Shown: positions 1 to 64,000 of the stretch, one piece after another
Position numbering within the stretch: position 1 is the first letter of the stretch
How the letters are laid out: each line of letters opens with the position of its first letter
Source: a virus
DNA: 64,000 bases
Virus record (IMG/VR): IMGVR_UViG_3300030329_003925
Location: 13,220-77,219 of that record
Direction: 5' to 3' (one strand)
Program-made: the position numbers and the translations under genes
Notes under the pieces: model-generated
Databases searched by the model: none
Seen by the model: the letters and a program-made list of their open reading frames with translations, nothing else
What the model was told of the DNA's origin: nothing

Positions 1-96
1 GCTTGCACTTGCGAAAGTGATATTGCTGCCGCTTGTCATCGTTGTACGATTTTGCGCCATAGCCTTTTTTACGTCTAGTCTAAAGTTTTTCATGCC

Positions 97-525
97 TTAA
101 TACCATACTGGATTATCGAACCTTTTCATCGTCGAATAAAAATCATCGATAATCTGTCTATCCTCATCACTATAAATACCACCGGGAGCAATAATTATTT
201 TGTCATTTCCCACATTCGCTTTGATCTCGGCATTATAAGCCACATGACCAACGGGAACAAGGTCGCGGGAAGGATCTGCACTCGGGACAATTACAAAGTC
301 CCAGCCCATATCATCCGCAGGATTTATAAATTCTGACCACTCACCGTAATCGAATAATAGTTCTTTTGGCTCTCCACGAAACTTCTTCATAGAGCCTTTG
401 GGAAAATCAATGTGCATCTTCTGGTCTGGGTTGTCGCGGATGATTGCGATCATCTCATCCCTTGTCGGCACAATTGTCTTTTCTTCGTTCAAGAATTTCT
501 TCCAATTTTCATAAAGCTTTTCCAT
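97..525 (-). CDS. Inorganic pyrophosphatase-like protein with class A leader (MEKLYENWKKFLNEE)
   Basis: DYGE...NPADDMGWDFVIV and a DKII motif resemble the family I PPase YG..DGDPxD signature. Confidence 0.55.
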   Translation of the reverse strand: MEKLYENWKKFLNEEKTIVPTRDEMIAIIRDNPDQKMHIDFPKGSMKKFRGEPKELLFDYGEWSEFINPADDMGWDFVIVPSADPSRDLVPVGHVAYNAEIKANVGNDKIIIAPGGIYSDEDRQIIDDFYSTMKRFDNPVWY

Positions 526-526
526 G

Positions 527-973
527 CTACACCATCATGATAATGCAAGCCACCAGATTATTGCTCATATGACACACAAGAGAAGCCTTAATGTTGCCTG
601 TCTTATATTTGAACCACCCCAGAAGGAAAGAGATTGGCAACAAGCCTAAGACATGTAACAGGTCCACATGAATGAGAGCAAAAAGAATGCTGATGACGAT
701 ATAAACTGTTTTCTCTTTCAGGAACCTCGACATGAAATTCCACAGAGCACCTCGAAAGATGGCTTCTTCAATAAGTGGAGCCACCACGATAATACAGAAT
801 AACATGAAATACTGTAAAAATCCATAAGTTTCTGCTCCAAAAATACCATTCACCATTTCTAGGTTCTGGGACTGAGTGCTCGGAACTAAGTTGGACAAGA
901 GTGTCACAATAAAAGCAGGAACAATACTGATTAACGCGCCTCCCAGAAACGCTTTGGTGTAAGGGTATCTCAT
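527..973 (-). CDS. CPBP (CAAX/Abi) intramembrane metalloprotease
   Basis: APLIEEAIFRG, FALIH and HMSNN motifs; several hydrophobic helices. Confidence 0.9.
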   Translation of the reverse strand: MRYPYTKAFLGGALISIVPAFIVTLLSNLVPSTQSQNLEMVNGIFGAETYGFLQYFMLFCIIVVAPLIEEAIFRGALWNFMSRFLKEKTVYIVISILFALIHVDLLHVLGLLPISFLLGWFKYKTGNIKASLVCHMSNNLVACIIMMV

Positions 974-1851
974 TTAATCTCCTCCAGCATATTGGCTAAG
1001 TCTAGACCGGCGCAATCTATCTTTTTTGACGTTATATTGTAGTGATTACAAAAGCCGTTAAATCGCCCTTTGTAGACCTCGTAATTTACCCCAGTGTCCA
1101 ACCCCTCGGAAGCCATTGGAGCCACGAGAGGTACCTTACAAGCCAAGGAAACGGCTTTCCACAATGCCTTGGCAGCGTCAAGCTGAACTGGGTAGAATCC
1201 AAGGTGGGTTTCGAGAGGTTTTCCATGTACAATTGCATCAGTGATGACAGGTCGAGGACCAAAACGTTTCGTATACCAGTCTTGGTACTTTGGGTAGAAC
1301 GCGTTACTAATTTCGACGCCAACACTCTTGGTGTTGACTATGCTGTTGCCTGCGTGCCATGCTCTGTGTTGCATATCGAGAAGTTGATAGATTGTTCCGT
1401 CATTGTCGATGCAGAAATGTACACTTACTTTACGCTTATTGAGGACGCTGGCGCACGACTTGGAACTCAGACAAACATCCCAGTGATTGACAAACATTGA
1501 AATGTCTCTAGGCTCTTTGCCTGAGTAGTCGGTATAAGTGCCCTTATTCATCCGCAGACCACCGGGCTCATCCCATGTCACCACCTTATCCCATTCAATC
1601 GGAAAGAATTCGCCATTATAGACGATGTGCTCACCTTTGGGCTCATAATCGTCAATATTGGCTTGACGATCAGTGAAGATGCGTCGATAAGTCGAGGGTC
1701 CACAGAGACCATCAGCCGAAAGACCAAGGCTTCTCTGGAATTCCATAATTTTCTCAACGAGCTTCTCGTCGTAGTCATCTGCGCCAAACCAATCAGGCTT
1801 CCACCCGTAACGTCGGGATGAATTCAAATTATATTTTATTTTGCTGTCCAT
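970..1851 (-). CDS. Endolysin: peptidoglycan-binding domain plus Amidase_2 N-acetylmuramoyl-L-alanine amidase
   Basis: FQRSLGLSADGLCGPST (PG-binding); HW, SVHFCIDNDGTIYQ, AWHAG, SVGVEI, H...KIDC (amidase). Confidence 0.9.
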   Translation of the reverse strand: MDSKIKYNLNSSRRYGWKPDWFGADDYDEKLVEKIMEFQRSLGLSADGLCGPSTYRRIFTDRQANIDDYEPKGEHIVYNGEFFPIEWDKVVTWDEPGGLRMNKGTYTDYSGKEPRDISMFVNHWDVCLSSKSCASVLNKRKVSVHFCIDNDGTIYQLLDMQHRAWHAGNSIVNTKSVGVEISNAFYPKYQDWYTKRFGPRPVITDAIVHGKPLETHLGFYPVQLDAAKALWKAVSLACKVPLVAPMASEGLDTGVNYEVYKGRFNGFCNHYNITSKKIDCAGLDLANMLEEIK

Positions 1852-1872
1852 TGTCTGCTCCTTGCGATAAGA

Positions 1873-3387
1873 TTACCACCTCGATATCGGGTACATCGAT
1901 GGCGGCGTGCCAGCCCCAATTCTTTGAAGCTCCATATGTTTCTCGGCTACGGCAGCTATTTTCTCGGGAGAGTCTCCAACACGGAATTTGCCTTTGGGTC
2001 GATTATCGCCAGCAAGTTTAGATAATTTTTCAAGCGTTTTATAGGGAGTTTCTAAATTTCTTGCAATAGCCATTCGAATCCAACCATTTGCGTCTTCTTC
2101 ACTGCTAAGACTGCCAAGTTTATCGAGCGTTTCTGGTGGGGTGTTTTCGTTCTTGGCAACAGCGGAGCGAATATACTCTTGCAGACTCCAATGTGAGTCT
2201 CGTTCGCCATCTTCACTCGCGAATGGCATGGATGCAAGCCTAGCCAATACTTTCGGGTACTTGGTCCGAGCCCCCAGTGTGTGTCGAACGGTTCCATCTT
2301 CATCGCCTTCATCGACATCTGCCAACGTCATGTGAATACCTTCTTCTGCGCTGGGGTTAGTGGCAATGTTTCGCCATATCTGAGTAGGGTTGCTTCCATG
2401 ATAATGCACTATCAAGTCATATAAGACGCTGCTTGGGGTGTTCTGATTGCCAGCAATGTTTGTCAGCACGCCATCATCGTCAATGGCGATTGATGCTTGG
2501 AGCAGAGACTCTTTTGCCAACTGCTTTAATTCTTCGGGGTCAGTTGAGTTCTCTGCGCGTTCTCGTTTTTTCCAGTCGTTGATAACATCATATTTTTCCG
2601 CTGCTCCAGTGGCGATTAGCATGTCTACCAATTTAGTGGCTTGCTCAGACTCAACGCTCCAATCATCCTCATCCATAAACTGTTCAGAGCCAAAATGAAA
2701 TTGATATCTTGATCCACTCTCTTTGTGCTCGAAATAAAACAGTGGATCTTCTTCTTCGTAATATTGCTCGAAATAATCCAAGCCGGGAGCGGCAGTACAC
2801 CATTCAGTACCTTTTCCAAGCTCACAGGCTGCGCCTTTATTGTGGATGGCATAAATTTTCCATTCTTCATCGTCCCGAAAGACTTCGGTGCCCTCTTCGG
2901 CATCCATATATTTCTTCTCGGCTTGGTATGCCTTTATTTTGGGTTCTGCCTCGGCATAAACGTTCAGGAGATCGTCCAAAGTGTGTATGGTGAAGATGTC
3001 TTTCTTCTCCATGAACCGATGCCACTGAAAATAGAGTTCGAGATAGTGTCTGGTGATTCCAAGAGAGTCAGAAACTTTGGGATCCCACAGTGTATCTGCA
3101 ATTTCCTTATCTTTTAGTCCTCTTGATAAGATCCATTCGAGAGCAGTGCCTCTTTGGTTGTCGTCGAGGTCATCAGGAACCATGTGTAACAAAGCTTTGG
3201 CGATCAAATCCGCCTTATACTCTATTTCGTTTTTTGAGAGCTTGAGCGTTCTGGATTCTGGATCCCATGCACGATTCTTGATAAAGCTGCGCAAAACCTT
3301 GGAATTCTCCATACGATCTACCGCTTGTTCAAAAGATATTTCGGTGAGGAGAACGAATTTTCTCCACTCATTGAAGATTTCTTGCAT
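1873..3387 (-). CDS. Leader-bearing protein with a PcfJ-like domain and C-terminal LRV/HEAT-like repeats
   Basis: MQEIFNEWRKF leader; ACELGKGTEWCTA motif; repeated A.N.NTP...L..L units. Confidence 0.55.
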   Translation of the reverse strand: MQEIFNEWRKFVLLTEISFEQAVDRMENSKVLRSFIKNRAWDPESRTLKLSKNEIEYKADLIAKALLHMVPDDLDDNQRGTALEWILSRGLKDKEIADTLWDPKVSDSLGITRHYLELYFQWHRFMEKKDIFTIHTLDDLLNVYAEAEPKIKAYQAEKKYMDAEEGTEVFRDDEEWKIYAIHNKGAACELGKGTEWCTAAPGLDYFEQYYEEEDPLFYFEHKESGSRYQFHFGSEQFMDEDDWSVESEQATKLVDMLIATGAAEKYDVINDWKKRERAENSTDPEELKQLAKESLLQASIAIDDDGVLTNIAGNQNTPSSVLYDLIVHYHGSNPTQIWRNIATNPSAEEGIHMTLADVDEGDEDGTVRHTLGARTKYPKVLARLASMPFASEDGERDSHWSLQEYIRSAVAKNENTPPETLDKLGSLSSEEDANGWIRMAIARNLETPYKTLEKLSKLAGDNRPKGKFRVGDSPEKIAAVAEKHMELQRIGAGTPPSMYPISRW

Positions 3388-3452
3388 ACAGATGGACCCT
3401 TTACAGTTAAATAGTTTTGATTTCTATAAACTGCAAGGAATGATTTCGTTGC

Positions 3453-4142
3453 TTACTTTTGCGATTTTAAAAATTCCTCCACTGCGCTAACCGGCACAAT
3501 CAACCCAACATCCTCGATAATGGTAGGAAGATTTGTAAGATCTGTTCCAACGCTTACCGCTGAAACAACTCCGACAATCTTTCCGTGCCTATCGAGAACT
3601 AGAGAGCCAGACGCCCCCTTCCAAATATAGGAATGAACAATGGTCATGAAGCCATCATATCCAGCAACATACCCTTTAATCGTAAGCAGACCCATTGAGT
3701 TTGGGTACCCGCTGTAAATTATTTCGTCTCCTATGTTGTGTTGGCGTGCAACGCGCCACCGAACTGGCTCTTTCGTCATCATGCCCGCAATCGACACCAA
3801 AGCAACATCAGAATAAGAATCGAGGAACACTACTTCACCGATAATTATTTCTTTGTTGCCCGTTATCATCGCAGTAGGAGAGCCGTCCACCACATGAGCG
3901 GCAGTTAAAATATAATGCTCCCCTTTGTGGGTGACGTAAGCGCCACTTCCGCTTATCTTGTTACCCCATTCGTCAAAAGACGCAATCTTGACCGCTGCAT
4001 TTCTGCTTCGGTGCTCCAAACCGCTGTTAAACAGCGAAACGTGTTCAATGCTTTCGAATGTAGGAAGCGTATCGATATCACAATCAACAGGCGTACACCC
4101 AAACAGCATAGACACTAGAACTAGCCTAGTTAAAACCCCCAT
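3453..4142 (-). CDS. Trypsin-like serine protease, probable lipoprotein
   Basis: Lipobox LFGC; catalytic triad TAAHV / DVAL / GASGS. Confidence 0.85.
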   Translation of the reverse strand: MGVLTRLVLVSMLFGCTPVDCDIDTLPTFESIEHVSLFNSGLEHRSRNAAVKIASFDEWGNKISGSGAYVTHKGEHYILTAAHVVDGSPTAMITGNKEIIIGEVVFLDSYSDVALVSIAGMMTKEPVRWRVARQHNIGDEIIYSGYPNSMGLLTIKGYVAGYDGFMTIVHSYIWKGASGSLVLDRHGKIVGVVSAVSVGTDLTNLPTIIEDVGLIVPVSAVEEFLKSQK

Positions 4143-4220
4143 AATCTTATCCCCCTATTATTATATAGGGGACGGAAAGCAATAATTCGCTAAACGTCGT
4201 AATTTAGCAATCTTTCGAGC

Positions 4221-5153
4221 TTAAACGTATTCGTCCACGTCTTTTTTGAGAGTGGTTGCGTTCTTCTGAGCTTTTAAAGCCGCTTGCTTAGCGTCTGGAG
4301 AGTTCAGAAAATATGTGTTGACGTTTCGTGACAACTTATCCATCTGGTCATAGATCTCTGTGAGATTGTCACCGAGTTGGTCGGCATACTTTTGCGCAAT
4401 CTTTTTAATGTTCTCTCGGGACCCTAAATCGAGTGTCCCCAAGAAATACTCGTCTTTTTCAATGTCTCTCGTATAAATTCCACTGCTTAAATCATACGAA
4501 TCAAAATCTCCCGCAAACCCGCCTTCCCTATTTCCTATCGTAAACGAATAGAAATCAATACTCACGACAGTTCCGGTTTTGTGCTCTCTATTTTTAAGCG
4601 CCACAATATATTTTATTGGCTGCTGATATTTCTCAATTGCCGTTTCCAAGTTTTGCCAAGAGCCCTTGATATATTTGGGACCCGCAAACAGCAACTTCAG
4701 ACTCAGGGGCTGTCCTTCTGCGTCGAGGAGATCTTCAATAGCTTGATAGCGCCCGCCCGGTGTGGGAACCTGACGAGCCTGACCCCCTAAAAGCACAGCC
4801 AAGATAGATTCGAATAAGAATCCGCCCGTCTTATCGTTAAAATCGTAGATTAAAGATGCAAGAGAGTCCAGAAAAACAAGATTGCCGAGAATCTCAGGAA
4901 TATCCTTGGTGGCTACACAGGCTTCGTCACAATCTTTTACAAACTGCTGAAGAGATGCGATTTTTTCACCCAGCGTGTTACCTTTGATTTTGGACGTAAA
5001 CATTTCAATAATCTGACGATCATCGGTTCCCGGCTCACCCCACTTCTCTGAAATTTTAAAGCTCGGAAGGGAAATGGTTCCCTTTTCACCGCCTTTTTCC
5101 AATTGGGCTTCTTCGGATAGAAATTTATTCCAATTTTCGAATAAGAGATTCAT
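4221..5153 (-). CDS. Leader-bearing protein with a possible restriction-endonuclease-like (PD-(D/E)xK variant) domain
   Basis: MNLLFENWNKFLSEE leader; GFLFE...IEDLL...SLKLL pattern. Confidence 0.4.
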   Translation of the reverse strand: MNLLFENWNKFLSEEAQLEKGGEKGTISLPSFKISEKWGEPGTDDRQIIEMFTSKIKGNTLGEKIASLQQFVKDCDEACVATKDIPEILGNLVFLDSLASLIYDFNDKTGGFLFESILAVLLGGQARQVPTPGGRYQAIEDLLDAEGQPLSLKLLFAGPKYIKGSWQNLETAIEKYQQPIKYIVALKNREHKTGTVVSIDFYSFTIGNREGGFAGDFDSYDLSSGIYTRDIEKDEYFLGTLDLGSRENIKKIAQKYADQLGDNLTEIYDQMDKLSRNVNTYFLNSPDAKQAALKAQKNATTLKKDVDEYV

Positions 5154-5773
5154 TTTTTGACAAGCTCCTTATTAACTATGTCGTAGCCGTCAACAACGCC
5201 AATGTTAAAATAGTCGAAACCGTCCAGAAGTGCTATCTTTTGCTCGGCAAAGTCCCCCAGCATATTATATACGCTCACCTGCCCAACCACTTCTGTAAAC
5301 AAGGCTGGTGCTGCTGCTGGGGGTAAAGTCTTTAAGTGTGCATTGTAGGCTGCATACTCGCCCCTCAAGGTAAATTCTGTCCCCCTTGAGCCAATTGCTT
5401 GAATATGTGACATATAATCGTGGATGGCTCTAAACTTGGCATTCGTAACTTCGTCAAAGATGTCGTGATCAGCATCAATGGTGGCGATTCTCATCTTGCC
5501 GGTTGTATTTACTTCATCACGCAGTTCTTGTGCCGATTCATATGGGTGATAGTCTACGAACTCCACGTCCACTCTTGATTGAATCTGTTTAAACATCTTT
5601 TCGATAAAAGGAACCATAGCTTCGAAACTGGGAACAGCCCTTTGTTCAAATTTTGGAGCAGCCATATAAGCATCGGCAACAAGTTGAGCATACAAGTCCC
5701 AGCCGTTAGGACCGGGCTTGAGCATCAGCTTCTCGTTGAGGAAACCTCTCCAATTTTCAAAAAGGTTCTGCAC
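5150..5773 (-). CDS. Leader-bearing hypothetical protein
   Basis: MQNLFENWRGFLNE leader; FRAIHDYMSH motif. Confidence 0.6.
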   Translation of the reverse strand: MQNLFENWRGFLNEKLMLKPGPNGWDLYAQLVADAYMAAPKFEQRAVPSFEAMVPFIEKMFKQIQSRVDVEFVDYHPYESAQELRDEVNTTGKMRIATIDADHDIFDEVTNAKFRAIHDYMSHIQAIGSRGTEFTLRGEYAAYNAHLKTLPPAAAPALFTEVVGQVSVYNMLGDFAEQKIALLDGFDYFNIGVVDGYDIVNKELVKK

Positions 5774-5778
5774 TAGTT

Positions 5779-6807
5779 TTACCCTTTCTGCTTTTGGGAA
5801 GGGGCTTTCGTGCCATTCTCCATCAAGCTGGACGGGTCTTGGGTGCTTAGGAATTCGATCACTTCTTCGCGATTTTCTAGCTCCCGCTTACCTTTTCCGG
5901 TAAACCCTATCTGAGCCATGTCTTCGGCTCCTTCGGCTTCAAGGCGATCTATGAGTTCTTCGTCGCTTAAATCGGAGAAATCACCTACGGGCAAAACCAT
6001 TCCAAGGTTGCCCTCTCGGATATTGCGAAGCTCCTCTCTTATTATTTCTTCAAGTTGCTCACTAATTTTTTTCGCCCGCCTTGTCACAGGCTTGCGAGGT
6101 CTAGAACTCGCCTTGGTTGCCGCATGTGAGCGTTGTGCGCCCATTCCTTGCGTCCGTGGAAATTCTTCACCTTTCTCGGGCGTCATCATAAGCTCCTGTT
6201 CGGCTTCATAAGCATCGTGGTCGGAAATATAGCGGTCTTCAAGTCCTCTGGTATATTCCGATGGATCATAATCTGGCTTGTAAGAACGAGCTTCTTCATC
6301 TTGAGCCTGCTGCTCTAGTTCGGCAGTCAAGCTATGATGCATTTCTTCTAACTCTTCGACGCTCATCTCATCGAACTTAATCCAGCGAGGTCGAATGCCG
6401 TTCACATACTTGTAAAGATCATAAATAGATGCCGATAGAGCATCATGAAGTTCTTCGGGAGGAATGGGTTTCCACTCTTCTTCCGACGCAGTATCAGCCT
6501 CTAGAGCTTCTTTTACAAGTTTTGAAACATTAATTTTCTTCAAAGCTTCTTTTGCGAGGGCTGCTGGGTTGCCACGCACACCCGCTGCCCTTCCATAGAC
6601 GGCTTGTCTCTGACCAATATTCAGAGGATCTTCCCCCGTAAAGGCAGCAGAAAGATAATCAATACTTAAATCTAATTTTTTCATCTGATTCAGTAACTGA
6701 GACAGGAGGTCTTCGAGTCCCGATGCTACAAAGCGTACTTCGCCACTTTCATTCGACTCAAAGCCTTCATATAAAAGTTTTTTTGCTTGTGCTTTGCTGA
6801 TTTTCAT
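5779..6807 (-). CDS. Acidic leader-bearing hypothetical protein (possible head internal protein)
   Basis: MKISKAQAKKLLYE leader; internal leader-like repeats (ISEQLEEIIREEL). Confidence 0.55.
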   Translation of the reverse strand: MKISKAQAKKLLYEGFESNESGEVRFVASGLEDLLSQLLNQMKKLDLSIDYLSAAFTGEDPLNIGQRQAVYGRAAGVRGNPAALAKEALKKINVSKLVKEALEADTASEEEWKPIPPEELHDALSASIYDLYKYVNGIRPRWIKFDEMSVEELEEMHHSLTAELEQQAQDEEARSYKPDYDPSEYTRGLEDRYISDHDAYEAEQELMMTPEKGEEFPRTQGMGAQRSHAATKASSRPRKPVTRRAKKISEQLEEIIREELRNIREGNLGMVLPVGDFSDLSDEELIDRLEAEGAEDMAQIGFTGKGKRELENREEVIEFLSTQDPSSLMENGTKAPSQKQKG

Positions 6808-7148
6808 TTTGTTCTATCCTTATCGTCGTCGCGTTTTGCGGGATGCTTGTGACCCTCTTCGATAGTTGGCTCTATGTCTTCTGCTAAGAGGTTTCTAACA
6901 ATTGTGTCTCCAAATTTCATGTCATAGATGCCAATTTCACCGCTCTCGTTGAGTGAGTGCCAAAGCACTTTGCCAACTGGGTTTTTGATTCCGTATCTTT
7001 CTTGTAAGGCTGAACTCAGCCTTCCTTCCTTCATTCAAGTGTGTTCTAGGTCTTTTAGCTCATCTTCGAGTTCTTTTTTTCTCTTTGCTTGAGCTTTTGT
7101 AAGTTCTTCCTTGATGAGATTTCTAAGCTGTGTTTTTGTGATTTTCAT
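6804..7148 (-). CDS. Candidate selenoprotein (114 aa if UGA38 is read through), with class B leader and His-rich metal-binding pattern
   Basis: The 37-aa ORF MKITKTQLRNLIKEEL...LEHT (7035-7148) is in frame with ORF 6804-7034, separated by one TGA; a hairpin follows 11 nt downstream. Confidence 0.55.
7006..7023 (-). promoter_or_regulatory. Bacterial SECIS-like hairpin AAGGCUG-AGUU-CAGCCUU
   Basis: Perfect 7-8 bp stem with a GU-containing loop, starting exactly 11 nt 3' of the in-frame UGA (7035-7037). Confidence 0.55.
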
Positions 7149-7149
7149 T

Positions 7150-7368
7150 TTATGCTCCTATCGCTTTTTTCTGGGCGGGTGTGAGGATATTGTCTTGGAT
7201 TGCTCTGATAACCTCGTCGGCTGTGGTATTGTAGGCTTTCGTAACCCTGCCTATTAAGCCCTCTATCTCGTCACCAACTGCCACGCTTAACATTGGTCCA
7301 GTGTTTTCCGTCACGGATGCAAGTTCTTCCTTGATAATCTGTTTAAGTTGTGCTTTTGTGATTTTCAT
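7150..7368 (-). CDS. Small class B leader protein
   Basis: MKITKAQLKQIIKEEL N-terminus. Confidence 0.65.
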   Translation of the reverse strand: MKITKAQLKQIIKEELASVTENTGPMLSVAVGDEIEGLIGRVTKAYNTTADEVIRAIQDNILTPAQKKAIGA

Positions 7369-7664
7369 TAAATTTTATCCCTTGTACATTCTTCAGGCAA
7401 ATGAGACTTGGGGTCTTCTTTGTAAGTCTCAAGTGTCGGCTGCTCCCAGTTTAAAAGAGGGCAATAAAGGCGATGATCGCTCTTGTCTTTCAAGAACAGT
7501 TCCAGACCGAGAACATCATTTCTCAAGCCCTCGACACCTTTTTTGCAATCCTCCACATCTTCATCCGCAGAATCCTGCTGCTCTTGCGGAGCAGGTTCAA
7601 CCACGGGGTAGGGAGGATAGAATGTCGTGGACCCTATAAGGGGGACCAAAAGCCATTTGCTCAT
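7368..7664 (-). CDS. Hypothetical exported protein (possible lysis/spanin-associated)
   Basis: Hydrophobic N-terminus; three Cys; coupled to the upstream membrane coiled-coil gene. Confidence 0.4.
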   Translation of the reverse strand: MSKWLLVPLIGSTTFYPPYPVVEPAPQEQQDSADEDVEDCKKGVEGLRNDVLGLELFLKDKSDHRLYCPLLNWEQPTLETYKEDPKSHLPEECTRDKI

Positions 7665-7933
7665 TGTGCCGTCACCAATTGTTCAATACGCTGCAACGCA
7701 GCCTTCATATACTCTATATCTTTTTCGATGGAGATGATTGCGCGGCTATTAGCCTCTGCTTCTTCCACCTTTTGCTCAAGGGCAACGACAGTTTCTTCTG
7801 CGTCACCAAGATCGTTTTCCAACTGCGCCACGGCAACGTTTACATTCCAAACCCATCCAGCTAGAGGGAGGACAACAACGCCGAGAACAACAGTGAATAT
7901 TTTCCATATCCATTCATTAGTCGTAGTAGCCAT
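7661..7933 (-). CDS. Membrane-anchored coiled-coil protein (i-spanin/holin-like)
   Basis: N-terminal TM helix followed by heptad coiled coil. Confidence 0.5.
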   Translation of the reverse strand: MATTTNEWIWKIFTVVLGVVVLPLAGWVWNVNVAVAQLENDLGDAEETVVALEQKVEEAEANSRAIISIEKDIEYMKAALQRIEQLVTAQ

Positions 7934-7936
7934 GTC

Positions 7937-8212
7937 TTAAATAGTTTTGACCCATTGTATTTCCTCTTCAGGATCAACTTTTTTCCTTGTCAGTTCTAGA
8001 CCAAAATATTTTATCGCACACCGCTTGACATAATCGGCGCTTGGTCGCCTATGAAAAACCAGTTTTCTAGGAACTACATACATCGTTCCGTAACGACAGT
8101 CGCGTATACCGGGTCCACAACTTGTAAGCCCAACGCCGCAATCTCCTCGTTCAAATAAACCATCAGGATGCGAAATACCAACGAAATAGACAAAATAATT
8201 GTAATCCTCCAC
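7937..8212 (-). CDS. Hypothetical protein
   Basis: ORF with G-rich RBS, GTG start. Confidence 0.5.
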   Translation of the reverse strand: MEDYNYFVYFVGISHPDGLFERGDCGVGLTSCGPGIRDCRYGTMYVVPRKLVFHRRPSADYVKRCAIKYFGLELTRKKVDPEEEIQWVKTI

Positions 8213-8256
8213 AAATTCGCCCCCCTAAAGTATATAGGGGGCAAAAGTGCAATCGC

Positions 8257-9591
8257 TTACGGACACTCTCCATAGATGCCATAATCGACTTCTATAAGGC
8301 TGTCGGCAAGAGGAGCATAGTCAACATCGAAGTTTATAGAATTTGTGCTCGGATCATAATACCAGCCATCTGTCATCAGAAAGCCGTCGATGTAAACTTC
8401 GATGCTGTCAACGATAGGATCGTCCGACAACAGATACTGAAGAATAGGAACCAAGGAGTCCTCGGCTAATTGCTCAACTTGGTAGCCCCAATCCGAAGTG
8501 CAAATATCGAAGAATTGACCCGAAGATAGAAATACAGCCTCGTCATATCTCTCGGCAGGGTCAGCACAAGACGAAGAAGGATAAAGTCCAGCCACAGAGT
8601 GCAAGCTAAAAAGGGTGCCTGACGATTTGGTCGCCATCATGTCCGAGACATAATTGGTAACAGGGTCGAGAGAGAAATCATCCTCGTCTGAAACGATGAT
8701 GACCGCAAGATTTGCAGCCTCTCGGAAAAATACGCTCCCCAAGCCAGCAGTGCCCCCCGGCAACAAAGCGTCTCTTGCCATTTGCAGCCCTTTCTCGGTC
8801 GCGTTGCCACTTGTTCCAGCCACAATTGCATTTTGGAAGTCCAACAATAGGCTGGGGCTCGTAGGGGTCATTACGTTTCCGCGCAACATGGTGGAATCTG
8901 TTGTTATGACCCCGATATGGAAATCAGCCCCGCTTATCGAGAGGGGGTTAATGAAAAGATCAGCATTGCTTGCTAACTCGGTTTGTTCATCACTCATCGA
9001 ACAAGAGTTGTCGATGACAAAAAGAATATCCAGCATGACCTGCTCCTCTTGGATAAACTCGTCAGTAACATCTCCCCCACGAATGCCTTCTCCATCTTGC
9101 CCAATAATAACAGAGGGGTCAGTTAGGTCATTGGAATCCACGGTCACATAGCCCAAGTGATAATCTTCTTCGTTGGGCATATATTCCACGCTTATAAAAG
9201 CGGAGGCACCGGGAACCAAAATCCACGGCAACCCTCCGTAGGCGAGATAGTCCACATTCATAGCCAAATCGTCTGGACCACTGTAGTGAAGCTTGTCCAC
9301 AATTAGGTCGAGACCTCCGACACTCTTAATCTCGATCATTAGCTCCATGGGACACTCCAACAGAGTGTCTCCGAACTCGTGAAAAACAGGTGTCACCTCG
9401 ATTTCAGCCGTTAGCTCTGGTGGTTCTGGGTCCGTTTCGGTATTGACGATCAACGGCGGATCTCTGTCCGGTATCGTCGTTTCAACAACGGGTGGTGCAT
9501 CTGGTGCATCGACAACCAGATCCGAAATGTGATAGTCACTCTTGCAGGCTGTTAACAGCCCCAAAATAAAAAATAAATTCCCCCAACGCAT
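8257..9591 (-). CDS. Lipoprotein with Ig-like (ASH-type) domain and VWA domain (myxobacterial CglB-like architecture)
   Basis: Lipobox LTAC; MIDAS DILFVIDNSCSM, IGVITTD, IIVSDEDD. Confidence 0.75.
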   Translation of the reverse strand: MRWGNLFFILGLLTACKSDYHISDLVVDAPDAPPVVETTIPDRDPPLIVNTETDPEPPELTAEIEVTPVFHEFGDTLLECPMELMIEIKSVGGLDLIVDKLHYSGPDDLAMNVDYLAYGGLPWILVPGASAFISVEYMPNEEDYHLGYVTVDSNDLTDPSVIIGQDGEGIRGGDVTDEFIQEEQVMLDILFVIDNSCSMSDEQTELASNADLFINPLSISGADFHIGVITTDSTMLRGNVMTPTSPSLLLDFQNAIVAGTSGNATEKGLQMARDALLPGGTAGLGSVFFREAANLAVIIVSDEDDFSLDPVTNYVSDMMATKSSGTLFSLHSVAGLYPSSSCADPAERYDEAVFLSSGQFFDICTSDWGYQVEQLAEDSLVPILQYLLSDDPIVDSIEVYIDGFLMTDGWYYDPSTNSINFDVDYAPLADSLIEVDYGIYGECP

Positions 9592-9634
9592 TCATAAGCC
9601 CCCCTTATTATGCATGTCTATAAGTACATAGGGG

Positions 9635-10090
9635 CTACTTTTCTATTTCTCTTATTGTGCCGCAAACATTTATAGGCTCTATGGGTTCATAGTCGCTTAT
9701 TTGGAAGTCATTTGACTCCATACTTTTCGCTTCTACAAGGGGGTTTGTAGCTATCGTAATATGAGGGTGGTTGGGACCCCTCATCGGAAGTGCAACGCCT
9801 TCTAGGTCCACTAGAGCGCTTGCTACGCGGTCGTTTAAAGCGATACCCACAACTTTGACGCATAAACCAGTCCCAAGCCAGCGAGAAGGTAGCCTTCTCT
9901 TCATTTCTGGAGGGCTGATGATGGTCATGTGGTGTGCAATGGGCGTCCAGCCCTCTGGGGCATACGGAACCAAGGCTCGGTGACCCAAATCGTTGAGGAC
10001 AAGCCCTGTATACTCGATATGTTTAGCCATATCGGTCCCAAGGGAGATCTCGGACAGATGATCGCGCCAATTTTCAAGTAGGAGCTTCAT
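9635..10090 (-). CDS. 2H phosphoesterase with class A leader
   Basis: Two HxT motifs (HMTI, HITI); MKLLLENWRDHLSE leader. Confidence 0.75.
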   Translation of the reverse strand: MKLLLENWRDHLSEISLGTDMAKHIEYTGLVLNDLGHRALVPYAPEGWTPIAHHMTIISPPEMKRRLPSRWLGTGLCVKVVGIALNDRVASALVDLEGVALPMRGPNHPHITIATNPLVEAKSMESNDFQISDYEPIEPINVCGTIREIEK

Positions 10091-10476
10091 TCTACTCCTC
10101 CGAACATTCTCTTGAATATTTTGGGTGTATCTGGATTATCCAGATCTAAAATCTTTGCTTTTATCGTCTCAACCTTTTGGTTGATAGCCTTTTGTAGTCG
10201 ATGGTTGCCGTCTAAGACATACTTAAACTCGCCACCTTTTCTTACAACTATGATAGGAAACTCTAAACTTGCTGCTTTAACTCGCTCTTCACCGCGTGTT
10301 GGAAGAGGAGGTATCTGATTAGAAAGTTCTAAAACATTAAGATCAACTGTTTTATTACCCAAGAAGTCATCAATCTCACCGAGTGTGACCTTTTCTTCGT
10401 CGGTTTCCCACGATGTATCACGCCAACTTTTGTTTTCGTTGATAAACTTGTTCCAGTTTTCAAGTATGAGTTTCAT
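10087..10476 (-). CDS. ParB/Sulfiredoxin-like domain protein with class A leader
   Basis: PIIV...VLDGNHRL motif; MKLILENWNKFINE leader. Confidence 0.75.
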   Translation of the reverse strand: MKLILENWNKFINENKSWRDTSWETDEEKVTLGEIDDFLGNKTVDLNVLELSNQIPPLPTRGEERVKAASLEFPIIVVRKGGEFKYVLDGNHRLQKAINQKVETIKAKILDLDNPDTPKIFKRMFGGVE

Positions 10477-11672
10477 TGCCCAATAAATCCTACGATATCG
10501 TTATAAGTATTGTCCAGTTGTCGATTATGGATGGCAGCAAGAACTTTTCTGAAAGCATCACCTATCTGTTGTCCTCGGAATCCTAGTTCCATCATCTCTC
10601 TGCCGTTAATGTCGAGTTCCTTGGGAGAGAGAGGAAACTGTAATGCCTCTTCAATCTTGTCGGCTTGCTGAGTCATGCCAGCCTGCCGAAGAACACTAGC
10701 AATCAAGGGGAGTCTCCCTCGTTGTCCGCCCCCATACTCATAAACTTCTTTTGTATCCTCGGCTGCTTCCTGAGCAAGTTCAAGATATTGAACCATTTCG
10801 TTGGTGGGGCGCATCATATTGTGGTCGCCCCCTTCCAGAAAGAACGCAATGAAGTTGCCGAGTGTCTTGTCTTGGTTGTTGCCCCCGACCTCGATTGCGT
10901 AGGGATTAAAATCTTCTCCAAATATTGTTTTCCCGATTCCTGTCTCCTTCAAGAGCGAAACCAGTATATGGGCGTTGCCCGAGCCTTTCGTCCACGCCTT
11001 TGCAAGCTCCATAAACAGGCGTTCACCTGCAACCGACCCAATATCTCCCACATTTTTCTTGATGGCGTCTAAAGTTTCAGGCTCAATGGCGAAACCAAAG
11101 CGAGTGGCGAACTGAATAGCACGAAACATTCTCAAGGGATCTTCTTTAAATCTCTCATTAGGATCTCCCACGGTTCTGATAATTTTATTTTTTAAGTCTT
11201 CCTGTCCTCCGAACAAATCTATGATATTGCCTTCGGAGTCTTTGGCGAGAGCATTGATGGTAAAGTCTCTTCTGCCCAAATCAGACTCCACAGGAGCATT
11301 GGGATCTGTCTCCACATCAAACTCTGTGTGTTTCTCGCCCGTCTTTGTTTCGGAGGTTCTGGGAATGGCAAAGTCAAATTCCTCTCCATCAATTGTTGCA
11401 GTCACCACCCCAAATGCTTGCCCTACCTCTTTTACTTTTCCGAGAGGAGACAAAACAGAAACAATATCAGAGAGTGACAAGCCACGCACAAGGAAATCAA
11501 CATCTTTGGATGGGGGAGTGTCAGGCAGGAGTTCATCTCGCACTGCTCCTCCTACAATATAACTTTCACCACCGCCCTGCTCTAGTGCTGCTTCAATCTT
11601 TTCAATTGTAGCTGGATCGACTGCTTCATTGAGTTTCACAAACTCTCGCCAATTTTCAAGTAGGAGTTTCAT
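10473..11672 (-). CDS. cca: Class II tRNA nucleotidyltransferase (CCA-adding enzyme) with class A leader
   Basis: VGGAVRD, DVD, RRDFTINAL, RFKEDPLR motifs; flexible loop present; no HD domain; start reassigned to MKLLLENWREF. Confidence 0.88.
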   Translation of the reverse strand: MKLLLENWREFVKLNEAVDPATIEKIEAALEQGGGESYIVGGAVRDELLPDTPPSKDVDFLVRGLSLSDIVSVLSPLGKVKEVGQAFGVVTATIDGEEFDFAIPRTSETKTGEKHTEFDVETDPNAPVESDLGRRDFTINALAKDSEGNIIDLFGGQEDLKNKIIRTVGDPNERFKEDPLRMFRAIQFATRFGFAIEPETLDAIKKNVGDIGSVAGERLFMELAKAWTKGSGNAHILVSLLKETGIGKTIFGEDFNPYAIEVGGNNQDKTLGNFIAFFLEGGDHNMMRPTNEMVQYLELAQEAAEDTKEVYEYGGGQRGRLPLIASVLRQAGMTQQADKIEEALQFPLSPKELDINGREMMELGFRGQQIGDAFRKVLAAIHNRQLDNTYNDIVGFIGQ

Positions 11673-11711
11673 ATTCTTAATTAGTCTAGCCAGATGATAA
11701 GAGACGCAATA

Positions 11712-11742
11712 AAAAAAGGGCAGCGCGTTATGCACTGCCCTT
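11712..11742 (-). terminator. Rho-independent terminator
   Basis: AAGGGCAG(T/C)GC stem followed by a U-run on the minus strand. Confidence 0.7.
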
Positions 11743-11763
11743 CGTTGCCCCCGGTTAAGGAGC

Positions 11764-11991
11764 CTACTTGTTCATGATGGTCATCAGCACCCAAAGGGCA
11801 ACCAGACCAACGAGACCTTCGCTTCCAAGCTGAGCAGTAATGTCGATAACACTACCGACAACATCCAGAGGGAAGAACGGCACACTTGCTCCGAAAAGCA
11901 CCTGAAGCACAACAGCGAGGGCGAGCAGAGACACAGAAAAATCTGTGAGCCCCTTAACCCAAGTTCCGGCTGTTTGTAATCTTTCCAACAT
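11764..11991 (-). CDS. Small two-TM membrane protein
   Basis: Strong RBS (AAGGAG); two hydrophobic segments; followed by a terminator. Confidence 0.7.
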   Translation of the reverse strand: MLERLQTAGTWVKGLTDFSVSLLALAVVLQVLFGASVPFFPLDVVGSVIDITAQLGSEGLVGLVALWVLMTIMNK

Positions 11992-12110
11992 ATTATTTTC
12001 CTCCTTAACACATGAGTTTGTGTTGCCGGTAACTACCTCCCAGAAACTTCAAAAGCCCCACCGAGAGGACATTCACTATTCATTCCAGATTACGCATTCT
12101 GCGTATTTTT

Positions 12111-12800
12111 TTACGCAGTCTGGGGCTTTCCGACCATGATCTTCATGTGTTTTTCGCCGCCAATGTCTCGGGTATACCATCCATTGTAGCCATCGTATTT
12201 GCCCTCTGGGTGAGGACCGATCCATTCGATCTCTTTTCCAAGAGTCTTGCGAACTGTTTCTTCGTCATTTACGGGAGGAACGCCGTGATACTTAATCAGC
12301 ACATGTGCTAGACCTTTGGAAACCTCGCCATAGAACCCATCATCAAACATCATTTCAGCGGTCTTGTTGATGTATCTCTTAATAGCCTCTTGGGAACCAT
12401 CGTGACCACCGGCACCCAATTTCTTGCCCTTATTGATGCGCAACACATCAGGCTTCGGGTCACCATCAATATCCAGTGCAAGATAATTGTCGTATTTGCC
12501 CGGTAGATCTTGAGCCTTCTGGAGTTTTATGTGCCCTCCGATGCTCTTGTAAGCAGTATTAATAAGATTGAATAGCTCTCCCGCTATGTTAACGTCGCCG
12601 CCTTGCTCCGTCGCCGCTTGACGTATATCTTCGACTGGCACGGTAAACCATTCATCCTTGGCAATCCCATAATCTTCCCATTTTTTCTCTTGGAGACCAT
12701 CTGGCTCCATATATGGATGGTCATCAAGATATTTTTTCATGCGAGGATCAACTTTTTCCTCTTTCATGAATTTGCGCCAGTTTTCGAATAGGAGTTTCAT
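12111..12800 (-). CDS. Leader-bearing hypothetical protein
   Basis: MKLLFENWRKFMKEE leader. Confidence 0.65.
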   Translation of the reverse strand: MKLLFENWRKFMKEEKVDPRMKKYLDDHPYMEPDGLQEKKWEDYGIAKDEWFTVPVEDIRQAATEQGGDVNIAGELFNLINTAYKSIGGHIKLQKAQDLPGKYDNYLALDIDGDPKPDVLRINKGKKLGAGGHDGSQEAIKRYINKTAEMMFDDGFYGEVSKGLAHVLIKYHGVPPVNDEETVRKTLGKEIEWIGPHPEGKYDGYNGWYTRDIGGEKHMKIMVGKPQTA

Positions 12801-12827
12801 TTGTTCCCTCTTGGTGAATTCACCAGA

Positions 12828-13139
12828 TCAATCCATGTCGTCAATGCGGTTATAGTCGGGATCATTTGCCAGCACATCAAGTGCTTCTTCTAAGCGTCTG
12901 ATAACAAGGTGGGTCGTTCCCGGCTCGTCACCTCCATCTTGGAGCATCTGAATAGCGTCTTGGATATGGTATGCCACGGAACCCTCTTCGGGTACGCCTT
13001 CATCGGTGCCCACAGTAAACGGTAGGTCAGTCTTAGAACCGGCGCCGCCTATTTTCGTGAAAGTAACGTTGGGGCGGTCGAACAGGTCGTCTAGTTCTTC
13101 CTTGATGACTTGTTTCAGTTTTGCTTTTGTGATTTTCAT
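12828..13139 (-). CDS. Small class B leader protein
   Basis: MKITKAKLKQVIKEEL. Confidence 0.65.
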   Translation of the reverse strand: MKITKAKLKQVIKEELDDLFDRPNVTFTKIGGAGSKTDLPFTVGTDEGVPEEGSVAYHIQDAIQMLQDGGDEPGTTHLVIRRLEEALDVLANDPDYNRIDDMD

Positions 13140-13369
13140 TTCTTTGCCATCTCCATCTCAATGTCATCAGCCATCGTTCTAAGCACCCTTATAACATGTG
13201 CATCGCCGCGCAACTCCTGTAAATCAATCACCGCGTTGACGAGCTTGTCTCCGATTTCCGCGTCCACCTTCCAGTCATAGTCGCGTGTAGTGCCATCTGG
13301 GTATGGGAATTCGCCTTCTTCTAGCTCTTCCTTAATGATTTGTTTTAATTTTGCTTTTGTGATTTTCAT
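13136..13369 (-). CDS. Small class B leader protein
   Basis: MKITKAKLKQIIKEEL. Confidence 0.65.
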   Translation of the reverse strand: MKITKAKLKQIIKEELEEGEFPYPDGTTRDYDWKVDAEIGDKLVNAVIDLQELRGDAHVIRVLRTMADDIEMEMAKK

Positions 13370-13374
13370 AACGG

Positions 13375-14430
13375 CTATCCTTTAATTGTTCGATAGAAAT
13401 ATTCAGTCCAGATTCTCTGAGATTCTGAAAGTGTTCGGGGATCGTGCTCACCGGAGACGCCTTTGCCTGTGGCTTTCCCGCGTTTTCCGAGATATTCTTT
13501 GCTTCGACGGCGAGAATAATCATTGGGGACAATATATTTTTCGCCATCTGGTAAAATAACTGTCAAATCGCCGCCAACATTGATCTTTTTAGCGACCATT
13601 TCGACCCACGAGTCCCAAAGTTGCCTAGAGATGTCAGCAGTTTGTGTAAGTTCAGCAATATGCTTGAGAAAATCAATATATCGCTCAGCCAACTTGATGC
13701 CGCCCTTGGTAAGAGTTATAATTCCGCTGGCTTTGTCCCTCTTTTTGCCGGGGGTCTTGAATGTTGGGTGCCCTTTGTCGTTGACTGTGATCAATTTGCC
13801 TTCTGGGTCGAGCCCCTTATAGAGATTCATGTTGATAGAATCGATACAGCCCAAGCGTCCAATGACCAATTGCGATGCAAAGGCAGCTTTGGGCAGACCA
13901 AGCCCCGGAACAGTCATCAACTTGAGATAAATTTCAAATTGCGCCTCTTCTTGAGCAATTGTATTACCTCCAGCGTTATTAAACTTGTCGATGACAGGCA
14001 TAATGTCTGCATAGAAGGAATCTCGGTTCTCCCAGATGGATTGAATGGCATTTTTTCTGAATCCGAGGGTCAGAGAGCCAATTGTTTTGGGAAGATGGTA
14101 AAATCTTTTTCCTTTTTCGTCCACGCTGGACTGTTTTGGGTCCAAAAGCATGTCGTGTTCACGAATATAAGCCATGAGGATAGGAAATTTCTCAACCACG
14201 TCATACCAGCGCGATCTTTGCGTTGCAACGACAAAAATAAGCATTTCTGCCATCCCTTCTGGTGAAGATTGGGCATATTGGTTGATTGTGGGGTTAAATT
14301 CACAAAAACCAGAGTCAAGTTCGCCAGAAAGGTCCAAAACATTGGGATCATCATCGATTTCGATCTCAATTTCTTCTTCTTCCTCGGCTTCTTTGAGAAA
14401 TTTTCTGAAATTTTCAATTAATAGCTTCAT
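13375..14430 (-). CDS. Leader-bearing HhH DNA glycosylase-like protein
   Basis: LMTVPGLGLPKAAF...LGCID (HhH followed by the catalytic Asp region); MKLLIENFRKFLKE leader. Confidence 0.55.
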   Translation of the reverse strand: MKLLIENFRKFLKEAEEEEEIEIEIDDDPNVLDLSGELDSGFCEFNPTINQYAQSSPEGMAEMLIFVVATQRSRWYDVVEKFPILMAYIREHDMLLDPKQSSVDEKGKRFYHLPKTIGSLTLGFRKNAIQSIWENRDSFYADIMPVIDKFNNAGGNTIAQEEAQFEIYLKLMTVPGLGLPKAAFASQLVIGRLGCIDSINMNLYKGLDPEGKLITVNDKGHPTFKTPGKKRDKASGIITLTKGGIKLAERYIDFLKHIAELTQTADISRQLWDSWVEMVAKKINVGGDLTVILPDGEKYIVPNDYSRRRSKEYLGKRGKATGKGVSGEHDPRTLSESQRIWTEYFYRTIKG

Positions 14431-14473
14431 GGGGAGGTCCTTTTGGAATAAATAGTCTCTTTTTGAGACAATA

Positions 14474-14779
14474 TCAGAATCTATTTTGCAATTGTATCTT
14501 TAAAGACTCGTTTTCTCTCTTGACATAGTTCAATTCGACTTTCATAGCGGCTACGTCGGTCTTCAAGATGGTGACAGCCTTCATACAGATCTCTCTTTCT
14601 GCCTCTAACTTGTCAACACGGCGCATAAGGTCTTCTCGATACGCTAATCTTTCGTTTTTTGCCTCTTTTCTTTGTTCTGCACGGGTTCTTAGGACCGCTT
14701 CATAGAATTTCCACCCTCCGGCAGACAAAAGTCCTGTGACTATGCAGGTAACAATGGCTGTGATCGTTGCATTATCCAT
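14474..14779 (-). CDS. Membrane-anchored coiled-coil protein (holin/antiholin-like)
   Basis: N-terminal TM helix plus coiled coil. Confidence 0.5.
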   Translation of the reverse strand: MDNATITAIVTCIVTGLLSAGGWKFYEAVLRTRAEQRKEAKNERLAYREDLMRRVDKLEAEREICMKAVTILKTDVAAMKVELNYVKRENESLKIQLQNRF

Positions 14780-15194
14780 TTATCTTCTTGTGTAAAGCCT
14801 CTTTTTTCATTTTTGCGTAAATCCATAGCCATAAAATGAAATAAACGAACGTAATTGTCAGATTTCTAACAATAACTAGTTCGAATTCCAGATCAGGAGT
14901 CGAATATAGGTCAACCAAGAAGCGAATTGTGGAAAAAATATGCATCATAAGGTATGCTGCAACAAATTTTACACACCATTCCACCCTGTGGAGGGTGGTA
15001 AGCAGTCCCAAACTGATAATCAGGTATGCCCAGTACACAAAGTAGGTGTCTGGTTGACCCGCTTCTTGCCAAAAAGATAAATTTGTCCACAAAACCTGAT
15101 TATTGAAAAGGTCAGAGACGCTCCAGAACAACAAAAGCGGCTGATAATCGTAGTAGACGAGAATATCTTTATATTTTGCAATTAAATTACGCAC
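14772..15194 (-). CDS. Multi-pass membrane protein
   Basis: Three to four hydrophobic segments. Confidence 0.6.
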   Translation of the reverse strand: MRNLIAKYKDILVYYDYQPLLLFWSVSDLFNNQVLWTNLSFWQEAGQPDTYFVYWAYLIISLGLLTTLHRVEWCVKFVAAYLMMHIFSTIRFLVDLYSTPDLEFELVIVRNLTITFVYFILWLWIYAKMKKEALHKKING

Positions 15195-15228
15195 TTCGAA
15201 CTTAAATAGTCACGTTTTGACGCAATCT

Positions 15229-15501
15229 TTATTGGTTTTTCATGTGGCGGATGCGATCCTCGGCATATTTTTGTCGCATATCGCTTAAGCCACCATCAAT
15301 TTTCTCAATAGCCTTCTGCAAAAGGTGCTCTTGTTCTGTCAATTTCTGCACAATTTGCTCTTGATGGTAGTGAAGAATCTCTTTTGAGGCTTTTTCTTCC
15401 TCTTTCATGTCTTTTCGCTGTTGCCAGTTCATCCACAGTAGCGAAGCGGTCCACAATCCCAAGGGACCATACTGTGCAAGACCTTCGATGATTGATTCCA
15501 T
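15229..15501 (-). CDS. Putative holin (BhlA-like)
   Basis: LAQYGPLGLW single TM helix followed by coiled coil. Confidence 0.5.
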   Translation of the reverse strand: MESIIEGLAQYGPLGLWTASLLWMNWQQRKDMKEEEKASKEILHYHQEQIVQKLTEQEHLLQKAIEKIDGGLSDMRQKYAEDRIRHMKNQ

Positions 15502-15564
15502 ATCATGGTACCCCCTTTTTTCCTTTATAATTAGAGTCTACACACTGACAAAACCACATTTTTT

Positions 15565-15777
15565 CTATCGGAGGACCTTAAAATATTTTTTGCACCCCTG
15601 AGTGTATTTGAACTGAGTGACTCCGCAAACAGGTCTACCCGTAATCACCCAAAAGAAGCCATCTGGAGCGTCATCATGAAAGCAGTAAACGATCATCCCA
15701 GCCTTCAGAACTCCAATGTCTTCCACACACAAAAGACTCATTCCGTCAAGGGGCTTCTGGTACAAGATGATACTCAT
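15565..15777 (-). CDS. Small hypothetical protein
   Basis: ORF with GAGG RBS. Confidence 0.5.
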   Translation of the reverse strand: MSIILYQKPLDGMSLLCVEDIGVLKAGMIVYCFHDDAPDGFFWVITGRPVCGVTQFKYTQGCKKYFKVLR

Positions 15778-15783
15778 ATAACC

Positions 15784-16665
15784 TCAAATGCAGCTTAAAT
15801 AACGCTCTCCTCTGTCGCACAGCATGGTGATGATCACACCATCTGGATTGTTCTGTGACTCCCATTGTTCAGCAGCATAAACATTCGCTCCAGAACTAAT
15901 GCCAACAAGAATGCCGCTATTCTTAATTAGTTGCCGAGCGCGTTCTTTCGCCACTTCCGTGGGAACTGTGATGATTTCATCCACTTTGTCGAGGTCCACC
16001 AAGAACTTTGAGCCATCACCGATGCCCTGAATGCCATGCAATCCCGGCTCTCCTCCGCTCATGACAGCAGATTCGGCAGGTTCAATGGCAACAATTTTGA
16101 CATCAGGATAAAAAGCACGCAAAGTTTTTGCCACGCCCATGATTGTGCCGCCCGTACCGGTCCCAGAAACAAACGCTGAGGGCTTTAAGTCGTTCTCCCT
16201 CAAAAACTCAACGATCTCAGCACCAGTTGTCAAAGCATGACACTGAATATTGAGAGGGTTATGAAACTGATTGGTGTTAAACCAGCCGTTTTCTTCAGCC
16301 AGTTTATCACGAAGAGCAATAGCCCCATCAAAATCGCCAGCTTCAACCTCGATTAGTTCCGCACCGAGTGTACGCATCATAGATTTTCTTTCTTCTGACA
16401 TGTTAGAGGGCATAATAATTTTCATTTTATAGCCTCTCTCTGCCGCAATCAGAGCAAAAGCAATACCAGTGTTTCCACTGGTTGCTTCAACGAGTGTGTC
16501 ACCGGTCTCTATGAGACCAAGTTCCTCTGCGCTGTTAATGATATATGCAGCAATTCGGTCCTTCACGCTTCCCGAAGGATTATAAGTTTCAAATTTGGCA
16601 AATATTTTTTTGCCAACTCCAATCATGGGGGTTTTCCCCACGCAATCTGAAGGTCTAAGCATCAC
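15784..16665 (-). CDS. cysK: Cysteine synthase (O-acetylserine sulfhydrylase, PLP-dependent)
   Basis: NPSGSVKDR, EATSGNTG, GTGTGGT, HGIQGIG, DRGERYLS. Confidence 0.93.
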   Translation of the reverse strand: MMLRPSDCVGKTPMIGVGKKIFAKFETYNPSGSVKDRIAAYIINSAEELGLIETGDTLVEATSGNTGIAFALIAAERGYKMKIIMPSNMSEERKSMMRTLGAELIEVEAGDFDGAIALRDKLAEENGWFNTNQFHNPLNIQCHALTTGAEIVEFLRENDLKPSAFVSGTGTGGTIMGVAKTLRAFYPDVKIVAIEPAESAVMSGGEPGLHGIQGIGDGSKFLVDLDKVDEIITVPTEVAKERARQLIKNSGILVGISSGANVYAAEQWESQNNPDGVIITMLCDRGERYLSCI

Positions 16666-16757
16666 TTGTTGCCGAAATCATGAAAGCCGAAACTATATCC
16701 GACATAGTAGGAAAGTAACATAAGCCCTCCTACAAAGAGCATATCCAAAAAAGTCAT
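16662..16757 (-). CDS. 31-aa single-TM peptide (not in ORF track)
   Basis: AAGGAG RBS; MTFLDMLFVGGLMLLSYYVGYSFGFHDFGNK; GTGA overlap with cysK. Confidence 0.5.
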   Translation of the reverse strand: MTFLDMLFVGGLMLLSYYVGYSFGFHDFGNK

Positions 16758-16767
16758 TTCGTCTCCT

Positions 16768-17112
16768 TTAACGACTGTCTGTTTGGTCAACGGGACTACC
16801 CCTAGCATAATCAACCCTCCCCCCAGCATCAGACGAAGCTTTTAGGGCTGTATAACACTGCGAAAGAATGTCTCCTTGAGTTGCTCTGGCGGTGTTTCGA
16901 GTGTGGGTAAAAATAAATTGAATACTATCAATAGGGTCTTTGTCATTGTCGTAGTCTGTCTTGCTATTGAAGATGTCAATTTCTGCTGTAACGTTATTGG
17001 TCACGCTAGAATTGTTAAGCTCCAATGTTCGAACAATGTGAAATGCGTTAGAAGCTGTAAATCCGTGTGGGCTTACATGACTCATAACGACCCCTAATGG
17101 TGGTGCTGCCAT
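16768..17112 (-). CDS. Hypothetical protein (possible virion/tail associated)
   Basis: ORF with AAGGAG RBS. Confidence 0.5.
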   Translation of the reverse strand: MAAPPLGVVMSHVSPHGFTASNAFHIVRTLELNNSSVTNNVTAEIDIFNSKTDYDNDKDPIDSIQFIFTHTRNTARATQGDILSQCYTALKASSDAGGRVDYARGSPVDQTDSR

Positions 17113-17124
17113 ATTCTATCTCCT

Positions 17125-17571
17125 TTAAAATCCGCCTTGAACGGCTCTTCCAATTGCTGTGAGAGCTTCTGGATCAAACATACGGTGGTCCGCACCGATA
17201 GGTATAACCGCTGAAGCTCCCTCAAGCTCCCGAGAATCCTCGAAAGGAATAATGTCATCCGCAGGTGAGTGGATAACAATTGTATCAGAGGGCACGGTTG
17301 GAGGAATGCCATAATTTCTCCATGCAGGTGCGACAAGAACAAGCCGAGCACCGTGAGGATTCACAGCCATTGCCACTGCACCGCCGCGAGAAGAGCCAAC
17401 AATAACGTCCGGTTGCTCATCATCGATGACTTGTTGCGCGATAGAAACAGACTCAGGAAAGCTGCTCTTCGGCAAAGCAGGGTTTAAAACTTCATAACCC
17501 ATATCTTCCAGATAGACAGCTTTGGAGCCACCCGGCTTTGATTCCAGCCCATGCAAAAATAATACTTTCAT
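17125..17571 (-). CDS. Alpha/beta hydrolase (YqiA-like esterase)
   Basis: FLHGLES, GSSRGG, D..IP, DH. Confidence 0.85.
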   Translation of the reverse strand: MKVLFLHGLESKPGGSKAVYLEDMGYEVLNPALPKSSFPESVSIAQQVIDDEQPDVIVGSSRGGAVAMAVNPHGARLVLVAPAWRNYGIPPTVPSDTIVIHSPADDIIPFEDSRELEGASAVIPIGADHRMFDPEALTAIGRAVQGGF

Positions 17572-17656
17572 TTTGACCTCGATACCTTAAATAGTTTATA
17601 ACACGGGACAGGACAAAAGGCAAGGAAAAACGTCGATTATTTTTTTCGGGATTTTT

Positions 17657-18748
17657 TTATTCTATGACGATCTCGTATGTATAGATTGCACCATTCGCAG
17701 AAGCAATCATCTTGGTTGCATCCCGAGAAATAGAGAAGTCAAACATGCCATCCCATGCAATGCCATCACCCCAGATAGTACCTTGTGCCCCATCATAGGC
17801 AACGAAAGAGCCGGGAGCAGAAAGATCTTCATAGACGAGAGCAAAGACAGCACCTGTTTCGCCAACAGGGGCAAGATCATAAATGTTGCCTTCTGCTTCG
17901 GTGCGCCATAAAAGGGTTCCCGAATTATCAACAGCCCCGAGGGTGGTGCCGCCTTCCCAAGCAACGACTGCCGTATTGTGAGCAGCATCATAGGCAACCA
18001 TATCTCCGGCGTCATCAGCAATCAGGCGATAGCCCATATCACTAATAGCATAAACATCACCGTTGGCAAGATAAATAATATCGTCATATTCGTTCACAGA
18101 GATCATTGGCTCATCAGCACACAGGCTACTGGGCACCTCAACAGAAGCAACCCCACCTGCGTGATCTCGGCGTGAAACCTGACAAATCTCGGACTGCTCA
18201 ACAGTCACGAAACCATCGGCTGTGACCTTGGCAGCAACCAAGCCGGGAACAATATAATGTTGGTCGCCATAGGAGGGAGACCAAAAGCCAATATCGTCAT
18301 CGCACAGATACATTACCCGACCTTGCTCATCATACTCAACAGGGATATCCGGGCAACTCTGATTATTATAGTCTGCACCAGATAAGAAGCCACCGGGGTT
18401 ATACTCACAGGAGTTACCACCCGACATGCCCAACATTCCAGTGTTGCCGTCATGGGAGAGGGCAAGACCATTGATGCCATACCATCCCAAAGCGGTCTGA
18501 ACAGTGGAGAGGGTTGGGACCGGCTCGGGTTTTTCGATCTCCTTCTCGGGACGCTCCGGTCTATCGAAGTTTAATTCATCAGGCATAAAGACATCTGGAG
18601 AAGATTCCTCCATCGGATGCAAAGCCTCTTGCAAGACCGCTTCTTGTTCTCCCTCATGGGGTGCAAGAAAAGTTAGTTCATTCGAATAAGTGATTGTGTC
18701 AGAACTCTCAACACAACCCGCCAACAAGGCAATAATAAATAGCCGCAT
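17657..18748 (-). CDS. Lipoprotein, probable beta-propeller
   Basis: Lipobox LAGC; acidic beta-rich repeats. Confidence 0.6.
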   Translation of the reverse strand: MRLFIIALLAGCVESSDTITYSNELTFLAPHEGEQEAVLQEALHPMEESSPDVFMPDELNFDRPERPEKEIEKPEPVPTLSTVQTALGWYGINGLALSHDGNTGMLGMSGGNSCEYNPGGFLSGADYNNQSCPDIPVEYDEQGRVMYLCDDDIGFWSPSYGDQHYIVPGLVAAKVTADGFVTVEQSEICQVSRRDHAGGVASVEVPSSLCADEPMISVNEYDDIIYLANGDVYAISDMGYRLIADDAGDMVAYDAAHNTAVVAWEGGTTLGAVDNSGTLLWRTEAEGNIYDLAPVGETGAVFALVYEDLSAPGSFVAYDGAQGTIWGDGIAWDGMFDFSISRDATKMIASANGAIYTYEIVIE

Positions 18749-18976
18749 AGTATTCCTCCTGTGGGTACGAAGTAACTAGTCGGCGTTAAGCCATCAGTCG
18801 AGGGTGTCATATGGAGGATAGAGTGCGTAGCCCATAAAGCAGCTTAAACCGGCGTTCTCGCCGCGATATTTTTTGCATATTTTTTTCCAACCTTGAGCCC
18901 ACTTAAGGTTGTTCAAAGTTCAGCAGCATCATAAAATATAGTTTGTTCCCCGTGTTTGGGGGAGTGGATGATTAGT

Positions 18977-19579
18977 TCAGGCATTGGTTAACTCAGCCAT
19001 GTATTCTTCGTAGCGCTCTGGGAAGTTAAGCTGCCGCTCTGCGTTTACGATTGATCTCTCTCTTATGACTGCCCTGTCATATGCTATTGCTGCTTCTTTG
19101 GGAGTGTCGAACCAACTAGCAACGTGTTTGCCCCCTAGTTTGCACCCATACTTATAAACTTCGACCTTATATTTTCGAACACCCTTGTAGCCTGTTTTGT
19201 TTTTATGGATAGTGTTCCAACTGTTCTCGGCTGGAGTGACATGGCGTAGGTTGCTCTTGCAATTATTCAAGCCGTTGCCATCTATATGGTCTGTTTGTTT
19301 TTTCTTGGCTGGCTTGCCTAAAATAAGATGATGCATTTGCAGCACCGTCTTTCTTCTCCTTCTCCCATCTGTCTTGCAGGGAATCCAATCACCATCTGGA
19401 TGATTTATTTGAGTCTTGGCATAACAGTTTCCATTCTTCTTCGGCGTTGACAGACTCCAATTGTAGGCTTTCACCCTATCCCAATCTTCTGTGTCGATAA
19501 TAGCCTCTTTGTTGCCGTGTGTCTTGCTCTCAATGAATATCACTGTTGTGCCATCGTCGTTATGCTCATGCTTGTTCAT
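18977..19579 (-). CDS. HNH-AP2 homing endonuclease
   Basis: MHHLI, DHIDGNGLNNCKSNLR, TGYKGV, F.TPKEAA.AYD; start reassigned to MNKHEH. Confidence 0.9.
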   Translation of the reverse strand: MNKHEHNDDGTTVIFIESKTHGNKEAIIDTEDWDRVKAYNWSLSTPKKNGNCYAKTQINHPDGDWIPCKTDGRRRRKTVLQMHHLILGKPAKKKQTDHIDGNGLNNCKSNLRHVTPAENSWNTIHKNKTGYKGVRKYKVEVYKYGCKLGGKHVASWFDTPKEAAIAYDRAVIRERSIVNAERQLNFPERYEEYMAELTNA

Positions 19580-19603
19580 ACGCCCCCTTTTGCTGGTATC
19601 TAT

Positions 19604-19632
19604 ATTGTAACACGCCACCCTAAAACTGGCAA
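19604..19632 (-). promoter_or_regulatory. Sigma70-like promoter of the HNH gene
   Basis: TTGCCA-N17-TACAAT with upstream A-tracts. Confidence 0.6.
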
Positions 19633-19742
19633 ATTTTTTCTGGCTATTTTTTGGGCAATCTAAAACTCCAAAATTACTTGGCGATATAACGCGTGTATCT
19701 GGGGTGGGCTTGTCCAACCAGCCTGCGTGGTACTTACTTTCC

Positions 19743-19779
19743 GGTGGGTAGGGGGGTAGGGGGGGAGGGGGGGTACCCC
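19743..19779 (+). repeat. G-tract array ending in a GGGGTACCCC palindrome
   Basis: GGG-TA-G6-TA-G7-A-G7-TACCCC, followed by a pyrimidine-rich tract at 19840-19890. Confidence 0.7.
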
Positions 19780-19905
19780 TTTGGTGTTCTTTATACATTT
19801 TATTGTACGCAATGTATTCGAGCAATTGTTACAAATGTATTCCCCTTCTTCCCCTTCTCTCTCTTATACTATTACTCTCTCTCCCTTACTGGAGTTTATA
19901 CCTTT

Positions 19906-20127
19906 TTATTTTTTATGTCCTCGGCATCTTTTCATATGCCACTTGGTTCGCTTGCGTTGTTCCTCGCCTGCCACTGCAATTAGTATGCGAGGGTGATAGA
20001 CGCCAGAGCGTCCACTATCCCACTTGACCCTGACGGACCATTGGTCTGCTGAAGTTACCATTCCTTTTCCCCTCGGACCTTGTGGGTCTTTGTGGACAAC
20101 GGTAGTTCCTTTGGTTATATCTTCCAT
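19906..20127 (-). CDS. Small SH3/KOW-like family protein
   Basis: ITKGTTVVHK...GMV...VRVKW pattern. Confidence 0.6.
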   Translation of the reverse strand: MEDITKGTTVVHKDPQGPRGKGMVTSADQWSVRVKWDSGRSGVYHPRILIAVAGEEQRKRTKWHMKRCRGHKK

Positions 20128-20318
20128 GTTCTCTCCTTCTCGTGGGTAGTTACAAATTGAATGTCTGTCGAGGGTTCTTCAGTAACAGTCATGCCATCAT
20201 CAAATTGGTTGGTCAACCAGTGAACCCAGAACCTGCCAGAGTGAAGCACAGAATCCCCTACGGTTATGCCCCAGTCTCTTGTGACGTTATGCCTAACCAG
20301 TTTACCTGCCCTCTCCAT
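20115..20318 (-). CDS. Small SH3/KOW-like family protein
   Basis: AGKLVRH...GI...VHW; start at TAATG overlap. Confidence 0.55.
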   Translation of the reverse strand: MERAGKLVRHNVTRDWGITVGDSVLHSGRFWVHWLTNQFDDGMTVTEEPSTDIQFVTTHEKERTWKI

Positions 20319-20431
20319 TATAGCCATCCCCAGTAAGCGTGAATATACCCACCGCAAAAGCTAAACATCCAGAGCAAGCCAGAATAGCAAAGCAGCAGTA
20401 GTGAACCAATGAATTTATCGAACTTAGACAT
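20318..20431 (-). CDS. 37-aa membrane peptide (not in ORF track)
   Basis: First ORF after the promoter; AAGGA RBS; hydrophobic. Confidence 0.5.
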   Translation of the reverse strand: MSKFDKFIGSLLLLCYSGLLWMFSFCGGYIHAYWGWL

Positions 20432-20445
20432 GTTTCCTTCCCTCT

Positions 20446-20474
20446 AATATAGCCGGTTATGCCTTACTTGTCAA
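20446..20474 (-). promoter_or_regulatory. Early sigma70-like promoter
   Basis: TTGACA-N17-TATATT. Confidence 0.75.
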
Positions 20475-20542
20475 ACAAATAATTGTCCTTGACAAACCAT
20501 AGAAAATCGACTTGATACTTCCCCTTTCTACCCTCTCTCTCT

Positions 20543-20857
20543 TTACTCTATACAAAGCATCTCTGGATTGGAATAATAATCCACTTCGGTATCACCGAAA
20601 CCCACTTCAAACCATTCTCCTCCACTCTCTCCCACCTTACATAAGGACGTAGCTGGAAGGGTTAGGACTGTCTTTCCTACAAGCATATACACCTCTACCC
20701 ATTCAAACAATTCTTCTTGGCTTAACAGGATAGGGTTCTCTCTCTTCTCTGCTCCTAAGACTATACCTAACTCTCCTCTCTCACTGAAGTATATGAATGA
20801 CTTGTGCTTTACCAAGTCTCCTCTCTTATACTCTGTTGGTATCTTTTTAATTTTCAT
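20543..20857 (-). CDS. SH3/KOW-like family protein
   Basis: YKRGDLVKH...LGIVL; start reassigned to MKIKK. Confidence 0.6.
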   Translation of the reverse strand: MKIKKIPTEYKRGDLVKHKSFIYFSERGELGIVLGAEKRENPILLSQEELFEWVEVYMLVGKTVLTLPATSLCKVGESGGEWFEVGFGDTEVDYYSNPEMLCIE

Positions 20858-21065
20858 GTCCTCGACCCTTTTCTGTTTTGGATGAGATAACTTTATACTT
20901 CCTCTCTGCCACTTCCATCGGGAAACTAATTTGGTGTCCTCTGCCAACCCAAGGTGCAACCTTCTCAAAGAAGTGAATCACAACCCAACCACCTTTCTTT
21001 ACCTCTTGGACAATTCCATACGGTTGCCTATAGCCTAAGCCACGAACCAAGTCACCGACTTGCAT
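20847..21065 (-). CDS. VGDLV SH3/KOW-like family protein
   Basis: MQVGDLVRG...YGIV. Confidence 0.7.
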   Translation of the reverse strand: MQVGDLVRGLGYRQPYGIVQEVKKGGWVVIHFFEKVAPWVGRGHQISFPMEVAERKYKVISSKTEKGRGHEN

Positions 21066-21234
21066 TGAGCACCTTCAAATAATGACGAGGTTCGGGATAG
21101 GGTTTTGGCATATCACTCCACTGTACCATTATTCGCCCATCAAGCGGATTGATGCCCACAATAATGCCAACACTCATCGTGCCGTATTCGGGCGATGTGG
21201 CTGGAGTACCTCTCACCAAGTCACCTACTTTCAT
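21052..21234 (-). CDS. VGDLV SH3/KOW-like family protein
   Basis: MKVGDLVRG...VGIIV...VQW...LKVLNASR. Confidence 0.7.
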   Translation of the reverse strand: MKVGDLVRGTPATSPEYGTMSVGIIVGINPLDGRIMVQWSDMPKPYPEPRHYLKVLNASR

Positions 21235-21416
21235 CTTGTCACCTTTGTCCATGTGTCACCCAAAGAGAGCCATAACTGGTTCGGTGTCCCATACTCGATG
21301 AAGCGTTCGCCTCCTGCAAAGTTAGAAAGCACTTCAATCACGATGCTGAACCTGCCCGTGTTCTTGTTCCTTATGAGGTCGCCCACCTTGAATGAATATT
21401 TACTTTGTGCCTTCAT
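21231..21416 (-). CDS. VGDLV SH3/KOW-like family protein
   Basis: FKVGDLIRN. Confidence 0.65.
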   Translation of the reverse strand: MKAQSKYSFKVGDLIRNKNTGRFSIVIEVLSNFAGGERFIEYGTPNQLWLSLGDTWTKVTR

Positions 21417-21585
21417 TGACCTTCTCCAACTCTCTGGTGAGAAACATTAACTTTTCTCCCCTCACCAAAACATAACTGTGGTGCTTGCTGCTTTCGTACC
21501 CAAGGAATAAACCTAATTCCCCTGCGTAACTCCACTTGTGCGATACGGTGACGTGCGGGCACCTTACCAAGTCACCGACTTGCAT
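21400..21585 (-). CDS. VGDLV family protein, paralog of 26443-26640
   Basis: MQVGDLVRCP...HSYV...FLTRELE. Confidence 0.7.
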   Translation of the reverse strand: MQVGDLVRCPHVTVSHKWSYAGELGLFLGYESSKHHSYVLVRGEKLMFLTRELEKVNEGTK

Positions 21586-21739
21586 TGACTACCTCCACTT
21601 TGCTATCTTTATATGGCACAGGTTGACCATGCAAGGTGACCCAACGCTGAACCCCATCGTGGCTCTCAAGGACATCAACCCGCATGACGAGATGCACCAT
21701 ACTGGTGCCTTTAATCTTTACCAAGTCACCTGCTTTCAT
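21572..21739 (-). CDS. VGDLV SH3/KOW-like family protein
   Basis: MKAGDLVKI...VEVVNASR. Confidence 0.65.
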   Translation of the reverse strand: MKAGDLVKIKGTSMVHLVMRVDVLESHDGVQRWVTLHGQPVPYKDSKVEVVNASR

Positions 21740-21828
21740 CGGTTCTCCATCACGCCAAAGCAATAACCAACCAAGACGCCAAGCACACCAATGAGCAGGG
21801 GCACGGGAATTTGAATCATTTCAATCAT
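21736..21828 (-). CDS. 30-aa single-TM peptide (not in ORF track)
   Basis: ATGA overlaps at both ends; hydrophobic. Confidence 0.5.
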   Translation of the reverse strand: MIEMIQIPVPLLIGVLGVLVGYCFGVMENR

Positions 21829-22049
21829 TGTACTTTCTCCAAACAACTTTCTGAAACACTTCGAATCTCACCACCAAAGTTACAAGTCCATCTTGCTACA
21901 TGTGGTGGTGGAGAGAGATAGCGTTCGGGCGGATAGACATCCTCCTTGAGAACCAAACCCACCCTCTTTTGCCAGTCGAGGGTGAGGTCGGAAGTGATGG
22001 GCGAGATACGAACGAGGTCGCCCGCCTTGAGGTTACAAATGTCGCTCAT
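21825..22049 (-). CDS. VGDLV SH3/KOW-like family protein
   Basis: LKAGDLVRI...VGLVL; start at ATGA overlap. Confidence 0.65.
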   Translation of the reverse strand: MSDICNLKAGDLVRISPITSDLTLDWQKRVGLVLKEDVYPPERYLSPPPHVARWTCNFGGEIRSVSESCLEKVQ

Positions 22050-23410
22050 TTGTCCTCCACTGCGATGACCCGCTCGTTGGTCTTGAAGTAGGGATACGAG
22101 GCACCGTGACGGTCGGTCATCCAGATGCGTGGGCAACGTGACGACACAGGCTTAGGCGCGTACATGTCGGTCAGCACGATGTGACCGTCGAAGTTGCCAT
22201 CGTTGACGAACTTGGTCGGTGCGTCGAAGTTGGTGCCACCGCAGCAGTAACGCTTCTTGTCGAAACGAGCACCCTTCTTCCAGACGTGGACACCATCTTC
22301 GAACACTTGGTCGTCGAAGGGGATGACCGTGAATTCCACAAACTTAGAAAGTTTGTTCAACTCGGCATAGAAGGCAGAGAGCATCGAGTCGGAGACGGAC
22401 CCAGACTGGTCGATGCTGACCGCGAGGCGAGCGTAGCGTGTCACCTTGTTGCCACTGTGGATGAAGGGGTAACGCTTGTTGAGACGACGAACCGTGTTTC
22501 GCTTGTTCGCCTTGACGGTCGTGCGACAGAAGTAGCGAAGGACTGCTCGCCAGTCAACGGTCGTGCGGAGCATCTCTTTGATGTCCTGCTTGGTGCGTGC
22601 GGAGCAAGTACCCCAAGAACCCGCCTTGTCTGCTTCCTCTGCTGCCTTGCGGATGTCTTCCTTCATGCGCTCGTTCGCAATCTCGCGAGCCTGCTGGTCC
22701 TCGGCACCCTCGCCACCCCAACCGGAGTGGTCGTCGAAGGACTGACCCTGACCAGAACCACCGGACCCAGAACCTTCGCCCTCGCTCTCGCCCTGCTCAC
22801 CGTTGTCGCCAGAACCAGAACCCTGACCCTCGCCATCCTCGTCGCCTTCGCCACCTTGACCCTCGCCCTCGCCTTCACCAGACTCACTCGACTCGCCCTC
22901 GTCAGACTCGCCCTCTTCCTCCTCACGCTTCTTCTGAATCATTTTATAATATGCCTCGGCAGACAACCCAGCCTCAAAGTCAGCAAACGGACCCTCAGTC
23001 GGGAAGCAGCACTCTGGAGGCAGCATGTGGTCGCCATCGGCACCCATGAGGTCGCTGTTGATAGCGAGGTCGCCTGCGATGTTCCAGTCCATCGACATGC
23101 CATCGGAAGGCAGACGACCAGCAACGTGACCCAAGACGATGTGCATGAACTCATGAATGAGCGTGCCCTTGACCCAGCGGTAACGAGCAGCACCCTTGTC
23201 GCCCATCTCCTCGCGACGAGCGATGCACTCTTCGAACCACTTGGGGTTGTAGACCAACTCGTAACGAGCGGTGTCGGCATTGAGCTTCACGCCTGCGGTC
23301 GGGATGCTGGTGAGCACTCGCTTGTCCATCCGACGCGAGAGCGCAGCAAAGAAAGGCTCGTCGAGCAGGAGGCGAGCGGTGTGTTGATTGAGGTCAAAAT
23401 TTGTGGTCAT
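22046..23410 (-). CDS. DUF2201-type metallopeptidase plus VWA domain protein
   Basis: HEFMH, WNIAGDLAIN, acidic Gly/Glu linker, DQSGS MIDAS, GGTNF, LTD. Confidence 0.88.
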   Translation of the reverse strand: MTTNFDLNQHTARLLLDEPFFAALSRRMDKRVLTSIPTAGVKLNADTARYELVYNPKWFEECIARREEMGDKGAARYRWVKGTLIHEFMHIVLGHVAGRLPSDGMSMDWNIAGDLAINSDLMGADGDHMLPPECCFPTEGPFADFEAGLSAEAYYKMIQKKREEEEGESDEGESSESGEGEGEGQGGEGDEDGEGQGSGSGDNGEQGESEGEGSGSGGSGQGQSFDDHSGWGGEGAEDQQAREIANERMKEDIRKAAEEADKAGSWGTCSARTKQDIKEMLRTTVDWRAVLRYFCRTTVKANKRNTVRRLNKRYPFIHSGNKVTRYARLAVSIDQSGSVSDSMLSAFYAELNKLSKFVEFTVIPFDDQVFEDGVHVWKKGARFDKKRYCCGGTNFDAPTKFVNDGNFDGHIVLTDMYAPKPVSSRCPRIWMTDRHGASYPYFKTNERVIAVEDK

Positions 23411-23432
23411 GAGAACTCCTTCTTACATATAC

Positions 23433-23487
23433 AATGTATCACGCGAGGGGCAGAAAGTCCACCCCAAGCGTGTAAACATAATGTCAG
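23433..23487 (-). promoter_or_regulatory. Early promoter with two upstream TTGACA-like boxes
   Basis: TGGACT-N17-TACATT; boxes at 23471 and 23482. Confidence 0.7.
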
Positions 23488-23636
23488 GAACCGACGAGAA
23501 ACCCAATGGAAGCGTAGATACCGTAGCCTGCCAATGTCAAGGCAGGGAGCATGAGCATGAACGCCAGAGTCATCATCATCACATCGGCATAGTCGATGTC
23601 GTGTCGTCGAACATAGTTAGTAATTGCAGAAAGCAT
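23484..23636 (-). CDS. Small membrane protein
   Basis: GAGGTG RBS; C-terminal TM helix. Confidence 0.5.
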   Translation of the reverse strand: MLSAITNYVRRHDIDYADVMMMTLAFMLMLPALTLAGYGIYASIGFLVGS

Positions 23637-23730
23637 AGAGCACCTCTTGGTTGTTGATGGGAAAAAAATTCCCGCGAGAAACTTACAAATAAAAGAAAGG
23701 CGAGGGGGCGCGATGCCCCCCCGCTGCTGA

Positions 23731-24831
23731 CTACTCAAGCCCACCAGTCAGCATGATGGTCAGGTGGTCTGCGACAGACACACCACCCGATGAGGTCGCA
23801 CCGTGGAGGTTCATGACATTCTCGTCACTGCACTCCTGACGACCCAGCACCTCCCACAACTTCATCGCAGGCTCGGAAGGCATAGTTACAAAGTAGTCTG
23901 CGAGGTTCTGAACCTGCTCGGTCGTGAGCACTGCTTGGAACACCTCGGCAGCATCCATCTTGTCCACCAGAGCGACGTGCTCGATGACGCTGAAGTCTGC
24001 GGTCTTCTCGACCTTGCCGTGGGTCAGAACATCCTCGACAGTGACCTGACGGTCGTAGTTCTGGGCGAAGTCACGCAGAGCGACCGCACCTTCGAACCCG
24101 ACGAACCCAGTCGCGAGGACAAAGAGAGGCTCAAGACCCTGACGAGGGTCTGCGAGCAGACCTGCGGTGGTCATCGTATCCGACAGACGCTTCCAAGACC
24201 GACGCGAAGGGTACACCTTGTTCGGCTCGTACTCACCAGTGTGCTCCAAGTGCCCACGGTTGCCGTTGATGAAGTCCCAGACGAAGGAGTCCACGTTGTC
24301 CTTCGCCCATGCGAGCCAGTCCTCGACGGTAGGCTCGACATCGACAACCCACCAGCGGTCAAGTTCGGCAGGGTCCAACTCGCCAACCTGATACTGCGAC
24401 CCGCACTCCTCGCCACCGTTGACAGCAGCGATAATCAGGGTTTGAGGATGAAGATGACGACCGTAAATCTTACGGGAGTCGGTCAATTCCATGATGCCCT
24501 GACGCACCTCTGGAGTCGCACGGTCCACCTCGTCCAAGAAGAGGACGACGGGGTTCTCGCACGCTTGGATGAGCCAGTCAGGGGCGTTCCAAGAAGTTAC
24601 TTTATTGCCCTGCTCCGTCATCGTGGAGTCAGCATCGGGCATACCGATGAGGTCACCCTCGGTCATCTGTGAAGCACGACGCTCCACGACGGGGAGGTCG
24701 AGGTCGCGAGCGGTCTGGTAGACCACCTCGGACTTGCCCACACCGTGACGACCGCGAAGCATCACGGGGAGCTTCTGCGCGAGGACGTGGGGAGCGATGG
24801 AAGTGAAGGTCTTGAAGTCGATTGTTGCCAT
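23731..24831 (-). CDS. MoxR-family AAA+ ATPase
   Basis: GRHGVGKS Walker A; LFLDEVDRA Walker B; LDPAELDRW; PSRRSW. Confidence 0.9.
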   Translation of the reverse strand: MATIDFKTFTSIAPHVLAQKLPVMLRGRHGVGKSEVVYQTARDLDLPVVERRASQMTEGDLIGMPDADSTMTEQGNKVTSWNAPDWLIQACENPVVLFLDEVDRATPEVRQGIMELTDSRKIYGRHLHPQTLIIAAVNGGEECGSQYQVGELDPAELDRWWVVDVEPTVEDWLAWAKDNVDSFVWDFINGNRGHLEHTGEYEPNKVYPSRRSWKRLSDTMTTAGLLADPRQGLEPLFVLATGFVGFEGAVALRDFAQNYDRQVTVEDVLTHGKVEKTADFSVIEHVALVDKMDAAEVFQAVLTTEQVQNLADYFVTMPSEPAMKLWEVLGRQECSDENVMNLHGATSSGGVSVADHLTIMLTGGLE

Positions 24832-24890
24832 GATGAAAACTCCGTGGAGGGGTCAGGAAGAATGGGAGAACATCTCCCGCTTACATATAC

Positions 24891-24940
24891 AATGTATCAC
24901 GTCTGGGGAAGAAGTCAAGGACCGAATCGGACCCTTGACA
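24891..24940 (-). promoter_or_regulatory. Early promoter with an inverted upstream TTGACA
   Basis: TTGACT-N16-TACATT followed by GTATATGTAAG; inverted TTGACA at 24935. Confidence 0.7.
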
Positions 24941-24946
24941 CACAGT

Positions 24947-25615
24947 TTACAAATGGGATGCTGCCTCTGGGAAGCGCCGTTCGAACATCCAAGACTCACG
25001 CTCTCTCAATTCTTCCTTCGCATCTTTCACGGTCATGCCCTCTTCAACCCAGCCTGCGGGAACCGAGATGTCGCCTTTCGCCGCGAGGATGGTCAGGTTC
25101 TCGTTGAAGTAGGCGCTGCCCCCAAGCCCTGCCATCACTGGCAGGTTGCAACCACGCTCGCCGGTTGTAAGTTGGGCGAGGTCACGCACCCGCAGAAACG
25201 CTCGACCCTTAGAAAGATAGGTCGCACCCTCCCACCCAATACCAGTGACGAGGTAGCGAGTCTTGCTCGACCAGCGTTCTTCGACGATGATGGAGCCGAC
25301 ACCCAGTGACGCACTCTCCAGCGCGGAGACGACATTCCGACGCCACTCGACGCCTGCCTTCTGGAGCGCAGCGACGTGCGTCTTCAGAATGGCGCAGGTT
25401 CGCCGGTTGTGTCCCTGCTCGCCACAGTAGGTGCAATTCCGCTTCTCACCCTTGCGAGAAGTAGCCTCACGACGCTGGTCGTACATCCGAACGCGCCAGT
25501 CTTCTGGATTCTCCTCCCGACGCTCTGCAATCTCAGCCTTCAGCTTGGGGCAACCCCGCTTGTTGTGTCCTCGTTCCCAACAGTGTGAACAAGTGACGGT
25601 TCCGTTCCATGACAT
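24947..25615 (-). CDS. Double CCHC zinc-knuckle protein
   Basis: CSHCWERGHNKRGC and CTYCGEQGHNRRTC. Confidence 0.8.
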   Translation of the reverse strand: MSWNGTVTCSHCWERGHNKRGCPKLKAEIAERREENPEDWRVRMYDQRREATSRKGEKRNCTYCGEQGHNRRTCAILKTHVAALQKAGVEWRRNVVSALESASLGVGSIIVEERWSSKTRYLVTGIGWEGATYLSKGRAFLRVRDLAQLTTGERGCNLPVMAGLGGSAYFNENLTILAAKGDISVPAGWVEEGMTVKDAKEELRERESWMFERRFPEAASHL

Positions 25616-25664
25616 ATGAGCCTCCAAGTGGGCAGAGTTACAAAGTTCTTTCGCTTACATATAC

Positions 25665-25692
25665 AATGTATCACGATATGGAGAGAAGTCAA
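25665..25692 (-). promoter_or_regulatory. Early promoter
   Basis: TTGACT-N16-TACATT followed by GTATATGTAAG. Confidence 0.7.
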
Positions 25693-25709
25693 GGAAGTGG
25701 CACCTGTCT

Positions 25710-26012
25710 TTACATCTCTTTGACATTCTTTACATCCCTCGATTCAACGTAATGCTTCATTTCACAGTCTGGAACTCGCCTTTTCGTATAATCAGTCGTC
25801 CACTGAACGAGGAGCCTGTCTCTGATACCATGCTCTGTGGCTCCGATGCCGTTCACCATGCCCCCGTGGATTGCCTGCCCTCTCTTTGCCCCGTAGACTT
25901 TGAAAGCCTGCCTCGCACCATAATATTCTTTGTCTACCTTCTGGACAACCCCGATGTCCTTGGTCAAATTGCAACGCACCAAGTCGCCAACCTCAAAGTT
26001 ACAAATTGTCAT
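25710..26012 (-). CDS. VGDLV SH3/KOW-like family protein
   Basis: FEVGDLVRC...IGVV...VQW. Confidence 0.65.
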   Translation of the reverse strand: MTICNFEVGDLVRCNLTKDIGVVQKVDKEYYGARQAFKVYGAKRGQAIHGGMVNGIGATEHGIRDRLLVQWTTDYTKRRVPDCEMKHYVESRDVKNVKEM

Positions 26013-26244
26013 GGCTAACCTCCTTCAGATAGCACTCATGCTCGTTCGTTGTCCTCCCGTTAATCCAGTGGACTTCCCAAACCTTCAACTCCCTCCCGTC
26101 CACCGTGAAGCGGTCCAACATCTTGCGCTCCTTGTCGGAATGGACGTGCCGCTTGATGACGACGCCAAAAGAGGGGTAGTCTTTGCGACTCGCTGCGAAG
26201 AAGTCTGGAGCACTGAACTTTACTAATGTCCCAACCTCAATCAT
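25999..26244 (-). CDS. VGDLV SH3/KOW-like family protein
   Basis: MIEVGTLVKF...FGVVI...VHW. Confidence 0.65.
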   Translation of the reverse strand: MIEVGTLVKFSAPDFFAASRKDYPSFGVVIKRHVHSDKERKMLDRFTVDGRELKVWEVHWINGRTTNEHECYLKEVSHDNL

Positions 26245-26456
26245 CTTGCACCCACCACCATCAATTTTTCTATGTCCCAAAGGGTCTGACCCTGCTTGCC
26301 CTGCCAATTTACAATTCCGTCAATGTCGTGCCCCCCAGCCACTTCCGCAAGTGCATCACCTACCGCGATGACGACGCCAAGATACGCTGGCGTATCAAGA
26401 TTGGCTGGAGACTCACTCACAACCGCTGGACAATTTACTAAGTCACCTACTTTCAT
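26241..26456 (-). CDS. VGDLV SH3/KOW-like family protein
   Basis: MKVGDLVNC...LGVVI...VNW. Confidence 0.7.
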   Translation of the reverse strand: MKVGDLVNCPAVVSESPANLDTPAYLGVVIAVGDALAEVAGGHDIDGIVNWQGKQGQTLWDIEKLMVVGAR

Positions 26457-26640
26457 TGACTACCTCCAACTCTCTGGTGAGGAATACTAACTTCTTGCCC
26501 TTCGCCCAAACATAACTGTGGGTGTTGGTGCCATCGTCAAAGATGCTTTTCTCGTGCCCAACGAAGACGCCCCACTCTCTCTCTGCGTCCCACTTGCTGT
26601 TGACGGGCGGGCACCTTACCAAGTCACCGACTTTCATCAT
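26443..26640 (-). CDS. VGDLV family protein, paralog of 21400-21585
   Basis: MKVGDLVRCP...HSYV...FLTRELEVVNESR. Confidence 0.7.
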   Translation of the reverse strand: MMKVGDLVRCPPVNSKWDAEREWGVFVGHEKSIFDDGTNTHSYVWAKGKKLVFLTRELEVVNESR

Positions 26641-27413
26641 CGTGCCCTCATCAAGTAGCGTTCTTCAATGACGATGGGGCGAGGGTCGCCAGCGAACAGG
26701 ACAGTATAGCCGCGCCCACCCTTGACTGCCTCGATGATGCCCTCATCAGAGAGGATAAATGCCTTCTTTCCAATGTACTTCCAATACTTTGTCCGAGTGG
26801 TCTGGTTCTTGCGAAGCTGAACACCGTCGCGAACTGCAAACGAAGGCTCGACAGAGGACTGCTCGATGACACGCTTGGCATATCGGTTGTTCCACAACTT
26901 CATAAAGGAGGTCTTGCGGGGCACATAACTCTCGTTGTCGAGGATGCTTGCCACCATATCCTTCCAGTATGGGAGGCTCCCACGACGATAGAACCCAGCG
27001 AGCACCAACGCACCCTCACGATAGGTGGTGCGGTACTCTTGGTCCCAATTGTCGGTGTAGTCTGCCTGTATCTTGTCGAGATGGTATTGCTGACGTTCAG
27101 AAAGCGTGCCTCCTCGCTGCACCTGCTCGATGATGGAAGTTACAAAACGAAACGCCCAAGTGCCATCACCCTCGGCAGCGAGGATTGCCTCTCGGAGAGT
27201 TACAAATTCGATGGGTGCCTCACCCTTGGGGGTCTTTGCGGCTTCAGCAGCGCGAGCCTCCAGCTTGTCAACCCAAGGGCGACGACCTGCGCTCAACGTG
27301 TTCTTACGAAGATAACTCTTCAGAAGGCTTGCCGCGAACTCACGGTCGCGTTGAGATAGGTTTCCGTCCTTAGAAAGAGCAGTCAGTCTGTCGCCCAGTG
27401 TCGTGCGTGCCAT
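26637..27413 (-). CDS. Early protein with two helical repeats and a C-terminal SH3-like domain
   Basis: Repeated F..SL...LS..Q/R units; FAVRDGVQLR...YTVLF...IEERYL. Confidence 0.6.
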   Translation of the reverse strand: MARTTLGDRLTALSKDGNLSQRDREFAASLLKSYLRKNTLSAGRRPWVDKLEARAAEAAKTPKGEAPIEFVTLREAILAAEGDGTWAFRFVTSIIEQVQRGGTLSERQQYHLDKIQADYTDNWDQEYRTTYREGALVLAGFYRRGSLPYWKDMVASILDNESYVPRKTSFMKLWNNRYAKRVIEQSSVEPSFAVRDGVQLRKNQTTRTKYWKYIGKKAFILSDEGIIEAVKGGRGYTVLFAGDPRPIVIEERYLMRAR

Positions 27414-27438
27414 GTGTTACCTCCCGCGTTACATATAC

Positions 27439-27493
27439 AATATAGCCGGTCCTGCACCAGATTGCAAGTCCTAAGTTGTCAAGAGAATGTCAA
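27439..27493 (-). promoter_or_regulatory. Early promoter with tandem upstream TTGACA boxes
   Basis: TTGCAA-N17-TATATT; boxes at 27477 and 27488. Confidence 0.75.
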
Positions 27494-27499
27494 CACAAA

Positions 27500-27670
27500 A
27501 AAGAATCGGGGCGAGGGGTCGCTGTCTTCGCCGCGCTACCACTCGCTATTCACCTTTCAACTACCATAATGGCTCTGGGTATGTGGTCTACACCTATTAG
27601 CAGAACTAAACACCCTCGCGTTCATCTGTGAACTTGAACGCCTCCTTTATTAGTTATCCTCGCCCCGACT
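27500..27670 (-). ncRNA. Candidate structured ncRNA (~165 nt)
   Basis: Terminal inverted repeat TCGGGGCGAGG/CCTCGCCCCGA; internal hairpin GCGTTCA/TGAACGC; 3' U-run; no ORF in track. Confidence 0.45.
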
Positions 27671-27675
27671 ATACC

Positions 27676-28089
27676 TCAAATATTAGCTTCCTCATCTGGG
27701 TGTGAGTATGGGTCCAACTGGATGACCTTCTGTTGACCCTTCCACGTTGCGCGTGCCCTTTCCTTCGTAGCCTCTCTTGCATCGACACCCGCTTGAAAGA
27801 AGTCATCTTCAGCCAAAGACATCTGGTCCTCGTCGCCCTCCCAGTCATCGTCCTCGTTGTCGAGCATCAACAAGTCACCTACTGTGGAGTTTAAGCGGTC
27901 CCATACGCCAATGAGTGCCGCTGTCTCGGAATCAAAGCACTTCTCCGTCCAAAGCGGCATCCTCGCCATCGACTCCGTAAGACCCTCAAGGTCATGCTCT
28001 ACAACCTCTGCAATTCGCTTGCCTATCTCCTGTTGGATTCTGTCGCACACAGATGTGATTCTCTCGATTGTTTCTTCCATGTTTTCCAT
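27676..28089 (-). CDS. Acidic hypothetical early protein
   Basis: GGAGG RBS; D/E rich. Confidence 0.65.
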   Translation of the reverse strand: MENMEETIERITSVCDRIQQEIGKRIAEVVEHDLEGLTESMARMPLWTEKCFDSETAALIGVWDRLNSTVGDLLMLDNEDDDWEGDEDQMSLAEDDFFQAGVDAREATKERARATWKGQQKVIQLDPYSHPDEEANI

Positions 28090-28124
28090 GTTGCCTCCGG
28101 TTGTTGAAAGTTACAAATTAAAAG

Positions 28125-28200
28125 TGGTGGGTTGTATAGGATTCGAACCTATGACCATCGGATTAAAAGTCCGGTGCTCTACCAACTGAGCTAACAACCC
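28125..28200 (-). tRNA. tRNA-Lys(UUU), CCA encoded
   Basis: Cloverleaf GGGTTGT acceptor, anticodon loop CTTTTAA, GGTTCGAATCC, 3' ACCA. Confidence 0.95.
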
Positions 28201-28201
28201 T

Positions 28202-28516
28202 TTACTCTCCGAACCACCGTTTTGTCTTGTCAAAATTAAGATTGACTGTGACCTTTCCGGTGGGCGACTTAGGGTTCCAGACCCAGAATCTCTTCTTCTT
28301 GGTTCCAAATTGCCATAGCCCGTTGGGGCACGGACCACTCAAGCCATTCCTTCTCGCTTCCCCCCGTGACTTGAACACCCCTGCTTCTGCTGCCATCACC
28401 GCGAGGTCGTCACTGTCTACTGATACAATATCTTCTGTCCCATCCAAGGGACCAAAGATACATTCCATATCACCAAAAGACATGCTCCGGTCTGGGTTGA
28501 CGACAAAATGCTTCAT
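28202..28516 (-). CDS. Standalone S4-like RNA-binding domain protein (resembles the TyrRS C-terminus)
   Basis: EAGVFKSRGEARR...GTKKKRF. Confidence 0.6.
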   Translation of the reverse strand: MKHFVVNPDRSMSFGDMECIFGPLDGTEDIVSVDSDDLAVMAAEAGVFKSRGEARRNGLSGPCPNGLWQFGTKKKRFWVWNPKSPTGKVTVNLNFDKTKRWFGE

Positions 28517-28538
28517 GGTCCGTGCCCCCTTCCCCTCT

Positions 28539-28592
28539 AATGTATCACGTTTTGTGTCCCTGTCAAGGGACAAATTGTAAGAGACTTGTTAA
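28539..28592 (-). promoter_or_regulatory. Early promoter with degenerate upstream boxes
   Basis: TTGACA-N16-TACATT; boxes at 28576 and 28587. Confidence 0.7.
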
Positions 28593-28744
28593 GGCTCGCA
28601 CGCTTCCATGAAGGTCTGCGTCTTGAACCTTGGGTTCTCTTCCTTGAACCAGACGGCAAAAGAAAGTGCCGTGGCTCGTCGAACCTGCGGGTCTTGAATC
28701 TTAGAAATAATCTGTGCTGTTCTCTTGAAGTGCTTTCTGGTCAT
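28589..28744 (-). CDS. Small conserved phage early protein
   Basis: MTRKHF...F..ENPRF...F..AC pattern; AAGGAG RBS. Confidence 0.65.
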   Translation of the reverse strand: MTRKHFKRTAQIISKIQDPQVRRATALSFAVWFKEENPRFKTQTFMEACEP

Positions 28745-28758
28745 TGGATTCTCCTTTG

Positions 28759-29016
28759 TTAGTCTTGTAGGGTTCTCGCTTCGATTTTCATAAACTCGGT
28801 CCAGCCTGCCATCACATGCCAATTCTCCACAATCTTGTCCCACGCCTCCGTGTCACCGATATGCGGTGCGTCGTGGCTCCAGCCTTCATAGAATTCCTTG
28901 GCAATCTCGCGAAGATGGGACTTAGCCCCTTCAAGTGTCCGAAAGACGGACAGTTCTTCGCCATGCTTGTGTTGATAGACAGCGATACAAACAGTAAGTT
29001 CTTGTGGTTCTGCCAT
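28759..29016 (-). CDS. Hypothetical early protein
   Basis: GGAG RBS; HKHG...VF.T.EGA. Confidence 0.6.
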   Translation of the reverse strand: MAEPQELTVCIAVYQHKHGEELSVFRTLEGAKSHLREIAKEFYEGWSHDAPHIGDTEAWDKIVENWHVMAGWTEFMKIEARTLQD

Positions 29017-29049
29017 GTCATGCTCCCAGTGAAAAGTTACAAATTAAAA

Positions 29050-29153
29050 GGTTGCGGTTTTGGGATTCGAACCCTCTCCTGACAGGTCTGGGTCGCACAC
29101 CCTTTCCCTGACGGTTCCCTACCTGACTGCTGTGCGGCAGCGGGAAACCCGCA
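29050..29153 (-). ncRNA. tRNA-like ncRNA (T-arm mimic, no canonical anticodon arm)
   Basis: GGGTTCGAATCCC T-loop; closing stem TGCGG(G)TTT/AAACCGCA; 3' flank near-identical to that of tRNA-Lys. Confidence 0.5.
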
Positions 29154-29166
29154 TAAGTTATTGGTC

Positions 29167-29850
29167 TTATTCTGATTCGTAGCCATCAAACCATCGACCC
29201 ATGTGTTCAGTCCTTGCGACTGCTTTCCGCGAGGTCGCCGTGCTTGATGATGTTTCTGGGTCACGACAATGTGCTTGCGCCTCTTCCAGCGTTAGACCAC
29301 GCTTAATTATTCGATTCTCACACCAATCGTTTTCGAACATTCTTACAATACGGTACATTTTCTCTCTATACTTCGGCATATTACAAATCTTGGCAATCTC
29401 CATGTCTCGCTCATAGTAAGAGTTCAGCCCGTTCAGCGGAGCGCCCGTGCCGTCGTTGAGACGCACACTACACATGCCACCCCCGTCTGCCGCTATAACG
29501 ATACCCAATTTGCCCTCGACACCCCACCGCTGGCTACGCTTGTTGTTCTTGAAGCGCACAAGGGTGCCAACCTTGAATTTGGGGGGAGGTGGCTTGACTG
29601 AATGAATCATCTGCGTGGGGTTGTCCACGAAGTACCCAGCAAAGTAGTCAGTATGCGGGTCGCTCTCGTCGTCAATGCGACGGATATGATACCCCGTTGC
29701 TTCAGCTTCTTCTCCTCCGATACCATTCGCACTCCATGACAGGATGCGGTCGTCATACTCAACCCAGTAGTGACTGTAGCGGTCTGGTGGATGATTGACC
29801 TTCACTCCAAGAGCCTTTTCAACTTTCTTGTTTACTGCTTTGACTTTCAT
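29167..29850 (-). CDS. Multi-domain early protein with an internal VGxLV SH3-like domain
   Basis: FKVGTLVRF...LGIVI; C-terminal GLTLEEAQAHC...WFDGY module. Confidence 0.65.
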   Translation of the reverse strand: MKVKAVNKKVEKALGVKVNHPPDRYSHYWVEYDDRILSWSANGIGGEEAEATGYHIRRIDDESDPHTDYFAGYFVDNPTQMIHSVKPPPPKFKVGTLVRFKNNKRSQRWGVEGKLGIVIAADGGGMCSVRLNDGTGAPLNGLNSYYERDMEIAKICNMPKYREKMYRIVRMFENDWCENRIIKRGLTLEEAQAHCRDPETSSSTATSRKAVARTEHMGRWFDGYESE

Positions 29851-29878
29851 GTCATCGCCTCCAATTCAAAGTTACAAA

Positions 29879-30043
29879 TTAAGCCTCGGCAGGCGCACTC
29901 ATCGCCCACCAGATAAGAACGTCGATAGCAGACAAGCGATTGCCCAACTTCTCGTTACTAATCCACTCGGTCAGCACGCTTGCCATGTAAGCATAGTGAG
30001 CAAGTTCTTCTTCAAAGTTCTGGTCCAAATTAACACTCAACAT
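29879..30043 (-). CDS. Small hypothetical protein
   Basis: GGAGG RBS before MLSVNL. Confidence 0.5.
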   Translation of the reverse strand: MLSVNLDQNFEEELAHYAYMASVLTEWISNEKLGNRLSAIDVLIWWAMSAPAEA

Positions 30044-30176
30044 TCTGTCCTCCATCGTCCGTAAAGGCGTGTGGCGGGATAAGTTCATCGGGATAGCCAT
30101 CGGGATAGGTTTCTGGAAAGAAAAAATCCTCTAACTCTTCTTCGGTATAGTATTCAAATCCGTCGTTGGGGTTCAT
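30030..30176 (-). CDS. 48-aa very acidic peptide (not in ORF track)
   Basis: MNPNDGFEYYTEEELEDFFFPETYPDGYPDELIPP...; TAATG overlap. Confidence 0.5.
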   Translation of the reverse strand: MNPNDGFEYYTEEELEDFFFPETYPDGYPDELIPPHAFTDDGGQNVEC

Positions 30177-30517
30177 TATTGCGCCCTCTTCTCATGACTT
30201 TCGGACAATAGTGTCTCGACCCAGCCTCCATCAAACTCTGCGATGTACTTGTCGTGAAGAACAAGCATCTTGTCACCGTTCTTTTCGATGTTCTTCAGCT
30301 TGTAGCCAGCAATAATAAACTCTGTCCCAGTGGGTGCTCCGATGAATGTTTCGCAGACCGCATAGGGCACAGACTTCCACGCCTTGCCATTCGGGTTACG
30401 AGCCATATCCCTTGCGCTCTTACGAAACCTGCGCCACCGAATGTCAACCACCCGTGCTTGGATAGATTCGCTGCCATGCTTGATGAGCACGATGTCGTGC
30501 TTATTTAGATACGCCAT
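30176..30517 (-). CDS. Hypothetical early protein
   Basis: GAGGTG RBS. Confidence 0.6.
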   Translation of the reverse strand: MAYLNKHDIVLIKHGSESIQARVVDIRWRRFRKSARDMARNPNGKAWKSVPYAVCETFIGAPTGTEFIIAGYKLKNIEKNGDKMLVLHDKYIAEFDGGWVETLLSESHEKRAQ

Positions 30518-30656
30518 TCTTCACCTCGCGTGTCTTAGTGTTGAACTTGTTGGCGAGGAAGTTCGCAGTGCCACGGTTGTGACATCGCTCTTTCTTGCCA
30601 TTGGGATAAAGAACATAGTGAGTGTTCTTCAAGTGGATTGTTGTAGCTTTCGTCAT
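30501..30656 (-). CDS. 51-aa basic peptide (not in ORF track)
   Basis: First ORF after the promoter; AAGGAG RBS. Confidence 0.5.
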   Translation of the reverse strand: MTKATTIHLKNTHYVLYPNGKKERCHNRGTANFLANKFNTKTREVKNGVSK

Positions 30657-30680
30657 GTTCTTTCTCCTTCTTACCCCTAT

Positions 30681-30735
30681 AATGTAGCATACCTAATCGC
30701 GTTTGTCCAGCAATAAATTGTCAAGAGAATGTCAA
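30681..30735 (-). promoter_or_regulatory. Early promoter with tandem upstream TTGACA boxes
   Basis: TGGACA-N17-TACATT; boxes at 30719 and 30730. Confidence 0.75.
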
Positions 30736-30908
30736 ACGGAAGGTTTTTTCGCAACGACCAGTTGCCTCTCTTGGACAATCGAGGTTGTTCCCCTCATATC
30801 GCCCTTCGTCCACCGAACAGTCCAGCAGGAATGAATCGGAGCGCGACTTGCGATGTAGCCAAGAGTTCCCTTAGAACCACGTTTTTGAACCATATTACCA
30901 ATGTGCAT
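30732..30908 (-). CDS. SH3/KOW-like family protein
   Basis: MHIGNMVQKR...LGYI...VRW. Confidence 0.6.
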   Translation of the reverse strand: MHIGNMVQKRGSKGTLGYIASRAPIHSCWTVRWTKGDMRGTTSIVQERQLVVAKKPSV

Positions 30909-30941
30909 TAGACACCTCTCTCTGATTGTTGAATTAAAAAG

Positions 30942-31015
30942 TGGGCTTTCTCGGACTCGAACCGAGGACATTCCGTGTATGAGACGGGTGCTCTGACCAA
31001 CTGAGCTAAAAGCCC
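30942..31015 (-). tRNA. tRNA with CAU anticodon (Ile2 or Met), no complete CCA encoded
   Basis: Cloverleaf GGGCTTT/AAAGCCC; loop CTCATAC; C4:G69 and C29:G41 favour Ile2. Confidence 0.9.
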
Positions 31016-31024
31016 GTTACTAAC

Positions 31025-31222
31025 TTACTTTCCAGCGTTGAAAGCGTCGGATAAGTCTCCGACGTACTGGTATGCTCCTTTGTTATAGGCTGGAGCCACG
31101 CACTTGCGCCGTCTGTTTGCTTCTCGGTGTGCTGCTCTGTCGCCGCAGTCAAGGCAGGTATAGAACCCCAGCGCAAGACGTTTGTCGTTGTAGTCCTCGT
31201 AGCAAAGTTTACAAATTGCCAT
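31025..31222 (-). CDS. C4 zinc-finger protein (DksA/TraR-type finger)
   Basis: CKLC...KRL.LG...CLDC. Confidence 0.6.
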   Translation of the reverse strand: MAICKLCYEDYNDKRLALGFYTCLDCGDRAAHREANRRRKCVAPAYNKGAYQYVGDLSDAFNAGK

Positions 31223-31230
31223 CTCTCACC

Positions 31231-31434
31231 TCAAATAACATAATTTCCATAGCCATGTTCGCCTGCACAATTGCGAGAGCAATACCCGTGGTAAAGAATA
31301 TACTCTGGGTCTTTTTCCTCGCGCCAACGGGAAAGTGACTTCCCACAGTTAGTACACCGCTTAAACTTGCCATACGGCATCAGGAGAAGCCCGTCTTCAT
31401 CTGACTCATAATATACCCTCTTCCAGTTACTCAT
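31231..31434 (-). CDS. Small C4 zinc-finger protein
   Basis: CTNCG...YCSRNC. Confidence 0.55.
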   Translation of the reverse strand: MSNWKRVYYESDEDGLLLMPYGKFKRCTNCGKSLSRWREEKDPEYILYHGYCSRNCAGEHGYGNYVI

Positions 31435-31687
31435 CGAACTGCCGCATAAAAATAGGGGTGTGCTCGCCATGCCATGCGCTCACCACGTTATACTCCATCC
31501 ACTCGATAGTCCCTTCGTAGTCCCAGTCGTTATCCCTCATGAATATTTCCACGCACTTGTCATAGTTATAAATTGCCACCGGCATCTTCGTAGCCTGTAA
31601 GCCCCAACCGATAAGTGCATCGTCAAGACCATCTGCCAATAATGCCTGTGGATTGAGTGCTGCCAACTCTTCTCTAATACTAACCAC
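31427..31687 (-). CDS. Conserved hypothetical phage protein
   Basis: ADGLDDALIG...Y.YDK...EWMEYNV..AW.GE.TPIF. Confidence 0.7.
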   Translation of the reverse strand: MVSIREELAALNPQALLADGLDDALIGWGLQATKMPVAIYNYDKCVEIFMRDNDWDYEGTIEWMEYNVVSAWHGEHTPIFMRQFDE

Positions 31688-31949
31688 GCCTCACCTCCTC
31701 TCTCGTCTCGACAAACTTTCCATCCTCGTCCACCAGAGTTTCAACCTTGATGGTGGTGGTGTGAACAGTTAGAATTTGAAAATTGGAACGGGGAACCAAG
31801 TGCTCCTTGTCTCCTCGGCGTAGGTGCCACCCTTCTTCATCTACGAAGTCGCCTTTGGCAACCATGATGTCTGACCCGCGAGGATAGCGCAAAGATGAAT
31901 AGCCCGTGACTATATTTAGAGGCACCTTAGCCCGTAGAATTTGCTTCAT
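31680..31949 (-). CDS. Hypothetical protein
   Basis: Translationally coupled ORF. Confidence 0.55.
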   Translation of the reverse strand: MKQILRAKVPLNIVTGYSSLRYPRGSDIMVAKGDFVDEEGWHLRRGDKEHLVPRSNFQILTVHTTTIKVETLVDEDGKFVETREEVRRG

Positions 31950-32119
31950 ACAGTCACCACCTCTAACTCATGGTCCCATATCTCGTAATCAAAGCCAGAC
32001 ACCCTGCACAAGTAGTCTCGCGTATCATCTGGATTCATCAGCCTCATGCTGGTGACAACGCCCAGCCGAACGCCTTTCGTAGTATACCCGCTAAACTTTA
32101 CTAAGTCACCGACTTTCAT
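31946..32119 (-). CDS. VGDLV SH3/KOW-like family protein
   Basis: MKVGDLVKF...LGVV...ELEVV. Confidence 0.7.
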   Translation of the reverse strand: MKVGDLVKFSGYTTKGVRLGVVTSMRLMNPDDTRDYLCRVSGFDYEIWDHELEVVTV

Positions 32120-32429
32120 GTAGTTCCTCACTTCCAGAACGCAAGTAGGGAATACCCACGGGTAGTTCGCCGCTGACAATGCCTCTGTGTTTGGCACAAA
32201 TAATTGTAATAACATGGGCTGGAACCCAACCATAGACAGTCATACAAGGCTTGTCTGGGTCTTCTGCGTAGGGTAACAAGAGTTCCTCGACTAAGCTGGG
32301 ATACCCTACCTCCGCGTGAGTGTAAGCGTCGGCACCATCCACGCGAGGAGTGCAGTACGCCCCCTCATTTGCCTGCACCGACATCTCAAAGCCATCCGCA
32401 CACTGAATTTTTCTATTGAGCTTTACCAT
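32106..32429 (-). CDS. Conserved hypothetical phage protein
   Basis: CADGF.MSVQA...YC.PR...EVGYPS...VYGWVP. Confidence 0.7.
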   Translation of the reverse strand: MVKLNRKIQCADGFEMSVQANEGAYCTPRVDGADAYTHAEVGYPSLVEELLLPYAEDPDKPCMTVYGWVPAHVITIICAKHRGIVSGELPVGIPYLRSGSEELHESR

Positions 32430-32438
32430 GCTCCCCCC

Positions 32439-32843
32439 TTAGTAGTCGATTTCCGTCCGTGTGTAAATTTCAAAACCGTCGCCTCTGGTTACGATGTCTT
32501 CTGAATCTTCTCCGACGCGAACAAAGCGATAATACTCGTCGCCCATGACGGTTCTCGTATAATCCCCACCCCCTGCCGGACTGGGCACTGTGACTGACTC
32601 CACCTCCATGCCATCACACTCGTCCATGAAGTCGTTGAGGCAGTCAATCTCTGGGTATCCCTCGTACCACTTGATGCTGCACCAGCGGAAAAGAAAGTTC
32701 CCGCTCTCTTGATAGTTCTCAATCACCTCGTCAGCTTCAGCGAAGCAGAGATTCTTTGTGCCACCCTCCTGACTGATATGAGCCATGAACTTGCCCATAA
32801 GTTTCTTGTCAACAGCCAAAATTACGTCAGAACGATAACCCAT
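32439..32843 (-). CDS. Conserved hypothetical phage protein
   Basis: MGYRSDV...KWY...FVRVGED. Confidence 0.7.
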   Translation of the reverse strand: MGYRSDVILAVDKKLMGKFMAHISQEGGTKNLCFAEADEVIENYQESGNFLFRWCSIKWYEGYPEIDCLNDFMDECDGMEVESVTVPSPAGGGDYTRTVMGDEYYRFVRVGEDSEDIVTRGDGFEIYTRTEIDY

Positions 32844-32871
32844 GTTTTCACCTCTCGTTGATTACAATAAC

Positions 32872-32925
32872 AATGTATCACGTTTTAAGAATTTGTCCAG
32901 TCCTAAGTTGTCAAGAGAATGTCAA
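32872..32925 (-). promoter_or_regulatory. Early promoter with tandem upstream TTGACA boxes
   Basis: TGGACA-N16-TACATT; boxes at 32909 and 32920. Confidence 0.75.
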
Positions 32926-32935
32926 GGAGAAGAAA

Positions 32936-33017
32936 TACCAGAGACGGGATTCGAACCCGTAAGCCTAAAGGCGTCAGATTTTAAGTCTGATGTGTATACC
33001 GATTCCACCACTCTGGC
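32936..33017 (-). tRNA. tRNA-Leu(UAA), no CCA encoded
   Basis: Cloverleaf with long variable arm; loop CTTAAAA; GGTTCGAATCC. Confidence 0.93.
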
Positions 33018-33029
33018 AAAAGTTACAAA

Positions 33030-33341
33030 TTACTTCTTGCTCCGCTTGCGCTTGCTCACAAACTTCAAGTCCGTGCGCCAGAACTGGTTTGGGTATTGTT
33101 TGGCGTAGTAGCCGAACTGATAGTCTCGACTCTTGGGTGGGTCGGGCGTAATCCATTTGATGACATAAGCATCCTTCTCACTTGAGTTAAAGCCAATTTT
33201 GTGCATAGGTTTAATCTCGACCACAATGCCCACCGGCTTAGGCTTGCCAAAGCTATGGCGGCGAGCAGTCTCGCTCCACGGATACATTGTGTCCCGTTTC
33301 TGTGCCGCTGCCGATAAAGTTACCATATCTCCTACTTGCAT
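33030..33341 (-). CDS. VGDLV SH3/KOW-like family protein
   Basis: MQVGDMVTL...VGIVV...IKW. Confidence 0.65.
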   Translation of the reverse strand: MQVGDMVTLSAAAQKRDTMYPWSETARRHSFGKPKPVGIVVEIKPMHKIGFNSSEKDAYVIKWITPDPPKSRDYQFGYYAKQYPNQFWRTDLKFVSKRKRSKK

Positions 33342-33613
33342 TTTACACTCCTGTTTTTAATTGCTACTGACGTTCTCGTAGCCCAGAGAGCGACCCCTCT
33401 GCTGAACCAGAGAACTTTAATATTCAAACCACTTTTGTCCAAGACCACTCCGTAGCCTTTCTCCTCAAACTCCACTCCAATATTCGGTTGACCCCCCAAA
33501 CACTTCACCAAGTCTCCGACTTGAGGAGCGCGGGGCTTATAGCCTTCGTTCAATCTCACATGCACAGCATCAACACCAATAGAGCATAGCCCAGAGGCAT
33601 CATCAAAATACAT
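33332..33613 (-). CDS. VGDLV SH3/KOW-like family protein
   Basis: PQVGDLVKC...YGVVL...VLW; start uncertain. Confidence 0.6.
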   Translation of the reverse strand: MYFDDASGLCSIGVDAVHVRLNEGYKPRAPQVGDLVKCLGGQPNIGVEFEEKGYGVVLDKSGLNIKVLWFSRGVALWATRTSVAIKNRSVKCK

Positions 33614-33649
33614 CCAATCGCGTCTTTAATCTGCTCGTCTCTGCCGTAC

Positions 33650-33892
33650 TCATCCATTCTTCACCTCGCTGTCATAATCAAAGTCTGGCTTGTAAACCTC
33701 AACGTAGCAAGCCTTAATCCATCCCCACTGCGTAGTGTTCACCAGTGGACCCGCAAACTTCTTGGTGTCAATTGCTGTAACCAGCGCATGTTCGCGTGGT
33801 CCTGTCATGGAACTGCCCCTCTGGGAACTGATGTACCTCACAAGGTCACCAGTCTTTGCCCAACTTCCGTGTTGCCATACCTTCTGTGTCAT
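33650..33892 (-). CDS. SH3/KOW-like family protein
   Basis: KTGDLVRY. Confidence 0.6.
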   Translation of the reverse strand: MTQKVWQHGSWAKTGDLVRYISSQRGSSMTGPREHALVTAIDTKKFAGPLVNTTQWGWIKACYVEVYKPDFDYDSEVKNG

Positions 33893-34095
33893 GTTCCACT
33901 CCCGACAATCTCCGCGTGGATGTAGCCCATGTTCAACTGGACACGCTCTCCCTTCTTGAAGTCATACGCGAGAACATATCCCGCATACCCAAACTCATTG
34001 GGGTTACCAAGAATCATAGAGAGGGAACCATCCTCCTTGGAGCGCAAGAGCGTTCCAGCCTTTATTTGGTCGCGCCTAAGATACGGTGTTGACAT
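33889..34095 (-). CDS. SH3/KOW-like family protein
   Basis: IKAGTLLRS; GGAGG RBS. Confidence 0.55.
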   Translation of the reverse strand: MSTPYLRRDQIKAGTLLRSKEDGSLSMILGNPNEFGYAGYVLAYDFKKGERVQLNMGYIHAEIVGSGT

Positions 34096-34117
34096 AGTTC
34101 CCTCCGCTTTCATACAT

Positions 34118-34172
34118 AATGTAGCCCATGCGTGTTCCCCTGTCAAGAGTGATTGTGTCAAGGAAGTGTCAA
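34118..34172 (-). promoter_or_regulatory. Early promoter with tandem upstream TTGACA boxes
   Basis: TTGACA-N17-TACATT; boxes at 34156 and 34167. Confidence 0.8.
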
Positions 34173-34189
34173 GAGAAGGTTGTGTCCAT

Positions 34190-34375
34190 AAAACGATGGT
34201 GGGCGCATCTGCGTTTAATGCTTCGTGGAACTCTATCTCAGTTGAACCCCTACGTTATCCCGTGCTACTAAGGCGATCAACCCCTTTCACTTGGCGTAGT
34301 CCGTTGGTAACCGTCCGTCTGGGACTTTAACCCAGAATCTCCCACCACCGATTTGTGAACAAAACCTCCCGCTTA
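34190..34375 (-). ncRNA. Candidate promoter-driven rod-like ncRNA
   Basis: Own promoter; closing stem CGGTGGTGGG/CCCACCATCG with further internal pairing; U-run; no substantial sense ORF. Confidence 0.45.
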
Positions 34376-34382
34376 CACACAC

Positions 34383-34437
34383 AATGTATCATGGGTATTG
34401 CCACCTGTCAAGCCCGTGGGTGTCAACGAATTGTCAA
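34383..34437 (-). promoter_or_regulatory. Early promoter with tandem upstream TTGACA boxes
   Basis: TTGACA-N17-TACATT; boxes at 34421 and 34432. Confidence 0.8.
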
Positions 34438-34440
34438 GAA

Positions 34441-35388
34441 CTATTGGTGTGCCATTGACATCTGCGAATCATAAGAGTCAATGCGGAGTTTCGACAAACG
34501 CTCAAGATAATCATTTCGTCGGAGAACCTTGAAAGCTAAGTTTTCGAAGGAGTATTCGCCTTCGCGCTCTAAGCCACTGGATCGGAATCTTTTTATCTTC
34601 TCCCTCACCTTCTCGCCATACTCCATCGCGCCATCGTAATCGCCCTCGTCAAACAACTTCTGCACGTCGTCGATCATATCCATCGTCGAAGCTGCTTTCT
34701 GCTTGACTGCTTCTCGGTCAATCTCTTTGTCTTCGCGTCGAGGTTTGACCACCCAGTCGTCGTTAAGCAAGGAATAAACACCACTTGAAAAGTGAGCATC
34801 GTTTACGTCTTGGACGTAAAGTTCCACGTCGTAACCCTTCACCTTGATGTCGTGCTGCCTGTTCCAGTTAGACTTGGTTTGCATGAACAAGTCTCGGACC
34901 AATTCTTCATTCTCGTCAACGTCCTGATAATCCAAGATGATGTGAACGTCAAGGTCGGAGAACTTCGACCAATTATAATTTGCCAGCGAGCCTGTCAGCG
35001 TGATGTCTTTTATCTCGGCTTTAACTCCCAGCTTCTCGTAGAAGTCTTGGGCAATTTGTAAAAGTCGATCACGGATTGCTGGGTCTATTTTGTCGTCGGA
35101 GTTCCAGACTTTTCGGTCGAGGGTTTCGTGAACCACAAAGCTGGACAGATCGACGCTATCGGGGTCTGCCCCTTCTTCGAATCGTAACCTGTCTGTGCCA
35201 AACCTCTTGACCTTGCCCGTGAAGGGTGGTCCCGACTTCTTATTTTTAATACCACCTTGGGTCGTGTAGATGTCGTTTTTTCGGCGTAGCTTCTTGTATC
35301 TCTTTTGAGCCGCACTCTTGAAAGGGGTTGGTTCTGCCGCCTCGTGCAAAGTTACAAAGTCATTCCAAAATGTTTCGAAGTCCTTCAT
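34441..35388 (-). CDS. Pol-beta superfamily nucleotidyltransferase with a leader-like N-terminus
   Basis: LTGSLANYNW...SDLDVHI...VELYVQD. Confidence 0.8.
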   Translation of the reverse strand: MKDFETFWNDFVTLHEAAEPTPFKSAAQKRYKKLRRKNDIYTTQGGIKNKKSGPPFTGKVKRFGTDRLRFEEGADPDSVDLSSFVVHETLDRKVWNSDDKIDPAIRDRLLQIAQDFYEKLGVKAEIKDITLTGSLANYNWSKFSDLDVHIILDYQDVDENEELVRDLFMQTKSNWNRQHDIKVKGYDVELYVQDVNDAHFSSGVYSLLNDDWVVKPRREDKEIDREAVKQKAASTMDMIDDVQKLFDEGDYDGAMEYGEKVREKIKRFRSSGLEREGEYSFENLAFKVLRRNDYLERLSKLRIDSYDSQMSMAHQ

Positions 35389-35397
35389 GGCTGCACC

Positions 35398-35721
35398 TCA
35401 CTCAGTTGGTGGTCCCAAAGCATTATGGGCAGCTAAGGTTTTCACAAAAGCCTCCATGACGCCCCTTCGAAGATAGAAATGGAGAGTAGCCAAAGTCTCG
35501 TCCTCCGCAATTTCTTTTCGCATCTCCTGAAGTCGTCTCCTAATCTGGTCAATCCTCAAGCCACCGTAGCCTTGAACTAATACCTCGGCTTTCTCTGGGC
35601 TTCTTTCGTCGCCTTTTGGTTCGTAATACATGGGGTTTCCACCCTCATCATATTCGACTTCTACGAGACTTGTAAGTTCTTCTTGGATGAGTTTCCTTAT
35701 TTTGGACTTGGCGATTTTCAC
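35398..35721 (-). CDS. Class B leader protein
   Basis: MKIAKSKIRKLIQEEL. Confidence 0.65.
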   Translation of the reverse strand: MKIAKSKIRKLIQEELTSLVEVEYDEGGNPMYYEPKGDERSPEKAEVLVQGYGGLRIDQIRRRLQEMRKEIAEDETLATLHFYLRRGVMEAFVKTLAAHNALGPPTE

Positions 35722-36500
35722 TTATAGTCTCCCTGCTTGGCGTTTATAGCAAAGTTGAGTTGGCGAACCGTCTTCACCTCATCTGCGGTTCTCTTTTTCT
35801 TTTTCATGAGTGCAGCTTTTTTCTTTTTGAGTTGGGCAATCGTGTAATCGGTCCACTCTCCTGTGGACTCGATGTCTTGGAGAAACTTGTCATCATTCTC
35901 CTTGTTGCTTTCATCATACTGGTAACGGGGGCGACGATAGCCTTTATATTTGCTTCGATAGCCACTATCACGGCGCGGGTAGTCTCCGCTCCGACGTTGA
36001 TATGACCTTATGCACTCCTCATATTCTTCCCGTGTAAGACCACCTGCTTTGTAATCCTTGTAGCAGTCGGCTTCTTCTTCGTTTATTGGCTTGCCACCTT
36101 CGTTGACTGGGGTGTCACCAACCATGTCTTGCCCGCCATCCATATCCTGATAGCCAGTTGCCTCATTGTAAATAAAGTTCACCAGCCAGTTCTTTTCTTT
36201 ACGCGCCAAAGCATCTTTGGCTAACGCAGTAGCACCGGCTTCGTAGCCCAGACGCGCCAAGAGCGCAGCCAGCATGGGCACCGCGAAGGAGGTTCCCATC
36301 TTCACCATAGCTCGCCACAACAAGTCAAGGTTCTCTGGTGTGAGATTCTGCATGAGCGTGTCGATGTCTTCATTGAGTTGCTGTTCTTCCAGTTGAGCAC
36401 GGATGCCTTCGCCAAACATTTCCTCTGCTTCTTCGTTGGTCAGGACGACTTCAAGCTCCTCTTTTATAATCTGCTTGAGTTGCTTCTTTGTGATTTTCAT
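35718..36500 (-). CDS. Class B leader protein with multiple (L/I/V)NE sites
   Basis: MKITKKQLKQIIKEEL; LNE, YNE, VNE and INE sites between short modules. Confidence 0.65.
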   Translation of the reverse strand: MKITKKQLKQIIKEELEVVLTNEEAEEMFGEGIRAQLEEQQLNEDIDTLMQNLTPENLDLLWRAMVKMGTSFAVPMLAALLARLGYEAGATALAKDALARKEKNWLVNFIYNEATGYQDMDGGQDMVGDTPVNEGGKPINEEEADCYKDYKAGGLTREEYEECIRSYQRRSGDYPRRDSGYRSKYKGYRRPRYQYDESNKENDDKFLQDIESTGEWTDYTIAQLKKKKAALMKKKKRTADEVKTVRQLNFAINAKQGDYK

Positions 36501-36730
36501 TTTTCTTCGCCTTCAGATATGATTAGCTCATCAGACAGGCGAGCAATCTCATCTTGGTGACCCTTTGGCGCATAGTCAATGCACATGGCAACCAGCCCGC
36601 CCAATTCTGGTCCCAGCTTGTCGTGGAGCCATTGGGAGATCGCTGCATGGAAGTGAGGTCCATCCTTTTCAGCGAGAGCCTCGATCTCTTCCTTGATAAG
36701 TTGCTTAATTCTTGCTTTTGTAATCTTCAT
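36497..36730 (-). CDS. Small class B leader protein
   Basis: MKITKARIKQLIKEEI. Confidence 0.65.
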   Translation of the reverse strand: MKITKARIKQLIKEEIEALAEKDGPHFHAAISQWLHDKLGPELGGLVAMCIDYAPKGHQDEIARLSDELIISEGEEK

Positions 36731-36757
36731 GGGGGGTGTCTCCTCACAATAAATAGT

Positions 36758-37054
36758 TTAGTATTCTTCTTTCTCACCATCATCCCATGTCAAAATTGTT
36801 TTGTTTTCTGGATGCGGTTTGATATGGACCTTGAGGAAGTCTGCCATTGAATCAAAGACGGCAATAGACCCTCTTGGTGGCGGGTAAAGCCAGTGAACAA
36901 CCGCTTGTCCGGTTGCCAGCTTGATACCCTCAATCACAATTCCTTCGCCCGACACGCCAGTTTCGTCATGCCCGCGAAAAATTGTAAATGTACGAATCCC
37001 CTGCGGAGCCAACTTGGGGGGGTGTTTAGGCTTCAAATCATTCTTTTTCGCCAT
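36758..37054 (-). CDS. Conserved hypothetical phage protein
   Basis: R..DETGVSG.G.V.EG...G..VVHW. Confidence 0.65.
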   Translation of the reverse strand: MAKKNDLKPKHPPKLAPQGIRTFTIFRGHDETGVSGEGIVIEGIKLATGQAVVHWLYPPPRGSIAVFDSMADFLKVHIKPHPENKTILTWDDGEKEEY

Positions 37055-37778
37055 GTTGTTTCTCCAATTCTTTCCTAATAAGTAGTTCCGTCATTTGCCA
37101 ATTTTCGACTTGGCAGGCGGTATCTCCTGCTTTTAAGGCTCTCGCGGCTGGGAAGTCATTACCATTCGGTCCCATCTTGTCGCCCATGAATACAATTGGC
37201 AAACCATGAATCTCGCGCACCATGTTAACTGCTTGAGACTTATCTTTGCCCTTGGGATAAATGTCAATACTTATTTCTCCTCCGATGGAAACATCCACGT
37301 TTCTAAACTCTTTGGGCTGCGCCAGAATTGTGATGGCAATACTCATACGCTCACGCTTGCGCTCATCCCACTCATGGTATCTGGCTCGTTCTTCCAGCGT
37401 AGCGTTTCGCCCCACAACGGAGAAGTTTAACATTCCCGGTCGGTGCTCAAAATGCTTCCCCGTCTTGAGAGGGAAGTCCGACTCCTCCACGCAGCGTTCG
37501 AGAAAAGTTACTAATTGCGGGTGAGGCTGAAATTCATGGCTATAAACCCTCTTGCCCCTTTCCCAGAATTCATTTCCAGAGCAGGCGAAAACTCCTTGGC
37601 ACATCGTCAGGACACGCTTGTCTACCTGTTCTCTCGCCTTCTCGATGTCGCTCCCTGTTGCCAAATACACGATGTTTTCCTTGGCGAATGGGAGAAAAAA
37701 CTCCGCGAAGTTCTCATCCATCTTTTGACGTGGCGGCGTGAGTGTACCGTCGATGTCAAACAAATATACTTTACTCAT
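37038..37778 (-). CDS. HAD-IIB phosphomannomutase (eukaryotic PMM-like)
   Basis: LFDIDGTLTPPR, TGSD, GMLNFS, GGEISIDI, GDKMGPNGND. Confidence 0.85.
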   Translation of the reverse strand: MSKVYLFDIDGTLTPPRQKMDENFAEFFLPFAKENIVYLATGSDIEKAREQVDKRVLTMCQGVFACSGNEFWERGKRVYSHEFQPHPQLVTFLERCVEESDFPLKTGKHFEHRPGMLNFSVVGRNATLEERARYHEWDERKRERMSIAITILAQPKEFRNVDVSIGGEISIDIYPKGKDKSQAVNMVREIHGLPIVFMGDKMGPNGNDFPAARALKAGDTACQVENWQMTELLIRKELEKQHGEKE

Positions 37779-37967
37779 CTAAGCCTCTGCGGTTGGTGTT
37801 AATCCCTCTAAGATGACCTCCGACAAATTCTCCATCATGGCTTTGTCTGCATCTTTTATCTCCTCAAGCATGAACCAGAGTGCTTCGTTTTCATCCTTGA
37901 GTCTTTCTATTTCTTCTTCTGCTTCTTTCAATTGCTGGAGCAGTACGTCGTGCTGTGGGCAGGTCAT
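37779..37967 (-). CDS. Small coiled-coil protein
   Basis: GGAG RBS before MTCPQ. Confidence 0.55.
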   Translation of the reverse strand: MTCPQHDVLLQQLKEAEEEIERLKDENEALWFMLEEIKDADKAMMENLSEVILEGLTPTAEA

Positions 37968-37968
37968 T

Positions 37969-38418
37969 TTACCACTCCTTGCAGGACCAGTAGCCTGCTG
38001 TGAGTTTATCTTTTTTGTCATCGCAGTTATGACGCGCACGGAAATTGGACTTTCTGTCTGGATCATCGCTCTTGTCTTCCAAGTTGGCATCGCCAAACCG
38101 AACAATACTCTCTTTGCCGTCCTGACAGCCTTTAACAACCTTTTGCTTCTTTCCGTATCCCGGCTCTCCTTTGCGAATGTAGCGGGGACTATTGCATTTC
38201 ATCCGGTCCTTGTCGGTCCCCTCTGCTTCTTCAAGGGACTCTTCCTTGGTAGCTTTTTTCCATGACTTTTCGTCTGGATAGTCCTTGTCCCCCGGCTTTG
38301 CAGGGGCTTCGCCACGCGCTCTTTTGGCACGGATATTCTGAAACAGATTAGAACCTTCAGCGAGTGCCTCGATTTCTTCCCTTATGAGGGATTCAAGAAA
38401 TTCACGTTTCATGGTCAA
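37969..38418 (-). CDS. Leader-bearing basic protein with a conserved phage C-terminal domain
   Basis: LESLIREEIE leader; VRFGD...FRARHNC...AGYWSC. Confidence 0.65.
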   Translation of the reverse strand: MTMKREFLESLIREEIEALAEGSNLFQNIRAKRARGEAPAKPGDKDYPDEKSWKKATKEESLEEAEGTDKDRMKCNSPRYIRKGEPGYGKKQKVVKGCQDGKESIVRFGDANLEDKSDDPDRKSNFRARHNCDDKKDKLTAGYWSCKEW

Positions 38419-38975
38419 GCACTCTTCTTAGCCTGAGCAGTGGCAATCGCCATCTTCTTGTCCATTGGCATATCAGGATTGTCTTTCTCCATAGCCTTGG
38501 CAATCTCTTCTCGTTTGTCTTCTTCTGCGTCGGTCAGCTTTCTTTCCGCAAGTTCGTCTTGATCAACAAGGTGGTCGTACTCACCGCGTTCCCACTTCTG
38601 GTCTTCGATCCATTCCTCGTCAACAAAGCCTTGACTGACTTTCGACATGGCAGCTTCAGCAGCAACACCAAGCTCACGAACCATCGCCATAGCCTCTTTG
38701 CCAGAGATACCTCCGGTGATAGCCATGTTCCCAAGAGCCGCAAGGAAGCCATCAAGGTTGTCAACCTCGCCCGTGGGAAGCCTGATGTTTCCACCAGTCA
38801 ATATGGAATCGAACAACTCCTCCGTCACGTCTGTGGTCCACTGGTCCATCATGCGTTCTTGGTCGGTCATCTCGCTTCCGTAATTAGGAGAGAGGTCTGT
38901 TAGCTCATAAGCCTCAAGCACCTTTGCTGCCTCTTCTTTGATGATTTGTCTAATTTCTTTGGTTGTGATTTTCAT
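38415..38975 (-). CDS. Class B leader protein
   Basis: MKITTKEIRQIIKEE; C-terminal MAIATAQAKK. Confidence 0.65.
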   Translation of the reverse strand: MKITTKEIRQIIKEEAAKVLEAYELTDLSPNYGSEMTDQERMMDQWTTDVTEELFDSILTGGNIRLPTGEVDNLDGFLAALGNMAITGGISGKEAMAMVRELGVAAEAAMSKVSQGFVDEEWIEDQKWERGEYDHLVDQDELAERKLTDAEEDKREEIAKAMEKDNPDMPMDKKMAIATAQAKKSA

Positions 38976-39008
38976 TCCGAATCCTCCGGGGATATTTATA
39001 AATAGTAT

Positions 39009-39662
39009 TCATTCCGCCCCAAAACCCAATTCTTTTAACTCTGCGATAGCCGAGGCTGAATCTCCAAAGGCACACCGAATGGCGATACCTCCATGCTCTG
39101 CCCAAGGAATCAAGTTCTTGTCCCAATCGTCGATCAAGATGTTGGGTCTTCCATCTGTGGTTGCCCACTTCCACTTATCGTGGCTCATGTAAATCTTGGT
39201 TGGCTGCGGGTTTAGGTGACTGCTTATCCATGCTCGTTTGCCCTCCTGTGACCCTTCGTCCATCGGAGAAGTGAGGATGTAAGGGCTATAGGGCGAGATA
39301 AAACTCCACAATTCCTGACCTCCCGGCATCTCTGGGAGTTCTGACCAGAACCTAACATCGTCACCAAAATTCTTATACATGTAGTTGCGAACTGCTTTAC
39401 TGTTACTTCCACCGCCCTTTCTCAAGTCCGTCACATCAATTTGTAACTCTCGATCAGCGGCGACCAGAGCTTTACGCACCCTTCCTATGTTTGTAATTCC
39501 CCCCGTAGGCTTGCGGTCGGGCTTAGAGTCGTCGAGGAGTTCAATGTTAATCTGATCGACGACCCCCTTTTCAAAGTCCACAAGGACGCCATCCATGTCG
39601 CAATAGATTTGCGGCAACCGATTTTGCTCCTCGTTGAGAAAATTTAACCAACCCTTATACAT
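39009..39662 (-). CDS. HAD 5'(3')-nucleotidase-like phosphatase with leader
   Basis: IYCDMDGVLVDF, ILTS, GK.AW, LIDD; MYKGWLNFLNEE leader. Confidence 0.85.
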   Translation of the reverse strand: MYKGWLNFLNEEQNRLPQIYCDMDGVLVDFEKGVVDQINIELLDDSKPDRKPTGGITNIGRVRKALVAADRELQIDVTDLRKGGGSNSKAVRNYMYKNFGDDVRFWSELPEMPGGQELWSFISPYSPYILTSPMDEGSQEGKRAWISSHLNPQPTKIYMSHDKWKWATTDGRPNILIDDWDKNLIPWAEHGGIAIRCAFGDSASAIAELKELGFGAE

Positions 39663-40447
39663 TATAACTGCCTCAAGCTCCGTGGGATATATCTCATCAC
39701 GATGCAACCGGGGATTTCTCGACTGTTAATGGTCGGAATAAGAATCTGCTTGACGTAGGTTTGCCCCGTCATGGCTTCTTTAGCTGGGTGAAATTTCACC
39801 CGAATAGTCGAGACGATCCCCCCTCCGCTCTTTTGGGATTGGAGGGAGGATACTATTGTCACGCCGGGAATTGAGCGAATGTCAGCCAAGGTATCGTCAA
39901 TTCCAGCTTGCCTCTGAATCTTGATGACAAGCTCGGCTTCAAACACTCTTAGCTTCTCTTCTTCAGCCTCGTTAAGAAGGTCGTACAATTCCTCATCATC
40001 GTAGTAATCGTCTTCGCTTTCCAGCTTGTCCGTTACCGATGCTTCAGATTCTATCTCGACGATAGCGTGGGGGGGTACATCACCAACGAGATAATATGCG
40101 TCGAAGTCGGGTAGCTCCATATCGTCGTGAACTTCTGGTGTAGGCTTCATCTTAGCGATATTAACCTTTACAAATACAAAGGGAGGCTGTGCGCCTCCAA
40201 ATATACCAGAGTCAGGACGAGAAAACGCAGCCATAAAAGCAGAGTCTTGCGAAGAAAAAAGATAAACTCTCTTCTCTTTGGCATCCTCTTCGCTGTATGA
40301 ATAATCACGGTCACCGGCTTGAGAGGAACCACGAATACCGTGGGCTTTAATACCCTCTTCGTTTTCCGCACCAGTTACATGATAGTACATTCTTGGCTTT
40401 TGATATTGAGCCTCTTCCCTAAACTTCTGCCAACCTTCTAAAATCAT
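39662..40447 (-). CDS. ADP-ribosyltransferase-fold (Tpt1/KptA-like) domain plus a second domain, with leader
   Basis: YYHVT...GI..HGI, RVYLF, GDVPP.AI; MILEGWQKF leader; internal LLNE site. Confidence 0.55.
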   Translation of the reverse strand: MILEGWQKFREEAQYQKPRMYYHVTGAENEEGIKAHGIRGSSQAGDRDYSYSEEDAKEKRVYLFSSQDSAFMAAFSRPDSGIFGGAQPPFVFVKVNIAKMKPTPEVHDDMELPDFDAYYLVGDVPPHAIVEIESEASVTDKLESEDDYYDDEELYDLLNEAEEEKLRVFEAELVIKIQRQAGIDDTLADIRSIPGVTIVSSLQSQKSGGGIVSTIRVKFHPAKEAMTGQTYVKQILIPTINSREIPGCIVMRYIPRSLRQL

Positions 40448-40485
40448 AGACTTCTCCATTCCCATCATAAATAGTTTCCGAAACA

Positions 40486-40511
40486 AGAAAGGCACCCAAA
40501 GGGGTGCCTTC
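40486..40511 (-). terminator. Rho-independent terminator
   Basis: AAGGCACC/GGTGCCTT stem followed by a U-rich tail. Confidence 0.7.
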
Positions 40512-40538
40512 GATGTGAAAGATAGTCAATAATGCTGC

Positions 40539-40967
40539 CTAACTGATCTCAATTCGACGTGCAGTTGGGACCACCTTTTCAGCCTTGGGAATCTCTACAA
40601 TGAGAACGCCATCGCTGTAATCAGCCTTGACCCCATCAAGGTCAATGTTATCTCCAAGTGACCACGACTTTTCAAAAGAGTTCTGGAATCTGTAATTTGA
40701 GTTTTCAGAATTCTCTTGGTCAAAAGAAATGGTTAGACGACCGTCTGCCACATCCACCTTAATATCGTCACGGGATACGCCGGGAGTCGCCAGCGTAATA
40801 ACGTGCTTGTCATTTAGGGTTTCAATGTTCGTTCGTGGACCCATCACTGACGGACGACGAGCCATTGGATCAAACATCTCAAAGATGTCCTTGAAATCTT
40901 CAAATAGCGAATCCATGCTTGTATGGCGCATGGGCGAAAGAGTTGGGTTATAGCGAATAAGTGACAT
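40539..40967 (-). CDS. Hsp20/alpha-crystallin small heat-shock protein
   Basis: PGVSRDDIKVDV, F.KSWSL, KADYSDGVLIVEIPK. Confidence 0.92.
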   Translation of the reverse strand: MSLIRYNPTLSPMRHTSMDSLFEDFKDIFEMFDPMARRPSVMGPRTNIETLNDKHVITLATPGVSRDDIKVDVADGRLTISFDQENSENSNYRFQNSFEKSWSLGDNIDLDGVKADYSDGVLIVEIPKAEKVVPTARRIEIS

Positions 40968-41007
40968 TAAAATTTCTCCTTTTATGGGCTTCTCGCCCTG
41001 TCAACAT

Positions 41008-41036
41008 AATATAACCACCCTCAACTAAGGTGTCAA
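41008..41036 (-). promoter_or_regulatory. Sigma70-like promoter
   Basis: TTGACA-N17-TATATT. Confidence 0.7.
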
Positions 41037-41390
41037 GGGGGCTTTCCAAAGAATCTGAATTGCAATAATGAGGCAAGACAAGAAAACACAAACCAAGGTC
41101 TTGGGAGTGAACATGCTCTCGTTCAGTAGCCACCAAGTCAGGAGGGGAAAAGAGATGTAGGACATCCCAAACCCCAGAAAACGTGGACCCCATAATTCTC
41201 CCATAGCACCATAGGCATACTTTGTGCCGTACCAGATACAAATGGTAGTGGGAATCCCAAAAACAATAGCTGCAAAAATAGGCTTATCAGCCCACCACTT
41301 CCAGACTAACTGGGAGTTGGTCCCGAACCACGCACCAATTTGCCCCATCAAAAAGAACAGGCAACCTAAAAATAGCTTCTGATAATCCAC
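41025..41390 (-). CDS. Four-TM small membrane protein (DMT/SMR-like)
   Basis: Four hydrophobic helices. Confidence 0.6.
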   Translation of the reverse strand: MDYQKLFLGCLFFLMGQIGAWFGTNSQLVWKWWADKPIFAAIVFGIPTTICIWYGTKYAYGAMGELWGPRFLGFGMSYISFPLLTWWLLNESMFTPKTLVCVFLSCLIIAIQILWKAPLTP

Positions 41391-41810
41391 CTACTCTTCC
41401 CCCACTGCCCACTTGCAGTATTCATAAAGGCACTTCTTCCTGATGTTTGACCACTTCTTGTTGTTCACTTTGATTCCCAAATTGTCTGCCAGTTCGTAAG
41501 CAGCTTCCCACGCCAACACTTCATTCCTAACCACATCAATGGCACTGGCTTTAGAAAACCTCTTCCTAAAGGGCTGATGAATGATGTTAGGGAACAGACC
41601 TATGTGGTCGTACTCCTCGTATAAAACGATGTGTCCAGCTTCATGCAACAAGGTATAGAGTCGAGTCTCCAAATGCTGCCGAGTGTTGATGGTTATAATC
41701 TTGTCCTCTTCCGAACATGCGTTTGGTTCGTCGTAGCCAAAAGATATAAATACATCATACTTGTCAGCCAGATACGCTTCCAAGTGGTCTATGTCGTCTT
41801 GAAAGTTCAT
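41391..41810 (-). CDS. Zincin metallopeptidase (ImmA/IrrE-like)
   Basis: LLHEAGH...NEVLAW. Confidence 0.75.
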   Translation of the reverse strand: MNFQDDIDHLEAYLADKYDVFISFGYDEPNACSEEDKIITINTRQHLETRLYTLLHEAGHIVLYEEYDHIGLFPNIIHQPFRKRFSKASAIDVVRNEVLAWEAAYELADNLGIKVNNKKWSNIRKKCLYEYCKWAVGEE

Positions 41811-42199
41811 AACTTACGACCTTTGCCCCAGAAATTCTTATTGTTCCTCTGGTCGATTAAGAGGCATACGGATATTACCTTCTTATCCTCAAGCACGTTA
41901 AACCAATTCGGTGTCAGCTTGCCATAGCGGGGCTTACGGTGCCTTCGCGTCAAAGGCTTGTTCAGAAAATTGACGCACCCCTGCACAATCTGTTCGTCGT
42001 CGTAGCCAGCTTCCCGATGCGACTCATAGTCCACGTCGATATAAGCTACCACAGACCACACCTTCTTTCCATAGCCCTTCACAGGCAGTGCGGAACTGCT
42101 GTAATGTCCACACTTCTTCTTTTTTCCATCGTTGTTGTCCAGAACGAACCACTCGCTCAACTCCTTGAACGAGCACTCAAACTCAAGCTGGTCCCCCAT
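41807..42199 (-). CDS. Hypothetical protein
   Basis: Coupled ORF. Confidence 0.55.
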   Translation of the reverse strand: MGDQLEFECSFKELSEWFVLDNNDGKKKKCGHYSSSALPVKGYGKKVWSVVAYIDVDYESHREAGYDDEQIVQGCVNFLNKPLTRRHRKPRYGKLTPNWFNVLEDKKVISVCLLIDQRNNKNFWGKGRKL

Positions 42200-42200
42200 G

Positions 42201-42482
42201 CTACCCCCTAAGAATTTGTTTCTGCTTTAATTTCGACTCCACAACGTGAGGGGCACCAACCACAAAAATATCCATGCCCGTGTTGAGAAATAGCCTCGTA
42301 AACTCCATACGACCATCCAACTCACTGGGTAGTCTCCCTTCACTTAACAGCCCTTTCATGGCTACATCTTCTCTCAACATAGTTACCTGCTCAGGATTTA
42401 CAAATACCTCGCGCAACATGTATTCCGAGCGCGTACTGATGTCGGTGCCAATCTTGGCAACCTCTACAAGTTTAACTACCAT
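42201..42482 (-). CDS. Small protein, FlbD-like fold possible
   Basis: VKLVEV...VFVNPEQV...TRLFL. Confidence 0.45.
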   Translation of the reverse strand: MVVKLVEVAKIGTDISTRSEYMLREVFVNPEQVTMLREDVAMKGLLSEGRLPSELDGRMEFTRLFLNTGMDIFVVGAPHVVESKLKQKQILRG

Positions 42483-42720
42483 CTTTCCTCCTCGGTTTAT
42501 AAAGATCCTTCCGCAAAGCAAACCACCTCTCCCCCTTATACATCACAGGGCAAAAGGTATCATCTGTCGAGCCGTAGCGATTCGAAGAAGACGATCTTTC
42601 TGCGATAAGAAGCAGGGTCGGCTCTTCCAATTTTATTGTTCTGCCCCCCGTGTGCAGGAGAGCGTTCTGGGGGGCGTAGACTAATTCACCCACTTTCGTT
42701 GCTTCTGGAATCAGATTCAT
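42472..42720 (-). CDS. SH3/KOW-like small protein
   Basis: KVGELVY...VMYKGERW. Confidence 0.5.
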   Translation of the reverse strand: MNLIPEATKVGELVYAPQNALLHTGGRTIKLEEPTLLLIAERSSSSNRYGSTDDTFCPVMYKGERWFALRKDLYKPRRKDGS

Positions 42721-43087
42721 TCTTCTTCTCCTGTAATTTTCTTATTTCCTCTTCAGCCCAAGCAACCTGCTCTGGCGTAAAAGCAACAGAAGGCTGTTGA
42801 GGGTTCGCAGAGGACGAATCCTTAACTGACAGGTCTGCCAATGCCTTAGAGTACGCACTCAGAATGTGCATACAGTCGTCCATTCTAAAATCAATGGTAC
42901 TCAGCAAGGTTCGCAGTGCCCCTATCTCCTCAACTGCAACAACATAGTTCTTTTCAGCGATACGACGTACACACGACTCCAGCGTCTCTTGAAGTTCGTT
43001 CAGTTGTCCATCCACTTCACCGAAAAAAGAAAGCACTCTTTCTGGAACCTCGTCCAGTTCCACTGAATAACTTATGTTTACTCTCAT
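42686..43087 (-). CDS. Helical hypothetical protein
   Basis: GGAGG RBS; own promoter (TTGACA-N17-TACATT at 43105-43133). Confidence 0.6.
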   Translation of the reverse strand: MRVNISYSVELDEVPERVLSFFGEVDGQLNELQETLESCVRRIAEKNYVVAVEEIGALRTLLSTIDFRMDDCMHILSAYSKALADLSVKDSSSANPQQPSVAFTPEQVAWAEEEIRKLQEKKNESDSRSNESG

Positions 43088-43136
43088 ATTCTTCCCTCCC
43101 ATACAATGTAACCCATTAGTGGGCACATGTCAATCT

Positions 43137-44684
43137 TTATTTTTGGACGATAGCAAAATTGGTGGTAACAAGGGTAGAAGCTGCCGATGCAGCGTTCTGG
43201 AGAGCGCATCTGGTTACTTTGAAGGGGTCTACAACGCCTTCTGCGAACATATCCGACATCTTACCCTTGGCAAAATCCCACCCCTTAGAACCGCTTGTTT
43301 TGCGGATTTTATCAACGACCACATCTGGGCTATCTCCGGCATTTTTAGCCATCTGGCGCACAGGCTCAAGGATAGCTTCCCGAACAATATGTGCTCCGTT
43401 TGTTTTCAGTTTGAGTTTCTGTGAGGCTCGGACCAAACTTACTCCTCCACCTGCCAAGATACCCTCCTGCTGGGCTGAACGAACTGCTTCCAGCGCATCT
43501 TCGATGCGATGACGCTTCTCAATCATTTCAACTTCCGTGGCTGCACCCACTCGGATAACTGCCACCCCGCTATTGAGGCGGCTAATACGGTCTTGGATAC
43601 GCTCACATTCATACATGGAGTCTGTTTGCACCAACTCAACCTGCAACGCCTCAATCTTCCGTGTTATATCGTCGGGATCTCCCTTCCCTCCAATTACTGT
43701 TGTTTCGCCCTTGATTGCGTCAATCTTGCGGCACAAGCCAAGATGCTCAAGTCGGGCATCTTTCAGGCGAACGCCCGTCTCGCGTGAAACAAAAGTGGCT
43801 CCCACTGACAATGCCAAGTCTTTAAGGATATTCTTTCTCTCCTCGCCATAGCGAGGTGCCTTGACAGCCGCAACCTTCATCGAACCTCGGATCGAATTCA
43901 TAATCAGAGCCGCAAGCCCTTGACCCTCAAACTCGGATCCAACAATTACAAATGGGCGAGCCTCTCTCGCAACCTGTTCTAAAACTGGCAAAATATCTTG
44001 GACATTTTCTATCTTCTCGTCGGTAACCATAATCAAAGGCTCGTCATATACCACAGCACCACGACGCTCGTTGTTCACAAACGATGAAGACACATATCCT
44101 CCCTCAAATCTAAACCCTTCCACCAAGTCTAGTGAAGTCTCGATGGATCGCGCCTCCTCAACCGTGATGGAACCATCCTTGCCTGCGCTGCTGATAGCCA
44201 GTGCTACCAATTTGCCAATCTTCTCGTCATTGTTGGCGGAGATGGTGGCGATATGACGAATATCGTCTTCGCTCTCGATGGGTCGTGCAAGCCCCTCTAA
44301 GTTTTCCACGACCTTTTCCACGGCTTCGTCGATTTCTCTTTTGAGGACCACTGGCGAACAGCCAACTTGGATATGGCTCTGAGCATTTTTATAAATTGCC
44401 CGCGCCAGCACAGTTGCGGTTGTTGTTCCATCGCCTGCCATTGAATTTGTTTGTGCGGCAGCTTGCTTGATAATCTGAACCCCCACATCCTCAAATGGAT
44501 TCTCCAAATCAATGAAGTTGGCGACGGTCACGCCGTCCTTGGTGATCACCGGAGAACCCTCAGTCCCCTTCAGAATCACGTTGCGACCCCGTGGACCCAA
44601 TGTAGATGCCACGTTGTCTGCCAGCACGTCAATGCCAGCCAAAATCTTCTGGCGTAACGCCATTCCCGAATCATAATGCTTCAC
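43137..44684 (-). CDS. groEL: Chaperonin GroEL
   Basis: TLGPRGRNV, ITKDGVTVA, AGDGTTTATVLA, GVAVIRVGA. Confidence 0.96.
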   Translation of the reverse strand: MKHYDSGMALRQKILAGIDVLADNVASTLGPRGRNVILKGTEGSPVITKDGVTVANFIDLENPFEDVGVQIIKQAAAQTNSMAGDGTTTATVLARAIYKNAQSHIQVGCSPVVLKREIDEAVEKVVENLEGLARPIESEDDIRHIATISANNDEKIGKLVALAISSAGKDGSITVEEARSIETSLDLVEGFRFEGGYVSSSFVNNERRGAVVYDEPLIMVTDEKIENVQDILPVLEQVAREARPFVIVGSEFEGQGLAALIMNSIRGSMKVAAVKAPRYGEERKNILKDLALSVGATFVSRETGVRLKDARLEHLGLCRKIDAIKGETTVIGGKGDPDDITRKIEALQVELVQTDSMYECERIQDRISRLNSGVAVIRVGAATEVEMIEKRHRIEDALEAVRSAQQEGILAGGGVSLVRASQKLKLKTNGAHIVREAILEPVRQMAKNAGDSPDVVVDKIRKTSGSKGWDFAKGKMSDMFAEGVVDPFKVTRCALQNAASAASTLVTTNFAIVQK

Positions 44685-45598
44685 TATATACCTCTTTCTT
44701 TTGGATATGGTAGGTTCGTTAAATGCGGGTTCAACTCAGCAAAAAGACCACGCAAATGCTTTGTCTCTTTCTTCGTAGCCCCTAAAATGTAAGCATATTT
44801 ATGCTTTGGCTTAGTGTCCCTAACCAAACAACTTTGCCTGTATCTCTTTTCTTCTGCCTTGATGTCTAACTTAACCTGTTCTGGCACCTTTGTCCAGTCT
44901 GGTGAATACTTTTTCATCCATTTTTTGAACTGCTCTCGACCAACCCCTATGTTATCCGCATACATATAATACTTCGACTTGTGTCGGAAGTTGCGGTCAG
45001 AGAACCAACCTCGCTCTGGGTGCGCTGGGTCGAAGTATTGCTTTGAGGTTCCTGATGTTTGACCAAGGTACAAGAAGTTGCAAGCCTGATAGATTGTCCC
45101 AAGCTCTTTTGCTTCGGGGTCCGAGTAAGCCGTGAAGACTCTGAAGTCTGTATTCTTTACCATCCACCTCACAGACCCCATGACGAGCCTTGAGTTCAAT
45201 CCCTTGGGTGTCCACGCTGCACAGGCACCACGGGAAATTAGTTTCTCCATGTCTCGATTCTCTTTTCCGAGCAAGTTAGAAAATGTATTCGGGGTTGCCA
45301 TCACTACTGCGCCACCCATGTAAGGACCGAACATCGCGGAGAACCGATGGGTAGGGCGAGCAGGCATCTTGCCAAGCCATTCATACTTCTCGATGAAATG
45401 TCGAACCTTCTCGCAGCCCTCCGAATCACTCTTGTCGATATATTCGACATCAAAGTCGCGAGGCTGAAAAGCAGCAATCATCGAACTGCTCATATTGAGG
45501 CTCTCTAGGTCGTGTCGAAACCAAGTCTTCTTGACCTCGTATTGCCAACAATGGGAGCCGCTGTATTCCTTGAAGCGGTTATAAACTTCTTCTTTCAA
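44684..45598 (-). CDS. Mom-like (GNAT-fold) DNA adenine modification enzyme
   Basis: FIEKYEWLG, LISRGAC, AYSDPEAKELGTIYQACNF. Confidence 0.7.
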   Translation of the reverse strand: MKEEVYNRFKEYSGSHCWQYEVKKTWFRHDLESLNMSSSMIAAFQPRDFDVEYIDKSDSEGCEKVRHFIEKYEWLGKMPARPTHRFSAMFGPYMGGAVVMATPNTFSNLLGKENRDMEKLISRGACAAWTPKGLNSRLVMGSVRWMVKNTDFRVFTAYSDPEAKELGTIYQACNFLYLGQTSGTSKQYFDPAHPERGWFSDRNFRHKSKYYMYADNIGVGREQFKKWMKKYSPDWTKVPEQVKLDIKAEEKRYRQSCLVRDTKPKHKYAYILGATKKETKHLRGLFAELNPHLTNLPYPKERGI

Positions 45599-45605
45599 CG
45601 ATACC

Positions 45606-46748
45606 TCACATAATCTTGGAAATGATTTTCTCTAAGTCTTCTCGATTTCGCAAATTGAGAGGGCTTTTCTCCAGCCTCCCCTTAATCTTGATAGCCACGT
45701 TAAACGAAGTTGCACTGTTTGTGCCCATCGAAGGCTTTAACCGAAGTCGGACGAGTGACTGAAGACCGCTCTCCGAAAACAATGGGATGCCAAACTCTTT
45801 TGCGTCGGCAGCGTTGAGAGCATAAAGACCCCAATTGCCAAGCTGAATAAACCTGTCTCCCTTGTCGGCGTAATAGTTAGAAATCATCTCAAATGGGAAC
45901 TCTATCTTCTTGTCCGTCTTGCCCCCAAACCATTCGGCTTCCAACTGACGCTTGAATTCTCCGGTGGTGGGCGAGCGCTTCAAGCCTGTTATGACTTGCC
46001 CTACCACGTTTTCCCTATCTGCACTCATGAGATTACGCATCTGGAACCTCTCATCGTAAGGCTCTGACATCACATAACTCTTTTGCACATAGTCGTCAAC
46101 GTAGTTCTCATAGATGGGCATGAAGACCTTCATGTTTTCTAAGAACTTGGACGTAGTAGAAGGCTCCCATCTTCCGTCGCCCGTATCATAGCGAAGCCGA
46201 AACTGCCCAAAGTCGGCAGAGATGCCGGTCTTTACTTCGATAGTTAGTTCACCGTTAGGTCCAGAAAGAGTCAAATCCGAACCATGCCCAGAGCCAGCAC
46301 TCTCCGCACTGATCGCTTTACCAGCGATTTCTTGTGCCATTTTTACAAATTTCTCTTCCTCGTGCGCTCCAACATCTGCCGCCCTCTCGCCAAACGGGGG
46401 CTTAAAAAGAATATACACCGAACCCTCTTGGCGATCAATCCGCTGAAGCCTTCCTAAAGTGGAGCCGTCATCGCGATGCTCGTAGCCCAATGGTGCAAGC
46501 ATTTGTGTCATCTTGTCCATGACGTTGACGCGCTCGGGCGAACGAATTCTTATAACATTGTAGCGAGGCAGGTCATAGTGGTATCCCTCTCTCTCGACAA
46601 TATCAAGTGCCTTCTGAAGTTCTACGCCAGTATCGCGCACGAATACTTCGGATAACTCCCCCTCTACCATTTCAAACAAAAGGGAGCTAACATCCTTCTT
46701 GGGTGCAGGCTCATAGTATTCTTTTACCAGTTGCTCAAATGATTTCAT
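45606..46748 (-). CDS. PD-(D/E)xK nuclease-like protein with a leader-like N-terminus
   Basis: G..EE...SDL...IEVKT; LLFEMVE leader-like segment. Confidence 0.55.
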   Translation of the reverse strand: MKSFEQLVKEYYEPAPKKDVSSLLFEMVEGELSEVFVRDTGVELQKALDIVEREGYHYDLPRYNVIRIRSPERVNVMDKMTQMLAPLGYEHRDDGSTLGRLQRIDRQEGSVYILFKPPFGERAADVGAHEEEKFVKMAQEIAGKAISAESAGSGHGSDLTLSGPNGELTIEVKTGISADFGQFRLRYDTGDGRWEPSTTSKFLENMKVFMPIYENYVDDYVQKSYVMSEPYDERFQMRNLMSADRENVVGQVITGLKRSPTTGEFKRQLEAEWFGGKTDKKIEFPFEMISNYYADKGDRFIQLGNWGLYALNAADAKEFGIPLFSESGLQSLVRLRLKPSMGTNSATSFNVAIKIKGRLEKSPLNLRNREDLEKIISKIM

Positions 46749-47403
46749 CGACGATTCCCAATTCCAATGCCTCTTCTGCCGACAGATAAACATTGACGTT
46801 CTTGTTAATTAGTCTCTTAATTTGCTTTTCGGTCATATTGGTTTCGGCTGCGAGGATCTCGATGTACTGTTTCTGGATCTTCTCGACCTCTTTCATTTCG
46901 TTCTGCATCTGTGCCAAAGCGCCAATGGTCCCAGCCGAAACATTATGAAGCATAACCCTGCAATACTTTCCAATTCGCCGCTTACCCTTGGTGCCAGCCG
47001 CCAATAGTGGTACACCAGCCGACATGACCTTTCCAATGCCCATAGTCTCAATGTCACAGTCTTTGCGTAAAAAGCGCATCATATCATAGATGGCGAACAT
47101 CTCTCTGGCATCGCCACCATTAGTTGAGATAATCATCTCAAATGGCTGAGACACCTTTTCTGTTTCGCCGTCTGAATTCTCTGTATCCTTAGCCTTATCC
47201 TTAAAGCGTGTATCGTGAAGAGCCAGCATACCATAAATTATGTCGCTGGTGTTCTCTTCGGCAATATCTCCAATCACGCCAATCTTACGGAGAGGCTCCT
47301 TGTCGGCAGGATCTCCCAACAGATCGGTAAGCAAAAGTAAAGGATTGCCGCTCTCCTCTGTCTCTTCTTCTTCAGTTTTCTCAGCGACCTCAGTATTTGA
47401 CAT
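46735..47403 (-). CDS. clpP: ClpP-family protease proteolytic subunit
   Basis: ISTNGG, GKVMSAG, MLH, YLSAEEALELGIVD. Confidence 0.88.
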   Translation of the reverse strand: MSNTEVAEKTEEEETEESGNPLLLLTDLLGDPADKEPLRKIGVIGDIAEENTSDIIYGMLALHDTRFKDKAKDTENSDGETEKVSQPFEMIISTNGGDAREMFAIYDMMRFLRKDCDIETMGIGKVMSAGVPLLAAGTKGKRRIGKYCRVMLHNVSAGTIGALAQMQNEMKEVEKIQKQYIEILAAETNMTEKQIKRLINKNVNVYLSAEEALELGIVDEII

Positions 47404-47412
47404 ACTTTCTCC

Positions 47413-47709
47413 TTAACCAATACGTCGTTCTTTTCCGTTTGTTCCCTCATAGAACACATCGTAGGGAAACTTCTTTGCCCACGCCTTCAACTCCGACTCG
47501 TCTTCAAAGTCACGAACGAATAGAAGGACGGCTTTTTTGCCTCCCACGCTTGCTCCAGATGCCTGCCATTCGCTTTCGGTGGCGAGCTTGTTAATCTTGT
47601 TGACGATTCGCACGCCATTCTTTGATGATTCAACTTGAAGAGAATAAGTATTCCCTCCACGAAACTGCTTCCATACATATGCTTTCACGTCTTCCCCCTG
47701 TTGTTTCAT
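47413..47709 (-). CDS. Hypothetical protein
   Basis: ORF immediately after promoter TTGACT-N16-TATACT. Confidence 0.55.
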   Translation of the reverse strand: MKQQGEDVKAYVWKQFRGGNTYSLQVESSKNGVRIVNKINKLATESEWQASGASVGGKKAVLLFVRDFEDESELKAWAKKFPYDVFYEGTNGKERRIG

Positions 47710-47736
47710 AATAGTATAACCCCTCTGAGCTAAAAG

Positions 47737-48120
47737 TCAAGTTCTTTTTTTCTTGGACAATGTATCGAGGTAGCGCAACGCTTCCTCCCATGTCCCGTAT
47801 GCTACCTGATCTCTATAACTATTAGGGTATGCCTGAATTATCTTTTTTATCACAGACTCCTGCCAATTTTTCAAAGTCTGGTCGTCGATTACCTTAACCA
47901 TCGCGAGTGACTCCTCGTTCGCCCCAGACTTAACCAGAGTGACATACTTTAGCTCTCGCATAAAAGCCATATCCTCTGCGACCCCAGCCACAATTTTAAG
48001 CGCAGTTATTTCCGCACCCTTGAGAATAAGCATCGATAGCCCAATGTTGGTGAGAAATGCAAACGCCTTAGTAAACGTAACGCCCAGCAAGAAAAATAAA
48101 AAATAGGTGATGTAAGTCAT
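47737..48120 (-). CDS. Membrane-anchored hypothetical protein
   Basis: N-terminal TM helix. Confidence 0.6.
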   Translation of the reverse strand: MTYITYFLFFLLGVTFTKAFAFLTNIGLSMLILKGAEITALKIVAGVAEDMAFMRELKYVTLVKSGANEESLAMVKVIDDQTLKNWQESVIKKIIQAYPNSYRDQVAYGTWEEALRYLDTLSKKKRT

Positions 48121-48133
48121 AATCCCTCAAATG

Positions 48134-48177
48134 AAAAGCCACATGAAGATTATAACACCCTCATGTGGCTTATGCAA
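48134..48177 (-). terminator. Terminator hairpin overlapping a sigma70-like promoter
   Basis: AAGCCACATGA/TCATGTGGCTT stem plus U-run; TTGCAT-N17-TATAAT with the -10 in the loop. Confidence 0.6.
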
Positions 48178-48194
48178 ATTATATTTTAATCTTT

Positions 48195-48824
48195 TTACTT
48201 ACGCGTGATCTTAGTCTTCTTATTTTCCTTCATCGCTGCGCGGAGTCGAGCCGTAACTCTCTTCAAAACCTCAGCCACAATTTCTTCATCATCAACCATT
48301 TCCACATCAAGCTCGTCACCGCCAACTTCCATATCAACTTCAGCTTCCATGTCATCGACAGCCACATCTTCTGGTCCTGCATCGTCGCCACTTTCAACAT
48401 CAACGGCGATACCATACTTGTCCTCAAGCGCGTCTGCAATCGTAGCCACAATGTCAACCACATCTTCTTCGGAAACATCGCCGCCCATAGCTTCCTCCGC
48501 TCCAAGGTCTGCTTCCAGATCGGCAATCTCATCGCCCTCTGCATCAGCCTCGTGATCTTCTGCACCCAACTCATCTTCAGTCGCATGGAGTTCGCTCTCT
48601 TCTTCGGACTCCTCGTTGACGTAATCAACACGTCCATGACCGGGAGTCTTTGCCAGCGTACCCTCAGCACCGCGCTTTTCTGCGCCTTTTCGTTTGTCCT
48701 CACCGGGTTCTTCTTTCTTCGCGGTATAAGGCTTGTCCTCTACGATAAAATTATCGGTGAGGGCGTCGATATTAGCCAGTTTCATGAAGCGGCGAATCTG
48801 TGCCTCTTTTAGTAATTTACTCAT
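48195..48824 (-). CDS. Very acidic probable head scaffold/internal protein
   Basis: LLKEAQIRRFMKLA N-terminus; D/E-rich body; late-type motif upstream. Confidence 0.55.
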   Translation of the reverse strand: MSKLLKEAQIRRFMKLANIDALTDNFIVEDKPYTAKKEEPGEDKRKGAEKRGAEGTLAKTPGHGRVDYVNEESEEESELHATEDELGAEDHEADAEGDEIADLEADLGAEEAMGGDVSEEDVVDIVATIADALEDKYGIAVDVESGDDAGPEDVAVDDMEAEVDMEVGGDELDVEMVDDEEIVAEVLKRVTARLRAAMKENKKTKITRK

Positions 48825-48893
48825 TGTTTTTTTCTCTCCTAAAGACCACTTGGGCGGTTTCAGTTATAAATAGTATCGACAATTGCTAATTGC

Positions 48894-49229
48894 CTAAAGT
48901 TCTGGGTGTTCTTCTTCCAAAATATCGAAAATATTCTCGATTTCATCCTCATTTAAGGCAAATTTGCTCTCAACTTCCCTTCCCGCAGCTATTAGCTGCC
49001 TATTCTTAATTAGGTTGCTCTTACTTTGTTTGCCGCCTTCTTCCATATATTTGTGCAAAAAAGATAAAATATCTTTATCCTTCGCCAGATAGCCGCTGAT
49101 GAGGGTTCGAAAAAATTCAGCTTGTGTGAGTTGGTCGTACTTGAGACGAATCTTTAATTCAGCATGTCTTTTGTCTGTATCGTAGAAAACTATTTTCTTT
49201 CCCTCTCGACCATATTTCGGCTCTGCCAT
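48894..49229 (-). CDS. Ribbon-helix-helix-like DNA-binding protein
   Basis: KKIVF...HAELKIRL...LTQAEFFRTLI. Confidence 0.5.
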   Translation of the reverse strand: MAEPKYGREGKKIVFYDTDKRHAELKIRLKYDQLTQAEFFRTLISGYLAKDKDILSFLHKYMEEGGKQSKSNLIKNRQLIAAGREVESKFALNEDEIENIFDILEEEHPEL

Positions 49230-50266
49230 TAGGCTATCCTCTTGATGTGGGTAGTGCTCTCCACCTGACCCGCCGATGTCTGCTTTATAAAGATAGCTCG
49301 CGCTTGTAATTCCCCGATACTTCGCGCACCACTGTAGGACAAGCCGCTTCGTATTCCAACCTCAAGCTCATTTAGGACGTGCTCGACGTTCCCCTTGTAT
49401 GGCACCATAGACGCCACCCCCTCAATGGAAGATACTTTGCCTCTCCAATCCTCTTGGGCTTCCTTGCTTGCCATTCCTCGGTATGCTTTGTAAACTTTGC
49501 CATCAACCTTGACTTTTTCAGAAGGAGTCTGATCTGTTCCAGCCAACAAGCTGCCCACCATCACAAGGTCTGCCCCTGCCGCCAGAGACTTTACAATGTC
49601 GCCGCTGTTCTTGATGCCACCATCTGCGATGATTAACGCTCTCCTATCTGTCTGAGCCACGTCCAAGACCGTTTGAAATGTTGGTACGCCATGACCTGTC
49701 TGGATGCGTGTGGAGCAGATAGAGCCGCCACCAATACCACAACGAATAGAATCAGCACCCCAATCTGCAAGATCATTGAAGCCCTCCAGCGTTGCCACGT
49801 TGCCAGCCATGATGTGAACGTGGTCGCCCCACTTATCCCTGATGGATTTGATGGCTCGCTCCATCAGTGTATGATGACCGTGAGCAACATCCAAACAAAC
49901 AACATCCACTTGATACTGGTTGAGGGCTTTCACTCTCTCAAGATAATCCCCTGTGATTCCCACTGCTGCGCCAATTACGGGAACCCCGTCTGTTCTTCGC
50001 TTTGTTTCGGCAAGCATCTCAGCCTGCTCTTCAATGGTATTGTATCGGTGGAAGATAGGAAGACCACCAGCTTTAGCCACGGCAACAGCCATATCTACGC
50101 CCACTACCGTATCCATCGGTGATGTCACGACGGGCATCTTGAGCATCATTTTGTTGCCCATCTTGACCGCTAAATTTGTCTCTCTGCGACTCTTGATCTC
50201 GCTATAGCGAGGTTCCAGAAGCACGTCATCAAAACTCAGCGCCTCGCTCATCTTCCAATTCGCCAT
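49229..50266 (-). CDS. GMP reductase / IMP dehydrogenase family (no CBS domains; the flap lacks the RY dyad, favouring GMPR)
   Basis: [34 protein letters not shown]. Confidence 0.9.
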
Positions 50267-50267
50267 A

Positions 50268-51290
50268 TTATTCTCCTCGTAATTCTTTACAAATCGTGTG
50301 TGTTATCAACGCCGTCACCAAGTAAGGATCGCAGTTAGCATTGGGTCGCCTATCCTCAATATACCCCACGCCTTCGCGTGCAACTTGATATGGGATACGC
50401 ACCGACGCTCCTCGATCCGAGACTCCCCATCGGAAGTCTTCATGAGAGCACGTTTCATGCAGCCCCGTCAGGCGCTCCTCAATTCCGTGACCATAGTTAG
50501 AAATGTGCATTTGGGCGCTTCCTCGTAATGCCTCGGCTGCTTTCTCATACAGACCCTCTTGTGTACGCATAGCAAGGGTGCTGAAATTCGTGTGACACCC
50601 CGCGCCGTTCCAGTCACCCTTCACTGGCTTGCCTTCCCACGAAACAGTGACTCCGTACTTCTCTGCCACCCTCTCAAGCAAATAGCGAGCCACCCACAAC
50701 TGGTCCGACACCATTAGCGGTCCAAGAGGACCAACCTGAAACTCCCATTGACCGGGCATTACTTCGGCATTGATGCCGCTAATCTTCAAGCCTGCCTGAA
50801 GGCACAAGTCTAGATGCTCTTCTACAATCTGGCGACCATGAGCATTAGAGGCGCCCACACTACAGTAATATGGTCCCTGCGGATCTGGATAGCCGTCGCG
50901 AGGAAAGCCCAAAGGTCGTCCGTTGCTCATAAATGTGTATTCCTGCTCAAGACCGAACCAGCACTCTTCTTTCTCATACTCGTCACTGGTGTTCTCACAA
51001 TCATATCTCTTATTTGATGAGTGCGGAAGTCCACCGGGAACGTACACATCGCACAGCACCAAGATATTGCGCCCACCTCTTAGCGGGTCATGGCACGCCC
51101 ACACAGGGTTGAGCAAGCAGTCTGAATCTGAACCTTCTGCTTGGTTGGTGGAAGAGCCATCAAAGCTCCACTGGGGTAGGCTATCAAGAAGTGCGGGGAG
51201 AGAATCTCCACTTTCTAAAATCCTTGTCTTGCTACGCAATCGAGGGGTTGGATCTGTCCCATCAATCCAAATGTATTCTGCTTTAATCAT
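50268..51290 (-). CDS. glnII: Glutamine synthetase type II
   Basis: AEYIWIDG, WSFDGSST, NAEVMPGQWEFQVGP, DWNGAGCHTNFST, EDRRP. Confidence 0.93.
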   Translation of the reverse strand: MIKAEYIWIDGTDPTPRLRSKTRILESGDSLPALLDSLPQWSFDGSSTNQAEGSDSDCLLNPVWACHDPLRGGRNILVLCDVYVPGGLPHSSNKRYDCENTSDEYEKEECWFGLEQEYTFMSNGRPLGFPRDGYPDPQGPYYCSVGASNAHGRQIVEEHLDLCLQAGLKISGINAEVMPGQWEFQVGPLGPLMVSDQLWVARYLLERVAEKYGVTVSWEGKPVKGDWNGAGCHTNFSTLAMRTQEGLYEKAAEALRGSAQMHISNYGHGIEERLTGLHETCSHEDFRWGVSDRGASVRIPYQVAREGVGYIEDRRPNANCDPYLVTALITHTICKELRGE

Positions 51291-51571
51291 TCTTCTGCAC
51301 TCCCGTATTTTTCTTCCAGATGCTTCTGGAACTCTTGTGTGATCTTGACCGCCTTGTCCCAACACTCAGGACAATACAGACGAACCACCTCTTCGGGACC
51401 GTGGACCACGACATTCCATGTCATGACCATCTCCTTGTCCTTTTTATCGAAGGGAGTCTGACAAGTCAAGCACTCATCGGGCATCTTGCCGAACAAGGCG
51501 ACCTTGCTTGCCATCTCCCTCTCTTCTGGACTCCCGCTTCGTTCTGCCTTTCTGCGTTGTTCCCTATTCAT
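51287..51571 (-). CDS. Small C4 zinc-binding protein
   Basis: CLTC...CPEC. Confidence 0.6.
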   Translation of the reverse strand: MNREQRRKAERSGSPEEREMASKVALFGKMPDECLTCQTPFDKKDKEMVMTWNVVVHGPEEVVRLYCPECWDKAVKITQEFQKHLEEKYGSAEE

Positions 51572-51573
51572 TT

Positions 51574-52038
51574 TTAATCTCCTGTTGAACCAAGTGCTCC
51601 GTCGCCTCGGTCACTAATGGTAATTGGATACCAGTTGTATAAGTCCTTGCCTTGCGACTCCAGCGCACGAAACGGGACCACAGGAATCATCACAACCTGA
51701 GCGATCTTGGCGAAGGCTTCGACCACTTGAGGTTCCGTTCCGATGTTGTGGAGATTTACAAATACTTCTCCGTCGTAACCAGAGTCAACCACATGCGCCC
51801 CAACAACCAGTGATCGCTTGGCAGCAACCCCCGACCTATTCATCACTTGCAGCATGTATCCGTGAGGAACTCCAAAACGCAAGCCTGTGGGCACAATCTT
51901 ACTTTCCCCCGGCGCAATTGTCAATGCTGTGACAGAGGCGTCCTCGGGACTATAGAAAACGTCAAGACCAGCATCGCTCGGATTAGAGCGCACGGGAGGT
52001 CTTGCATTGTCCCGCACGCGAGCATATTCGATCATCAT
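51574..52038 (-). CDS. dut: Trimeric dUTPase
   Basis: DAGLD, RSG, VVDSGYDGE, IAQ, RGDGALGSTG. Confidence 0.95.
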   Translation of the reverse strand: MMIEYARVRDNARPPVRSNPSDAGLDVFYSPEDASVTALTIAPGESKIVPTGLRFGVPHGYMLQVMNRSGVAAKRSLVVGAHVVDSGYDGEVFVNLHNIGTEPQVVEAFAKIAQVVMIPVVPFRALESQGKDLYNWYPITISDRGDGALGSTGD

Positions 52039-52039
52039 T

Positions 52040-52315
52040 TTATTTCGCTCCCTTAATCGAGTTGAAGACATTTACAAATTGGTCAATGTCCACATCATTC
52101 TTCATCATACGATAGGCTTTAACAGCCATACTGATCTCATCCTTGCTGAGCCAGCCTTGTTCTTTGAACTCCTCGCGAAGTTCACGCTTCTGTTCCTTGT
52201 AAGGTTCCATCGCGTCTTCAATTGTTTTCATGGATCGGATGTACTCAATCATCTTTTCCACAGTTTCGTCACGGATTGTCTCCACGACTGCTACTTCGTT
52301 ATTATCGAAAATCAT
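52040..52315 (-). CDS. Small helical DNA-binding protein (T4 DsbA/GapR-like)
   Basis: IE..M...KE..REL...FK..G...I..AVK.YR. Confidence 0.5.
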   Translation of the reverse strand: MIFDNNEVAVVETIRDETVEKMIEYIRSMKTIEDAMEPYKEQKRELREEFKEQGWLSKDEISMAVKAYRMMKNDVDIDQFVNVFNSIKGAK

Positions 52316-52736
52316 CTTTGCTCCTTTCAGCGTTGTAAACTCGTTTTCGTAACTCTCGCGTTGACCATGAGTGACCACGCGAATTAAAATACACATTCAT
52401 CCCAAGCTCGTGCCCAGTGTACTCCTTGCCCTTCCAGTCAGCACCTAAGACTCGAACTTCGGGACTGATAAGAATGAGCATCTCATACAAGTCCTCTTCC
52501 GTGTCGTACACTCGGACTTCATCAACCCACTTAATGCCTCGGAGAACAATCTTTCTCTCCTCCACACTTTGAATGGGTTTGTTTTTATCTGGGCGGTCAA
52601 TCGAGGGGTCGGACTGTAATCCCACAATCAAGTGGTCACATTGTCTCTTAGCCTCCTCAAGCATTAGAATATGTCCTGCGTGGAGCAAATCGAAGCTCCC
52701 GCATGTAAAGCCTATCTTACACGGCATCTCACTCAT
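52302..52736 (-). CDS. Glycerol-3-phosphate cytidylyltransferase family
   Basis: GSFDLLHAGH, VGLQSD, GADW, WST..LR. Confidence 0.88.
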   Translation of the reverse strand: MSEMPCKIGFTCGSFDLLHAGHILMLEEAKRQCDHLIVGLQSDPSIDRPDKNKPIQSVEERKIVLRGIKWVDEVRVYDTEEDLYEMLILISPEVRVLGADWKGKEYTGHELGMNVYFNSRGHSWSTRELRKRVYNAERSKDDFR

Positions 52737-53244
52737 AAATCACCTCATAGGGTTTGTCGCCGCGATACTCATCGAACCACGCAGGTATGCAGTCCTTGGG
52801 ATAGCGAACACGCGGCTTGGACGCATAAAATTTACGATAAGACTCCACAATGCTCGGACCCCTAAAGTAGTCTGGCATAGCCATTCTTAGAGGGGTAGGC
52901 TCGGAACGAGGAAAACGAGATGGCTCGTAAAGCCCCCGTATCTGAGTCAGAACTCCTCGACACTTATGAATCTTGCCAAACCTGCGCGTGTATTCGTCAA
53001 GCATGGCATCGCAGTGCAACATAAGTTTTTCAAAGTTATCGGCACTTTCAGCCGCCCACAAGCAAGATGGATGCTTGGGGTTGAAAGATCGATAGGGTGC
53101 CTTCACCCCTTGTTCGTTCAAGACTGTTGAAAGAATCTGGCATGATTCCAAGATCATCTTGACCACTCGATAATTGTCCTGAGACTGTGCGGAGGCAACC
53201 CAATCAATGTTGTTGCCCTCTCCCTCAATCGCAAATATGTTCAT
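52729..53244 (-). CDS. Pyrimidine-dimer DNA glycosylase (DenV-like)
   Basis: MNIF, VVKMILESCQILST, HPSCLWA, EYTRRFGKIH. Confidence 0.8.
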   Translation of the reverse strand: MNIFAIEGEGNNIDWVASAQSQDNYRVVKMILESCQILSTVLNEQGVKAPYRSFNPKHPSCLWAAESADNFEKLMLHCDAMLDEYTRRFGKIHKCRGVLTQIRGLYEPSRFPRSEPTPLRMAMPDYFRGPSIVESYRKFYASKPRVRYPKDCIPAWFDEYRGDKPYEVIYE

Positions 53245-53471
53245 ACACTCCTCCCATCAGTACACACTATCCACGCTCCACCATTAACCCATCGTTCTTT
53301 GTGGGCACTTAGTCCATGCTTCGATGACATCTCCTTAACGGTGTCGATGTTGTATCGAGAATGTCCTGTAATGATTTTAACCGGCAGATTGTCAAAATTG
53401 TCTGTCAAAAATTTTTCCACTCTGAACAATATATCATATCTTTCCACTTTGTGCAAGTCTAAAGTTTTCAT
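53241..53471 (-). CDS. Standalone Smr domain protein
   Basis: LDLH, KIITG, NGGA. Confidence 0.7.
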   Translation of the reverse strand: MKTLDLHKVERYDILFRVEKFLTDNFDNLPVKIITGHSRYNIDTVKEMSSKHGLSAHKERWVNGGAWIVCTDGRSV

Positions 53472-56400
53472 CCAAGCACTCTAAAATTGCTCCGAAGAGA
53501 TCGTGTGCTAAAGCCCCACTGATCACTGTAGTCTAAACGTGCCATGTAAGGGCGGTTAAGAGCTATATTATCTTTGTTTGGGTCAATTCCCCAACAACGA
53601 ATACTGGTAGCGGCGTTGTTTTCGTCTGTGACTTCCAAGATCCAATAGTCTTTGCCAGTGCGCGTCTTCTTGGAAATACACTTGCGTGGGATAAACCACG
53701 TCACCATCAAATCGGGATCAAACATGCTGATAGGCGGAACACACATCTTATCCAGTCGTCCTCGGATGTCCTCGTTCATCACTCGCTCCAAGGGAAATTC
53801 TCCAGTCAAGTCAATGATAAACTGAATCTCGTCTTCTTCGCTGAATTCTCCCTCTGGAGAATAAGTCTTGATGTTCTCTTCAAGGTTTTTCAGCTTGCGT
53901 GGGCGATCCACCGCAACGGCTGACCAGAAGTGCTTGCCTCCCGTAAACCTCTCGTCCTTGAGGGGATCAAGCGCACCACTCCGCACAAGTACATCGAGAG
54001 CCCTTTTGTTCAACTTGGAATAGACAATGTTCTCGTTGAACAAGAACTCTTCTATATTTACAAATGGTCGGTTGTCGAGCACCTGCTTAATTGCCGCCTC
54101 TCCCAATCCCTTGATAGCGGTCAACGGCTGGATAAGCGTCTTTCCGTCGTCTGAAATCTCCCAGACCTTTCCAGATGTATTCACATTCAACTTGGCAATC
54201 TCAAAGCCATACTTCTTGGCAATCGTGATAGCTTTCGCTTTGCGAGTCTCTGGCTCCTTGTCCAAGAACGCTGCCATCCAGCACTCAGGATAATAATTTA
54301 GAAGCCACGCACATTGGAATGAAATCATCGAGTATGAGATTGCATGAGACTTGTTGAAACCATAGCCAGAGAAGAATTCAAACTTCTCCCACAATGCGTT
54401 AGCTTGTCGTGCGGTCATCCCCTTCTCAACGCACCCATCCACAAACTTGGTGTATAGAGCCTTCTTGACCTTGGCAGTCTTTCCGGTGCCCTTCTTCGTC
54501 AGCACCTTACGAAGCATGTTGCCCTCGTCCAAAGATAAATCTTTGCCAAGACGGTGAGCCAGTGCAGAAATCTGCTCCTGAAAAATTAGAAATCCGTATG
54601 TCTCTTCTGTGACCTCGCGGTAGTCTTCGTTGGGATACCGGATGTATTGCGGGTTTTCCTTCGCCTCGACATAATCCCTGTCCACCTTAGCCGACAGCGG
54701 TCCCGGTCGGAAGATGCTCGTAACAGCAGCAATATCAATGATGCTGGTTGGCTTTGCGACCATGCACAAGTTCTGCGCCCCATCCTCTGTGAACTGGAAT
54801 ACACCAGCCCACTTACCTTTCTGAAAGATGTTCTCATAGACATTCTGGTCTGTCAGGTCGATCTTGTCGGGGTGCAGGTTCTCGTCATAGAACTTTCTCA
54901 CCTCTTCGAACGAGGGGTCTTCGTTCCCCTGCCTACGCAAAATATGACGGACAGCCCCCTCAATCATTCGAAGTGTCGAGAGTCCCAACAGGTCAAACTT
55001 AATGAAGCCCATTGGCTCCAAGTGCCTGACGTTCTGTCCCTCGCTCCACGGAGTCTGCCGAACACCGCCACTGTTGATGAGGGGCATGTACTGGTCAAGG
55101 TTCTCAGCAATCACCACTCCCCCTGCATGACGCGAACATGAACGCACCTGACCATGCAGAGCCTCAACGTGAGTCTTGACGTGAGGATACTTCTGCAAGA
55201 AGCCATTCAAGCTCGGGCTGTACTCCATCACCTCTTCGAATGTGGGGATATACATCCCAGCCTTAATCCCGTGAGCCTTCTTAGCAGGTCCAGTTGCCTC
55301 ACTAATCATAGCTCCGGTGACCTTATTGACTTCCATGAAAGGAATGTTGTAAAACTTAGAAATGTCTTTGATGAGACTGCGAAGCTGCAATGTGTTCCAG
55401 TTAGAGATGGGCACGACTGTATCGTCTCCCCACTCCTCAATCAAAGCCTCCTTCAGTTTCATAGGCTCAGCTACATCGTAATCGATGTCAGGGTAGTCGG
55501 TTGCGTCTGCTCGGAGGAACCTTGCGAACTGAAGTCCGTACTTCAGAGGATCAATCTGAGTAATACCAAGCACATACGCCACCAGTGAACCAGCGGCTGA
55601 ACCACGTCCCGGTCCTGTCAACATCAGCTTGTTGGCTCGGTCCACGATTGCCTTCATGGTTAGAAAGTATTTTGAGAACCCTCGGTCATCAATCGTGTAG
55701 AGTTCGCTCTTGAGCCTCTCGATGTATTCATCATTGGTGTGTAAGCCCAGTGTGCGAAGCGCATCAATGCTAAGGCGTGCCAAAGCCTGTGTTGCTGTAG
55801 CCCCCTCGGGGACCACAAAGTCGGGAAGGCGCACCTCGTTGTCTGGCATGAAGTCTTCGATGCGTTCAAACGCAATCTTGTAAGTCTCTGTCAGCGAATC
55901 CATCACAAGGTCATCATCGTATTCAACCCCTTGCAATTTGCTGTACCGATGATACGACTCCCACATCTGCTCGCCATTCTTCGGATAGAGTTCGCACTTC
56001 AGGTCTTCAGGTTCTGGAAGCTCCTCTGAAAGATATTCAGGTCGCTTTCCAAGCCATCCAAGCCTCTTATAAAGTTCCCTGTCCTTCCAAGCGTCGGGAC
56101 CGGGATAGTGGCTATCAGCCGTAGAGATCAGCTTGATACCGAACTCTTTATGCATCTGGATAATGTATTGGTTGAGTTCGTGCTGCTCGGGGATGTTGTT
56201 CCATTGTAGCTCTCCGTACCACCTATCGTCAAAAATCTCCACCATGCGGCGAGTAGCCTCCCTCATGGCTTCTAATGCCGCCTCTTTGTCTGTACCAGTT
56301 CTCTCGCCTTCCTCGTTGTAGATGCCACTCTCCCACATACAGCCAGCATAAACGCCACCCAAACAAGCAGATGCAGCCATCACACCTTCGGAATAGCGCG

Positions 56401-56905
56401 AAAGCAAATCATAATCCACGCGAGGGTAACGATAATAATTATCGTCGGTGTAGCTCTCAGAGACAATCTTAAACAGATTGTTCAGACCAGTCTGATTCTG
56501 ATCGAGCAAGATAAGATGACGACGACGGTTGAGCATATTCTTTACCGCTTTCTTGGAGGCTTCCTCGTCCTCCACTGTAGCCCCAGACGCCGCCTTCTTC
56601 TTGAGTTTCTGCTCCGCTTTCACGCGGTCATACTCCTCTCTCCATTCTTTGGTCGAGGGAATAAAGTACGCCTCGATCCCAAAGATAGGTTTAAATTCTT
56701 TTCCCTCAGCCTGCATCTTCTTGGCGTGCAAGACCTGATGAGCAAGCCCGTTCATATTGCCGTGGTCAGTCAGAGCCAAAGCCTTAGACCCATTCGCATA
56801 GGCATAGTCCATATGCTGCTGTGGATAACCAATTGCATCAAAAATAGAACCTGCAACGCTATGTGCGTGCAAGCCAACAAACGGTATTTGTTCATCATTC
56901 ATCAT
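53468..56905 (-). CDS. dnaE: DNA polymerase III alpha subunit (family C) with PHP domain
   Basis: LHAHS, LTDHG, GRGSAAGSL, PDIDYD, HAGGVV, KFDLLGL, YGFNKSH. Confidence 0.97.
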   Translation of the reverse strand: MMNDEQIPFVGLHAHSVAGSIFDAIGYPQQHMDYAYANGSKALALTDHGNMNGLAHQVLHAKKMQAEGKEFKPIFGIEAYFIPSTKEWREEYDRVKAEQKLKKKAASGATVEDEEASKKAVKNMLNRRRHLILLDQNQTGLNNLFKIVSESYTDDNYYRYPRVDYDLLSRYSEGVMAASACLGGVYAGCMWESGIYNEEGERTGTDKEAALEAMREATRRMVEIFDDRWYGELQWNNIPEQHELNQYIIQMHKEFGIKLISTADSHYPGPDAWKDRELYKRLGWLGKRPEYLSEELPEPEDLKCELYPKNGEQMWESYHRYSKLQGVEYDDDLVMDSLTETYKIAFERIEDFMPDNEVRLPDFVVPEGATATQALARLSIDALRTLGLHTNDEYIERLKSELYTIDDRGFSKYFLTMKAIVDRANKLMLTGPGRGSAAGSLVAYVLGITQIDPLKYGLQFARFLRADATDYPDIDYDVAEPMKLKEALIEEWGDDTVVPISNWNTLQLRSLIKDISKFYNIPFMEVNKVTGAMISEATGPAKKAHGIKAGMYIPTFEEVMEYSPSLNGFLQKYPHVKTHVEALHGQVRSCSRHAGGVVIAENLDQYMPLINSGGVRQTPWSEGQNVRHLEPMGFIKFDLLGLSTLRMIEGAVRHILRRQGNEDPSFEEVRKFYDENLHPDKIDLTDQNVYENIFQKGKWAGVFQFTEDGAQNLCMVAKPTSIIDIAAVTSIFRPGPLSAKVDRDYVEAKENPQYIRYPNEDYREVTEETYGFLIFQEQISALAHRLGKDLSLDEGNMLRKVLTKKGTGKTAKVKKALYTKFVDGCVEKGMTARQANALWEKFEFFSGYGFNKSHAISYSMISFQCAWLLNYYPECWMAAFLDKEPETRKAKAITIAKKYGFEIAKLNVNTSGKVWEISDDGKTLIQPLTAIKGLGEAAIKQVLDNRPFVNIEEFLFNENIVYSKLNKRALDVLVRSGALDPLKDERFTGGKHFWSAVAVDRPRKLKNLEENIKTYSPEGEFSEEDEIQFIIDLTGEFPLERVMNEDIRGRLDKMCVPPISMFDPDLMVTWFIPRKCISKKTRTGKDYWILEVTDENNAATSIRCWGIDPNKDNIALNRPYMARLDYSDQWGFSTRSLRSNFRVLG

Positions 56906-57782
56906 CGTCTACCCCCATGAGATTCCATTCTCTGTAGTTCAATAAATAGTCTGGTGGACGCTCAATCTTTAGGCGATCAGGCGATCCAAGAAAGTTACAA
57001 TAACCTTCCCAGTTGTCTATGGCGTAATACCACGGAACTTCTTTTATCTCTCCTAATATAACATGTTTGAAAACTTTTGCAAGGTCAAAATACCTCGCAG
57101 AGTATCTTTTTTCCACGGGCAGTTTGGTCGTGGGATATTTGCCGTCCTTCAAGTTCTCTGCACTGTACATCCCTGTGCCTTTTCTAATTTCTCGACGGAA
57201 CTCAAGGAAGTCTTCTTTGCCAAAAGTAAAACCCAAATACTTTCCGTCAGCTACCGTCATCTCTTCGTGGGACAACGCAAACGGAGTTTTACTAGAGATG
57301 ACCTTGCGATGAGCACGCACCACCTCTGGGCTGTAAGCCCCAAAAGGAAACGACACATAATAGCGGTCAGGAGCCATCCACTTGGAAAGGTTGGACCCAA
57401 TGCGAAACGCAGTGAGCGAACCATGAACAACTGACCAAGACAGGCAGTCTCGCTTGCCGTGGTCTTTGATGTTGAGGGGCACATAGAAGATGGGGATTCT
57501 CTTCTGTGACAGGGAGGAGTTGCGACCCTCTTGGCTCCCGAACATCACAGGGTCTTGGACAAACTCGCCCACTCGGTGACGCAAAAGAGGAGCCATGTCA
57601 TCATTGGCGACAATCCATATCGTTTCGCATCCAGCATAAGCGCACTCCATCACAGACCTCTCCACTGCTGTGTAGTTGGGTGCAAGCGGCATCATGCAGT
57701 CTGCCCACTCCATCTGGAAGTCCAGCAACTGCCCTGCGACGGGAATGACACCAGCTAAATGGAAATACGACTTTGCAGACAT
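56895..57782 (-). CDS. Sugar-phosphate nucleotidyltransferase-like (GT-A fold) protein
   Basis: GVIPVAG...MMPLA...ECAYAGCETIWIV. Confidence 0.5.
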   Translation of the reverse strand: MSAKSYFHLAGVIPVAGQLLDFQMEWADCMMPLAPNYTAVERSVMECAYAGCETIWIVANDDMAPLLRHRVGEFVQDPVMFGSQEGRNSSLSQKRIPIFYVPLNIKDHGKRDCLSWSVVHGSLTAFRIGSNLSKWMAPDRYYVSFPFGAYSPEVVRAHRKVISSKTPFALSHEEMTVADGKYLGFTFGKEDFLEFRREIRKGTGMYSAENLKDGKYPTTKLPVEKRYSARYFDLAKVFKHVILGEIKEVPWYYAIDNWEGYCNFLGSPDRLKIERPPDYLLNYREWNLMGVDDDE

Positions 57783-58639
57783 TCTGTAATTTTCCCCAAG
57801 TAGCCCGTGGGCTTTGTTCCGCGAAAGTGCCTGATAATCTCTTCGGGCGTGCGCGGGTCGAGAACAACCTTGTCGTTGTCGCTCGTATGGCTGAACCCTA
57901 TTCTTTCAAATTGCCTCTCAGCGGATTCGAGCTTGAGAGCATAGTATTTATATTTCTCTGGATTGAGTTGATCTCTGCCGTTTCTCGTCCCCCTGATCCC
58001 AGCCTCCTTCATGAGTTTCTCGACCTTGAAGCGCACATAAGTATCGGAAAAGCGATAGTCATTTAGCTGATCTTCTGTCATCTTGGAGACGCAAACAATA
58101 TCCTTCTTGTTATGGTTGCCATCGATTCTGTCCGAGGGATAAAAAATAATCTCCTCTATAACAGACCCAGCAATATCATCAATGTAATGTAGATCGTGAG
58201 TGGCACCAGAATGCACATTAATCCAATCGTATACAGCATACGATCCCTCCTCTCCGTCAGCCTTTTTCGGTATTCCCTGTATTTTGGTGTCATCAAAAAT
58301 CCTCACTTTGTCAAAATCTAACTCAAACGTCTTCCTAGTAACTATCCCCAACTTCTCATCTATCCTGATAGACTTTACTTTATCGGCAAATAATATCTGT
58401 CCAGAGATCGAGAGCATGAAAAACAATCTTTCCCACAAATCTCGTTTAGGAAGCCCAAGAAGTTTTTTACGATCCAAAGTTACAAATTCTTTTGGCTCAC
58501 CCTGCTCGATGATTTTGTCCAAGTCAAAGTAGGCATCAAAGTGGTCAAACCTAAAAGGCATTTTTGGCTCGATATGGACCAGTGGCGCACCTGTGTAGTA
58601 AGCGTACAAGAGCGCAGATAAGGTGGCGCCTACTATCAC
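57755..58639 (-). CDS. Protein with a degenerate FAD/NAD Rossmann N-terminus
   Basis: IVGATLSALLYA...HIE. Confidence 0.4.
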   Translation of the reverse strand: MIVGATLSALLYAYYTGAPLVHIEPKMPFRFDHFDAYFDLDKIIEQGEPKEFVTLDRKKLLGLPKRDLWERLFFMLSISGQILFADKVKSIRIDEKLGIVTRKTFELDFDKVRIFDDTKIQGIPKKADGEEGSYAVYDWINVHSGATHDLHYIDDIAGSVIEEIIFYPSDRIDGNHNKKDIVCVSKMTEDQLNDYRFSDTYVRFKVEKLMKEAGIRGTRNGRDQLNPEKYKYYALKLESAERQFERIGFSHTSDNDKVVLDPRTPEEIIRHFRGTKPTGYLGKITECLQSRISI

Positions 58640-59397
58640 ATCGCCCTCGGTGGATTTGCTGCATCGAAGAGGCGCCCCCGGTCCTCGAACTCATATCCGA
58701 AGAATGCGATATCTGCCCCACATGATATCATAACCTTTTCCACATCATCACGATCATAATAATGAGAATAATGATCGTGGGAGGTTGCATTTGTTTTTTT
58801 CCTCACTTCGTCAATATTGTGTTTTATGCCCAACCATTGGAATAGGTGGGTGACTTCCTCTGCATAGTTTTCAAATCTCAGGGGGATCCAATTTCTATAA
58901 AAGCTGTGTGCGTACCAGTCACCAAAAGTCAGGCACTGAGGTGCAAGCCCAGATAAATGAGGGTCTATCCGCAAATCCCAGTGAGGAGGGGGGAAATCAT
59001 GTTGGGTCCCTTCTCCGGCGCCTCTTGGTGAGGGGATCTGCCTTTTTAAAAAAGCAGAAAGAATACTATGCGGAACCATCCCGTGGAGTCGGGGTTTGTA
59101 AAGCATTTCTTTAAAATCTTTTTTCTCAAATCCATCGACCCCGCTTGCCTTATTCAGAAAAAAATACTGAGACAAAATACGATCCCACGGATTACGAATG
59201 ATCGTAAATATCTTGTATTCTAGAACCTCCTCTCCATAATACTCTACATATTTGCGGAGAGGGGCATGAAAATCGCTACTGCTTGGGTCATATGGGCTAA
59301 ACTGCTCCTCACAACAGGGTGCCAAAAACTTAGACAAATGAATACCCCCAGTGCGTGGCTTATGGATAAAAATAAACTTCTTTCGATGAGAGATCAC
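58636..59397 (-). CDS. Sulfotransferase family 2 protein
   Basis: FIFIHKPRTGG (5'PSB), IRNPWDRILSQY (3'PB), RFEN, D..FFGY. Confidence 0.85.
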   Translation of the reverse strand: MISHRKKFIFIHKPRTGGIHLSKFLAPCCEEQFSPYDPSSSDFHAPLRKYVEYYGEEVLEYKIFTIIRNPWDRILSQYFFLNKASGVDGFEKKDFKEMLYKPRLHGMVPHSILSAFLKRQIPSPRGAGEGTQHDFPPPHWDLRIDPHLSGLAPQCLTFGDWYAHSFYRNWIPLRFENYAEEVTHLFQWLGIKHNIDEVRKKTNATSHDHYSHYYDRDDVEKVMISCGADIAFFGYEFEDRGRLFDAANPPRAM

Positions 59398-59406
59398 GGG
59401 TGCAAC

Positions 59407-59724
59407 TTATACTTGCGTGTTCTCATGGCGACTGATCATTTCAAGAATCGTATTCTCATCCTTAAGCCCGACAGATTGCTCAACCATCTTGCCATCCTTC
59501 ATTACGATCAAGAATGGAATTCCTCTCACGCCGTACTGTAATGCAAGTTCACGACTTTCGTCAACATTAACTTTACAAATCTGAGCCTCGACCTTTTGAG
59601 AAACTTTCTCCAAAATAGGCGTCAACGCTTTGCAGGGTCCACACCAATCAGCGTAGAAATCGACCACAGTGATGCCCTGAGACACAGTGTTTTTAAAATT
59701 GTTCTCGTTCAAAAGTTTAATCAT
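59407..59724 (-). CDS. trxA: Thioredoxin
   Basis: DFYADWCGPC, GVRGIP. Confidence 0.95.
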   Translation of the reverse strand: MIKLLNENNFKNTVSQGITVVDFYADWCGPCKALTPILEKVSQKVEAQICKVNVDESRELALQYGVRGIPFLIVMKDGKMVEQSVGLKDENTILEMISRHENTQV

Positions 59725-59873
59725 CTTCCTTGTCCTCTATATTTCTTCTTATATCCCTTTGGGATTGTGTTGTTTGAGTTAAGACTCTTGTGTCTGGTAT
59801 TTTTACCATTTCCGATTGAAGTCTTTTTTCTGTTGGCACCCTTTGGCTTCCAACTGTTAGTGGACTTTGCCAT
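59721..59873 (-). CDS. 50-aa basic conserved phage protein (not in ORF track)
   Basis: MAK...KKTSIG...KKYRGQGR; GAGG RBS; ATGA overlap with trxA. Confidence 0.65.
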   Translation of the reverse strand: MAKSTNSWKPKGANRKKTSIGNGKNTRHKSLNSNNTIPKGYKKKYRGQGR

Positions 59874-60132
59874 CTTCCTCTCCTTTAATGAGAATATCTA
59901 ATTCTCCACTTTCATCCATAGCCAATAAATCGGAACAACCTCCGATATATTTGTTCCCAAAAAATATCTGGGGAACTGTGTTTTTGCCTGTACGCTCCGC
60001 TAACAGCATCCGAGCCACATCATTGTGAGAGACATCAAACACCTCATAATGCGCCCCCTTGTAGGTAAGGGTCATAATTGCCTGCTTACAATAAGAGCAA
60101 TAATTTGCCGAAAAGATTCTAAACTTCTTCAT
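59857..60132 (-). CDS. Glutaredoxin
   Basis: CSYC, TVPQIF, IGGCSDL. Confidence 0.92.
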   Translation of the reverse strand: MKKFRIFSANYCSYCKQAIMTLTYKGAHYEVFDVSHNDVARMLLAERTGKNTVPQIFFGNKYIGGCSDLLAMDESGELDILIKGEEDGKVH

Positions 60133-60829
60133 TCTTCGCTCTCCTATAAGATCCCACTGCAACGGGGAATAGTTCCTCTGCAATCTCCAAGCAAGCCTCC
60201 GCAACCCTCTGGATCTCCCACTGTGCGCCTTCGTGCATACGAAGATCGACGAACTTCAAGAGGTTGTTGAGGTTGACTGTACCGTAATACTCTGTGTACA
60301 TGTTTTGCGGAAGCACTCCTCTTGCTTGCTCTCGGCAAACGCCCGAAGATAAGAGGTCATCATAAAGTTGCATAGATCGCTCATGGTGCCTCTTTAGCAG
60401 CGACGAGGCGCGTAGTCTCCCCCCATCTTCATACGCATACACAACTGGATCAACTAAGTCCTCAGTATTGCTGGCTTGCCGATTTGATTTGTGCTGTGTG
60501 CGAAATTCTTCAGGCTCATAAAACTGAATGTTTACGTCAGTGTACCTGCGAGAGATTTCATTATAGCTCCAAGTCCTGTGTCTGTGATGTTGGCTTCGTA
60601 CATAGAGAGGCACAACAAACCGAAAAGTGATAACATTATGCTCAAACGTGCTCGTATGCCGATGTTCGACCAGATAATTAATAAGCCTTTCGTCTTTCTC
60701 ATCTAGCGACTCCTTGTGTCGTCCAAAGCTAACACGAGCGCTGTTGACAATAGTAAGATCACTACCCAAATGTCCCACATAGTCAACTCTCCCAATGTCG
60801 TCTCCGTAAAGTTTAATCGATTTCAACAA
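60119..60829 (-). CDS. thyX: FAD-dependent thymidylate synthase
   Basis: ARVS, H.STFEH, RHRTWSYNEISRRY, EQARGVLP, AQWEI; TTG start after GAGGTG. Confidence 0.95.
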   Translation of the reverse strand: MLKSIKLYGDDIGRVDYVGHLGSDLTIVNSARVSFGRHKESLDEKDERLINYLVEHRHTSTFEHNVITFRFVVPLYVRSQHHRHRTWSYNEISRRYTDVNIQFYEPEEFRTQHKSNRQASNTEDLVDPVVYAYEDGGRLRASSLLKRHHERSMQLYDDLLSSGVCREQARGVLPQNMYTEYYGTVNLNNLLKFVDLRMHEGAQWEIQRVAEACLEIAEELFPVAVGSYRRAKNEEV

Positions 60830-61565
60830 GCACCTCGTCAAGTCGCTTACGATACTCCTTAACAAGCCCACGATGATGCCATCGAGACTTGGGAGTTCTC
60901 TTCTCCTCAAGGGAAAGCTTCACATGGCTGTTAATTTTGCGAACAAGACCTTCTACCTTCGAATTGCTAGGAAGCTCATCTTCCCGCAGACTGATAGAGC
61001 GTCCATCGTTGGCTGGCATGGCGCCCTCATAGGCGTCATCAAAGAAGGGAATATAAAACTTTCTACCCTTCTTTTGAGAATAATAATCTTTTTTAGCCTG
61101 TATCTCCGGTCCTCCAAGGCTTACATCTCGCGTCTGAATTGTATCGTCGCCCTCGATGTATTCAAAAGTAAAGTAGGGCTCGCCTCCCTCTTGGGCAATT
61201 TTGCGCCCCCAGATAACAGCTTCCTGTCCATATTTAATCCCCAAGTCGGCTACGTCTTGGCGTGTCATGTTCGGAACCAAAAAAGAATTTTCTGGTCCAC
61301 CATAGGATCCCTTAATGGGGATAACACCGTAGTTAGCAGCGATTAAGTCTGCCAATAACTGGGCATTCATCTTATTGTTTTCCTCTGCACTCGCACGCTC
61401 CCCGCCGGGGTTATGTGCAGTTAAAATGCCCAATGTATCAATTGATGGGACAAACCCCATCATCATTTGGCGCACTCTTGCGTACCCCGATTCACTAAGA
61501 AGGTTCATGTATTTGGATGCCTTCACCTCACGAATATACTTTCGAATCTTTCTGTCCATAGTCAT
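60813..61565 (-). CDS. DUF3293-like protein with a leader-like N-terminus
   Basis: ILTAHNP...EN...L..DL...G.YG..ENSF...YGQEAV; IRKYIRE...LLSE. Confidence 0.55.
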   Translation of the reverse strand: MTMDRKIRKYIREVKASKYMNLLSESGYARVRQMMMGFVPSIDTLGILTAHNPGGERASAEENNKMNAQLLADLIAANYGVIPIKGSYGGPENSFLVPNMTRQDVADLGIKYGQEAVIWGRKIAQEGGEPYFTFEYIEGDDTIQTRDVSLGGPEIQAKKDYYSQKKGRKFYIPFFDDAYEGAMPANDGRSISLREDELPSNSKVEGLVRKINSHVKLSLEEKRTPKSRWHHRGLVKEYRKRLDEVLVEID

Positions 61566-61568
61566 AGA

Positions 61569-61856
61569 TTACTTATCTCCTAGAGTACATATAATATAGT
61601 TCTCTTGTACTAAGTAGATAGTTTCGCCTCTAAAGGTGACTTCTTGAACGACTGAGCGTGGAAAAGCTATAATCTCTCCTTCTTGCCATTCGTGATTGTT
61701 CCATGTAGCACCCTTCTTGATTTTCCCAATTGCATATGCCCCTTGAGGCTGCTGGTATTCGTCGGGAAGGAGAACCAAAGAACTGCCCTCCTCTTTCTCT
61801 GCGTCTTCCATAATCTCCACAACCAAGTATCTATTACGCCCTTCAACTTCTACCAT
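61569..61856 (-). CDS. groES: Co-chaperonin GroES-like
   Basis: N.YLVVE...LVLLPD...EGEII.F...EV...GE..YLVQENYII. Confidence 0.75.
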   Translation of the reverse strand: MVEVEGRNRYLVVEIMEDAEKEEGSSLVLLPDEYQQPQGAYAIGKIKKGATWNNHEWQEGEIIAFPRSVVQEVTFRGETIYLVQENYIICTLGDK

Positions 61857-61859
61857 AGT

Positions 61860-62087
61860 TCACACTCCTTTTGATTCAATATAGTTCTCGATCACGTTTC
61901 TGTGAATCCCATATTCTTCTGCCATCAAGAACGAAGTTACTGCCTCTCCACATTTCTTACATCGAAACCTGACTGCAATAGATCCTCCAATCATGGCTTC
62001 TATGTGCCCACTCGGATAATAAGAGTGTATGCCTCTGGCGCATTCTCGCATCATTTCATGCTTGGGAATCAAGTGATTAAAGTTCAT
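61860..62087 (-). CDS. Small zinc-binding protein
   Basis: C...H...CKKC; promoter TTGACA-N17-TATACT at 62106-62134. Confidence 0.55.
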   Translation of the reverse strand: MNFNHLIPKHEMMRECARGIHSYYPSGHIEAMIGGSIAVRFRCKKCGEAVTSFLMAEEYGIHRNVIENYIESKGV

Positions 62088-62140
62088 AGTCCACCTCTCA
62101 ACCTTAGTATAACTGAGTGTCAATAAGATGTCAAGAAACT

Positions 62141-64000
62141 TTAAAGGTTTATTTCACATGCCCCGCCAGCACACGCCAACTCGCCCTGTAGGTCGGTGTT
62201 GTCTTGAGACTCGCTTACGTTTTCGAGATTGACCATCTCCAAGCTCTTCATCATTCGCTGGTAGGTCAACTCGTCGCACTCCTCAAACGGTGCTTGAACG
62301 TAGGTTCCTCCATCATGAGGAAGAACAGAAAGACCGTTGTAGCAGGCTTTATTTTCCCACATCCACTCGCCAACAGAATCCCACTCATCTTCCTTGATGG
62401 TGATGGTCGCGCTGACGTTGTGCGTGTTCTGCCCCTTGCGGTGACCATTCTTTACCCATTGGGTGCTAACCTTCTTGACTCTTTCAAGAAGATCCAGCGC
62501 CGACTCAGAGCGCAAAATTGCACCCTCGGGGGCTTTCTGAGGCACCGAGATAACTGCGGTATCATGAGGGCGGAAATATTCATCTTCCACCAACTCGGGA
62601 TGGCTCTCCGCTAAATAGTTATAAATTGCCTCGTTCTTTCCGACCCGAATGCGACGGATATAATAGGGTGCGTGCCATGCGTGGATACCTGACGATGTGC
62701 CCAAAGTGAGCGAGGTCGTGCCTGCTGGCTTAACACATGTGGTTCGTGCAGCAGGATTGATGCCAAGCAACTCAGCCACCCTAATGTTTTCTTCTTTGAC
62801 CACTTTTGCAGCCGCCTTCATGTCAAATTCAAGAACTGCACCTGAAGCGATCCCTGTCATGGATACGCCGATGAGAGCATCTCTCTCGGTTGTGCGCTGC
62901 CACACTGGACGCAGATAGTGAAAGTCTGTGTAAGACGCCTGAAGTGTCCCGATAAAGGCTGCTGCTCTCACTCTCTCTTCATACTCCTCTTGGGAGGTTA
63001 TGTCGGAAACATTGACCTCGGTCAAATTACAGAACTGGTAAGGGCGCAGTGCAATCTCACAACAGGGGTTGGTTCCCCAGTCTTTGTCGTAAGTGAAGTA
63101 AAAGCCGGGTTCTCCCGCTCCACTTGCACGAACACGCTCCCACAGGTCCGAAAAGAACTCCTTGGTAATCATGTGGCGCATCAGTACGATGGAGTTGTTT
63201 GCGCGACCACGTTGCGGATTCTTTTCCCACCAAGCCCCAGCCTTACAGCCAATCATCTCGTCATCTTCAGCCGAGAAAAGGGAGATGAGCGCGGCGCGTC
63301 GGATGCCTCCTGCGAGGACTGCATCTGCGATGTAGCACACCATGTCATGAACTTCTAGGGGGCTCAGTTTGTCGCCATTCTCCTTAGCCTCCAGCATCCC
63401 CTCCAGTTTCAAAAGACATTCTTTGAGGGGCTGTGGACCGGGCGCTTTGCCGCCAGAAGTTACTAATCTTGCCCCCTTGGGGCGAATATCTGAGAAGTCG
63501 AAACGCAGCTTAGAAGTGCCACGGAAATAAGACATGACAAGAGCCTTAACGGCATCAGCCCACCCCTCAATAGAGTCTCCAACCAGATAGCGATAAGTTC
63601 GCTTGCCGCTGGGCTTTAGGATTTCTGGCAGCTTCTCGACGTGATGCCTTTGCACCGAATACCCGACACCTGTGCCTCCCAAGAGCAAAAACATAATCTC
63701 GCCAAAACTGCGTGCATCGTCGATAGGCAGATAGGCACAATTAAAAATACGATTTGGTGCCACCTCAATCGGCTTACCCCCAAACTGCATCGAGCGCATA
63801 GAAGGCAAAACCTGCTTGTCGTACACATATTTGTATGCACTCTCAATCTCAGATTTTAGCTTGGGATATTTTTTGAGGTGCATCTTCTTGTTTCGATCCA
63901 CCAACTCTTTGTATAATTCGCGCCGGTTCTTGCGTTCTAAGAAGCGGGCGTACTTCATGTGAACCGTGATGTTTGATAAAATTTGTGTTGAGACTTCCAT
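62141..64000 (-). CDS. nrdJ: Class II (adenosylcobalamin-dependent) ribonucleotide reductase
   Basis: FNCA, GGIRRAALI, TNPCCEI...FCNL, VKPAGT, C-terminal CAGGAC; ATG at the window edge. Confidence 0.92.
   Translation of the reverse strand: MEVSTQILSNITVHMKYARFLERKNRRELYKELVDRNKKMHLKKYPKLKSEIESAYKYVYDKQVLPSMRSMQFGGKPIEVAPNRIFNCAYLPIDDARSFGEIMFLLLGGTGVGYSVQRHHVEKLPEILKPSGKRTYRYLVGDSIEGWADAVKALVMSYFRGTSKLRFDFSDIRPKGARLVTSGGKAPGPQPLKECLLKLEGMLEAKENGDKLSPLEVHDMVCYIADAVLAGGIRRAALISLFSAEDDEMIGCKAGAWWEKNPQRGRANNSIVLMRHMITKEFFSDLWERVRASGAGEPGFYFTYDKDWGTNPCCEIALRPYQFCNLTEVNVSDITSQEEYEERVRAAAFIGTLQASYTDFHYLRPVWQRTTERDALIGVSMTGIASGAVLEFDMKAAAKVVKEENIRVAELLGINPAARTTCVKPAGTTSLTLGTSSGIHAWHAPYYIRRIRVGKNEAIYNYLAESHPELVEDEYFRPHDTAVISVPQKAPEGAILRSESALDLLERVKKVSTQWVKNGHRKGQNTHNVSATITIKEDEWDSVGEWMWENKACYNGLSVLPHDGGTYVQAPFEECDELTYQRMMKSLEMVNLENVSESQDNTDLQGELACAGGACEINL

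Follow-up and report, generated by a model that had tools for sequence, protein, structure and literature searches.

The internal head proteins of T-even phages are diverse, and the targeting sequence is the sole part that they have in common (PMC3012670). In the T4 tag, residues 4 and 7 serve targeting and residues 8 and 10 serve processing, with cleavage by the protease gp21 after L/I-x-E (PMC9026906). About 20 unrelated genes of the viral fragment analysed here begin with one of two short peptides which, as judged by their sequences, resemble this tag; the window denotes the whole 64,000-nucleotide stretch of that fragment under analysis.

As in T4, a 10–19-residue N-terminal tag ending in L/I-x-E is carried by unrelated proteins, with hydrophobic or aromatic residues at the sites 6 and 3 residues ahead of the Glu, and the tagged genes occur in clusters and differ from one relative to another. 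Complete relatives also share with T4 a protease of the gp21 family and a capsid protein of the gp23 family. The sequences themselves differ from the T4 tag, with no significant HMM match, and the leaders are at least four residues longer. In contrast to the three or four tagged genes of T4, about 20 occur here in 43% of one genome, divided between two classes that are interchangeable, with a third motif besides; over the lineage the cargo comprises hundreds of families and much of it is enzymatic.

In the phiKZ-like giant phages SPN3US and 201phi2-1, ejection and inner-body proteins carry long N-terminal propeptides, which a gp21-related protease cuts at S/A-x-E (PMC5694885). There too, many head-internal proteins are loaded by N-terminal propeptides and a gp21 homologue trims after Glu, but most of the propeptides exceed 100 residues in length; they do not form one common short tag and are cut at S/A-x-E rather than L/I-x-E. 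A short portable helix also loads foreign cargo into HK97-fold shells in the case of encapsulin cargo-loading peptides and of the C-terminal coat-binding helices of P22-type scaffolds. Encapsulin tags are C-terminal and uncleaved, unlike the two leader classes described here (A and B), which are N-terminal and contain a protease site; the P22-type helices have a counterpart in the third motif (class C), a scaffold C-terminus placed on other proteins.

Source of the sequence and its relatives

The source is an uncultured marine T4-like phage with a genome of roughly 180 kb, 43% of which is covered by the 77-kb fragment that contains the window. A complete relative of 180.7 kb (G005) shows synteny with the fragment, with identities of 64% for DnaE and 75% for RNR. 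The head module is located outside the fragment and the protease of this phage is therefore inferred via its relatives. Each of the five complete genomes with leaders that were examined (180–205 kb, including G005) encodes both Peptidase_S77 (E 1e-30 to 5e-35) and a capsid protein of the Gp23 type (E about 1e-60), and the relatives' protease retains the GEL(N/D)HP and SSRGLGS blocks of T4 gp21. Analogous leader families occur in a cultured relative, Flavobacterium phage immuto.

Two families of N-terminal leaders

Class A (consensus MKLL-L/F-ENW-R-K-F/Y-L/I-x-E) and class B (consensus MKITKxQLKQIIKEEL) each start nine genes. A six-frame regex search recovered these 18 starts, all of which are listed in a preliminary description of this DNA, and translation from the listed starts yields the N-termini given there; every match lies on the minus (coding) strand, 1–41 residues past the preceding in-frame stop, and the scan of the window gave zero matches within genes and zero on the plus strand. 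Leader HMMs, which the same description had proposed and which were trained on 267 and 239 distinct IMG/VR leaders, returned the same 18 starts at 11–38 bits, the best score elsewhere in the six-frame translation of the window being 10.6. Each of these matches starts at the initiation codon, placing the tag at the extreme N-terminus.

The tagged genes, here and below, are given with their minus-strand ranges and named by their start, the higher coordinate. Class A opens a 142-residue protein beginning MEKLYENWKKFLNE... (97–525; 17.5 bits), a 504-residue protein with the sub-form W-x-x-F-V-x-L-x-E and weak LRV repeats (1873–3387), and proteins of 310 (4221–5153), 207 (5150–5773, GTG start) and 351 residues (13375–14430), each with a tagged orthologue in G005. 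The remaining class A genes encode a 151-residue protein with 2H phosphoesterase cargo and two H-x-T motifs (9635–10090), a 129-residue protein of no known family (10087–10476; 26.4 bits), a CCA-adding/poly(A) polymerase-type nucleotidyltransferase of 399 residues read from the ATG at 11672 (10473–11672; PF01743, 1.9e-22), and a 229-residue protein for which a structure model suggests a weak GNAT-like fold in the body (12111–12800).

Class B begins with a divergent leader on a 342-residue protein (5779–6807; 19.5 bits), whose cargo cluster, with 30 members, is the largest in class B, followed by a 37-residue open reading frame terminated by TGA (7035–7148; 34.1 bits) and a 72-residue protein (7150–7368; 38.1 bits). 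Two more genes encode proteins of 103 residues (12828–13139) and 77 residues (13136–13369), the latter with 53 relatives, all metagenomic and mostly marine. The other four have 107 (35398–35721, GTG start; 13.6 bits), 260 (35718–36500), 77 (36497–36730) and 186 residues (38415–38975). Class B proteins are often small, with a median length of about 100 residues, and highly charged.

Taken without their leaders, the tagged proteins of the window group into separate BLAST clusters. At least 600 distinct tagged proteins are present in IMG/VR, 609 of which were clustered to give 351 sequence clusters, and homologous cargo can carry leader A on one contig and leader B on another.

For both classes the conservation boundary lies at the L/I-x-E motif holding Glu14. 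The information content of class A is 3.5 bits at E14 and below 1 bit from position 15 on, while that of class B declines past position 16. In sets of leaders that were each gathered through the other leader, which avoids ascertainment bias, class A has L/I/V12 in 91% and E14 in 80% of cases, and class B has I12 in 100%, E14 in 95%, E15 in 91% and L/I16 in 91%.

A Sec or Tat signal peptide was considered and rejected, since the leaders, as read from their sequences, have no basic N-region followed by an uninterrupted hydrophobic core of about 7–15 residues, and a charged or polar residue occurs every 2–3 positions (E6, N7, R9 and K10 in class A; K5, K9, Q10 and K13 in class B).

Variants and a third motif

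Seven further starts in the preliminary description count here as variants, four of which hold and three of which do not. The class A variant at 34441–35388, with a weak nucleotidyltransferase match in a domain search, reads W-x-x-F-V-x-L-H-E and has the sub-form W-x-x-F-V-x-L-x-E in common with 11672 and 3387. A shortened class A leader, MYKGWLNFLNE, precedes 5'-3' deoxyribonucleotidase cargo at 39009–39662; it retains W-x-x-F-L-N-E, and the G002 orthologue carries a full class A leader. The 380-residue protein at 45606–46748 starts with a look-alike leader of T4 length, MKSFEQLVKE. The gene given as 38418 is a class B variant, read directly from the sequence and under the HMM threshold, but its start is better placed at ATG 38412 (37969–38412), where the leader, MKREFLESLIREEIEAL, is two residues shorter.

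The leader HMMs lend no support to 40447 or 61565. The gene at 48195–48824 was rejected as a class B variant: the N-terminus of this very acidic 209-residue protein bears instead the motif ..IRRFMKLANI.., which matches the C-terminal motif of the scaffold and defines class C, in which other proteins bear the scaffold's own C-terminus.

Cargo domains and structure models

Among the domains that had been named behind the leaders, the CCA/poly(A) polymerase head domain, the 2H phosphoesterase and the 5'-3' deoxyribonucleotidase/HAD domain were found again and the nucleotidyltransferase gave a weak match; the PPase, nuclease, ParB, HhH and ART labels were not reproduced with Pfam or PHROGs. Some of the cargo, such as the CCA-adding enzyme and the deoxyribonucleotidase, would be equally plausible as ordinary cytoplasmic phage enzymes.

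In the AlphaFold model of the 10090 protein, residues 3–15 form the leader helix with pLDDT below 50, detached from the confident body. The model of the 12800 protein likewise has a detached, low-pLDDT leader helix (residues 2–14), with a confident body from about residue 41.

Relation to the T4 tag and to head proteins

The T4 tag MKTYQEFIAE was checked in T4 DNA. Residues W8, F/Y11, L/I12 and E14 of class A, and L8, I11, I12 and E14 of class B, reproduce its spacing with an offset of four residues, and both classes thus match the targeting positions 6 and 3 before the Glu (Tyr4 and Phe7 in T4). The cut site of T4 gp23, F-G-S-F-L-T-E↓A, has the same spacing as the tags; its counterpart in an alignment with this lineage's capsid proteins is L-(R/K)-E↓A. 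The leader HMMs gave nothing significant against T4 internal and head proteins, with IPII and IPIII below 0 bits; in sequence terms, the likeness of the leaders to the T4 tag is one of pattern and spacing and not a demonstrable homology. Direct resemblance to the T4 tag is confined to two genes of the fragment, which begin MKLSQEFIRE (upstream of the window) and MKSFEQLVKE (the gene at 46748).

The prediction that the leaders would also be present on scaffold or head proteins is borne out in the relative G002, where tagged genes lie within the head-assembly module: the second gene upstream of that for the protease is of class A, the large terminase gene has a class B gene as its neighbour, and the gene following the protease carries W-R-T-F-L-N-E. 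When G005 proteins longer than 100 residues are ranked by L/I-x-E density, the top two are the small protein that follows the protease (5.0 per 100 residues) and the putative scaffold (4.0), compared with a genome mean of 1.08. T4 core proteins are likewise rich in L/I-x-E. The scaffold was assigned from gene position alone, and it gave no match by PHROGs or by BLAST to T4 gp22.

A promoter-like motif

The motif ACTATTTA is strand-specific, with 22 forward and 0 reverse occurrences in G005 and 0 forward and 15 reverse in G000. A linkage of the leaders to late promoters had been predicted, and the motif does precede both scaffold genes (by 26–40 nt in G005 and G002) and leader genes: it is found at 3415 and 14456, 28 and 26 nt upstream of the class A genes 3387 and 14430, and at 36757 and 39006, 27 and 31 nt upstream of the class B genes 36730 and 38975. 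However, it is also found before DnaE and other non-structural genes; late expression is therefore presumed and not proven.

Proposed mechanism and alternative explanations

We consider it probable, at roughly 65%, that both leaders act as capsid-targeting propeptides like those of T4 internal proteins and are removed by the head protease. Since the leaders resemble the T4 capsid-targeting tag, many enzymes are probably packed into the phage head. The reading of the leaders as portable tags ending in L/I-x-E, as first proposed, is supported in silico by the protease, the boundary at Glu14, the T4 spacing, the G002 gene order and the promoter-like motif; several domain labels and three of the seven variants were not confirmed.

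The steps that we infer are that the leader docks to the core and is cleaved off, and that the cargo is packaged and delivered. Each leader would form a 14–16-residue amphipathic N-terminal helix, hydrophobic at positions 3–5, 8, 11 and 12, which may dock the freshly made protein to the prohead scaffolding core during head assembly. A gp21-type prohead protease would then cleave past Glu14 in L/I/V-x-E, class B often having a second such site a few residues downstream. The mature enzyme or small charged protein would stay in the head alongside the DNA, and would then probably be ejected into the next host.

The tags might instead target the prohead core on behalf of cargo which consists of assembly or DNA-condensing components, degraded or kept in the head, rather than an injected arsenal. 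The small size and high charge of many class B proteins, like those of T4 IPII and IPIII (PMC9026906), and the tagged genes within the head module itself would suit such components; class A cargo, however, includes enzymes without an obvious assembly role (2H phosphoesterase, CCA-type transferase, deoxyribonucleotidase), and T4 Alt and IPI are ejected and active in the host (PMC9026906), so that we regard this explanation as unlikely. More unlikely still are docking helices for a partner other than the capsid, be it a modifying enzyme to which the common leader is a recognition signal, a chaperone such as the phage GroEL, or the membrane. The modelled separation of the amphipathic helices from the cargo fold would fit such a role and a chaperonin is encoded by the phage at 43137–44684, but no candidate partner gene was noticed among the annotated genes near the leader clusters, and neither the stop of conservation at L/I-x-E nor the T4 tag spacing and the tagged head-module genes would be explained. 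No RiPP-like maturase gene was noticed among the annotated neighbours of the tagged genes.

It is very improbable that the conserved starts act as nucleic acid, whether as joints at which cassettes are shuffled by recombination or as A-rich enhancers of translation initiation, with a functionless peptide. The first codons of class B are indeed A-rich (ATG AAA ATC ACA AAA), and the gene arrays are variable, with cargo swapped between leaders. Yet pairwise nucleotide identity in the leaders falls from 0.67/0.77 at codon positions 1 and 2 to 0.45/0.53 at the free third position, the flanking DNA is at background identity (0.27–0.30), and the same codon is used in just 53–62% of same-residue codon pairs, which together indicate a conserved peptide rather than a DNA repeat. 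Trp8, Phe11 and Glu14 are moreover retained via differing codons over hundreds of divergent contigs. The tags are under selection at the peptide level, are portable across unrelated and homologous cargo, and end at a protease motif.

An extension of the capsid-targeting reading, which we find conceivable but doubtful, is that the tags have been copied from interfaces which the phage itself uses in head assembly, and provide three separate loading routes. Class A resembles the final helix in the propeptide of the capsid protein (..LLENQAKELLRE↓A), class B resembles both the starts of proteins of the prohead core and the I-K-E-E site of T4 gp67, and class C is the C-terminal helix of the scaffold. 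These routes might allow a widespread marine lineage to take hundreds of enzyme families into the virion and to drop them again, as a pre-made, injected kit for counter-defence and for RNA/nucleotide repair, which would include the 2H phosphoesterase, the CCA-adding enzyme, the deoxyribonucleotidase and the GNAT-like protein.

Implications

If the capsid-targeting reading is true, the three-protein trick of T4 would be used far more widely in nature, and an abundant marine phage lineage would bring about 15–25 tagged proteins per genome, from hundreds of families, into each infection. A leader would then predict 'virion cargo', which would change the reading of unknown phage genes, and new short tags would be available for loading foreign proteins into capsids. 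Injected enzymes would, in that case, constitute a major and fast-evolving layer of the conflict between marine phages and their hosts.

Leader peptides and cargo in the window

Translation from the coordinates of the preliminary description reproduced the N-termini quoted there, and a six-frame regular-expression scan of the window recovered nine class A leaders (MKLL-L/F-ENW-R-K-F/Y-L/I-x-E) and nine class B leaders (MKITKxQLKQIIKEEL), each at a gene start and on the coding strand; every sizeable gene of the window lies on the minus strand. When scored with leader HMMs trained on hundreds of examples from outside the window, these 18 starts reach 11–38 bits, the best match elsewhere in the window's six-frame translation scoring 10.6 bits. 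The cargo is unrelated, as had been described: the mature parts of the window's tagged proteins lack mutual relatedness. The very acidic protein encoded at 48195–48824 had been placed in class B; its N-terminal region instead carries a third motif, that of the scaffold C-terminus. A de novo search for further classes of N-terminal 5-mers found no other large leader class, yielding conserved N-termini of orthologues and KVGDLV mini-genes. Many small genes whose products have (K)VGDLV close to the N-terminus lie at 20500–34100, a region densely filled with small genes and with a G+C content of 0.51–0.55, compared with about 0.45–0.48 elsewhere. At 6804–7148, a class B leader heads a 37-residue ORF with a TGA stop, which is directly followed by a 76-residue ORF (6804–7034).

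AlphaFold models of two tagged proteins (9635–10090 and 12111–12800) have a low-confidence N-terminal helix (residues 3–15 and 2–14, respectively), then a poorly predicted linker and a confident body. The former is a 2H phosphoesterase, with two H-x-T motifs and with CNPase and LigT as top fold matches; the latter is weakly GNAT-like. The product of 10473–11672 has a poly(A) polymerase/CCA head domain and that of 39009–39662 is a 5′-3′ deoxyribonucleotidase, whilst for most of the remaining cargo no known family was found. An endolysin gene (970–1851) lies within the class A cluster.

Relation of the leaders to the T4 capsid targeting sequence

Internal proteins of T4 are loaded via an N-terminal capsid targeting sequence of 10 residues: positions 4 and 7 serve targeting and positions 8 and 10 processing, and gp21, the prohead protease, cleaves after L/I-x-E (PMC9026906). 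The sequence, MKTYQEFIAE, was confirmed on two T4 genes. Relative to it, W8, F/Y11, L/I12 and E14 of class A, and L8, I11, I12 and E14 of class B, have identical spacing with a shift of four residues, and leader conservation stops at the L/I-x-E that ends with E14. In T4, exchange of the corresponding Glu for Asp prevents processing and leaves targeting intact. In class A, E14 is 90% conserved, though it lies outside the DNA pattern and regular expression used for sampling; when each class is sampled through the other leader, 80% (class A) and 95% (class B) keep E14, and 91–100% have L, I or V at position 12. A second L/I-x-E is present at residues 15–26 in 55% of class B proteins, compared with 11–12% in control windows.

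All five complete leader-bearing genomes tested (180–205 kb) encode Peptidase_S77 (the gp21 family) and Gp23, and in the protease of the lineage both the His block and the Ser block of T4 gp21 are retained. In an alignment, the known cut site of T4 gp23, F-G-S-F-L-T-E|A, corresponds to L-(R/K)-E|A of the lineage's capsid proteins. Among proteins of more than 100 residues in the relative G005, L/I-x-E density is highest in the small protein encoded after the protease and in the putative scaffold; T4 core proteins likewise have a high density. Searches of T4 head and internal proteins with the leader HMMs gave sub-threshold matches only (gp67 ..LIKEE.., the gp21 N-terminus ..LLIETW.. and the gp23 site), which would represent likeness of pattern only. 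The capsid propeptide helix LLENQAKELLRE resembles class A by eye, but differs in length by one residue and gave no HMM match; a relationship between them is speculative. Upstream of the window, the fragment that contains it encodes a 103-residue acidic protein (L273:8408–8719) that begins MKLSQEFIRE, identical to the T4 sequence at 7 of 10 positions, with a ACTATTTA motif 30 nt upstream of its gene.

Spread and interchangeability of the leaders

A degenerate DNA pattern for each leader matched more than 119 IMG/VR stretches among the matches listed. In 2 Mb of matched loci, at least 346 gene starts carry class A and at least 320 class B, the two occurring together in at least 50 loci; among the matches listed, at least 609 distinct tagged proteins fall into at least 351 clusters, with 273 singletons. 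Clean pairs of homologous cargo have leader A on one contig and leader B on another, so the two leaders look like interchangeable modules. A complete genome has about 14 tagged genes, mainly clustered (eight class A and six or seven class B in G005; nine and five, respectively, in the relative G002).

Cargo is itself modular, since in one class A family (L241:3148–4104, L155:958–1590) an additional domain of about 100 residues separates leader and body in certain members, or the domain order differs. Two class B proteins, encoded at 11642–12643 of G005 (L258) and 106766–107824 of G002 (L279), contain, at residues 224 and 237, another complete class B motif; these could be fused genes, or polyproteins cut at each motif.

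Against 50,697 GenBank phages, tblastn with 23-residue leaders, queries too short to prove absence, gave nothing for class B and chance microvirus matches only for class A. A 77-residue class B protein (13136–13369) matched metagenome orthologues and no named isolate in the protein database. Full-text literature searches with the leader strings returned unrelated noise only, and we found no paper describing the two classes, the extent of their use, the exchange of one for the other, or the third motif.

Genomic setting and the head module

The window covers bases 13220–77219 of a 77-kb IMG/VR fragment with an estimated completeness of 43%. Synteny, in reverse orientation, links this fragment to G005, a complete genome of 180.7 kb that has terminal repeats (64% identity for DnaE, 75% for RNR, 51% for GroEL), in which the orthologues of three tagged window genes are tagged too; the portion absent from the fragment corresponds to the G005 head module (about 97–118 kb). 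A 20-kb portion of the window gave zero megablast matches to phages. The closest cultured capsid proteins are those of Flavobacterium phage immuto (48% identity), Microcystis phage Mel-JY01 and Rhodothermus phage RM378. The immuto group comprises phages of 155–190 kb with swapped replicative polymerases (preprint 10.1101/2024.04.26.591309). Capsid-protein similarity, genome size and the family C polymerase suggest that the window's phage may lie near this group. The window encodes a GroEL-type chaperonin (43137–44684) and, in place of a T4-type family B enzyme, a DnaE (family C) replicative polymerase (53468–56905); the combination of T4-type head genes with DnaE fits the polymerase swaps of the immuto group.

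Leaders had been predicted on scaffold or head proteins, and G002 bears this out: a class A leader is present on the gene two upstream of that for the protease, in the region occupied in T4 by genes 67 and 68; the product of the next gene past the protease has W-R-T-F-L-N-E close to its N-terminus; and a class B gene adjoins the large terminase gene. Comparison of the G005 head-module proteins with PHROGs recognised only the protease (103757–104392) and a 74-residue ribosomal protein S21 homologue (L263:4764–4988; 6e-9), whose gene sits between protease region and tail genes; scaffolds were assigned by position.

Strand-specific copies of the motif ACTATTTA(T/A) precede, by 26–40 nt, the scaffold genes of G005 and G002, several tail-region genes and the leader genes starting at 38975, 36730, 14430 and 3387; the motif is also found upstream of DnaE. 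All copies are on the coding strand (15/15 in the window's record, on the minus strand of the window at 3415, 14456, 15210, 17595, 36757, 39006, 56950 and others; 22/22 in G005). Ten of the 15 lie 16–45 nt upstream of a start codon and the others 420–1063 nt from the nearest called start. This motif, distinct from the late promoter of T4 (TATAAATA), is a candidate promoter shared within the lineage, possibly late in timing.

A third tag and a cultured relative

Putative scaffolds of the lineage (L255:159–1277 in G005, L256:221–1270 in the relative G003, L257:77–1255 in G002) and of immuto end in ..R-(M/W)-x-x-L-A-G-I-K. In its wider form, ..R-R-(F/M)-x-x-L-A-(G/N)-I.., this motif of the extreme scaffold C-terminus is portable, being C-terminal also on other proteins, one of them encoded beside the protease gene. 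It may be the coat-binding helix of the scaffold, re-employed as a tag. Immuto (vB_FspM_immuto), whose protease is the product of gene 200, carries two leader families of its own, MENFDLKKFLVEN.. and MKKS(Q/E)L..IIKE(E/A)L, which together head about nine genes. Among these are a gene located between those for portal and protease, and the orthologue of the deoxyribonucleotidase gene in the window.

Proposed role of the leaders

Identity among leader codons is 0.45/0.53 at position 3, compared with 0.67/0.77 at positions 1 and 2, identity in the flanking DNA is at the background level, and the choice among synonymous codons is free; selection thus acts on the peptide, not the DNA. Three rival readings, a nucleic-acid-level element, docking of the leaders to a different partner, and tagged proteins as core components which are not delivered, each fit fewer observations than capsid targeting with removal of the tag.

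That tag-loaded internal proteins exist is already known in principle from T4 (PMC3012670). For the present lineage, the best-supported mechanism, predicted from sequence and to which we assign a probability of about 65%, is that the leaders target their cargo to the capsid and are then removed by the head protease. Delivery of that cargo into the host would be a further step beyond targeting and removal.

Follow-up and report, generated by a model that had tools for sequence, protein, structure and literature searches.

An in-frame UGA followed by a SECIS-type hairpin in a small gene of an uncultured marine phage: a probable selenoprotein

The DNA analysed here, referred to as the window, is a stretch of 64,000 nucleotides (positions 13,220 to 77,219) of the IMG/VR virus record IMGVR_UViG_3300030329_003925. 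The whole record is 77 kb long and is estimated to be 43% complete. The window encodes a DnaE-type polymerase, GroEL, a ribonucleotide reductase, a CCA-adding enzyme, an endolysin, tRNAs and a tmRNA, and the minus strand is the coding strand for almost all of its genes. The phage is an uncultured marine phage without a close cultured relative. A BLASTN of window positions 4000-10000 gave no match to a cultured phage, and TBLASTN with the polymerase and GroEL returned only distant matches (28-45% identity). These matches are spread over phages of many hosts and therefore give no clue to the host. A scan of the whole record with Rfam at the gathering threshold found tRNAs and one tmRNA only, and no public runs holding RNA of the locus are listed.

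The gene considered here lies at 7148-6804 on the minus strand. An ORF of 37 codons begins with the ATG at 7148-7146 (7148-7038, minus strand; MKITKTQLRNLIKEELTKAQAKRKKELEDELKDLEHT, ending LEHT) and runs into a single TGA. Directly after the TGA is an ATG at 7034, and the same frame continues for another 76 codons (MKEGRLSS...WHSL...YDMKF...EGHKH). The terminal TGA at 6806-6804 overlaps the ATG of the next gene (6807). A Shine-Dalgarno sequence precedes the first ATG, and GGAG-like sites also precede the leader ATG in several relatives. On direct reading, no purine run resembling a Shine-Dalgarno was found before the ATG at 7034. The initial annotation of this stretch had described a 37-residue ORF that passes through one TGA (7035-7037) into the same frame, a downstream ATG without a recognisable Shine-Dalgarno, and a hairpin, AAGGCUG-AGUU-CAGCCUU at 7006-7023, exactly 11 nt past the UGA; we confirmed all three on the sequence. 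The features of the locus are as follows.

6804-7148, minus strand: the complete gene, putatively recoded, of 113 codons and a stop, which comprises the leader, the charged helix, UGA38 and the SH3-like domain; no related locus examined breaks the frame across the TGA.
7155-7159, minus strand: Shine-Dalgarno AGGAG, 6 nt before the ATG at 7148, from direct reading of the sequence.
7101-7148, minus strand: N-terminal leader MKITKTQLRNLIKEEL, class B tag, common to the neighbouring genes at 7368 and 6807.
7041-7043, minus strand: His36, invariant in the 13-sequence alignment and in distant representatives.
7035-7037, minus strand: in-frame UGA, the proposed Sec38 of the motif H36-T-U38, from the TGA/Cys comparison of relatives.
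7006-7023, minus strand: SECIS-like hairpin, stem 7023-7017 with 7012-7006, loop AGUU at 7016-7013, after an 11-nt spacer from the UGA.
6855-7049, minus strand: SH3/KOW/Tudor-like beta-barrel predicted by the AlphaFold2 model, residues ~34-98, with a first strand (33-44) that spans the UGA.
6957-6959, minus strand: His64 of WHSLNE, invariant in the 13-sequence alignment and nearly so in distant representatives.
6843-6851, minus strand: His100-x-His102, invariant in the 13-sequence alignment and nearly so in distant representatives.

The UGA and hairpin of this one sequence, taken alone, are not beyond chance, and it is the comparison with relatives that decides. The fold energy of the 81-nt context is unremarkable against shuffles (z = -0.67). 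Nine other TGAs of the window, all of them in implausible frames, pass a loose filter that asks for a SECIS-like hairpin and for a frame that is open before and after the TGA, and the other same-frame TGA junctions of the window resemble ordinary intergenic junctions. An error of assembly, which would have undone the initial annotation, can be excluded as the origin of the TGA. In four other marine metagenome runs, from three studies, the contigs show no other letter at positions 7035-7037, and the same TGA is present in well over 100 other assemblies. Two of the four runs hold near-identical contigs of the whole stretch and may be the window's own source.

We compared the junction in 27 viral and 80 metagenomic related loci, two of which are truncated at this point, leaving 105 that are informative. 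The junction codon of these marine viral and metagenomic loci is TGA in 103 cases and TGT in two; TAA, TAG, TGG or any further sense codon was found in 0/105. Further clades, which were found via database proteins, have TGA at the junction in 36/36 informative loci, and TGA is also present there in loci L120-L130, L141 and L142. The reading frame across the TGA is preserved in every locus examined, while the upstream part ranges from 37 to about 280 codons in length. Among the 103 loci the codon after the TGA is ATG (82), GTG (6) or CTG/CTA/CTT (15). In the further clades it is TTT, GCG, AGT, CTN or ATA, and the motifs read H-Q-U-F-H-H-A-T-W-G, H-N-U-A-T-H-M-E-W-K, G-H-T-U-[LA]-T-H-V and H-K-U-L-E-E-G. 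Genuine Trp codons near the junction in these clades are TGG. Because no start codon follows the TGA in them, the conserved domain can only be made there by decoding of the UGA. Comparison across the related loci demonstrates that the UGA of this gene is decoded.

Bacterial SECIS elements have a loop of 3-9 nt, a stem of 4-16 bp and a minimum free energy of -7.5 kcal/mol or lower (PMC13188914). They also have a G at loop position 1 or 2, usually with G or U after it, and the distance from the UGA to the loop is 16-37 nt (PMC13188914). The window hairpin, with its AGUU loop, 7-bp stem, UGA-to-loop distance of 18 nt and energy of -10.4 to -11.1 kcal/mol, meets every one of these published constraints. 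The window's clade contributes 48 distinct sequences, in which 95% of the stem cells are paired. Pair 17-30 is AU in 28 sequences, GC in 18 and GU in two, and pair 18-29 is GC in 42 and UA in five. The observed pairing and co-variation were reached by 0/500 shuffles, and control registers slid along the sequence pair at 15-57%. The switches between pairs are not explained by the protein, since a Lys/Arg codon changes together with either Asp or the third position of an Ala codon. Synonymous sites within the hairpin are frozen: Leu44 is CTG in 48/48, Ser45 is AGT in 48/48 and Ser46 is TCA in 46/48, and CTG, AGT and TCA each account for only 12-16% of the Leu or Ser codons of the window. The flanking codons vary freely.

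In a second clade (H-T/N-U-[LAS]-T-H) the same place, 12 nt after the UGA, is taken by a different hairpin of 7-8 bp. Its loop is GGG, GGA or GUC, it contains three compensatory pairs, and again 0/500 shuffles reached the observed values. The hairpin of a third clade has the loop GGUCA. A consistent hairpin at this place was not found in the forms of the gene that have Cys at the site. Related-phage contigs from other runs reach at least 90% identity only around 6985-7057, which holds the UGA and the hairpin, and around the leader; at the nucleotide level, no part of the locus is more conserved than these two regions. Co-variation was the check that the initial annotation had proposed for its hairpin, and in both clades the hairpin is conserved and co-varies beyond all shuffles. 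At the level of sequence evolution, this demonstrates a SECIS-type hairpin that is under selection.

The residue at the site was followed by alignment. Alignment A1 contains 13 sequences, in which His36, U/Cys38, Gly59, His64, Leu66, Tyr75, Asp76, His100 and His102 are invariant. U38 shares its column with the Cys of L021 (H-S-C-A-N-H-V), with that of Kyanoviridae proteins (H-D-C-[AS]-S-K-V) and with the U of H-T-U-L-T-H-V; the window's own motif there is H-T-U-M-K-E-G. Cys occupies the site in L021, L022, L131, L132 and the Kyanoviridae proteins, and each of these Cys-form homologs is one uninterrupted protein. When 1.84 billion cluster representatives were searched with a profile, 263 family members emerged, 59 of which cover the column of residue 38. 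These distant representatives have Cys in 33 cases and "W" in 26, and nothing else. The "W" entries stem from gene calling with TGA read as Trp (code 4), and TGA stands in all of their clades that could be reached as DNA. One database protein, P0115, has Gly at the site; L120, the closest relative of P0115 for which DNA is available, carries TGA. In the alignments, the UGA is demonstrably the counterpart of the Cys of relatives. Cys or TGA aligned at residue 38 was what the initial annotation had looked to homologs for, and both were found.

That annotation had also likened the motif to an H-x-C...H...YDVxF...HxH pattern of small proteins in T4-like phages. The pattern is real in Kyanoviridae records, and its Cys is the one that aligns with the UGA. 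These Cys forms of T4-like cyanophages (PHROG 22379, 11470 and 764) have the same domain as the window protein, with H-D-C...H...YDVLF...H-E-H. They differ in carrying Cys for Sec, in lying within larger proteins and in the absence of the hairpin; their function is equally unknown. The 76-residue ORF matched only viral hypothetical clusters in a protein-cluster search, and a scan with profile A2 of contigs from one genome per prokaryote species found no relative of the gene.

The pairing of TGA with Cys and the co-varying SECIS-type hairpin support the initial reading of UGA38 as Sec in an H-x-U motif. We consider it quite probable that the gene at 7148-6804 encodes a selenoprotein of 113 residues with Sec at UGA38. 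That Sec is the residue inserted, and that the gene depends on the host's SelB, are inferences made without selenium or peptide data. Translation would start at the ATG at 7148, which has a normal Shine-Dalgarno before it. The mRNA hairpin 11 nt past UGA38 would recruit host SelB carrying Sec-tRNA(Sec), Sec would be inserted at this codon, and elongation would continue to the TGA at 6806-6804. The product would consist of the 16-residue leader, a charged helix and a small SH3-like barrel with His36-x-Sec38 on its first strand. We searched five phage records for tRNA-Sec, SelB, SelA and SelD and found none of them; the records are only 43-68% complete. Weak matches to the tRNA-Sec model in the phage records proved to be tRNA-Leu(UAA) and other ordinary tRNAs. 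Since no Sec machinery was found in these incomplete phage records, the selenoprotein model requires a host that has a Sec system.

Hairpins after stop codons are able to promote read-through. The UGA might be decoded by an ordinary tRNA, either that for Trp or a near-cognate one for Cys; the hairpin would then be a stimulator and the fusion a minor product, as in Qbeta A1. Such read-through would agree with a UGA that is clearly decoded and with phage fragments that lack Sec machinery and whose host is unidentified. Against it, a case of the Qbeta A1 type should tolerate sense variants such as TGG in relatives, and the family shows nothing of the kind: the site has either TGA or a Cys codon, and TGG or another sense codon is found in no lineage, though TGA to TGG is a single change. 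The homologous residue in the 33 representatives is Cys and nothing else, and the H-x-[U/C] motif that contains it is invariant, as are three further His beside it. In loop (G[G/U]) and spacing, moreover, the hairpins of all three clades agree with the bacterial SECIS. We regard read-through by an ordinary tRNA as unlikely.

The two parts could also be two genes, with a 37-residue leader peptide that ends at the TGA and a 76-residue protein made by UGA-AUG re-initiation. TGAATG is a classic coupling junction, ATG or GTG follows the TGA in 88/103 loci, and gene callers have entered most homologs as proteins of 76-80 residues. Yet all of the roughly 70 or more distinct sequences use TGA as the stop and none uses TAA or TAG, whereas the window favours TAA (TAA 43, TGA 38 and TAG 16 among 97 ORFs). 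The frame is always preserved, and whole clades have a Leu, Ala, Phe, Ile or Ser codon in place of the start. The Cys-form homologs are unbroken across the site, the invariant His36 lies upstream of the TGA, and a leader-only product of 37 residues would have no cargo. Homologs that exist as two separate proteins would have refuted the initial annotation; many loci, with Leu, Ala, Phe, Ile or Ser codons after the TGA, rule this out. We find the two-gene arrangement very improbable as an account of the family. The 88 loci with ATG or GTG are of the window's own clade, and termination followed by re-initiation could therefore also occur there. The product of such a side path would be a 76-residue protein that lacks the tag, His36 and Sec38.

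A genome-wide reassignment of TGA in phage or host (code 4 Trp or code 25 Gly) finds its only footing in the public gene calls that print W, and once G, at the site, and it is scarcely tenable: 38 of the 97 window ORFs end in TGA, often with a second stop within a few codons, the same gene terminates at a TGA that overlaps the next ATG, no suppressor tRNA was found in the window or in the phage records searched, the true Trp codons of the family are TGG, and in-frame TGAs spread through the conserved genes of the window were not seen. The number of ORFs that end in TGA and the nearby second stops also bear out the initial annotation, which had taken TGA to be an ordinary stop elsewhere in the window.

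As for the protein itself, neither the 76-residue ORF, the 37-residue ORF nor profile A2 gave a sequence match in Pfam, PHROGs or the PDB. The Cys forms match only PHROGs of unknown function and phrog_764, which is labelled "cytidyltransferase". An AlphaFold2 model built with 70 homologs (mean pLDDT 84) has a helix at residues 5-30 followed by a small barrel, and residues 33-44 form one strand that runs across U38. A structure search returned weak, generic KOW/Tudor/SH3 matches over residues 34-98 (Z 4-5). The best match, a KOW domain (Z 5.3, rmsd 2.8, 51 residues), is tied with many others, and Foldseek gave no matches at E <= 0.001. On the strength of the predicted model, residues 34-98 likely belong to the SH3/KOW/Tudor-type fold class; no single family can be assigned.

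The window protein contains no Cys at all and no CxxU/UxxC redox motif, which makes thiol chemistry of the CxxU type unlikely. One Sec/Cys and four His are conserved across the family, and this suggests a metal or redox site. We infer that His36-x-Sec38, His64 and His100-x-His102 most likely form such a site, without ligand distances to support it. If the selenoprotein reading is true, the protein would represent a new selenoprotein chemistry, with a Sec site rich in His within an SH3-like barrel.

Besides cells, two poxviruses are known to have selenocysteine genes. The virus-encoded selenoproteins listed in a 2021 review of viral recoding are only these two, the glutathione peroxidase (GPx) homologs of molluscum contagiosum and fowlpox viruses (PMC8310308). 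Like the phage case proposed here, they are encoded by the virus and need the Sec machinery of the host, and the fowlpox SECIS, like the window hairpin, lies within the coding region. Poxviruses, however, are viruses of eukaryotes that have captured cellular GPx genes with a eukaryotic SECIS, whereas the window belongs to a bacteriophage and has a bacterial-type SECIS. Unlike the captured GPx genes, the window family was found here only in viral sequences.

The window gene also resembles the selenoprotein genes of bacteria (prototype E. coli fdhF; PMC13188914), which also have an in-frame UGA where homologs have Cys and a small stem-loop just 3' of the UGA within the coding region. It differs from these genes in being carried by a phage and not by a cell. 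The family has no Pfam match and is not one of the known selenoprotein families. The new selenoprotein families GOS_A and GOS_B of the GOS survey were considered and are different proteins, and the WHSLNE motif is absent from the supplements of that survey. Two 2026 papers on bacterial selenoproteins make no mention of phages or viruses (the review PMC13188914 and the BSepDB paper PMC13326102), and full-text literature searches for phage selenoproteins found nothing relevant. We found no report of a selenoprotein in a virus of bacteria in the searchable literature. The proposed mechanism is already established in bacteria, and the novelty lies in the phage carrier and in the protein family.

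If the selenoprotein reading is true, a widespread family of marine phages depends on host SelA/B/C/D and on selenium. Public databases would then hold the gene either split into two ORFs or mis-called under code 4. The locus would also offer a compact natural UGA + SECIS module, with several hairpin variants, for the study of recognition by SelB.

The leader MKITKxQLxxIIKEEL heads the genes at 7368, 7148 and 6807, and most full-length relatives examined have it too; some relatives carry an N-terminus of the MKKLFENF type or another one instead. The window leader resembles the capsid targeting sequence of the T4 internal proteins (IPI-III, Alt), as both are short amphipathic N-termini found on unrelated neighbouring proteins. 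The two also have in common an I-x-E motif (LIKE-E in the window) and an (L/I)-x-E end. They show no sequence homology, and the replication genes of the window (DnaE-type polymerase, GroEL) are not T4-like. The 16-residue leader is probably a capsid-loading tag, packaging being inferred without virion data. The initial annotation had pictured a metal-binding protein, possibly packaged in the virion, that uses the Sec machinery of the host, and these three properties remain inferences.

More tentatively, these marine phages may load a selenoprotein into their capsids, with the leader as the head-targeting tag and the His4/Sec barrel active toward metal or in redox chemistry within the virion or on injection. 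We put this forward as a possibility of rather low likelihood. If it is true, Sec forms would occur only where the hosts have Sec machinery, and Cys forms, as in the cyanophages, where the hosts lack it. The UGA would then mark host range and tie phage fitness to the marine selenium supply. Elsewhere in the window, a second type of leader heads the genes at 5773 and 5153.

Across four further metagenome runs, numerous contigs from diverged relatives match the window at ≥90% identity only at 6985-7057, which holds the UGA and the hairpin, and at 7121-7153, at the leader. Depth over these two stretches rises by as much as ~13-fold in the same runs. The leaders, at gene N-termini, are of two types:

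7368-7321, minus strand, class B leader (MKITKxQLKxIIKEEL)
7148-7101, minus strand, class B leader
6807-6760, minus strand, class B leader
5773-5729, minus strand, class A leader (MxxLFENWxxFLxE)
5153-5109, minus strand, class A leader

The two types head neighbouring genes of the window that are otherwise unrelated. Such a leader also heads the relatives' proposed selenoprotein gene at most of the full-length loci examined, and some loci have other N-termini. From sequence alone, the leader looks like a portable targeting tag, perhaps one for capsid loading.

At four related loci (L009, L011, L020 and L030) a longer leader-tagged protein upstream is joined in frame to the proposed selenoprotein gene. 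In the fused products the leader occurs twice, with one copy lying internally, and this predicted arrangement suggests polyprotein-like processing. A candidate for the enzyme cleaving off the leaders is encoded near the leader-tagged genes, its activity on leaders being inferred:

3453-4142, minus strand, trypsin-like serine protease (Pfam Trypsin_2, E 1e-15)

Public protein databases store the family either as a truncated ORF of 76-80 residues or at full length with W at the UGA (P0012, P0092, P0095, P0106, P0112, P0122 and others). The W is a code-4 gene call, and in P0012 the true terminal TGA is also rendered as W. Both forms of storage are a systematic annotation artefact. A single database protein, P0115, has Gly at this position (..LKHQ-G-MNEGK..), and either a gene call under code 25 or a genuine GGA variant could explain it, the evidence being at the protein level only.

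In T4-like cyanophages, the Cys-form domain lies within proteins annotated "cytidyltransferase" or placed in phrog_764. Examples from Kyanoviridae are:

NC_047718.1, 126773-126904
MT162468.2, 147683-149371

The "cytidyltransferase" label was probably carried over from the adjacent gene and is uninformative on the domain itself.

A possible clue to the host is carried by the phage outside the window:

G000:C1:1445-1773, one-piece tmRNA (L143)

Its tag peptide is ANNNNHFELALAA, and it adjoins tRNA-Ile(UAU) and tRNA-Arg(UCU).

What the first reader, a model, noticed from the sequence alone, without database searches (positions are those of the whole stretch)
9635..11672. Leader-tagged RNA-end repair operon: CCA-adding enzyme, ParB/Srx-like protein and 2H phosphoesterase
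Seen in sequence: three translationally coupled genes (ATGA overlaps), each with a class A leader. Established: 2H enzymes open 2',3'-cyclic phosphates (some, like T4 Acb1, degrade CBASS cyclic nucleotides), and CCA enzymes rebuild tRNA 3' ends damaged by toxins. Inference: a pre-packaged kit that heals and rebuilds tRNA ends, or destroys immune second messengers, before phage gene expression begins.
Basis: partly seen in the sequence, partly recalled or inferred. Interest (0 to 1): 0.72.

Follow-up and report, generated by a model that had tools for sequence, protein, structure and literature searches.

The report
Tagged tRNA-end repair genes in phage
An uncultured marine phage carries three overlapping genes (a tRNA CCA-adding enzyme, a small ParB/sulfiredoxin-fold protein and a CNPase-like cyclic phosphodiesterase), each starting with a short tag that looks like phage T4's capsid-targeting signal, so the phage may inject ready-made RNA-repair enzymes along with its DNA.

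Summary
There are three minus-strand genes: 10473-11672, 10087-10476 and 9635-10090. They are joined by two ATGA overlaps, and each begins MKL(L/I)LENW.

All three identities are confirmed:
- The first is a class II CCA-adding enzyme.
- The second is a minimal ParB/Srx-fold domain.
- The third is a 2H phosphoesterase. Its model matches mouse CNPase (Z 12.8) far better than Acb1 (Z 7.1).

This 2H family lies within 5 kb of a CCA-enzyme gene in 24 of 31 viral loci. In eight distinct loci it is fused to the CCA domain in one giant protein. Elsewhere it is often fused to a T4 Pnkp-like kinase. This supports RNA-end healing over destruction of cyclic-nucleotide signals.

The trio itself is not fixed. 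The closest relatives lack the ParB-like gene or the CCA gene at this locus.

Packaging is inferred, not shown. The evidence:
- The tag is strictly N-terminal and is swappable between tag classes.
- It ends in (L/I)-x-E, the T4 gp21 cleavage motif.
- All eight tag-bearing relatives tested encode a gp21-type protease.
- The second tag class heads a gene next to that protease.

The window's own record is a fragment without head genes.

Verdict: a new variant of known kinds (phage RNA repair plus T4-style cargo tagging). It is interesting and needs virion proteomics. The scan's other notes on this same genome describe the tags; no look-alike was found on other DNA.

The parts
11715..11743 (-). 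Terminator-like hairpin (12-bp stem plus T run) that ends the upstream membrane-protein gene and sets the 5' limit of the operon
   Evidence: sequence
11678..11685 (-). ACTAATTA, a one-base variant of the strand-specific ACTATTTA promoter-like motif, 5 nt before the first ATG. It may be chance.
   Evidence: ACTA[AT]TTA occurs 18 times on the coding strand and 0 on the other in the record, and 33 against 4 in the relative G001, where it precedes structural genes
10473..11672 (-). Class II CCA-adding enzyme (tRNA nucleotidyltransferase), 399 aa
   Evidence: Pfam PolyA_pol 1.9e-22 and PolyA_pol_RNAbd 2e-9. PHROG 2244 2e-61. PDB CCA-adding enzymes 6ibp 1.1e-35 and 1miv 5.5e-34, with GGAVRD, DVD, RRDFTINA and EDPLR aligned. 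Best NCBIfam model is CCA tRNA nucleotidyltransferase, but below its cut-off.
11625..11672 (-). Class A tag of the CCA enzyme, residues 1-16, ending L-N-E
10087..10476 (-). Minimal ParB/sulfiredoxin-fold protein, 129 aa, with an invariant D-G-N-H-R motif and no HTH domain
   Evidence: PHROG 17560 3.3e-12. AF2 model pLDDT 75. Foldseek: sulfiredoxin 6ky4 E 7e-4, Noc/ParB N-domains, serine kinases SerK and SbnI. 461 or more clusters in marine metagenomes; alignment A2.
10435..10476 (-). Class A tag of the ParB/Srx-like protein, residues 1-14, ending I-N-E. It is disordered relative to the domain in the model.
9635..10090 (-). 2H phosphoesterase of the CNPase/Trl1-CPD type, 151 aa, with two H-x-T motifs (H54-M-T56 and H110-I-T112)
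   Evidence: alignment A1. AF2 model pLDDT 84. VIA-align: mouse CNPase Z 12.8, rmsd 2.2 over 128 residues; next best Acb1 Z 7.1. Foldseek: CNPase, Trl1 kinase-CPD 6u05, giant-virus Trl1-like ligases. Weak Pfam tRNA_lig_CPD.
10049..10090 (-). Class A tag of the 2H protein, residues 1-14, ending L-S-E
   Evidence: L12 and E14 are nearly invariant, and one homologue (P0012) carries a class B tag on the same core
10473..10476 (-). ATGA stop/start overlap between the CCA enzyme and the ParB/Srx-like gene
10087..10090 (-). ATGA stop/start overlap between the ParB/Srx-like gene and the 2H gene

Best explanation
This is a small operon of RNA 3'-end processing enzymes in a roughly 180-200 kb uncultured marine phage with T4-type head genes. 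Shown: the three products are a class II CCA-adding enzyme, a stand-alone ParB/Srx-fold domain (a nucleotide-binding fold in its solved relatives) and a CNPase/Trl1-type 2H cyclic phosphodiesterase. Also shown: the CCA and 2H families are linked or fused in many phages. Inferred mechanism: the 2H enzyme opens the 2',3'-cyclic phosphate left on tRNA by metal-independent ribonucleases. By analogy with CNPase and Trl1-CPD this gives a 2'-phosphate and a free 3'-OH. The CCA enzyme then rebuilds the acceptor end, and it also matures the phage's own tRNAs that lack an encoded CCA. The ParB/Srx protein is an NTP-dependent helper of unknown reaction, perhaps an NTPase or a phosphotransferase. Each protein carries a 14-16 residue amphipathic N-terminal propeptide ending in (L/I)-x-E. 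This most likely works like the T4 capsid-targeting sequence. It would load the protein into the prohead core, be cut off by the gp21-type protease, and so let the mature enzyme enter the cell with the DNA. The locus is a cassette array in which tagged genes come and go, so the trio is one combination, not a fixed system.
For: Identities.
CCA-2H link:
- An HMM of the 2H family hits 24 of 31 viral loci recovered with the CCA enzyme.
- In L021, L022, L024, L025, L026/27, L032-34, L036 and L038/40 it is the C-terminal domain of the same 1000-2600 aa ORF that holds the CCA domain.
- In L013-16 (CCA 64% identical) a tagged 2H and a tagged CCA gene are ATGA-coupled in the opposite order.
End-healing context:
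- A 303-aa protein in L004 joins a T4 Pnkp-like kinase (1ly1, E 0.002) to this 2H.
- A full profile search finds 3039 relatives. They include many kinase-2H proteins of about 300 aa and many C-terminal domains of giant proteins.
- A Pnkp-phosphatase-like HAD protein follows in the huge-phage loci.
tRNA need: tRNA-Met and tRNA-Leu lack an encoded CCA.
Tag:
- It is strictly N-terminal with synonymous codon variation.
- Class A and class B tags swap on one 2H core.
- Phi-x-E sits at residues 12-14 in 122 of 152 tagged ORFs from 80 further viral loci.
- The window's record shares 41 ORFs with the complete relative G001, whose DNA polymerase is 68.6% identical.
- G001, G004, G005 and five further complete tag-bearing genomes all encode a Peptidase_S77 protease. 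The G001 protease is 32% identical to T4 gp21.
- The G001 capsid protein has L-R-E|A aligned with the T4 gp23 L-T-E|A site.
- A class B-tagged gene lies directly after the protease in L061/L062.
- In L013-16 the tagged array lies just upstream of the terminase-portal-protease block.
Literature: T4 internal proteins share only a 10-residue targeting sequence and are cut after L/I-x-E (PMC9026906, PMC3012670). Jumbo phages carry 2H and CCA enzymes for RNA repair (PMC7824862). 2H and ParB domains recur in proteins predicted to be packaged (PMC5512222).
Against: - No virion data exist. The window's own record is about 43% complete and holds no head genes.
- Here the operon lies among replication and metabolic genes, not head genes.
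- The trio is not conserved. L002 (2H 84% identical) has other tagged genes in place of CCA and ParB. G001 has the 2H but neither CCA nor the small ParB.
- Of 152 tagged ORFs elsewhere, six are ParB-like, one is 2H and none is CCA.
- A CNPase-type product keeps a 2'-phosphate. Whether a CCA enzyme accepts such an end is unknown, and no phosphatase sits in the operon.
- Resemblance of the tag to the T4 sequence MKTYQEFIAE is only M-K, E6, an aromatic residue and a final Phi-x-E.
Confidence: 0.5

Rival explanations
1. The enzymes are ordinary cytoplasmic phage proteins and the tag is not a capsid address. It could be a shared helix for assembly into a cytoplasmic complex, or a degron for the phage's own ClpP-like protease. 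It could also be a conserved translation-start context that doubles as a recombination site for cassette exchange.
For: No head genes or proteomics exist for this record. The operon lies in a non-structural region, and a ClpP-like gene and GroEL are nearby. About a fifth of the window's genes are tagged, which is many for capsid cargo. The cassette-like gain and loss of tagged genes fits a recombination role.
Against: Synonymous codons vary freely while the peptide is kept, which argues against a purely nucleotide-level role. The fixed Phi-x-E, the universal S77 protease in tag-bearing genomes and a class B-tagged gene at the scaffold position are all as expected for a T4-like propeptide.
Confidence: 0.25
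2. The three genes have no joint function. The CCA enzyme only matures phage tRNAs that lack an encoded CCA. The ParB/Srx and 2H proteins are unrelated cargo that lie next to it because the locus shuffles cassettes.
For: tRNA-Met and tRNA-Leu lack an encoded CCA. The closest relatives have different neighbours. The ParB-like protein is far more widespread (461 or more clusters) than this close, similar-length branch of the 2H family (17 clusters).
Against: The CCA-2H linkage recurs in three separate arrangements, including fusions in one polypeptide. A DGHHR protein, probably also ParB/Srx-like, lies 1-3 genes downstream in 19 of 31 CCA loci. That relation is weak, however (hhalign probability 28%, E 6e-4). 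A cultured-phage homologue of the ParB-like protein sits inside a tRNA gene cluster.
Confidence: 0.15
3. The 2H protein is an Acb1-like counter-defence nuclease that destroys cyclic-nucleotide immune signals (CBASS and the like), delivered early.
For: It has the same superfamily, size (about 135 aa core) and phage setting as Acb1. Acb1 structures and models do match (7t27 Z 7.1; BFVD Acb1 entries E 5e-4 to 1e-2).
Against: CNPase matches far better (Z 12.8, rmsd 2.2 over 128 residues). The top viral matches are Trl1-like RNA ligases. The family is fused to Pnkp-like kinases and to CCA enzymes. There is no significant sequence match to T4 57B (E 0.13).
Confidence: 0.1

Closest known systems
T4 internal proteins (IPI, IPII, IPIII) with their capsid-targeting sequence, processed by the gp21 prohead protease
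   Same: A short N-terminal peptide is shared by otherwise unrelated proteins. It ends in (L/I)-x-E. The genes lie in variable cassette loci, and a gp21-type protease is present in related genomes (PMC9026906, PMC3012670).
   Different: The tag is 14-16 residues, not 10, and only loosely similar in sequence. There are two tag classes. About 18 tagged genes occur in 64 kb, and many are enzymes. The phage has a DnaE-type polymerase and is not a T-even phage. Packaging is untested.
Fungal/plant tRNA ligase Trl1 kinase-CPD module and mammalian CNPase
   Same: The 2H fold is closest to CNPase (Z 12.8). There are two H-x-T motifs. Relatives fuse a P-loop polynucleotide kinase N-terminal to the 2H domain, as in CNPase and Trl1.
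   Different: Here the 2H domain stands alone at about 135 residues, smaller than CNPase's 215. It falls below the Pfam tRNA_lig_CPD cut-off. Its partner is a CCA-adding enzyme rather than a ligase.
Jumbo-phage RNA repair gene sets (Iyer et al. 2021, PMC7824862) and T4 Pnkp/Rnl1
   Same: These are phage-encoded 2H phosphoesterases, CCA-adding enzymes, kinases and phosphatases alongside phage tRNAs, proposed to reverse host attacks on tRNA.
   Different: In what I read of that paper the components are listed separately. The tight CCA-2H operon or fusion, the ParB/Srx partner and the N-terminal tags are not described there.
Polyvalent proteins of phages (Iyer et al. 2017, PMC5512222)
   Same: 2H and ParB/Srx domains recur in proteins predicted to be packaged and injected. 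The 1000-2600 aa CCA-2H proteins of L021-L040 look like this class.
   Different: In the window the domains are separate small tagged proteins, not one giant polypeptide.
Anti-CBASS protein Acb1 (T4 gene 57B)
   Same: A small phage 2H phosphoesterase.
   Different: The structural match is much weaker than to CNPase, there is no sequence match, and the fusion partners differ.

Membership tests
Class II CCA-adding enzyme (Pol beta superfamily tRNA nucleotidyltransferase) | Head-domain motifs: GGxVRD with DxD carboxylates (A), RRD (B) and EDxxR (D) | tested here: met
   GGAVRD, DVD, RRDFTINA and EDPLR align with Planococcus and Geobacillus CCA enzymes. Pfam PolyA_pol 1.9e-22.
Class II CCA-adding enzyme (Pol beta superfamily tRNA nucleotidyltransferase) | Neck/body/tail region that binds tRNA | tested here: met
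   PolyA_pol_RNAbd 2e-9, above its cut-off. tRNA_NucTran2_2 2.2e-4, below its cut-off.
Class II CCA-adding enzyme (Pol beta superfamily tRNA nucleotidyltransferase) | Scores above an NCBIfam equivalog cut-off | tested here: not met
   Best model NF009814 scores 172.9 bits against a cut-off of 290. This is a divergent phage branch (PHROG 2244 2e-61).
Class II CCA-adding enzyme (Pol beta superfamily tRNA nucleotidyltransferase) | Adds C, C, A (not only A, and not a poly(A) tail) to tRNA | not testable with these tools
   CCA enzymes score higher than poly(A) polymerases and A-adding enzymes, but only an assay can settle specificity.
2H phosphoesterase superfamily, CNPase/Trl1-CPD branch | Two H-x-T/S motifs | tested here: met
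   H54-M-T56 and H110-I-T112 are invariant across 16 sequences.
2H phosphoesterase superfamily, CNPase/Trl1-CPD branch | 2H fold, closest to CNPase/CPD structures | tested here: met
   2xmi Z 12.8, rmsd 2.2, 128 aligned; the other 2H families score Z 7.1 or less. Foldseek: CNPase E 4e-4 and 6u05.
2H phosphoesterase superfamily, CNPase/Trl1-CPD branch | Passes the Pfam tRNA_lig_CPD (PF08302) gathering score | tested here: not met
   14.4 bits against 23. Two homologues carry a precomputed PF08302 hit.
2H phosphoesterase superfamily, CNPase/Trl1-CPD branch | Association with a P-loop polynucleotide kinase | tested here: met
   Met in relatives only: L004 kinase-2H (1ly1, E 0.002) and many proteins of about 300 aa covering both parts. 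It is absent from the window protein.
2H phosphoesterase superfamily, CNPase/Trl1-CPD branch | Hydrolyses 2',3'-cyclic phosphate to 2'-phosphate | not testable with these tools
   Inference from the fold only.
Acb1 anti-CBASS nucleases | Specific sequence or structural kinship with Acb1 | tested here: inconclusive
   7t27 Z 7.1, well below CNPase. BLASTP against T4 57B gives E 0.13. The shared superfamily fold cannot exclude the activity.
ParB/sulfiredoxin superfamily | ParB/Srx alpha-beta fold | tested here: met
   Foldseek: sulfiredoxin 6ky4 E 7e-4, Noc and ParB N-domains E about 1e-3, SerK and SbnI.
ParB/sulfiredoxin superfamily | Conserved G-x-x-R (D-G-x-H-R) nucleotide-site motif | tested here: met
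   D89 G90 N91 H92 R93 are invariant in 15 sequences.
ParB partition/CTPase proteins proper | HTH DNA-binding and C-terminal dimerisation domains | tested here: not met
   The protein is 129 aa, and the domain fills residues about 30-129. It is therefore not a partition ParB.
Sulfiredoxin proper | Catalytic Cys in the G-C-H-R motif | tested here: not met
   By motif comparison Asn91 sits where Srx has its catalytic Cys (the Srx G-C-H-R motif is from my own knowledge, not aligned here).
T4-type capsid-targeting propeptide | Short N-terminal peptide shared by unrelated proteins | tested here: met
T4-type capsid-targeting propeptide | Ends at an (L/I)-x-E site for a gp21-type protease | tested here: met
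   LNE, INE and LSE in the three genes. 122 of 152 tagged ORFs elsewhere have the site.
T4-type capsid-targeting propeptide | The genome encodes a gp21-type (Peptidase_S77) prohead protease | tested here: inconclusive
   Absent from the 77-kb fragment. Present in 8 of 8 related tag-bearing records tested.
T4-type capsid-targeting propeptide | Processed protein present in virions and ejected | not testable with these tools
   Only indirect evidence: a ParB-like homologue in phage PA5oct is annotated as a structural protein by ESI-MS/MS.

The most novel reading that the evidence does not exclude
A widespread group of marine phages uses two interchangeable T4-like address tags to load dozens of different enzymes into the capsid. 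In this phage the load includes a ready-made tRNA acceptor-end repair kit: a CNPase-type cyclic phosphodiesterase, a ParB/Srx-fold NTP-dependent helper with a new RNA-end function, and a CCA-adding enzyme. The kit would enter with the DNA and neutralise tRNA-cleaving abortive-infection nucleases before any phage gene is expressed.
Probability: 0.3. Interest if true: 0.8.

Novelty: new variant of a known kind. Interest (0 to 1): 0.62.

Why it matters
Phage RNA repair and T4 capsid-targeted cargo are each known, but they have not been joined. If the tags do load these enzymes into virions, tRNA repair becomes an injected, pre-emptive counter-defence rather than an expressed one. The tag itself would then be a simple marker for finding the injected protein sets of uncultured phages from sequence alone. 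Separately, the recurrent CCA-2H fusion predicts a direct biochemical hand-off between cyclic-phosphate opening and CCA rebuilding. It also gives the abundant small ParB/Srx protein a testable RNA-related role.

Tried and rejected
- The complex prediction of the G001 prohead protease with the tagged N-terminus of the 2H protein gave no verdict, so it says nothing either way.
The neighbourhoods of the many ParB-like homologues on long contigs could not be read.
- tblastn with 22-residue class A and class B tags against 50,697 phage records found no cultured phage with either tag. There were only chance Microviridae hits at E of 0.5 or more.
- The profile of the long DGHHR protein family (A3) found no solved relative. 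The Atlas gave only weak leads, ART-PolyVal 0.82 and ParB_N 0.77.
- The small and long ParB-like families align only weakly (hhalign probability 28%), so I do not claim they are the same family.
- Pfam gave no support at E below 0.01 for the tagged Tpt1-like and HAD proteins proposed elsewhere in the window. It also gave none for an RNA ligase in the 1156-aa upstream protein.
- PADLOC and NCBIfam gave nothing for the two small proteins.
- T4's late-promoter octamer TATAAATA is not used here.
- HMMER aligned the tag with the end of the T4 Pnkp kinase domain. I treat this as coincidence.
- The Burroughs and Aravind 2016 RNA-repair survey is not held in the library. I could not check whether the CCA-2H link is described there.
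Full report
**Where the window lies.**
The window is bases 13220-77219 of a 77-kb IMG/VR virus record estimated at 43% complete. All genes run on the minus strand. The window encodes tRNA-Lys, tRNA-Met and tRNA-Leu. The record also holds two more tRNAs and a tmRNA. Other genes include a DnaE-type DNA polymerase, a ribonucleotide reductase, GroEL and a ClpP-like protein. There are no head genes.

**The observation.**
The three ORFs lie at 10473-11672, 10087-10476 and 9635-10090. They overlap by ATGA at both junctions, and each starts MKL(L/I)LENW. A strong terminator-like hairpin at 11743-11715 sits just upstream. It rules out the longer GTG start, so the unit needs its own promoter.

**The CCA-adding enzyme.**
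- The 399-aa protein has the class II head-domain motifs: GGAVRD with DVD, RRDFTINA and EDPLR.
- It aligns best with bacterial CCA-adding enzymes (6ibp 1.1e-35, 1miv 5.5e-34), ahead of poly(A) polymerases and A-adding enzymes.
- It belongs to the phage tRNA nucleotidyltransferase family PHROG 2244 (2e-61).
- It falls below the NCBIfam equivalog cut-offs, so it is a divergent member.
- Two of the three tRNA genes in the window (Met and Leu) do not encode CCA. A plain maturation role therefore exists as well.

**The 2H protein.**
- Seventeen marine metagenome homologues align over the full length, with two invariant H-x-T motifs.
- The AlphaFold model (pLDDT 84) matches the mouse CNPase catalytic domain at Z 12.8 (rmsd 2.2 over 128 residues). 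Acb1 scores 7.1, and LigT-like, Usb1, VP3 and ns2 enzymes score 5-6.4.
- Foldseek agrees, and adds the Candida Trl1 kinase-CPD structure and giant-virus Trl1-like ligases.
- In a 362-kb phage (L004) the same domain is fused behind a kinase that matches T4 Pnkp.
- A full profile search of 1.8 billion representatives finds 3039 relatives. Three architectures recur: stand-alone proteins, kinase-2H proteins of about 300 aa, and the C-terminus of proteins of 1000-2400 aa.
- This places the protein in the end-healing CNPase/Trl1-CPD branch, not with Acb1. There is no sequence match to T4 57B.

**The ParB/Srx-like protein.**
- The model (pLDDT 75, with the first 27 residues disordered) matches sulfiredoxin, the CTP-binding N-domains of ParB and Noc, and the ParB-fold serine kinases SerK and SbnI.
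- The D-G-N-H-R motif is invariant.
- It has no HTH domain and no Srx cysteine, so it is neither a partition protein nor a sulfiredoxin. It is a bare domain of a fold that binds nucleotides in its solved relatives.
- It is very common in marine metagenomes: 461 or more clusters at 68-96% identity. All 15 sequences aligned carry the tag.
- Among cultured phages, a 110-aa homologue in Erwinia phage Parshik lies inside a tRNA gene cluster.
- The homologous domain in Pseudomonas phage PA5oct is annotated as a structural protein by mass spectrometry.

**Is the trio a unit?**
Loci recovered with the CCA enzyme were scanned with HMMs.
- The 2H family is present in 24 of 31 loci.
- In L021, L022, L024, L025, L026/27, L032-34, L036 and L038/40 it is the C-terminal domain of the same giant ORF that contains the CCA domain. 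Pfam on one of these shows PolyA_pol, then its RNA-binding domain, then tRNA_lig_CPD.
- In the remaining loci with a hit it is a nearby separate gene.
- In the huge-phage loci it is followed by a HAD protein resembling the Pnkp phosphatase (PHROG 415; weak HAD_SAK_1). In 19 of the 31 loci there is also a protein of about 275 aa with a DGHHR motif.
- The relation of that DGHHR protein to the window's ParB-like protein is only weakly supported.
- In L013-16, whose CCA enzyme is 64% identical, a tagged 2H and a tagged CCA gene are ATGA-coupled in the reverse order, with no ParB gene.

The closest relatives show that the locus is a cassette array.
- L002 (2H 84% identical) keeps the flanking genes but has two other tagged genes where CCA and ParB lie here.
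- The complete relative G001 has the 2H next to a kinase-like protein and a Pol-beta NTase. It has no CCA enzyme and no small ParB.

So CCA and 2H are functionally linked across phages. The three-gene set as such is one variable combination.

**The tag.**
- The class A core occurs almost only at protein starts, and the codons vary synonymously.
- Eighteen genes in the window carry class A or class B tags, and none of the recognisable replication genes does.
- The same 2H core carries class A in most homologues, class B in P0012 and a third variant in P0017. All end in L-x-E.
- A degenerate DNA pattern for the tag hits at least 120 viral contigs.
- Of 152 tagged ORFs in 80 of these loci, 122 have Phi-x-E at residues 12-14.

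The record is a close relative of the complete 205-kb genome G001: 41 shared ORFs, with the polymerase 68.6% identical.
- G001 has a T4-type capsid protein and a Peptidase_S77 protease 32% identical to T4 gp21.
- Its capsid protein has L-R-E|A aligned with L-T-E|A of T4 gp23. From my own knowledge, that is the gp23 maturation cut after Glu65.
- All eight tag-bearing records tested encode this protease.
- Their proteases begin K-x-L-L-R-E-Y-Y, which loosely echoes the class A core and the L-L-I-E-T-W near the start of T4 gp21.
- In L061/L062 the gene directly after the protease, at the scaffold position, starts with a perfect class B tag.
- In L013-16 the tagged array with 2H and CCA lies directly upstream of the terminase-portal-protease block.

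T4 literature states three relevant points. Internal proteins share only a 10-residue targeting sequence. gp21 cuts after L/I-x-E. Foreign proteins given that sequence are packaged and injected (PMC9026906, PMC3012670). The T4 sequence MKTYQEFIAE shares M-K, E6, an aromatic residue and the final Phi-x-E with class A. Together this makes a capsid-targeting propeptide the best reading of the tag, at about 55-60%, but nothing here shows packaging.

**Mechanism, with steps marked.**
- Shown: the enzyme identities, the operon structure, the CCA-2H linkage and fusion, the kinase-2H fusion, and the tag anatomy.
- Inferred: the 2H protein opens 2',3'-cyclic phosphate ends to a 2'-phosphate and 3'-OH, as CNPase and Trl1-CPD do.
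- Inferred: the CCA enzyme rebuilds damaged acceptor ends and completes phage tRNAs.
- Inferred: the ParB/Srx protein supplies an NTP-dependent step.
- Inferred: the tags load all three into the prohead and are removed by the protease.
- Open: who removes the 2'-phosphate, and whether the CCA enzyme tolerates it.

**Comparison and novelty.**
Phage RNA repair with 2H and CCA enzymes is described for jumbo phages (PMC7824862). 2H and ParB domains are known parts of proteins predicted to be injected (PMC5512222). T4-style targeting of varied cargo is classical. New here are three things. Repair enzymes carry such a tag. A CNPase-type 2H is tightly paired with a CCA enzyme, even fused to it. A small ParB/Srx protein sits in that context. 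No paper in the library links capsid targeting to marine T4-like phages. I rate this a new variant of known kinds.

The scan's other notes on this same genome describe the two tag families and a wider 'repair kit'. I confirmed the tags. I could not confirm the Tpt1 and HAD members by Pfam. No look-alike was noted on other DNA.

Noticed in passing
window, e.g. 14456, 36757, 39006, 40475, 3415, 17595, 7945; G001 (L044-L054): The octamer ACTATTTA (with variant ACTAATTA) is strictly strand-specific: 18 on the coding strand against 0 in the record, and 33 against 4 in G001. It usually lies 10-25 nt before a start codon. In G001 it precedes structural genes, and in the window it precedes several tagged genes but also the DNA polymerase gene. 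It is probably the phage's own promoter element, and it is not T4's TATAAATA.
   Followed up: partly
L061:2026-2466 (+) and L062:964-1404 (-): In the phage carrying the 64%-identical tagged CCA enzyme, the gene directly after the prohead protease starts with a perfect class B tag (MKITEKQLNQIIQEE). This ties that tag class to the head-assembly module.
   Followed up: partly
L005:1438-2055, L061:1402-2013, L186-L190: The S77 prohead proteases of tag-bearing phages all begin K-x-L-L-(R/K)-E-(Y/F)-(Y/F)-E-L. This loosely resembles the class A core K-L-L-L-E-N-W and the L-L-I-E-T-W near the start of T4 gp21.
   Followed up: partly
L021, L025, L026, L032, L036, L040 (ORFs of 1700-2600 aa): Giant proteins of huge phages (contigs up to 363 kb) start with a protein-kinase-like glycine loop, carry the CCA enzyme about 1100 residues in, and end in the 2H domain. 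They look like polyvalent proteins. The first ~1100 residues have no Pfam match.
   Followed up: partly
L026:8059-8874 and homologues (alignment A3): A conserved protein of about 275 aa has a DGHHR motif near its N-terminus and a conserved G-Y-D-G-I-K-Y-G end. It lies 1-3 genes after the CCA-2H module in 19 loci. The Atlas hints at ART-PolyVal and ParB_N, but neither is confirmed.
   Followed up: partly
window 8257-9591 (-) and L002:6499-7815: A lipoprotein with a VWA domain (weak Pfam hit, signal ending LLTAC) follows the 2H gene both here and in the closest relative, so the downstream flank of the cassette array is conserved.
   Followed up: no
window 53468-56905 (-): The replicative polymerase is DnaE-like (Pol III alpha, about 30% identical to Bacillus phage enzymes) in a phage lineage with T4-type capsid and protease genes. 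This is an unusual mix.
   Followed up: no
T4 record NC_000866, 65416-74410 (L059): In T4 itself the internal-protein genes ipII, ipIII and ipI flank the tRNA gene cluster, and ipI lies next to the 2H gene 57B (Acb1). This is a loose parallel to the tagged-gene, tRNA and 2H neighbourhood seen here.
   Followed up: no
L003:6001-6453: The G001 copy of the 2H gene starts with GTG (V-K-L-L-L-E-N-W), and the window gene at 5773 also starts with GTG. ATG-only ORF calling misses some tagged genes.
   Followed up: yes
window 46735-47403 and 43137-44684 (-): A ClpP-like protease (Pfam 7e-32) and a GroEL homologue (PHROG 1.6e-144) lie about 2 kb apart, with two genes between them. Whether the ClpP-like protein acts on tagged proteins is unknown.
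   Followed up: no
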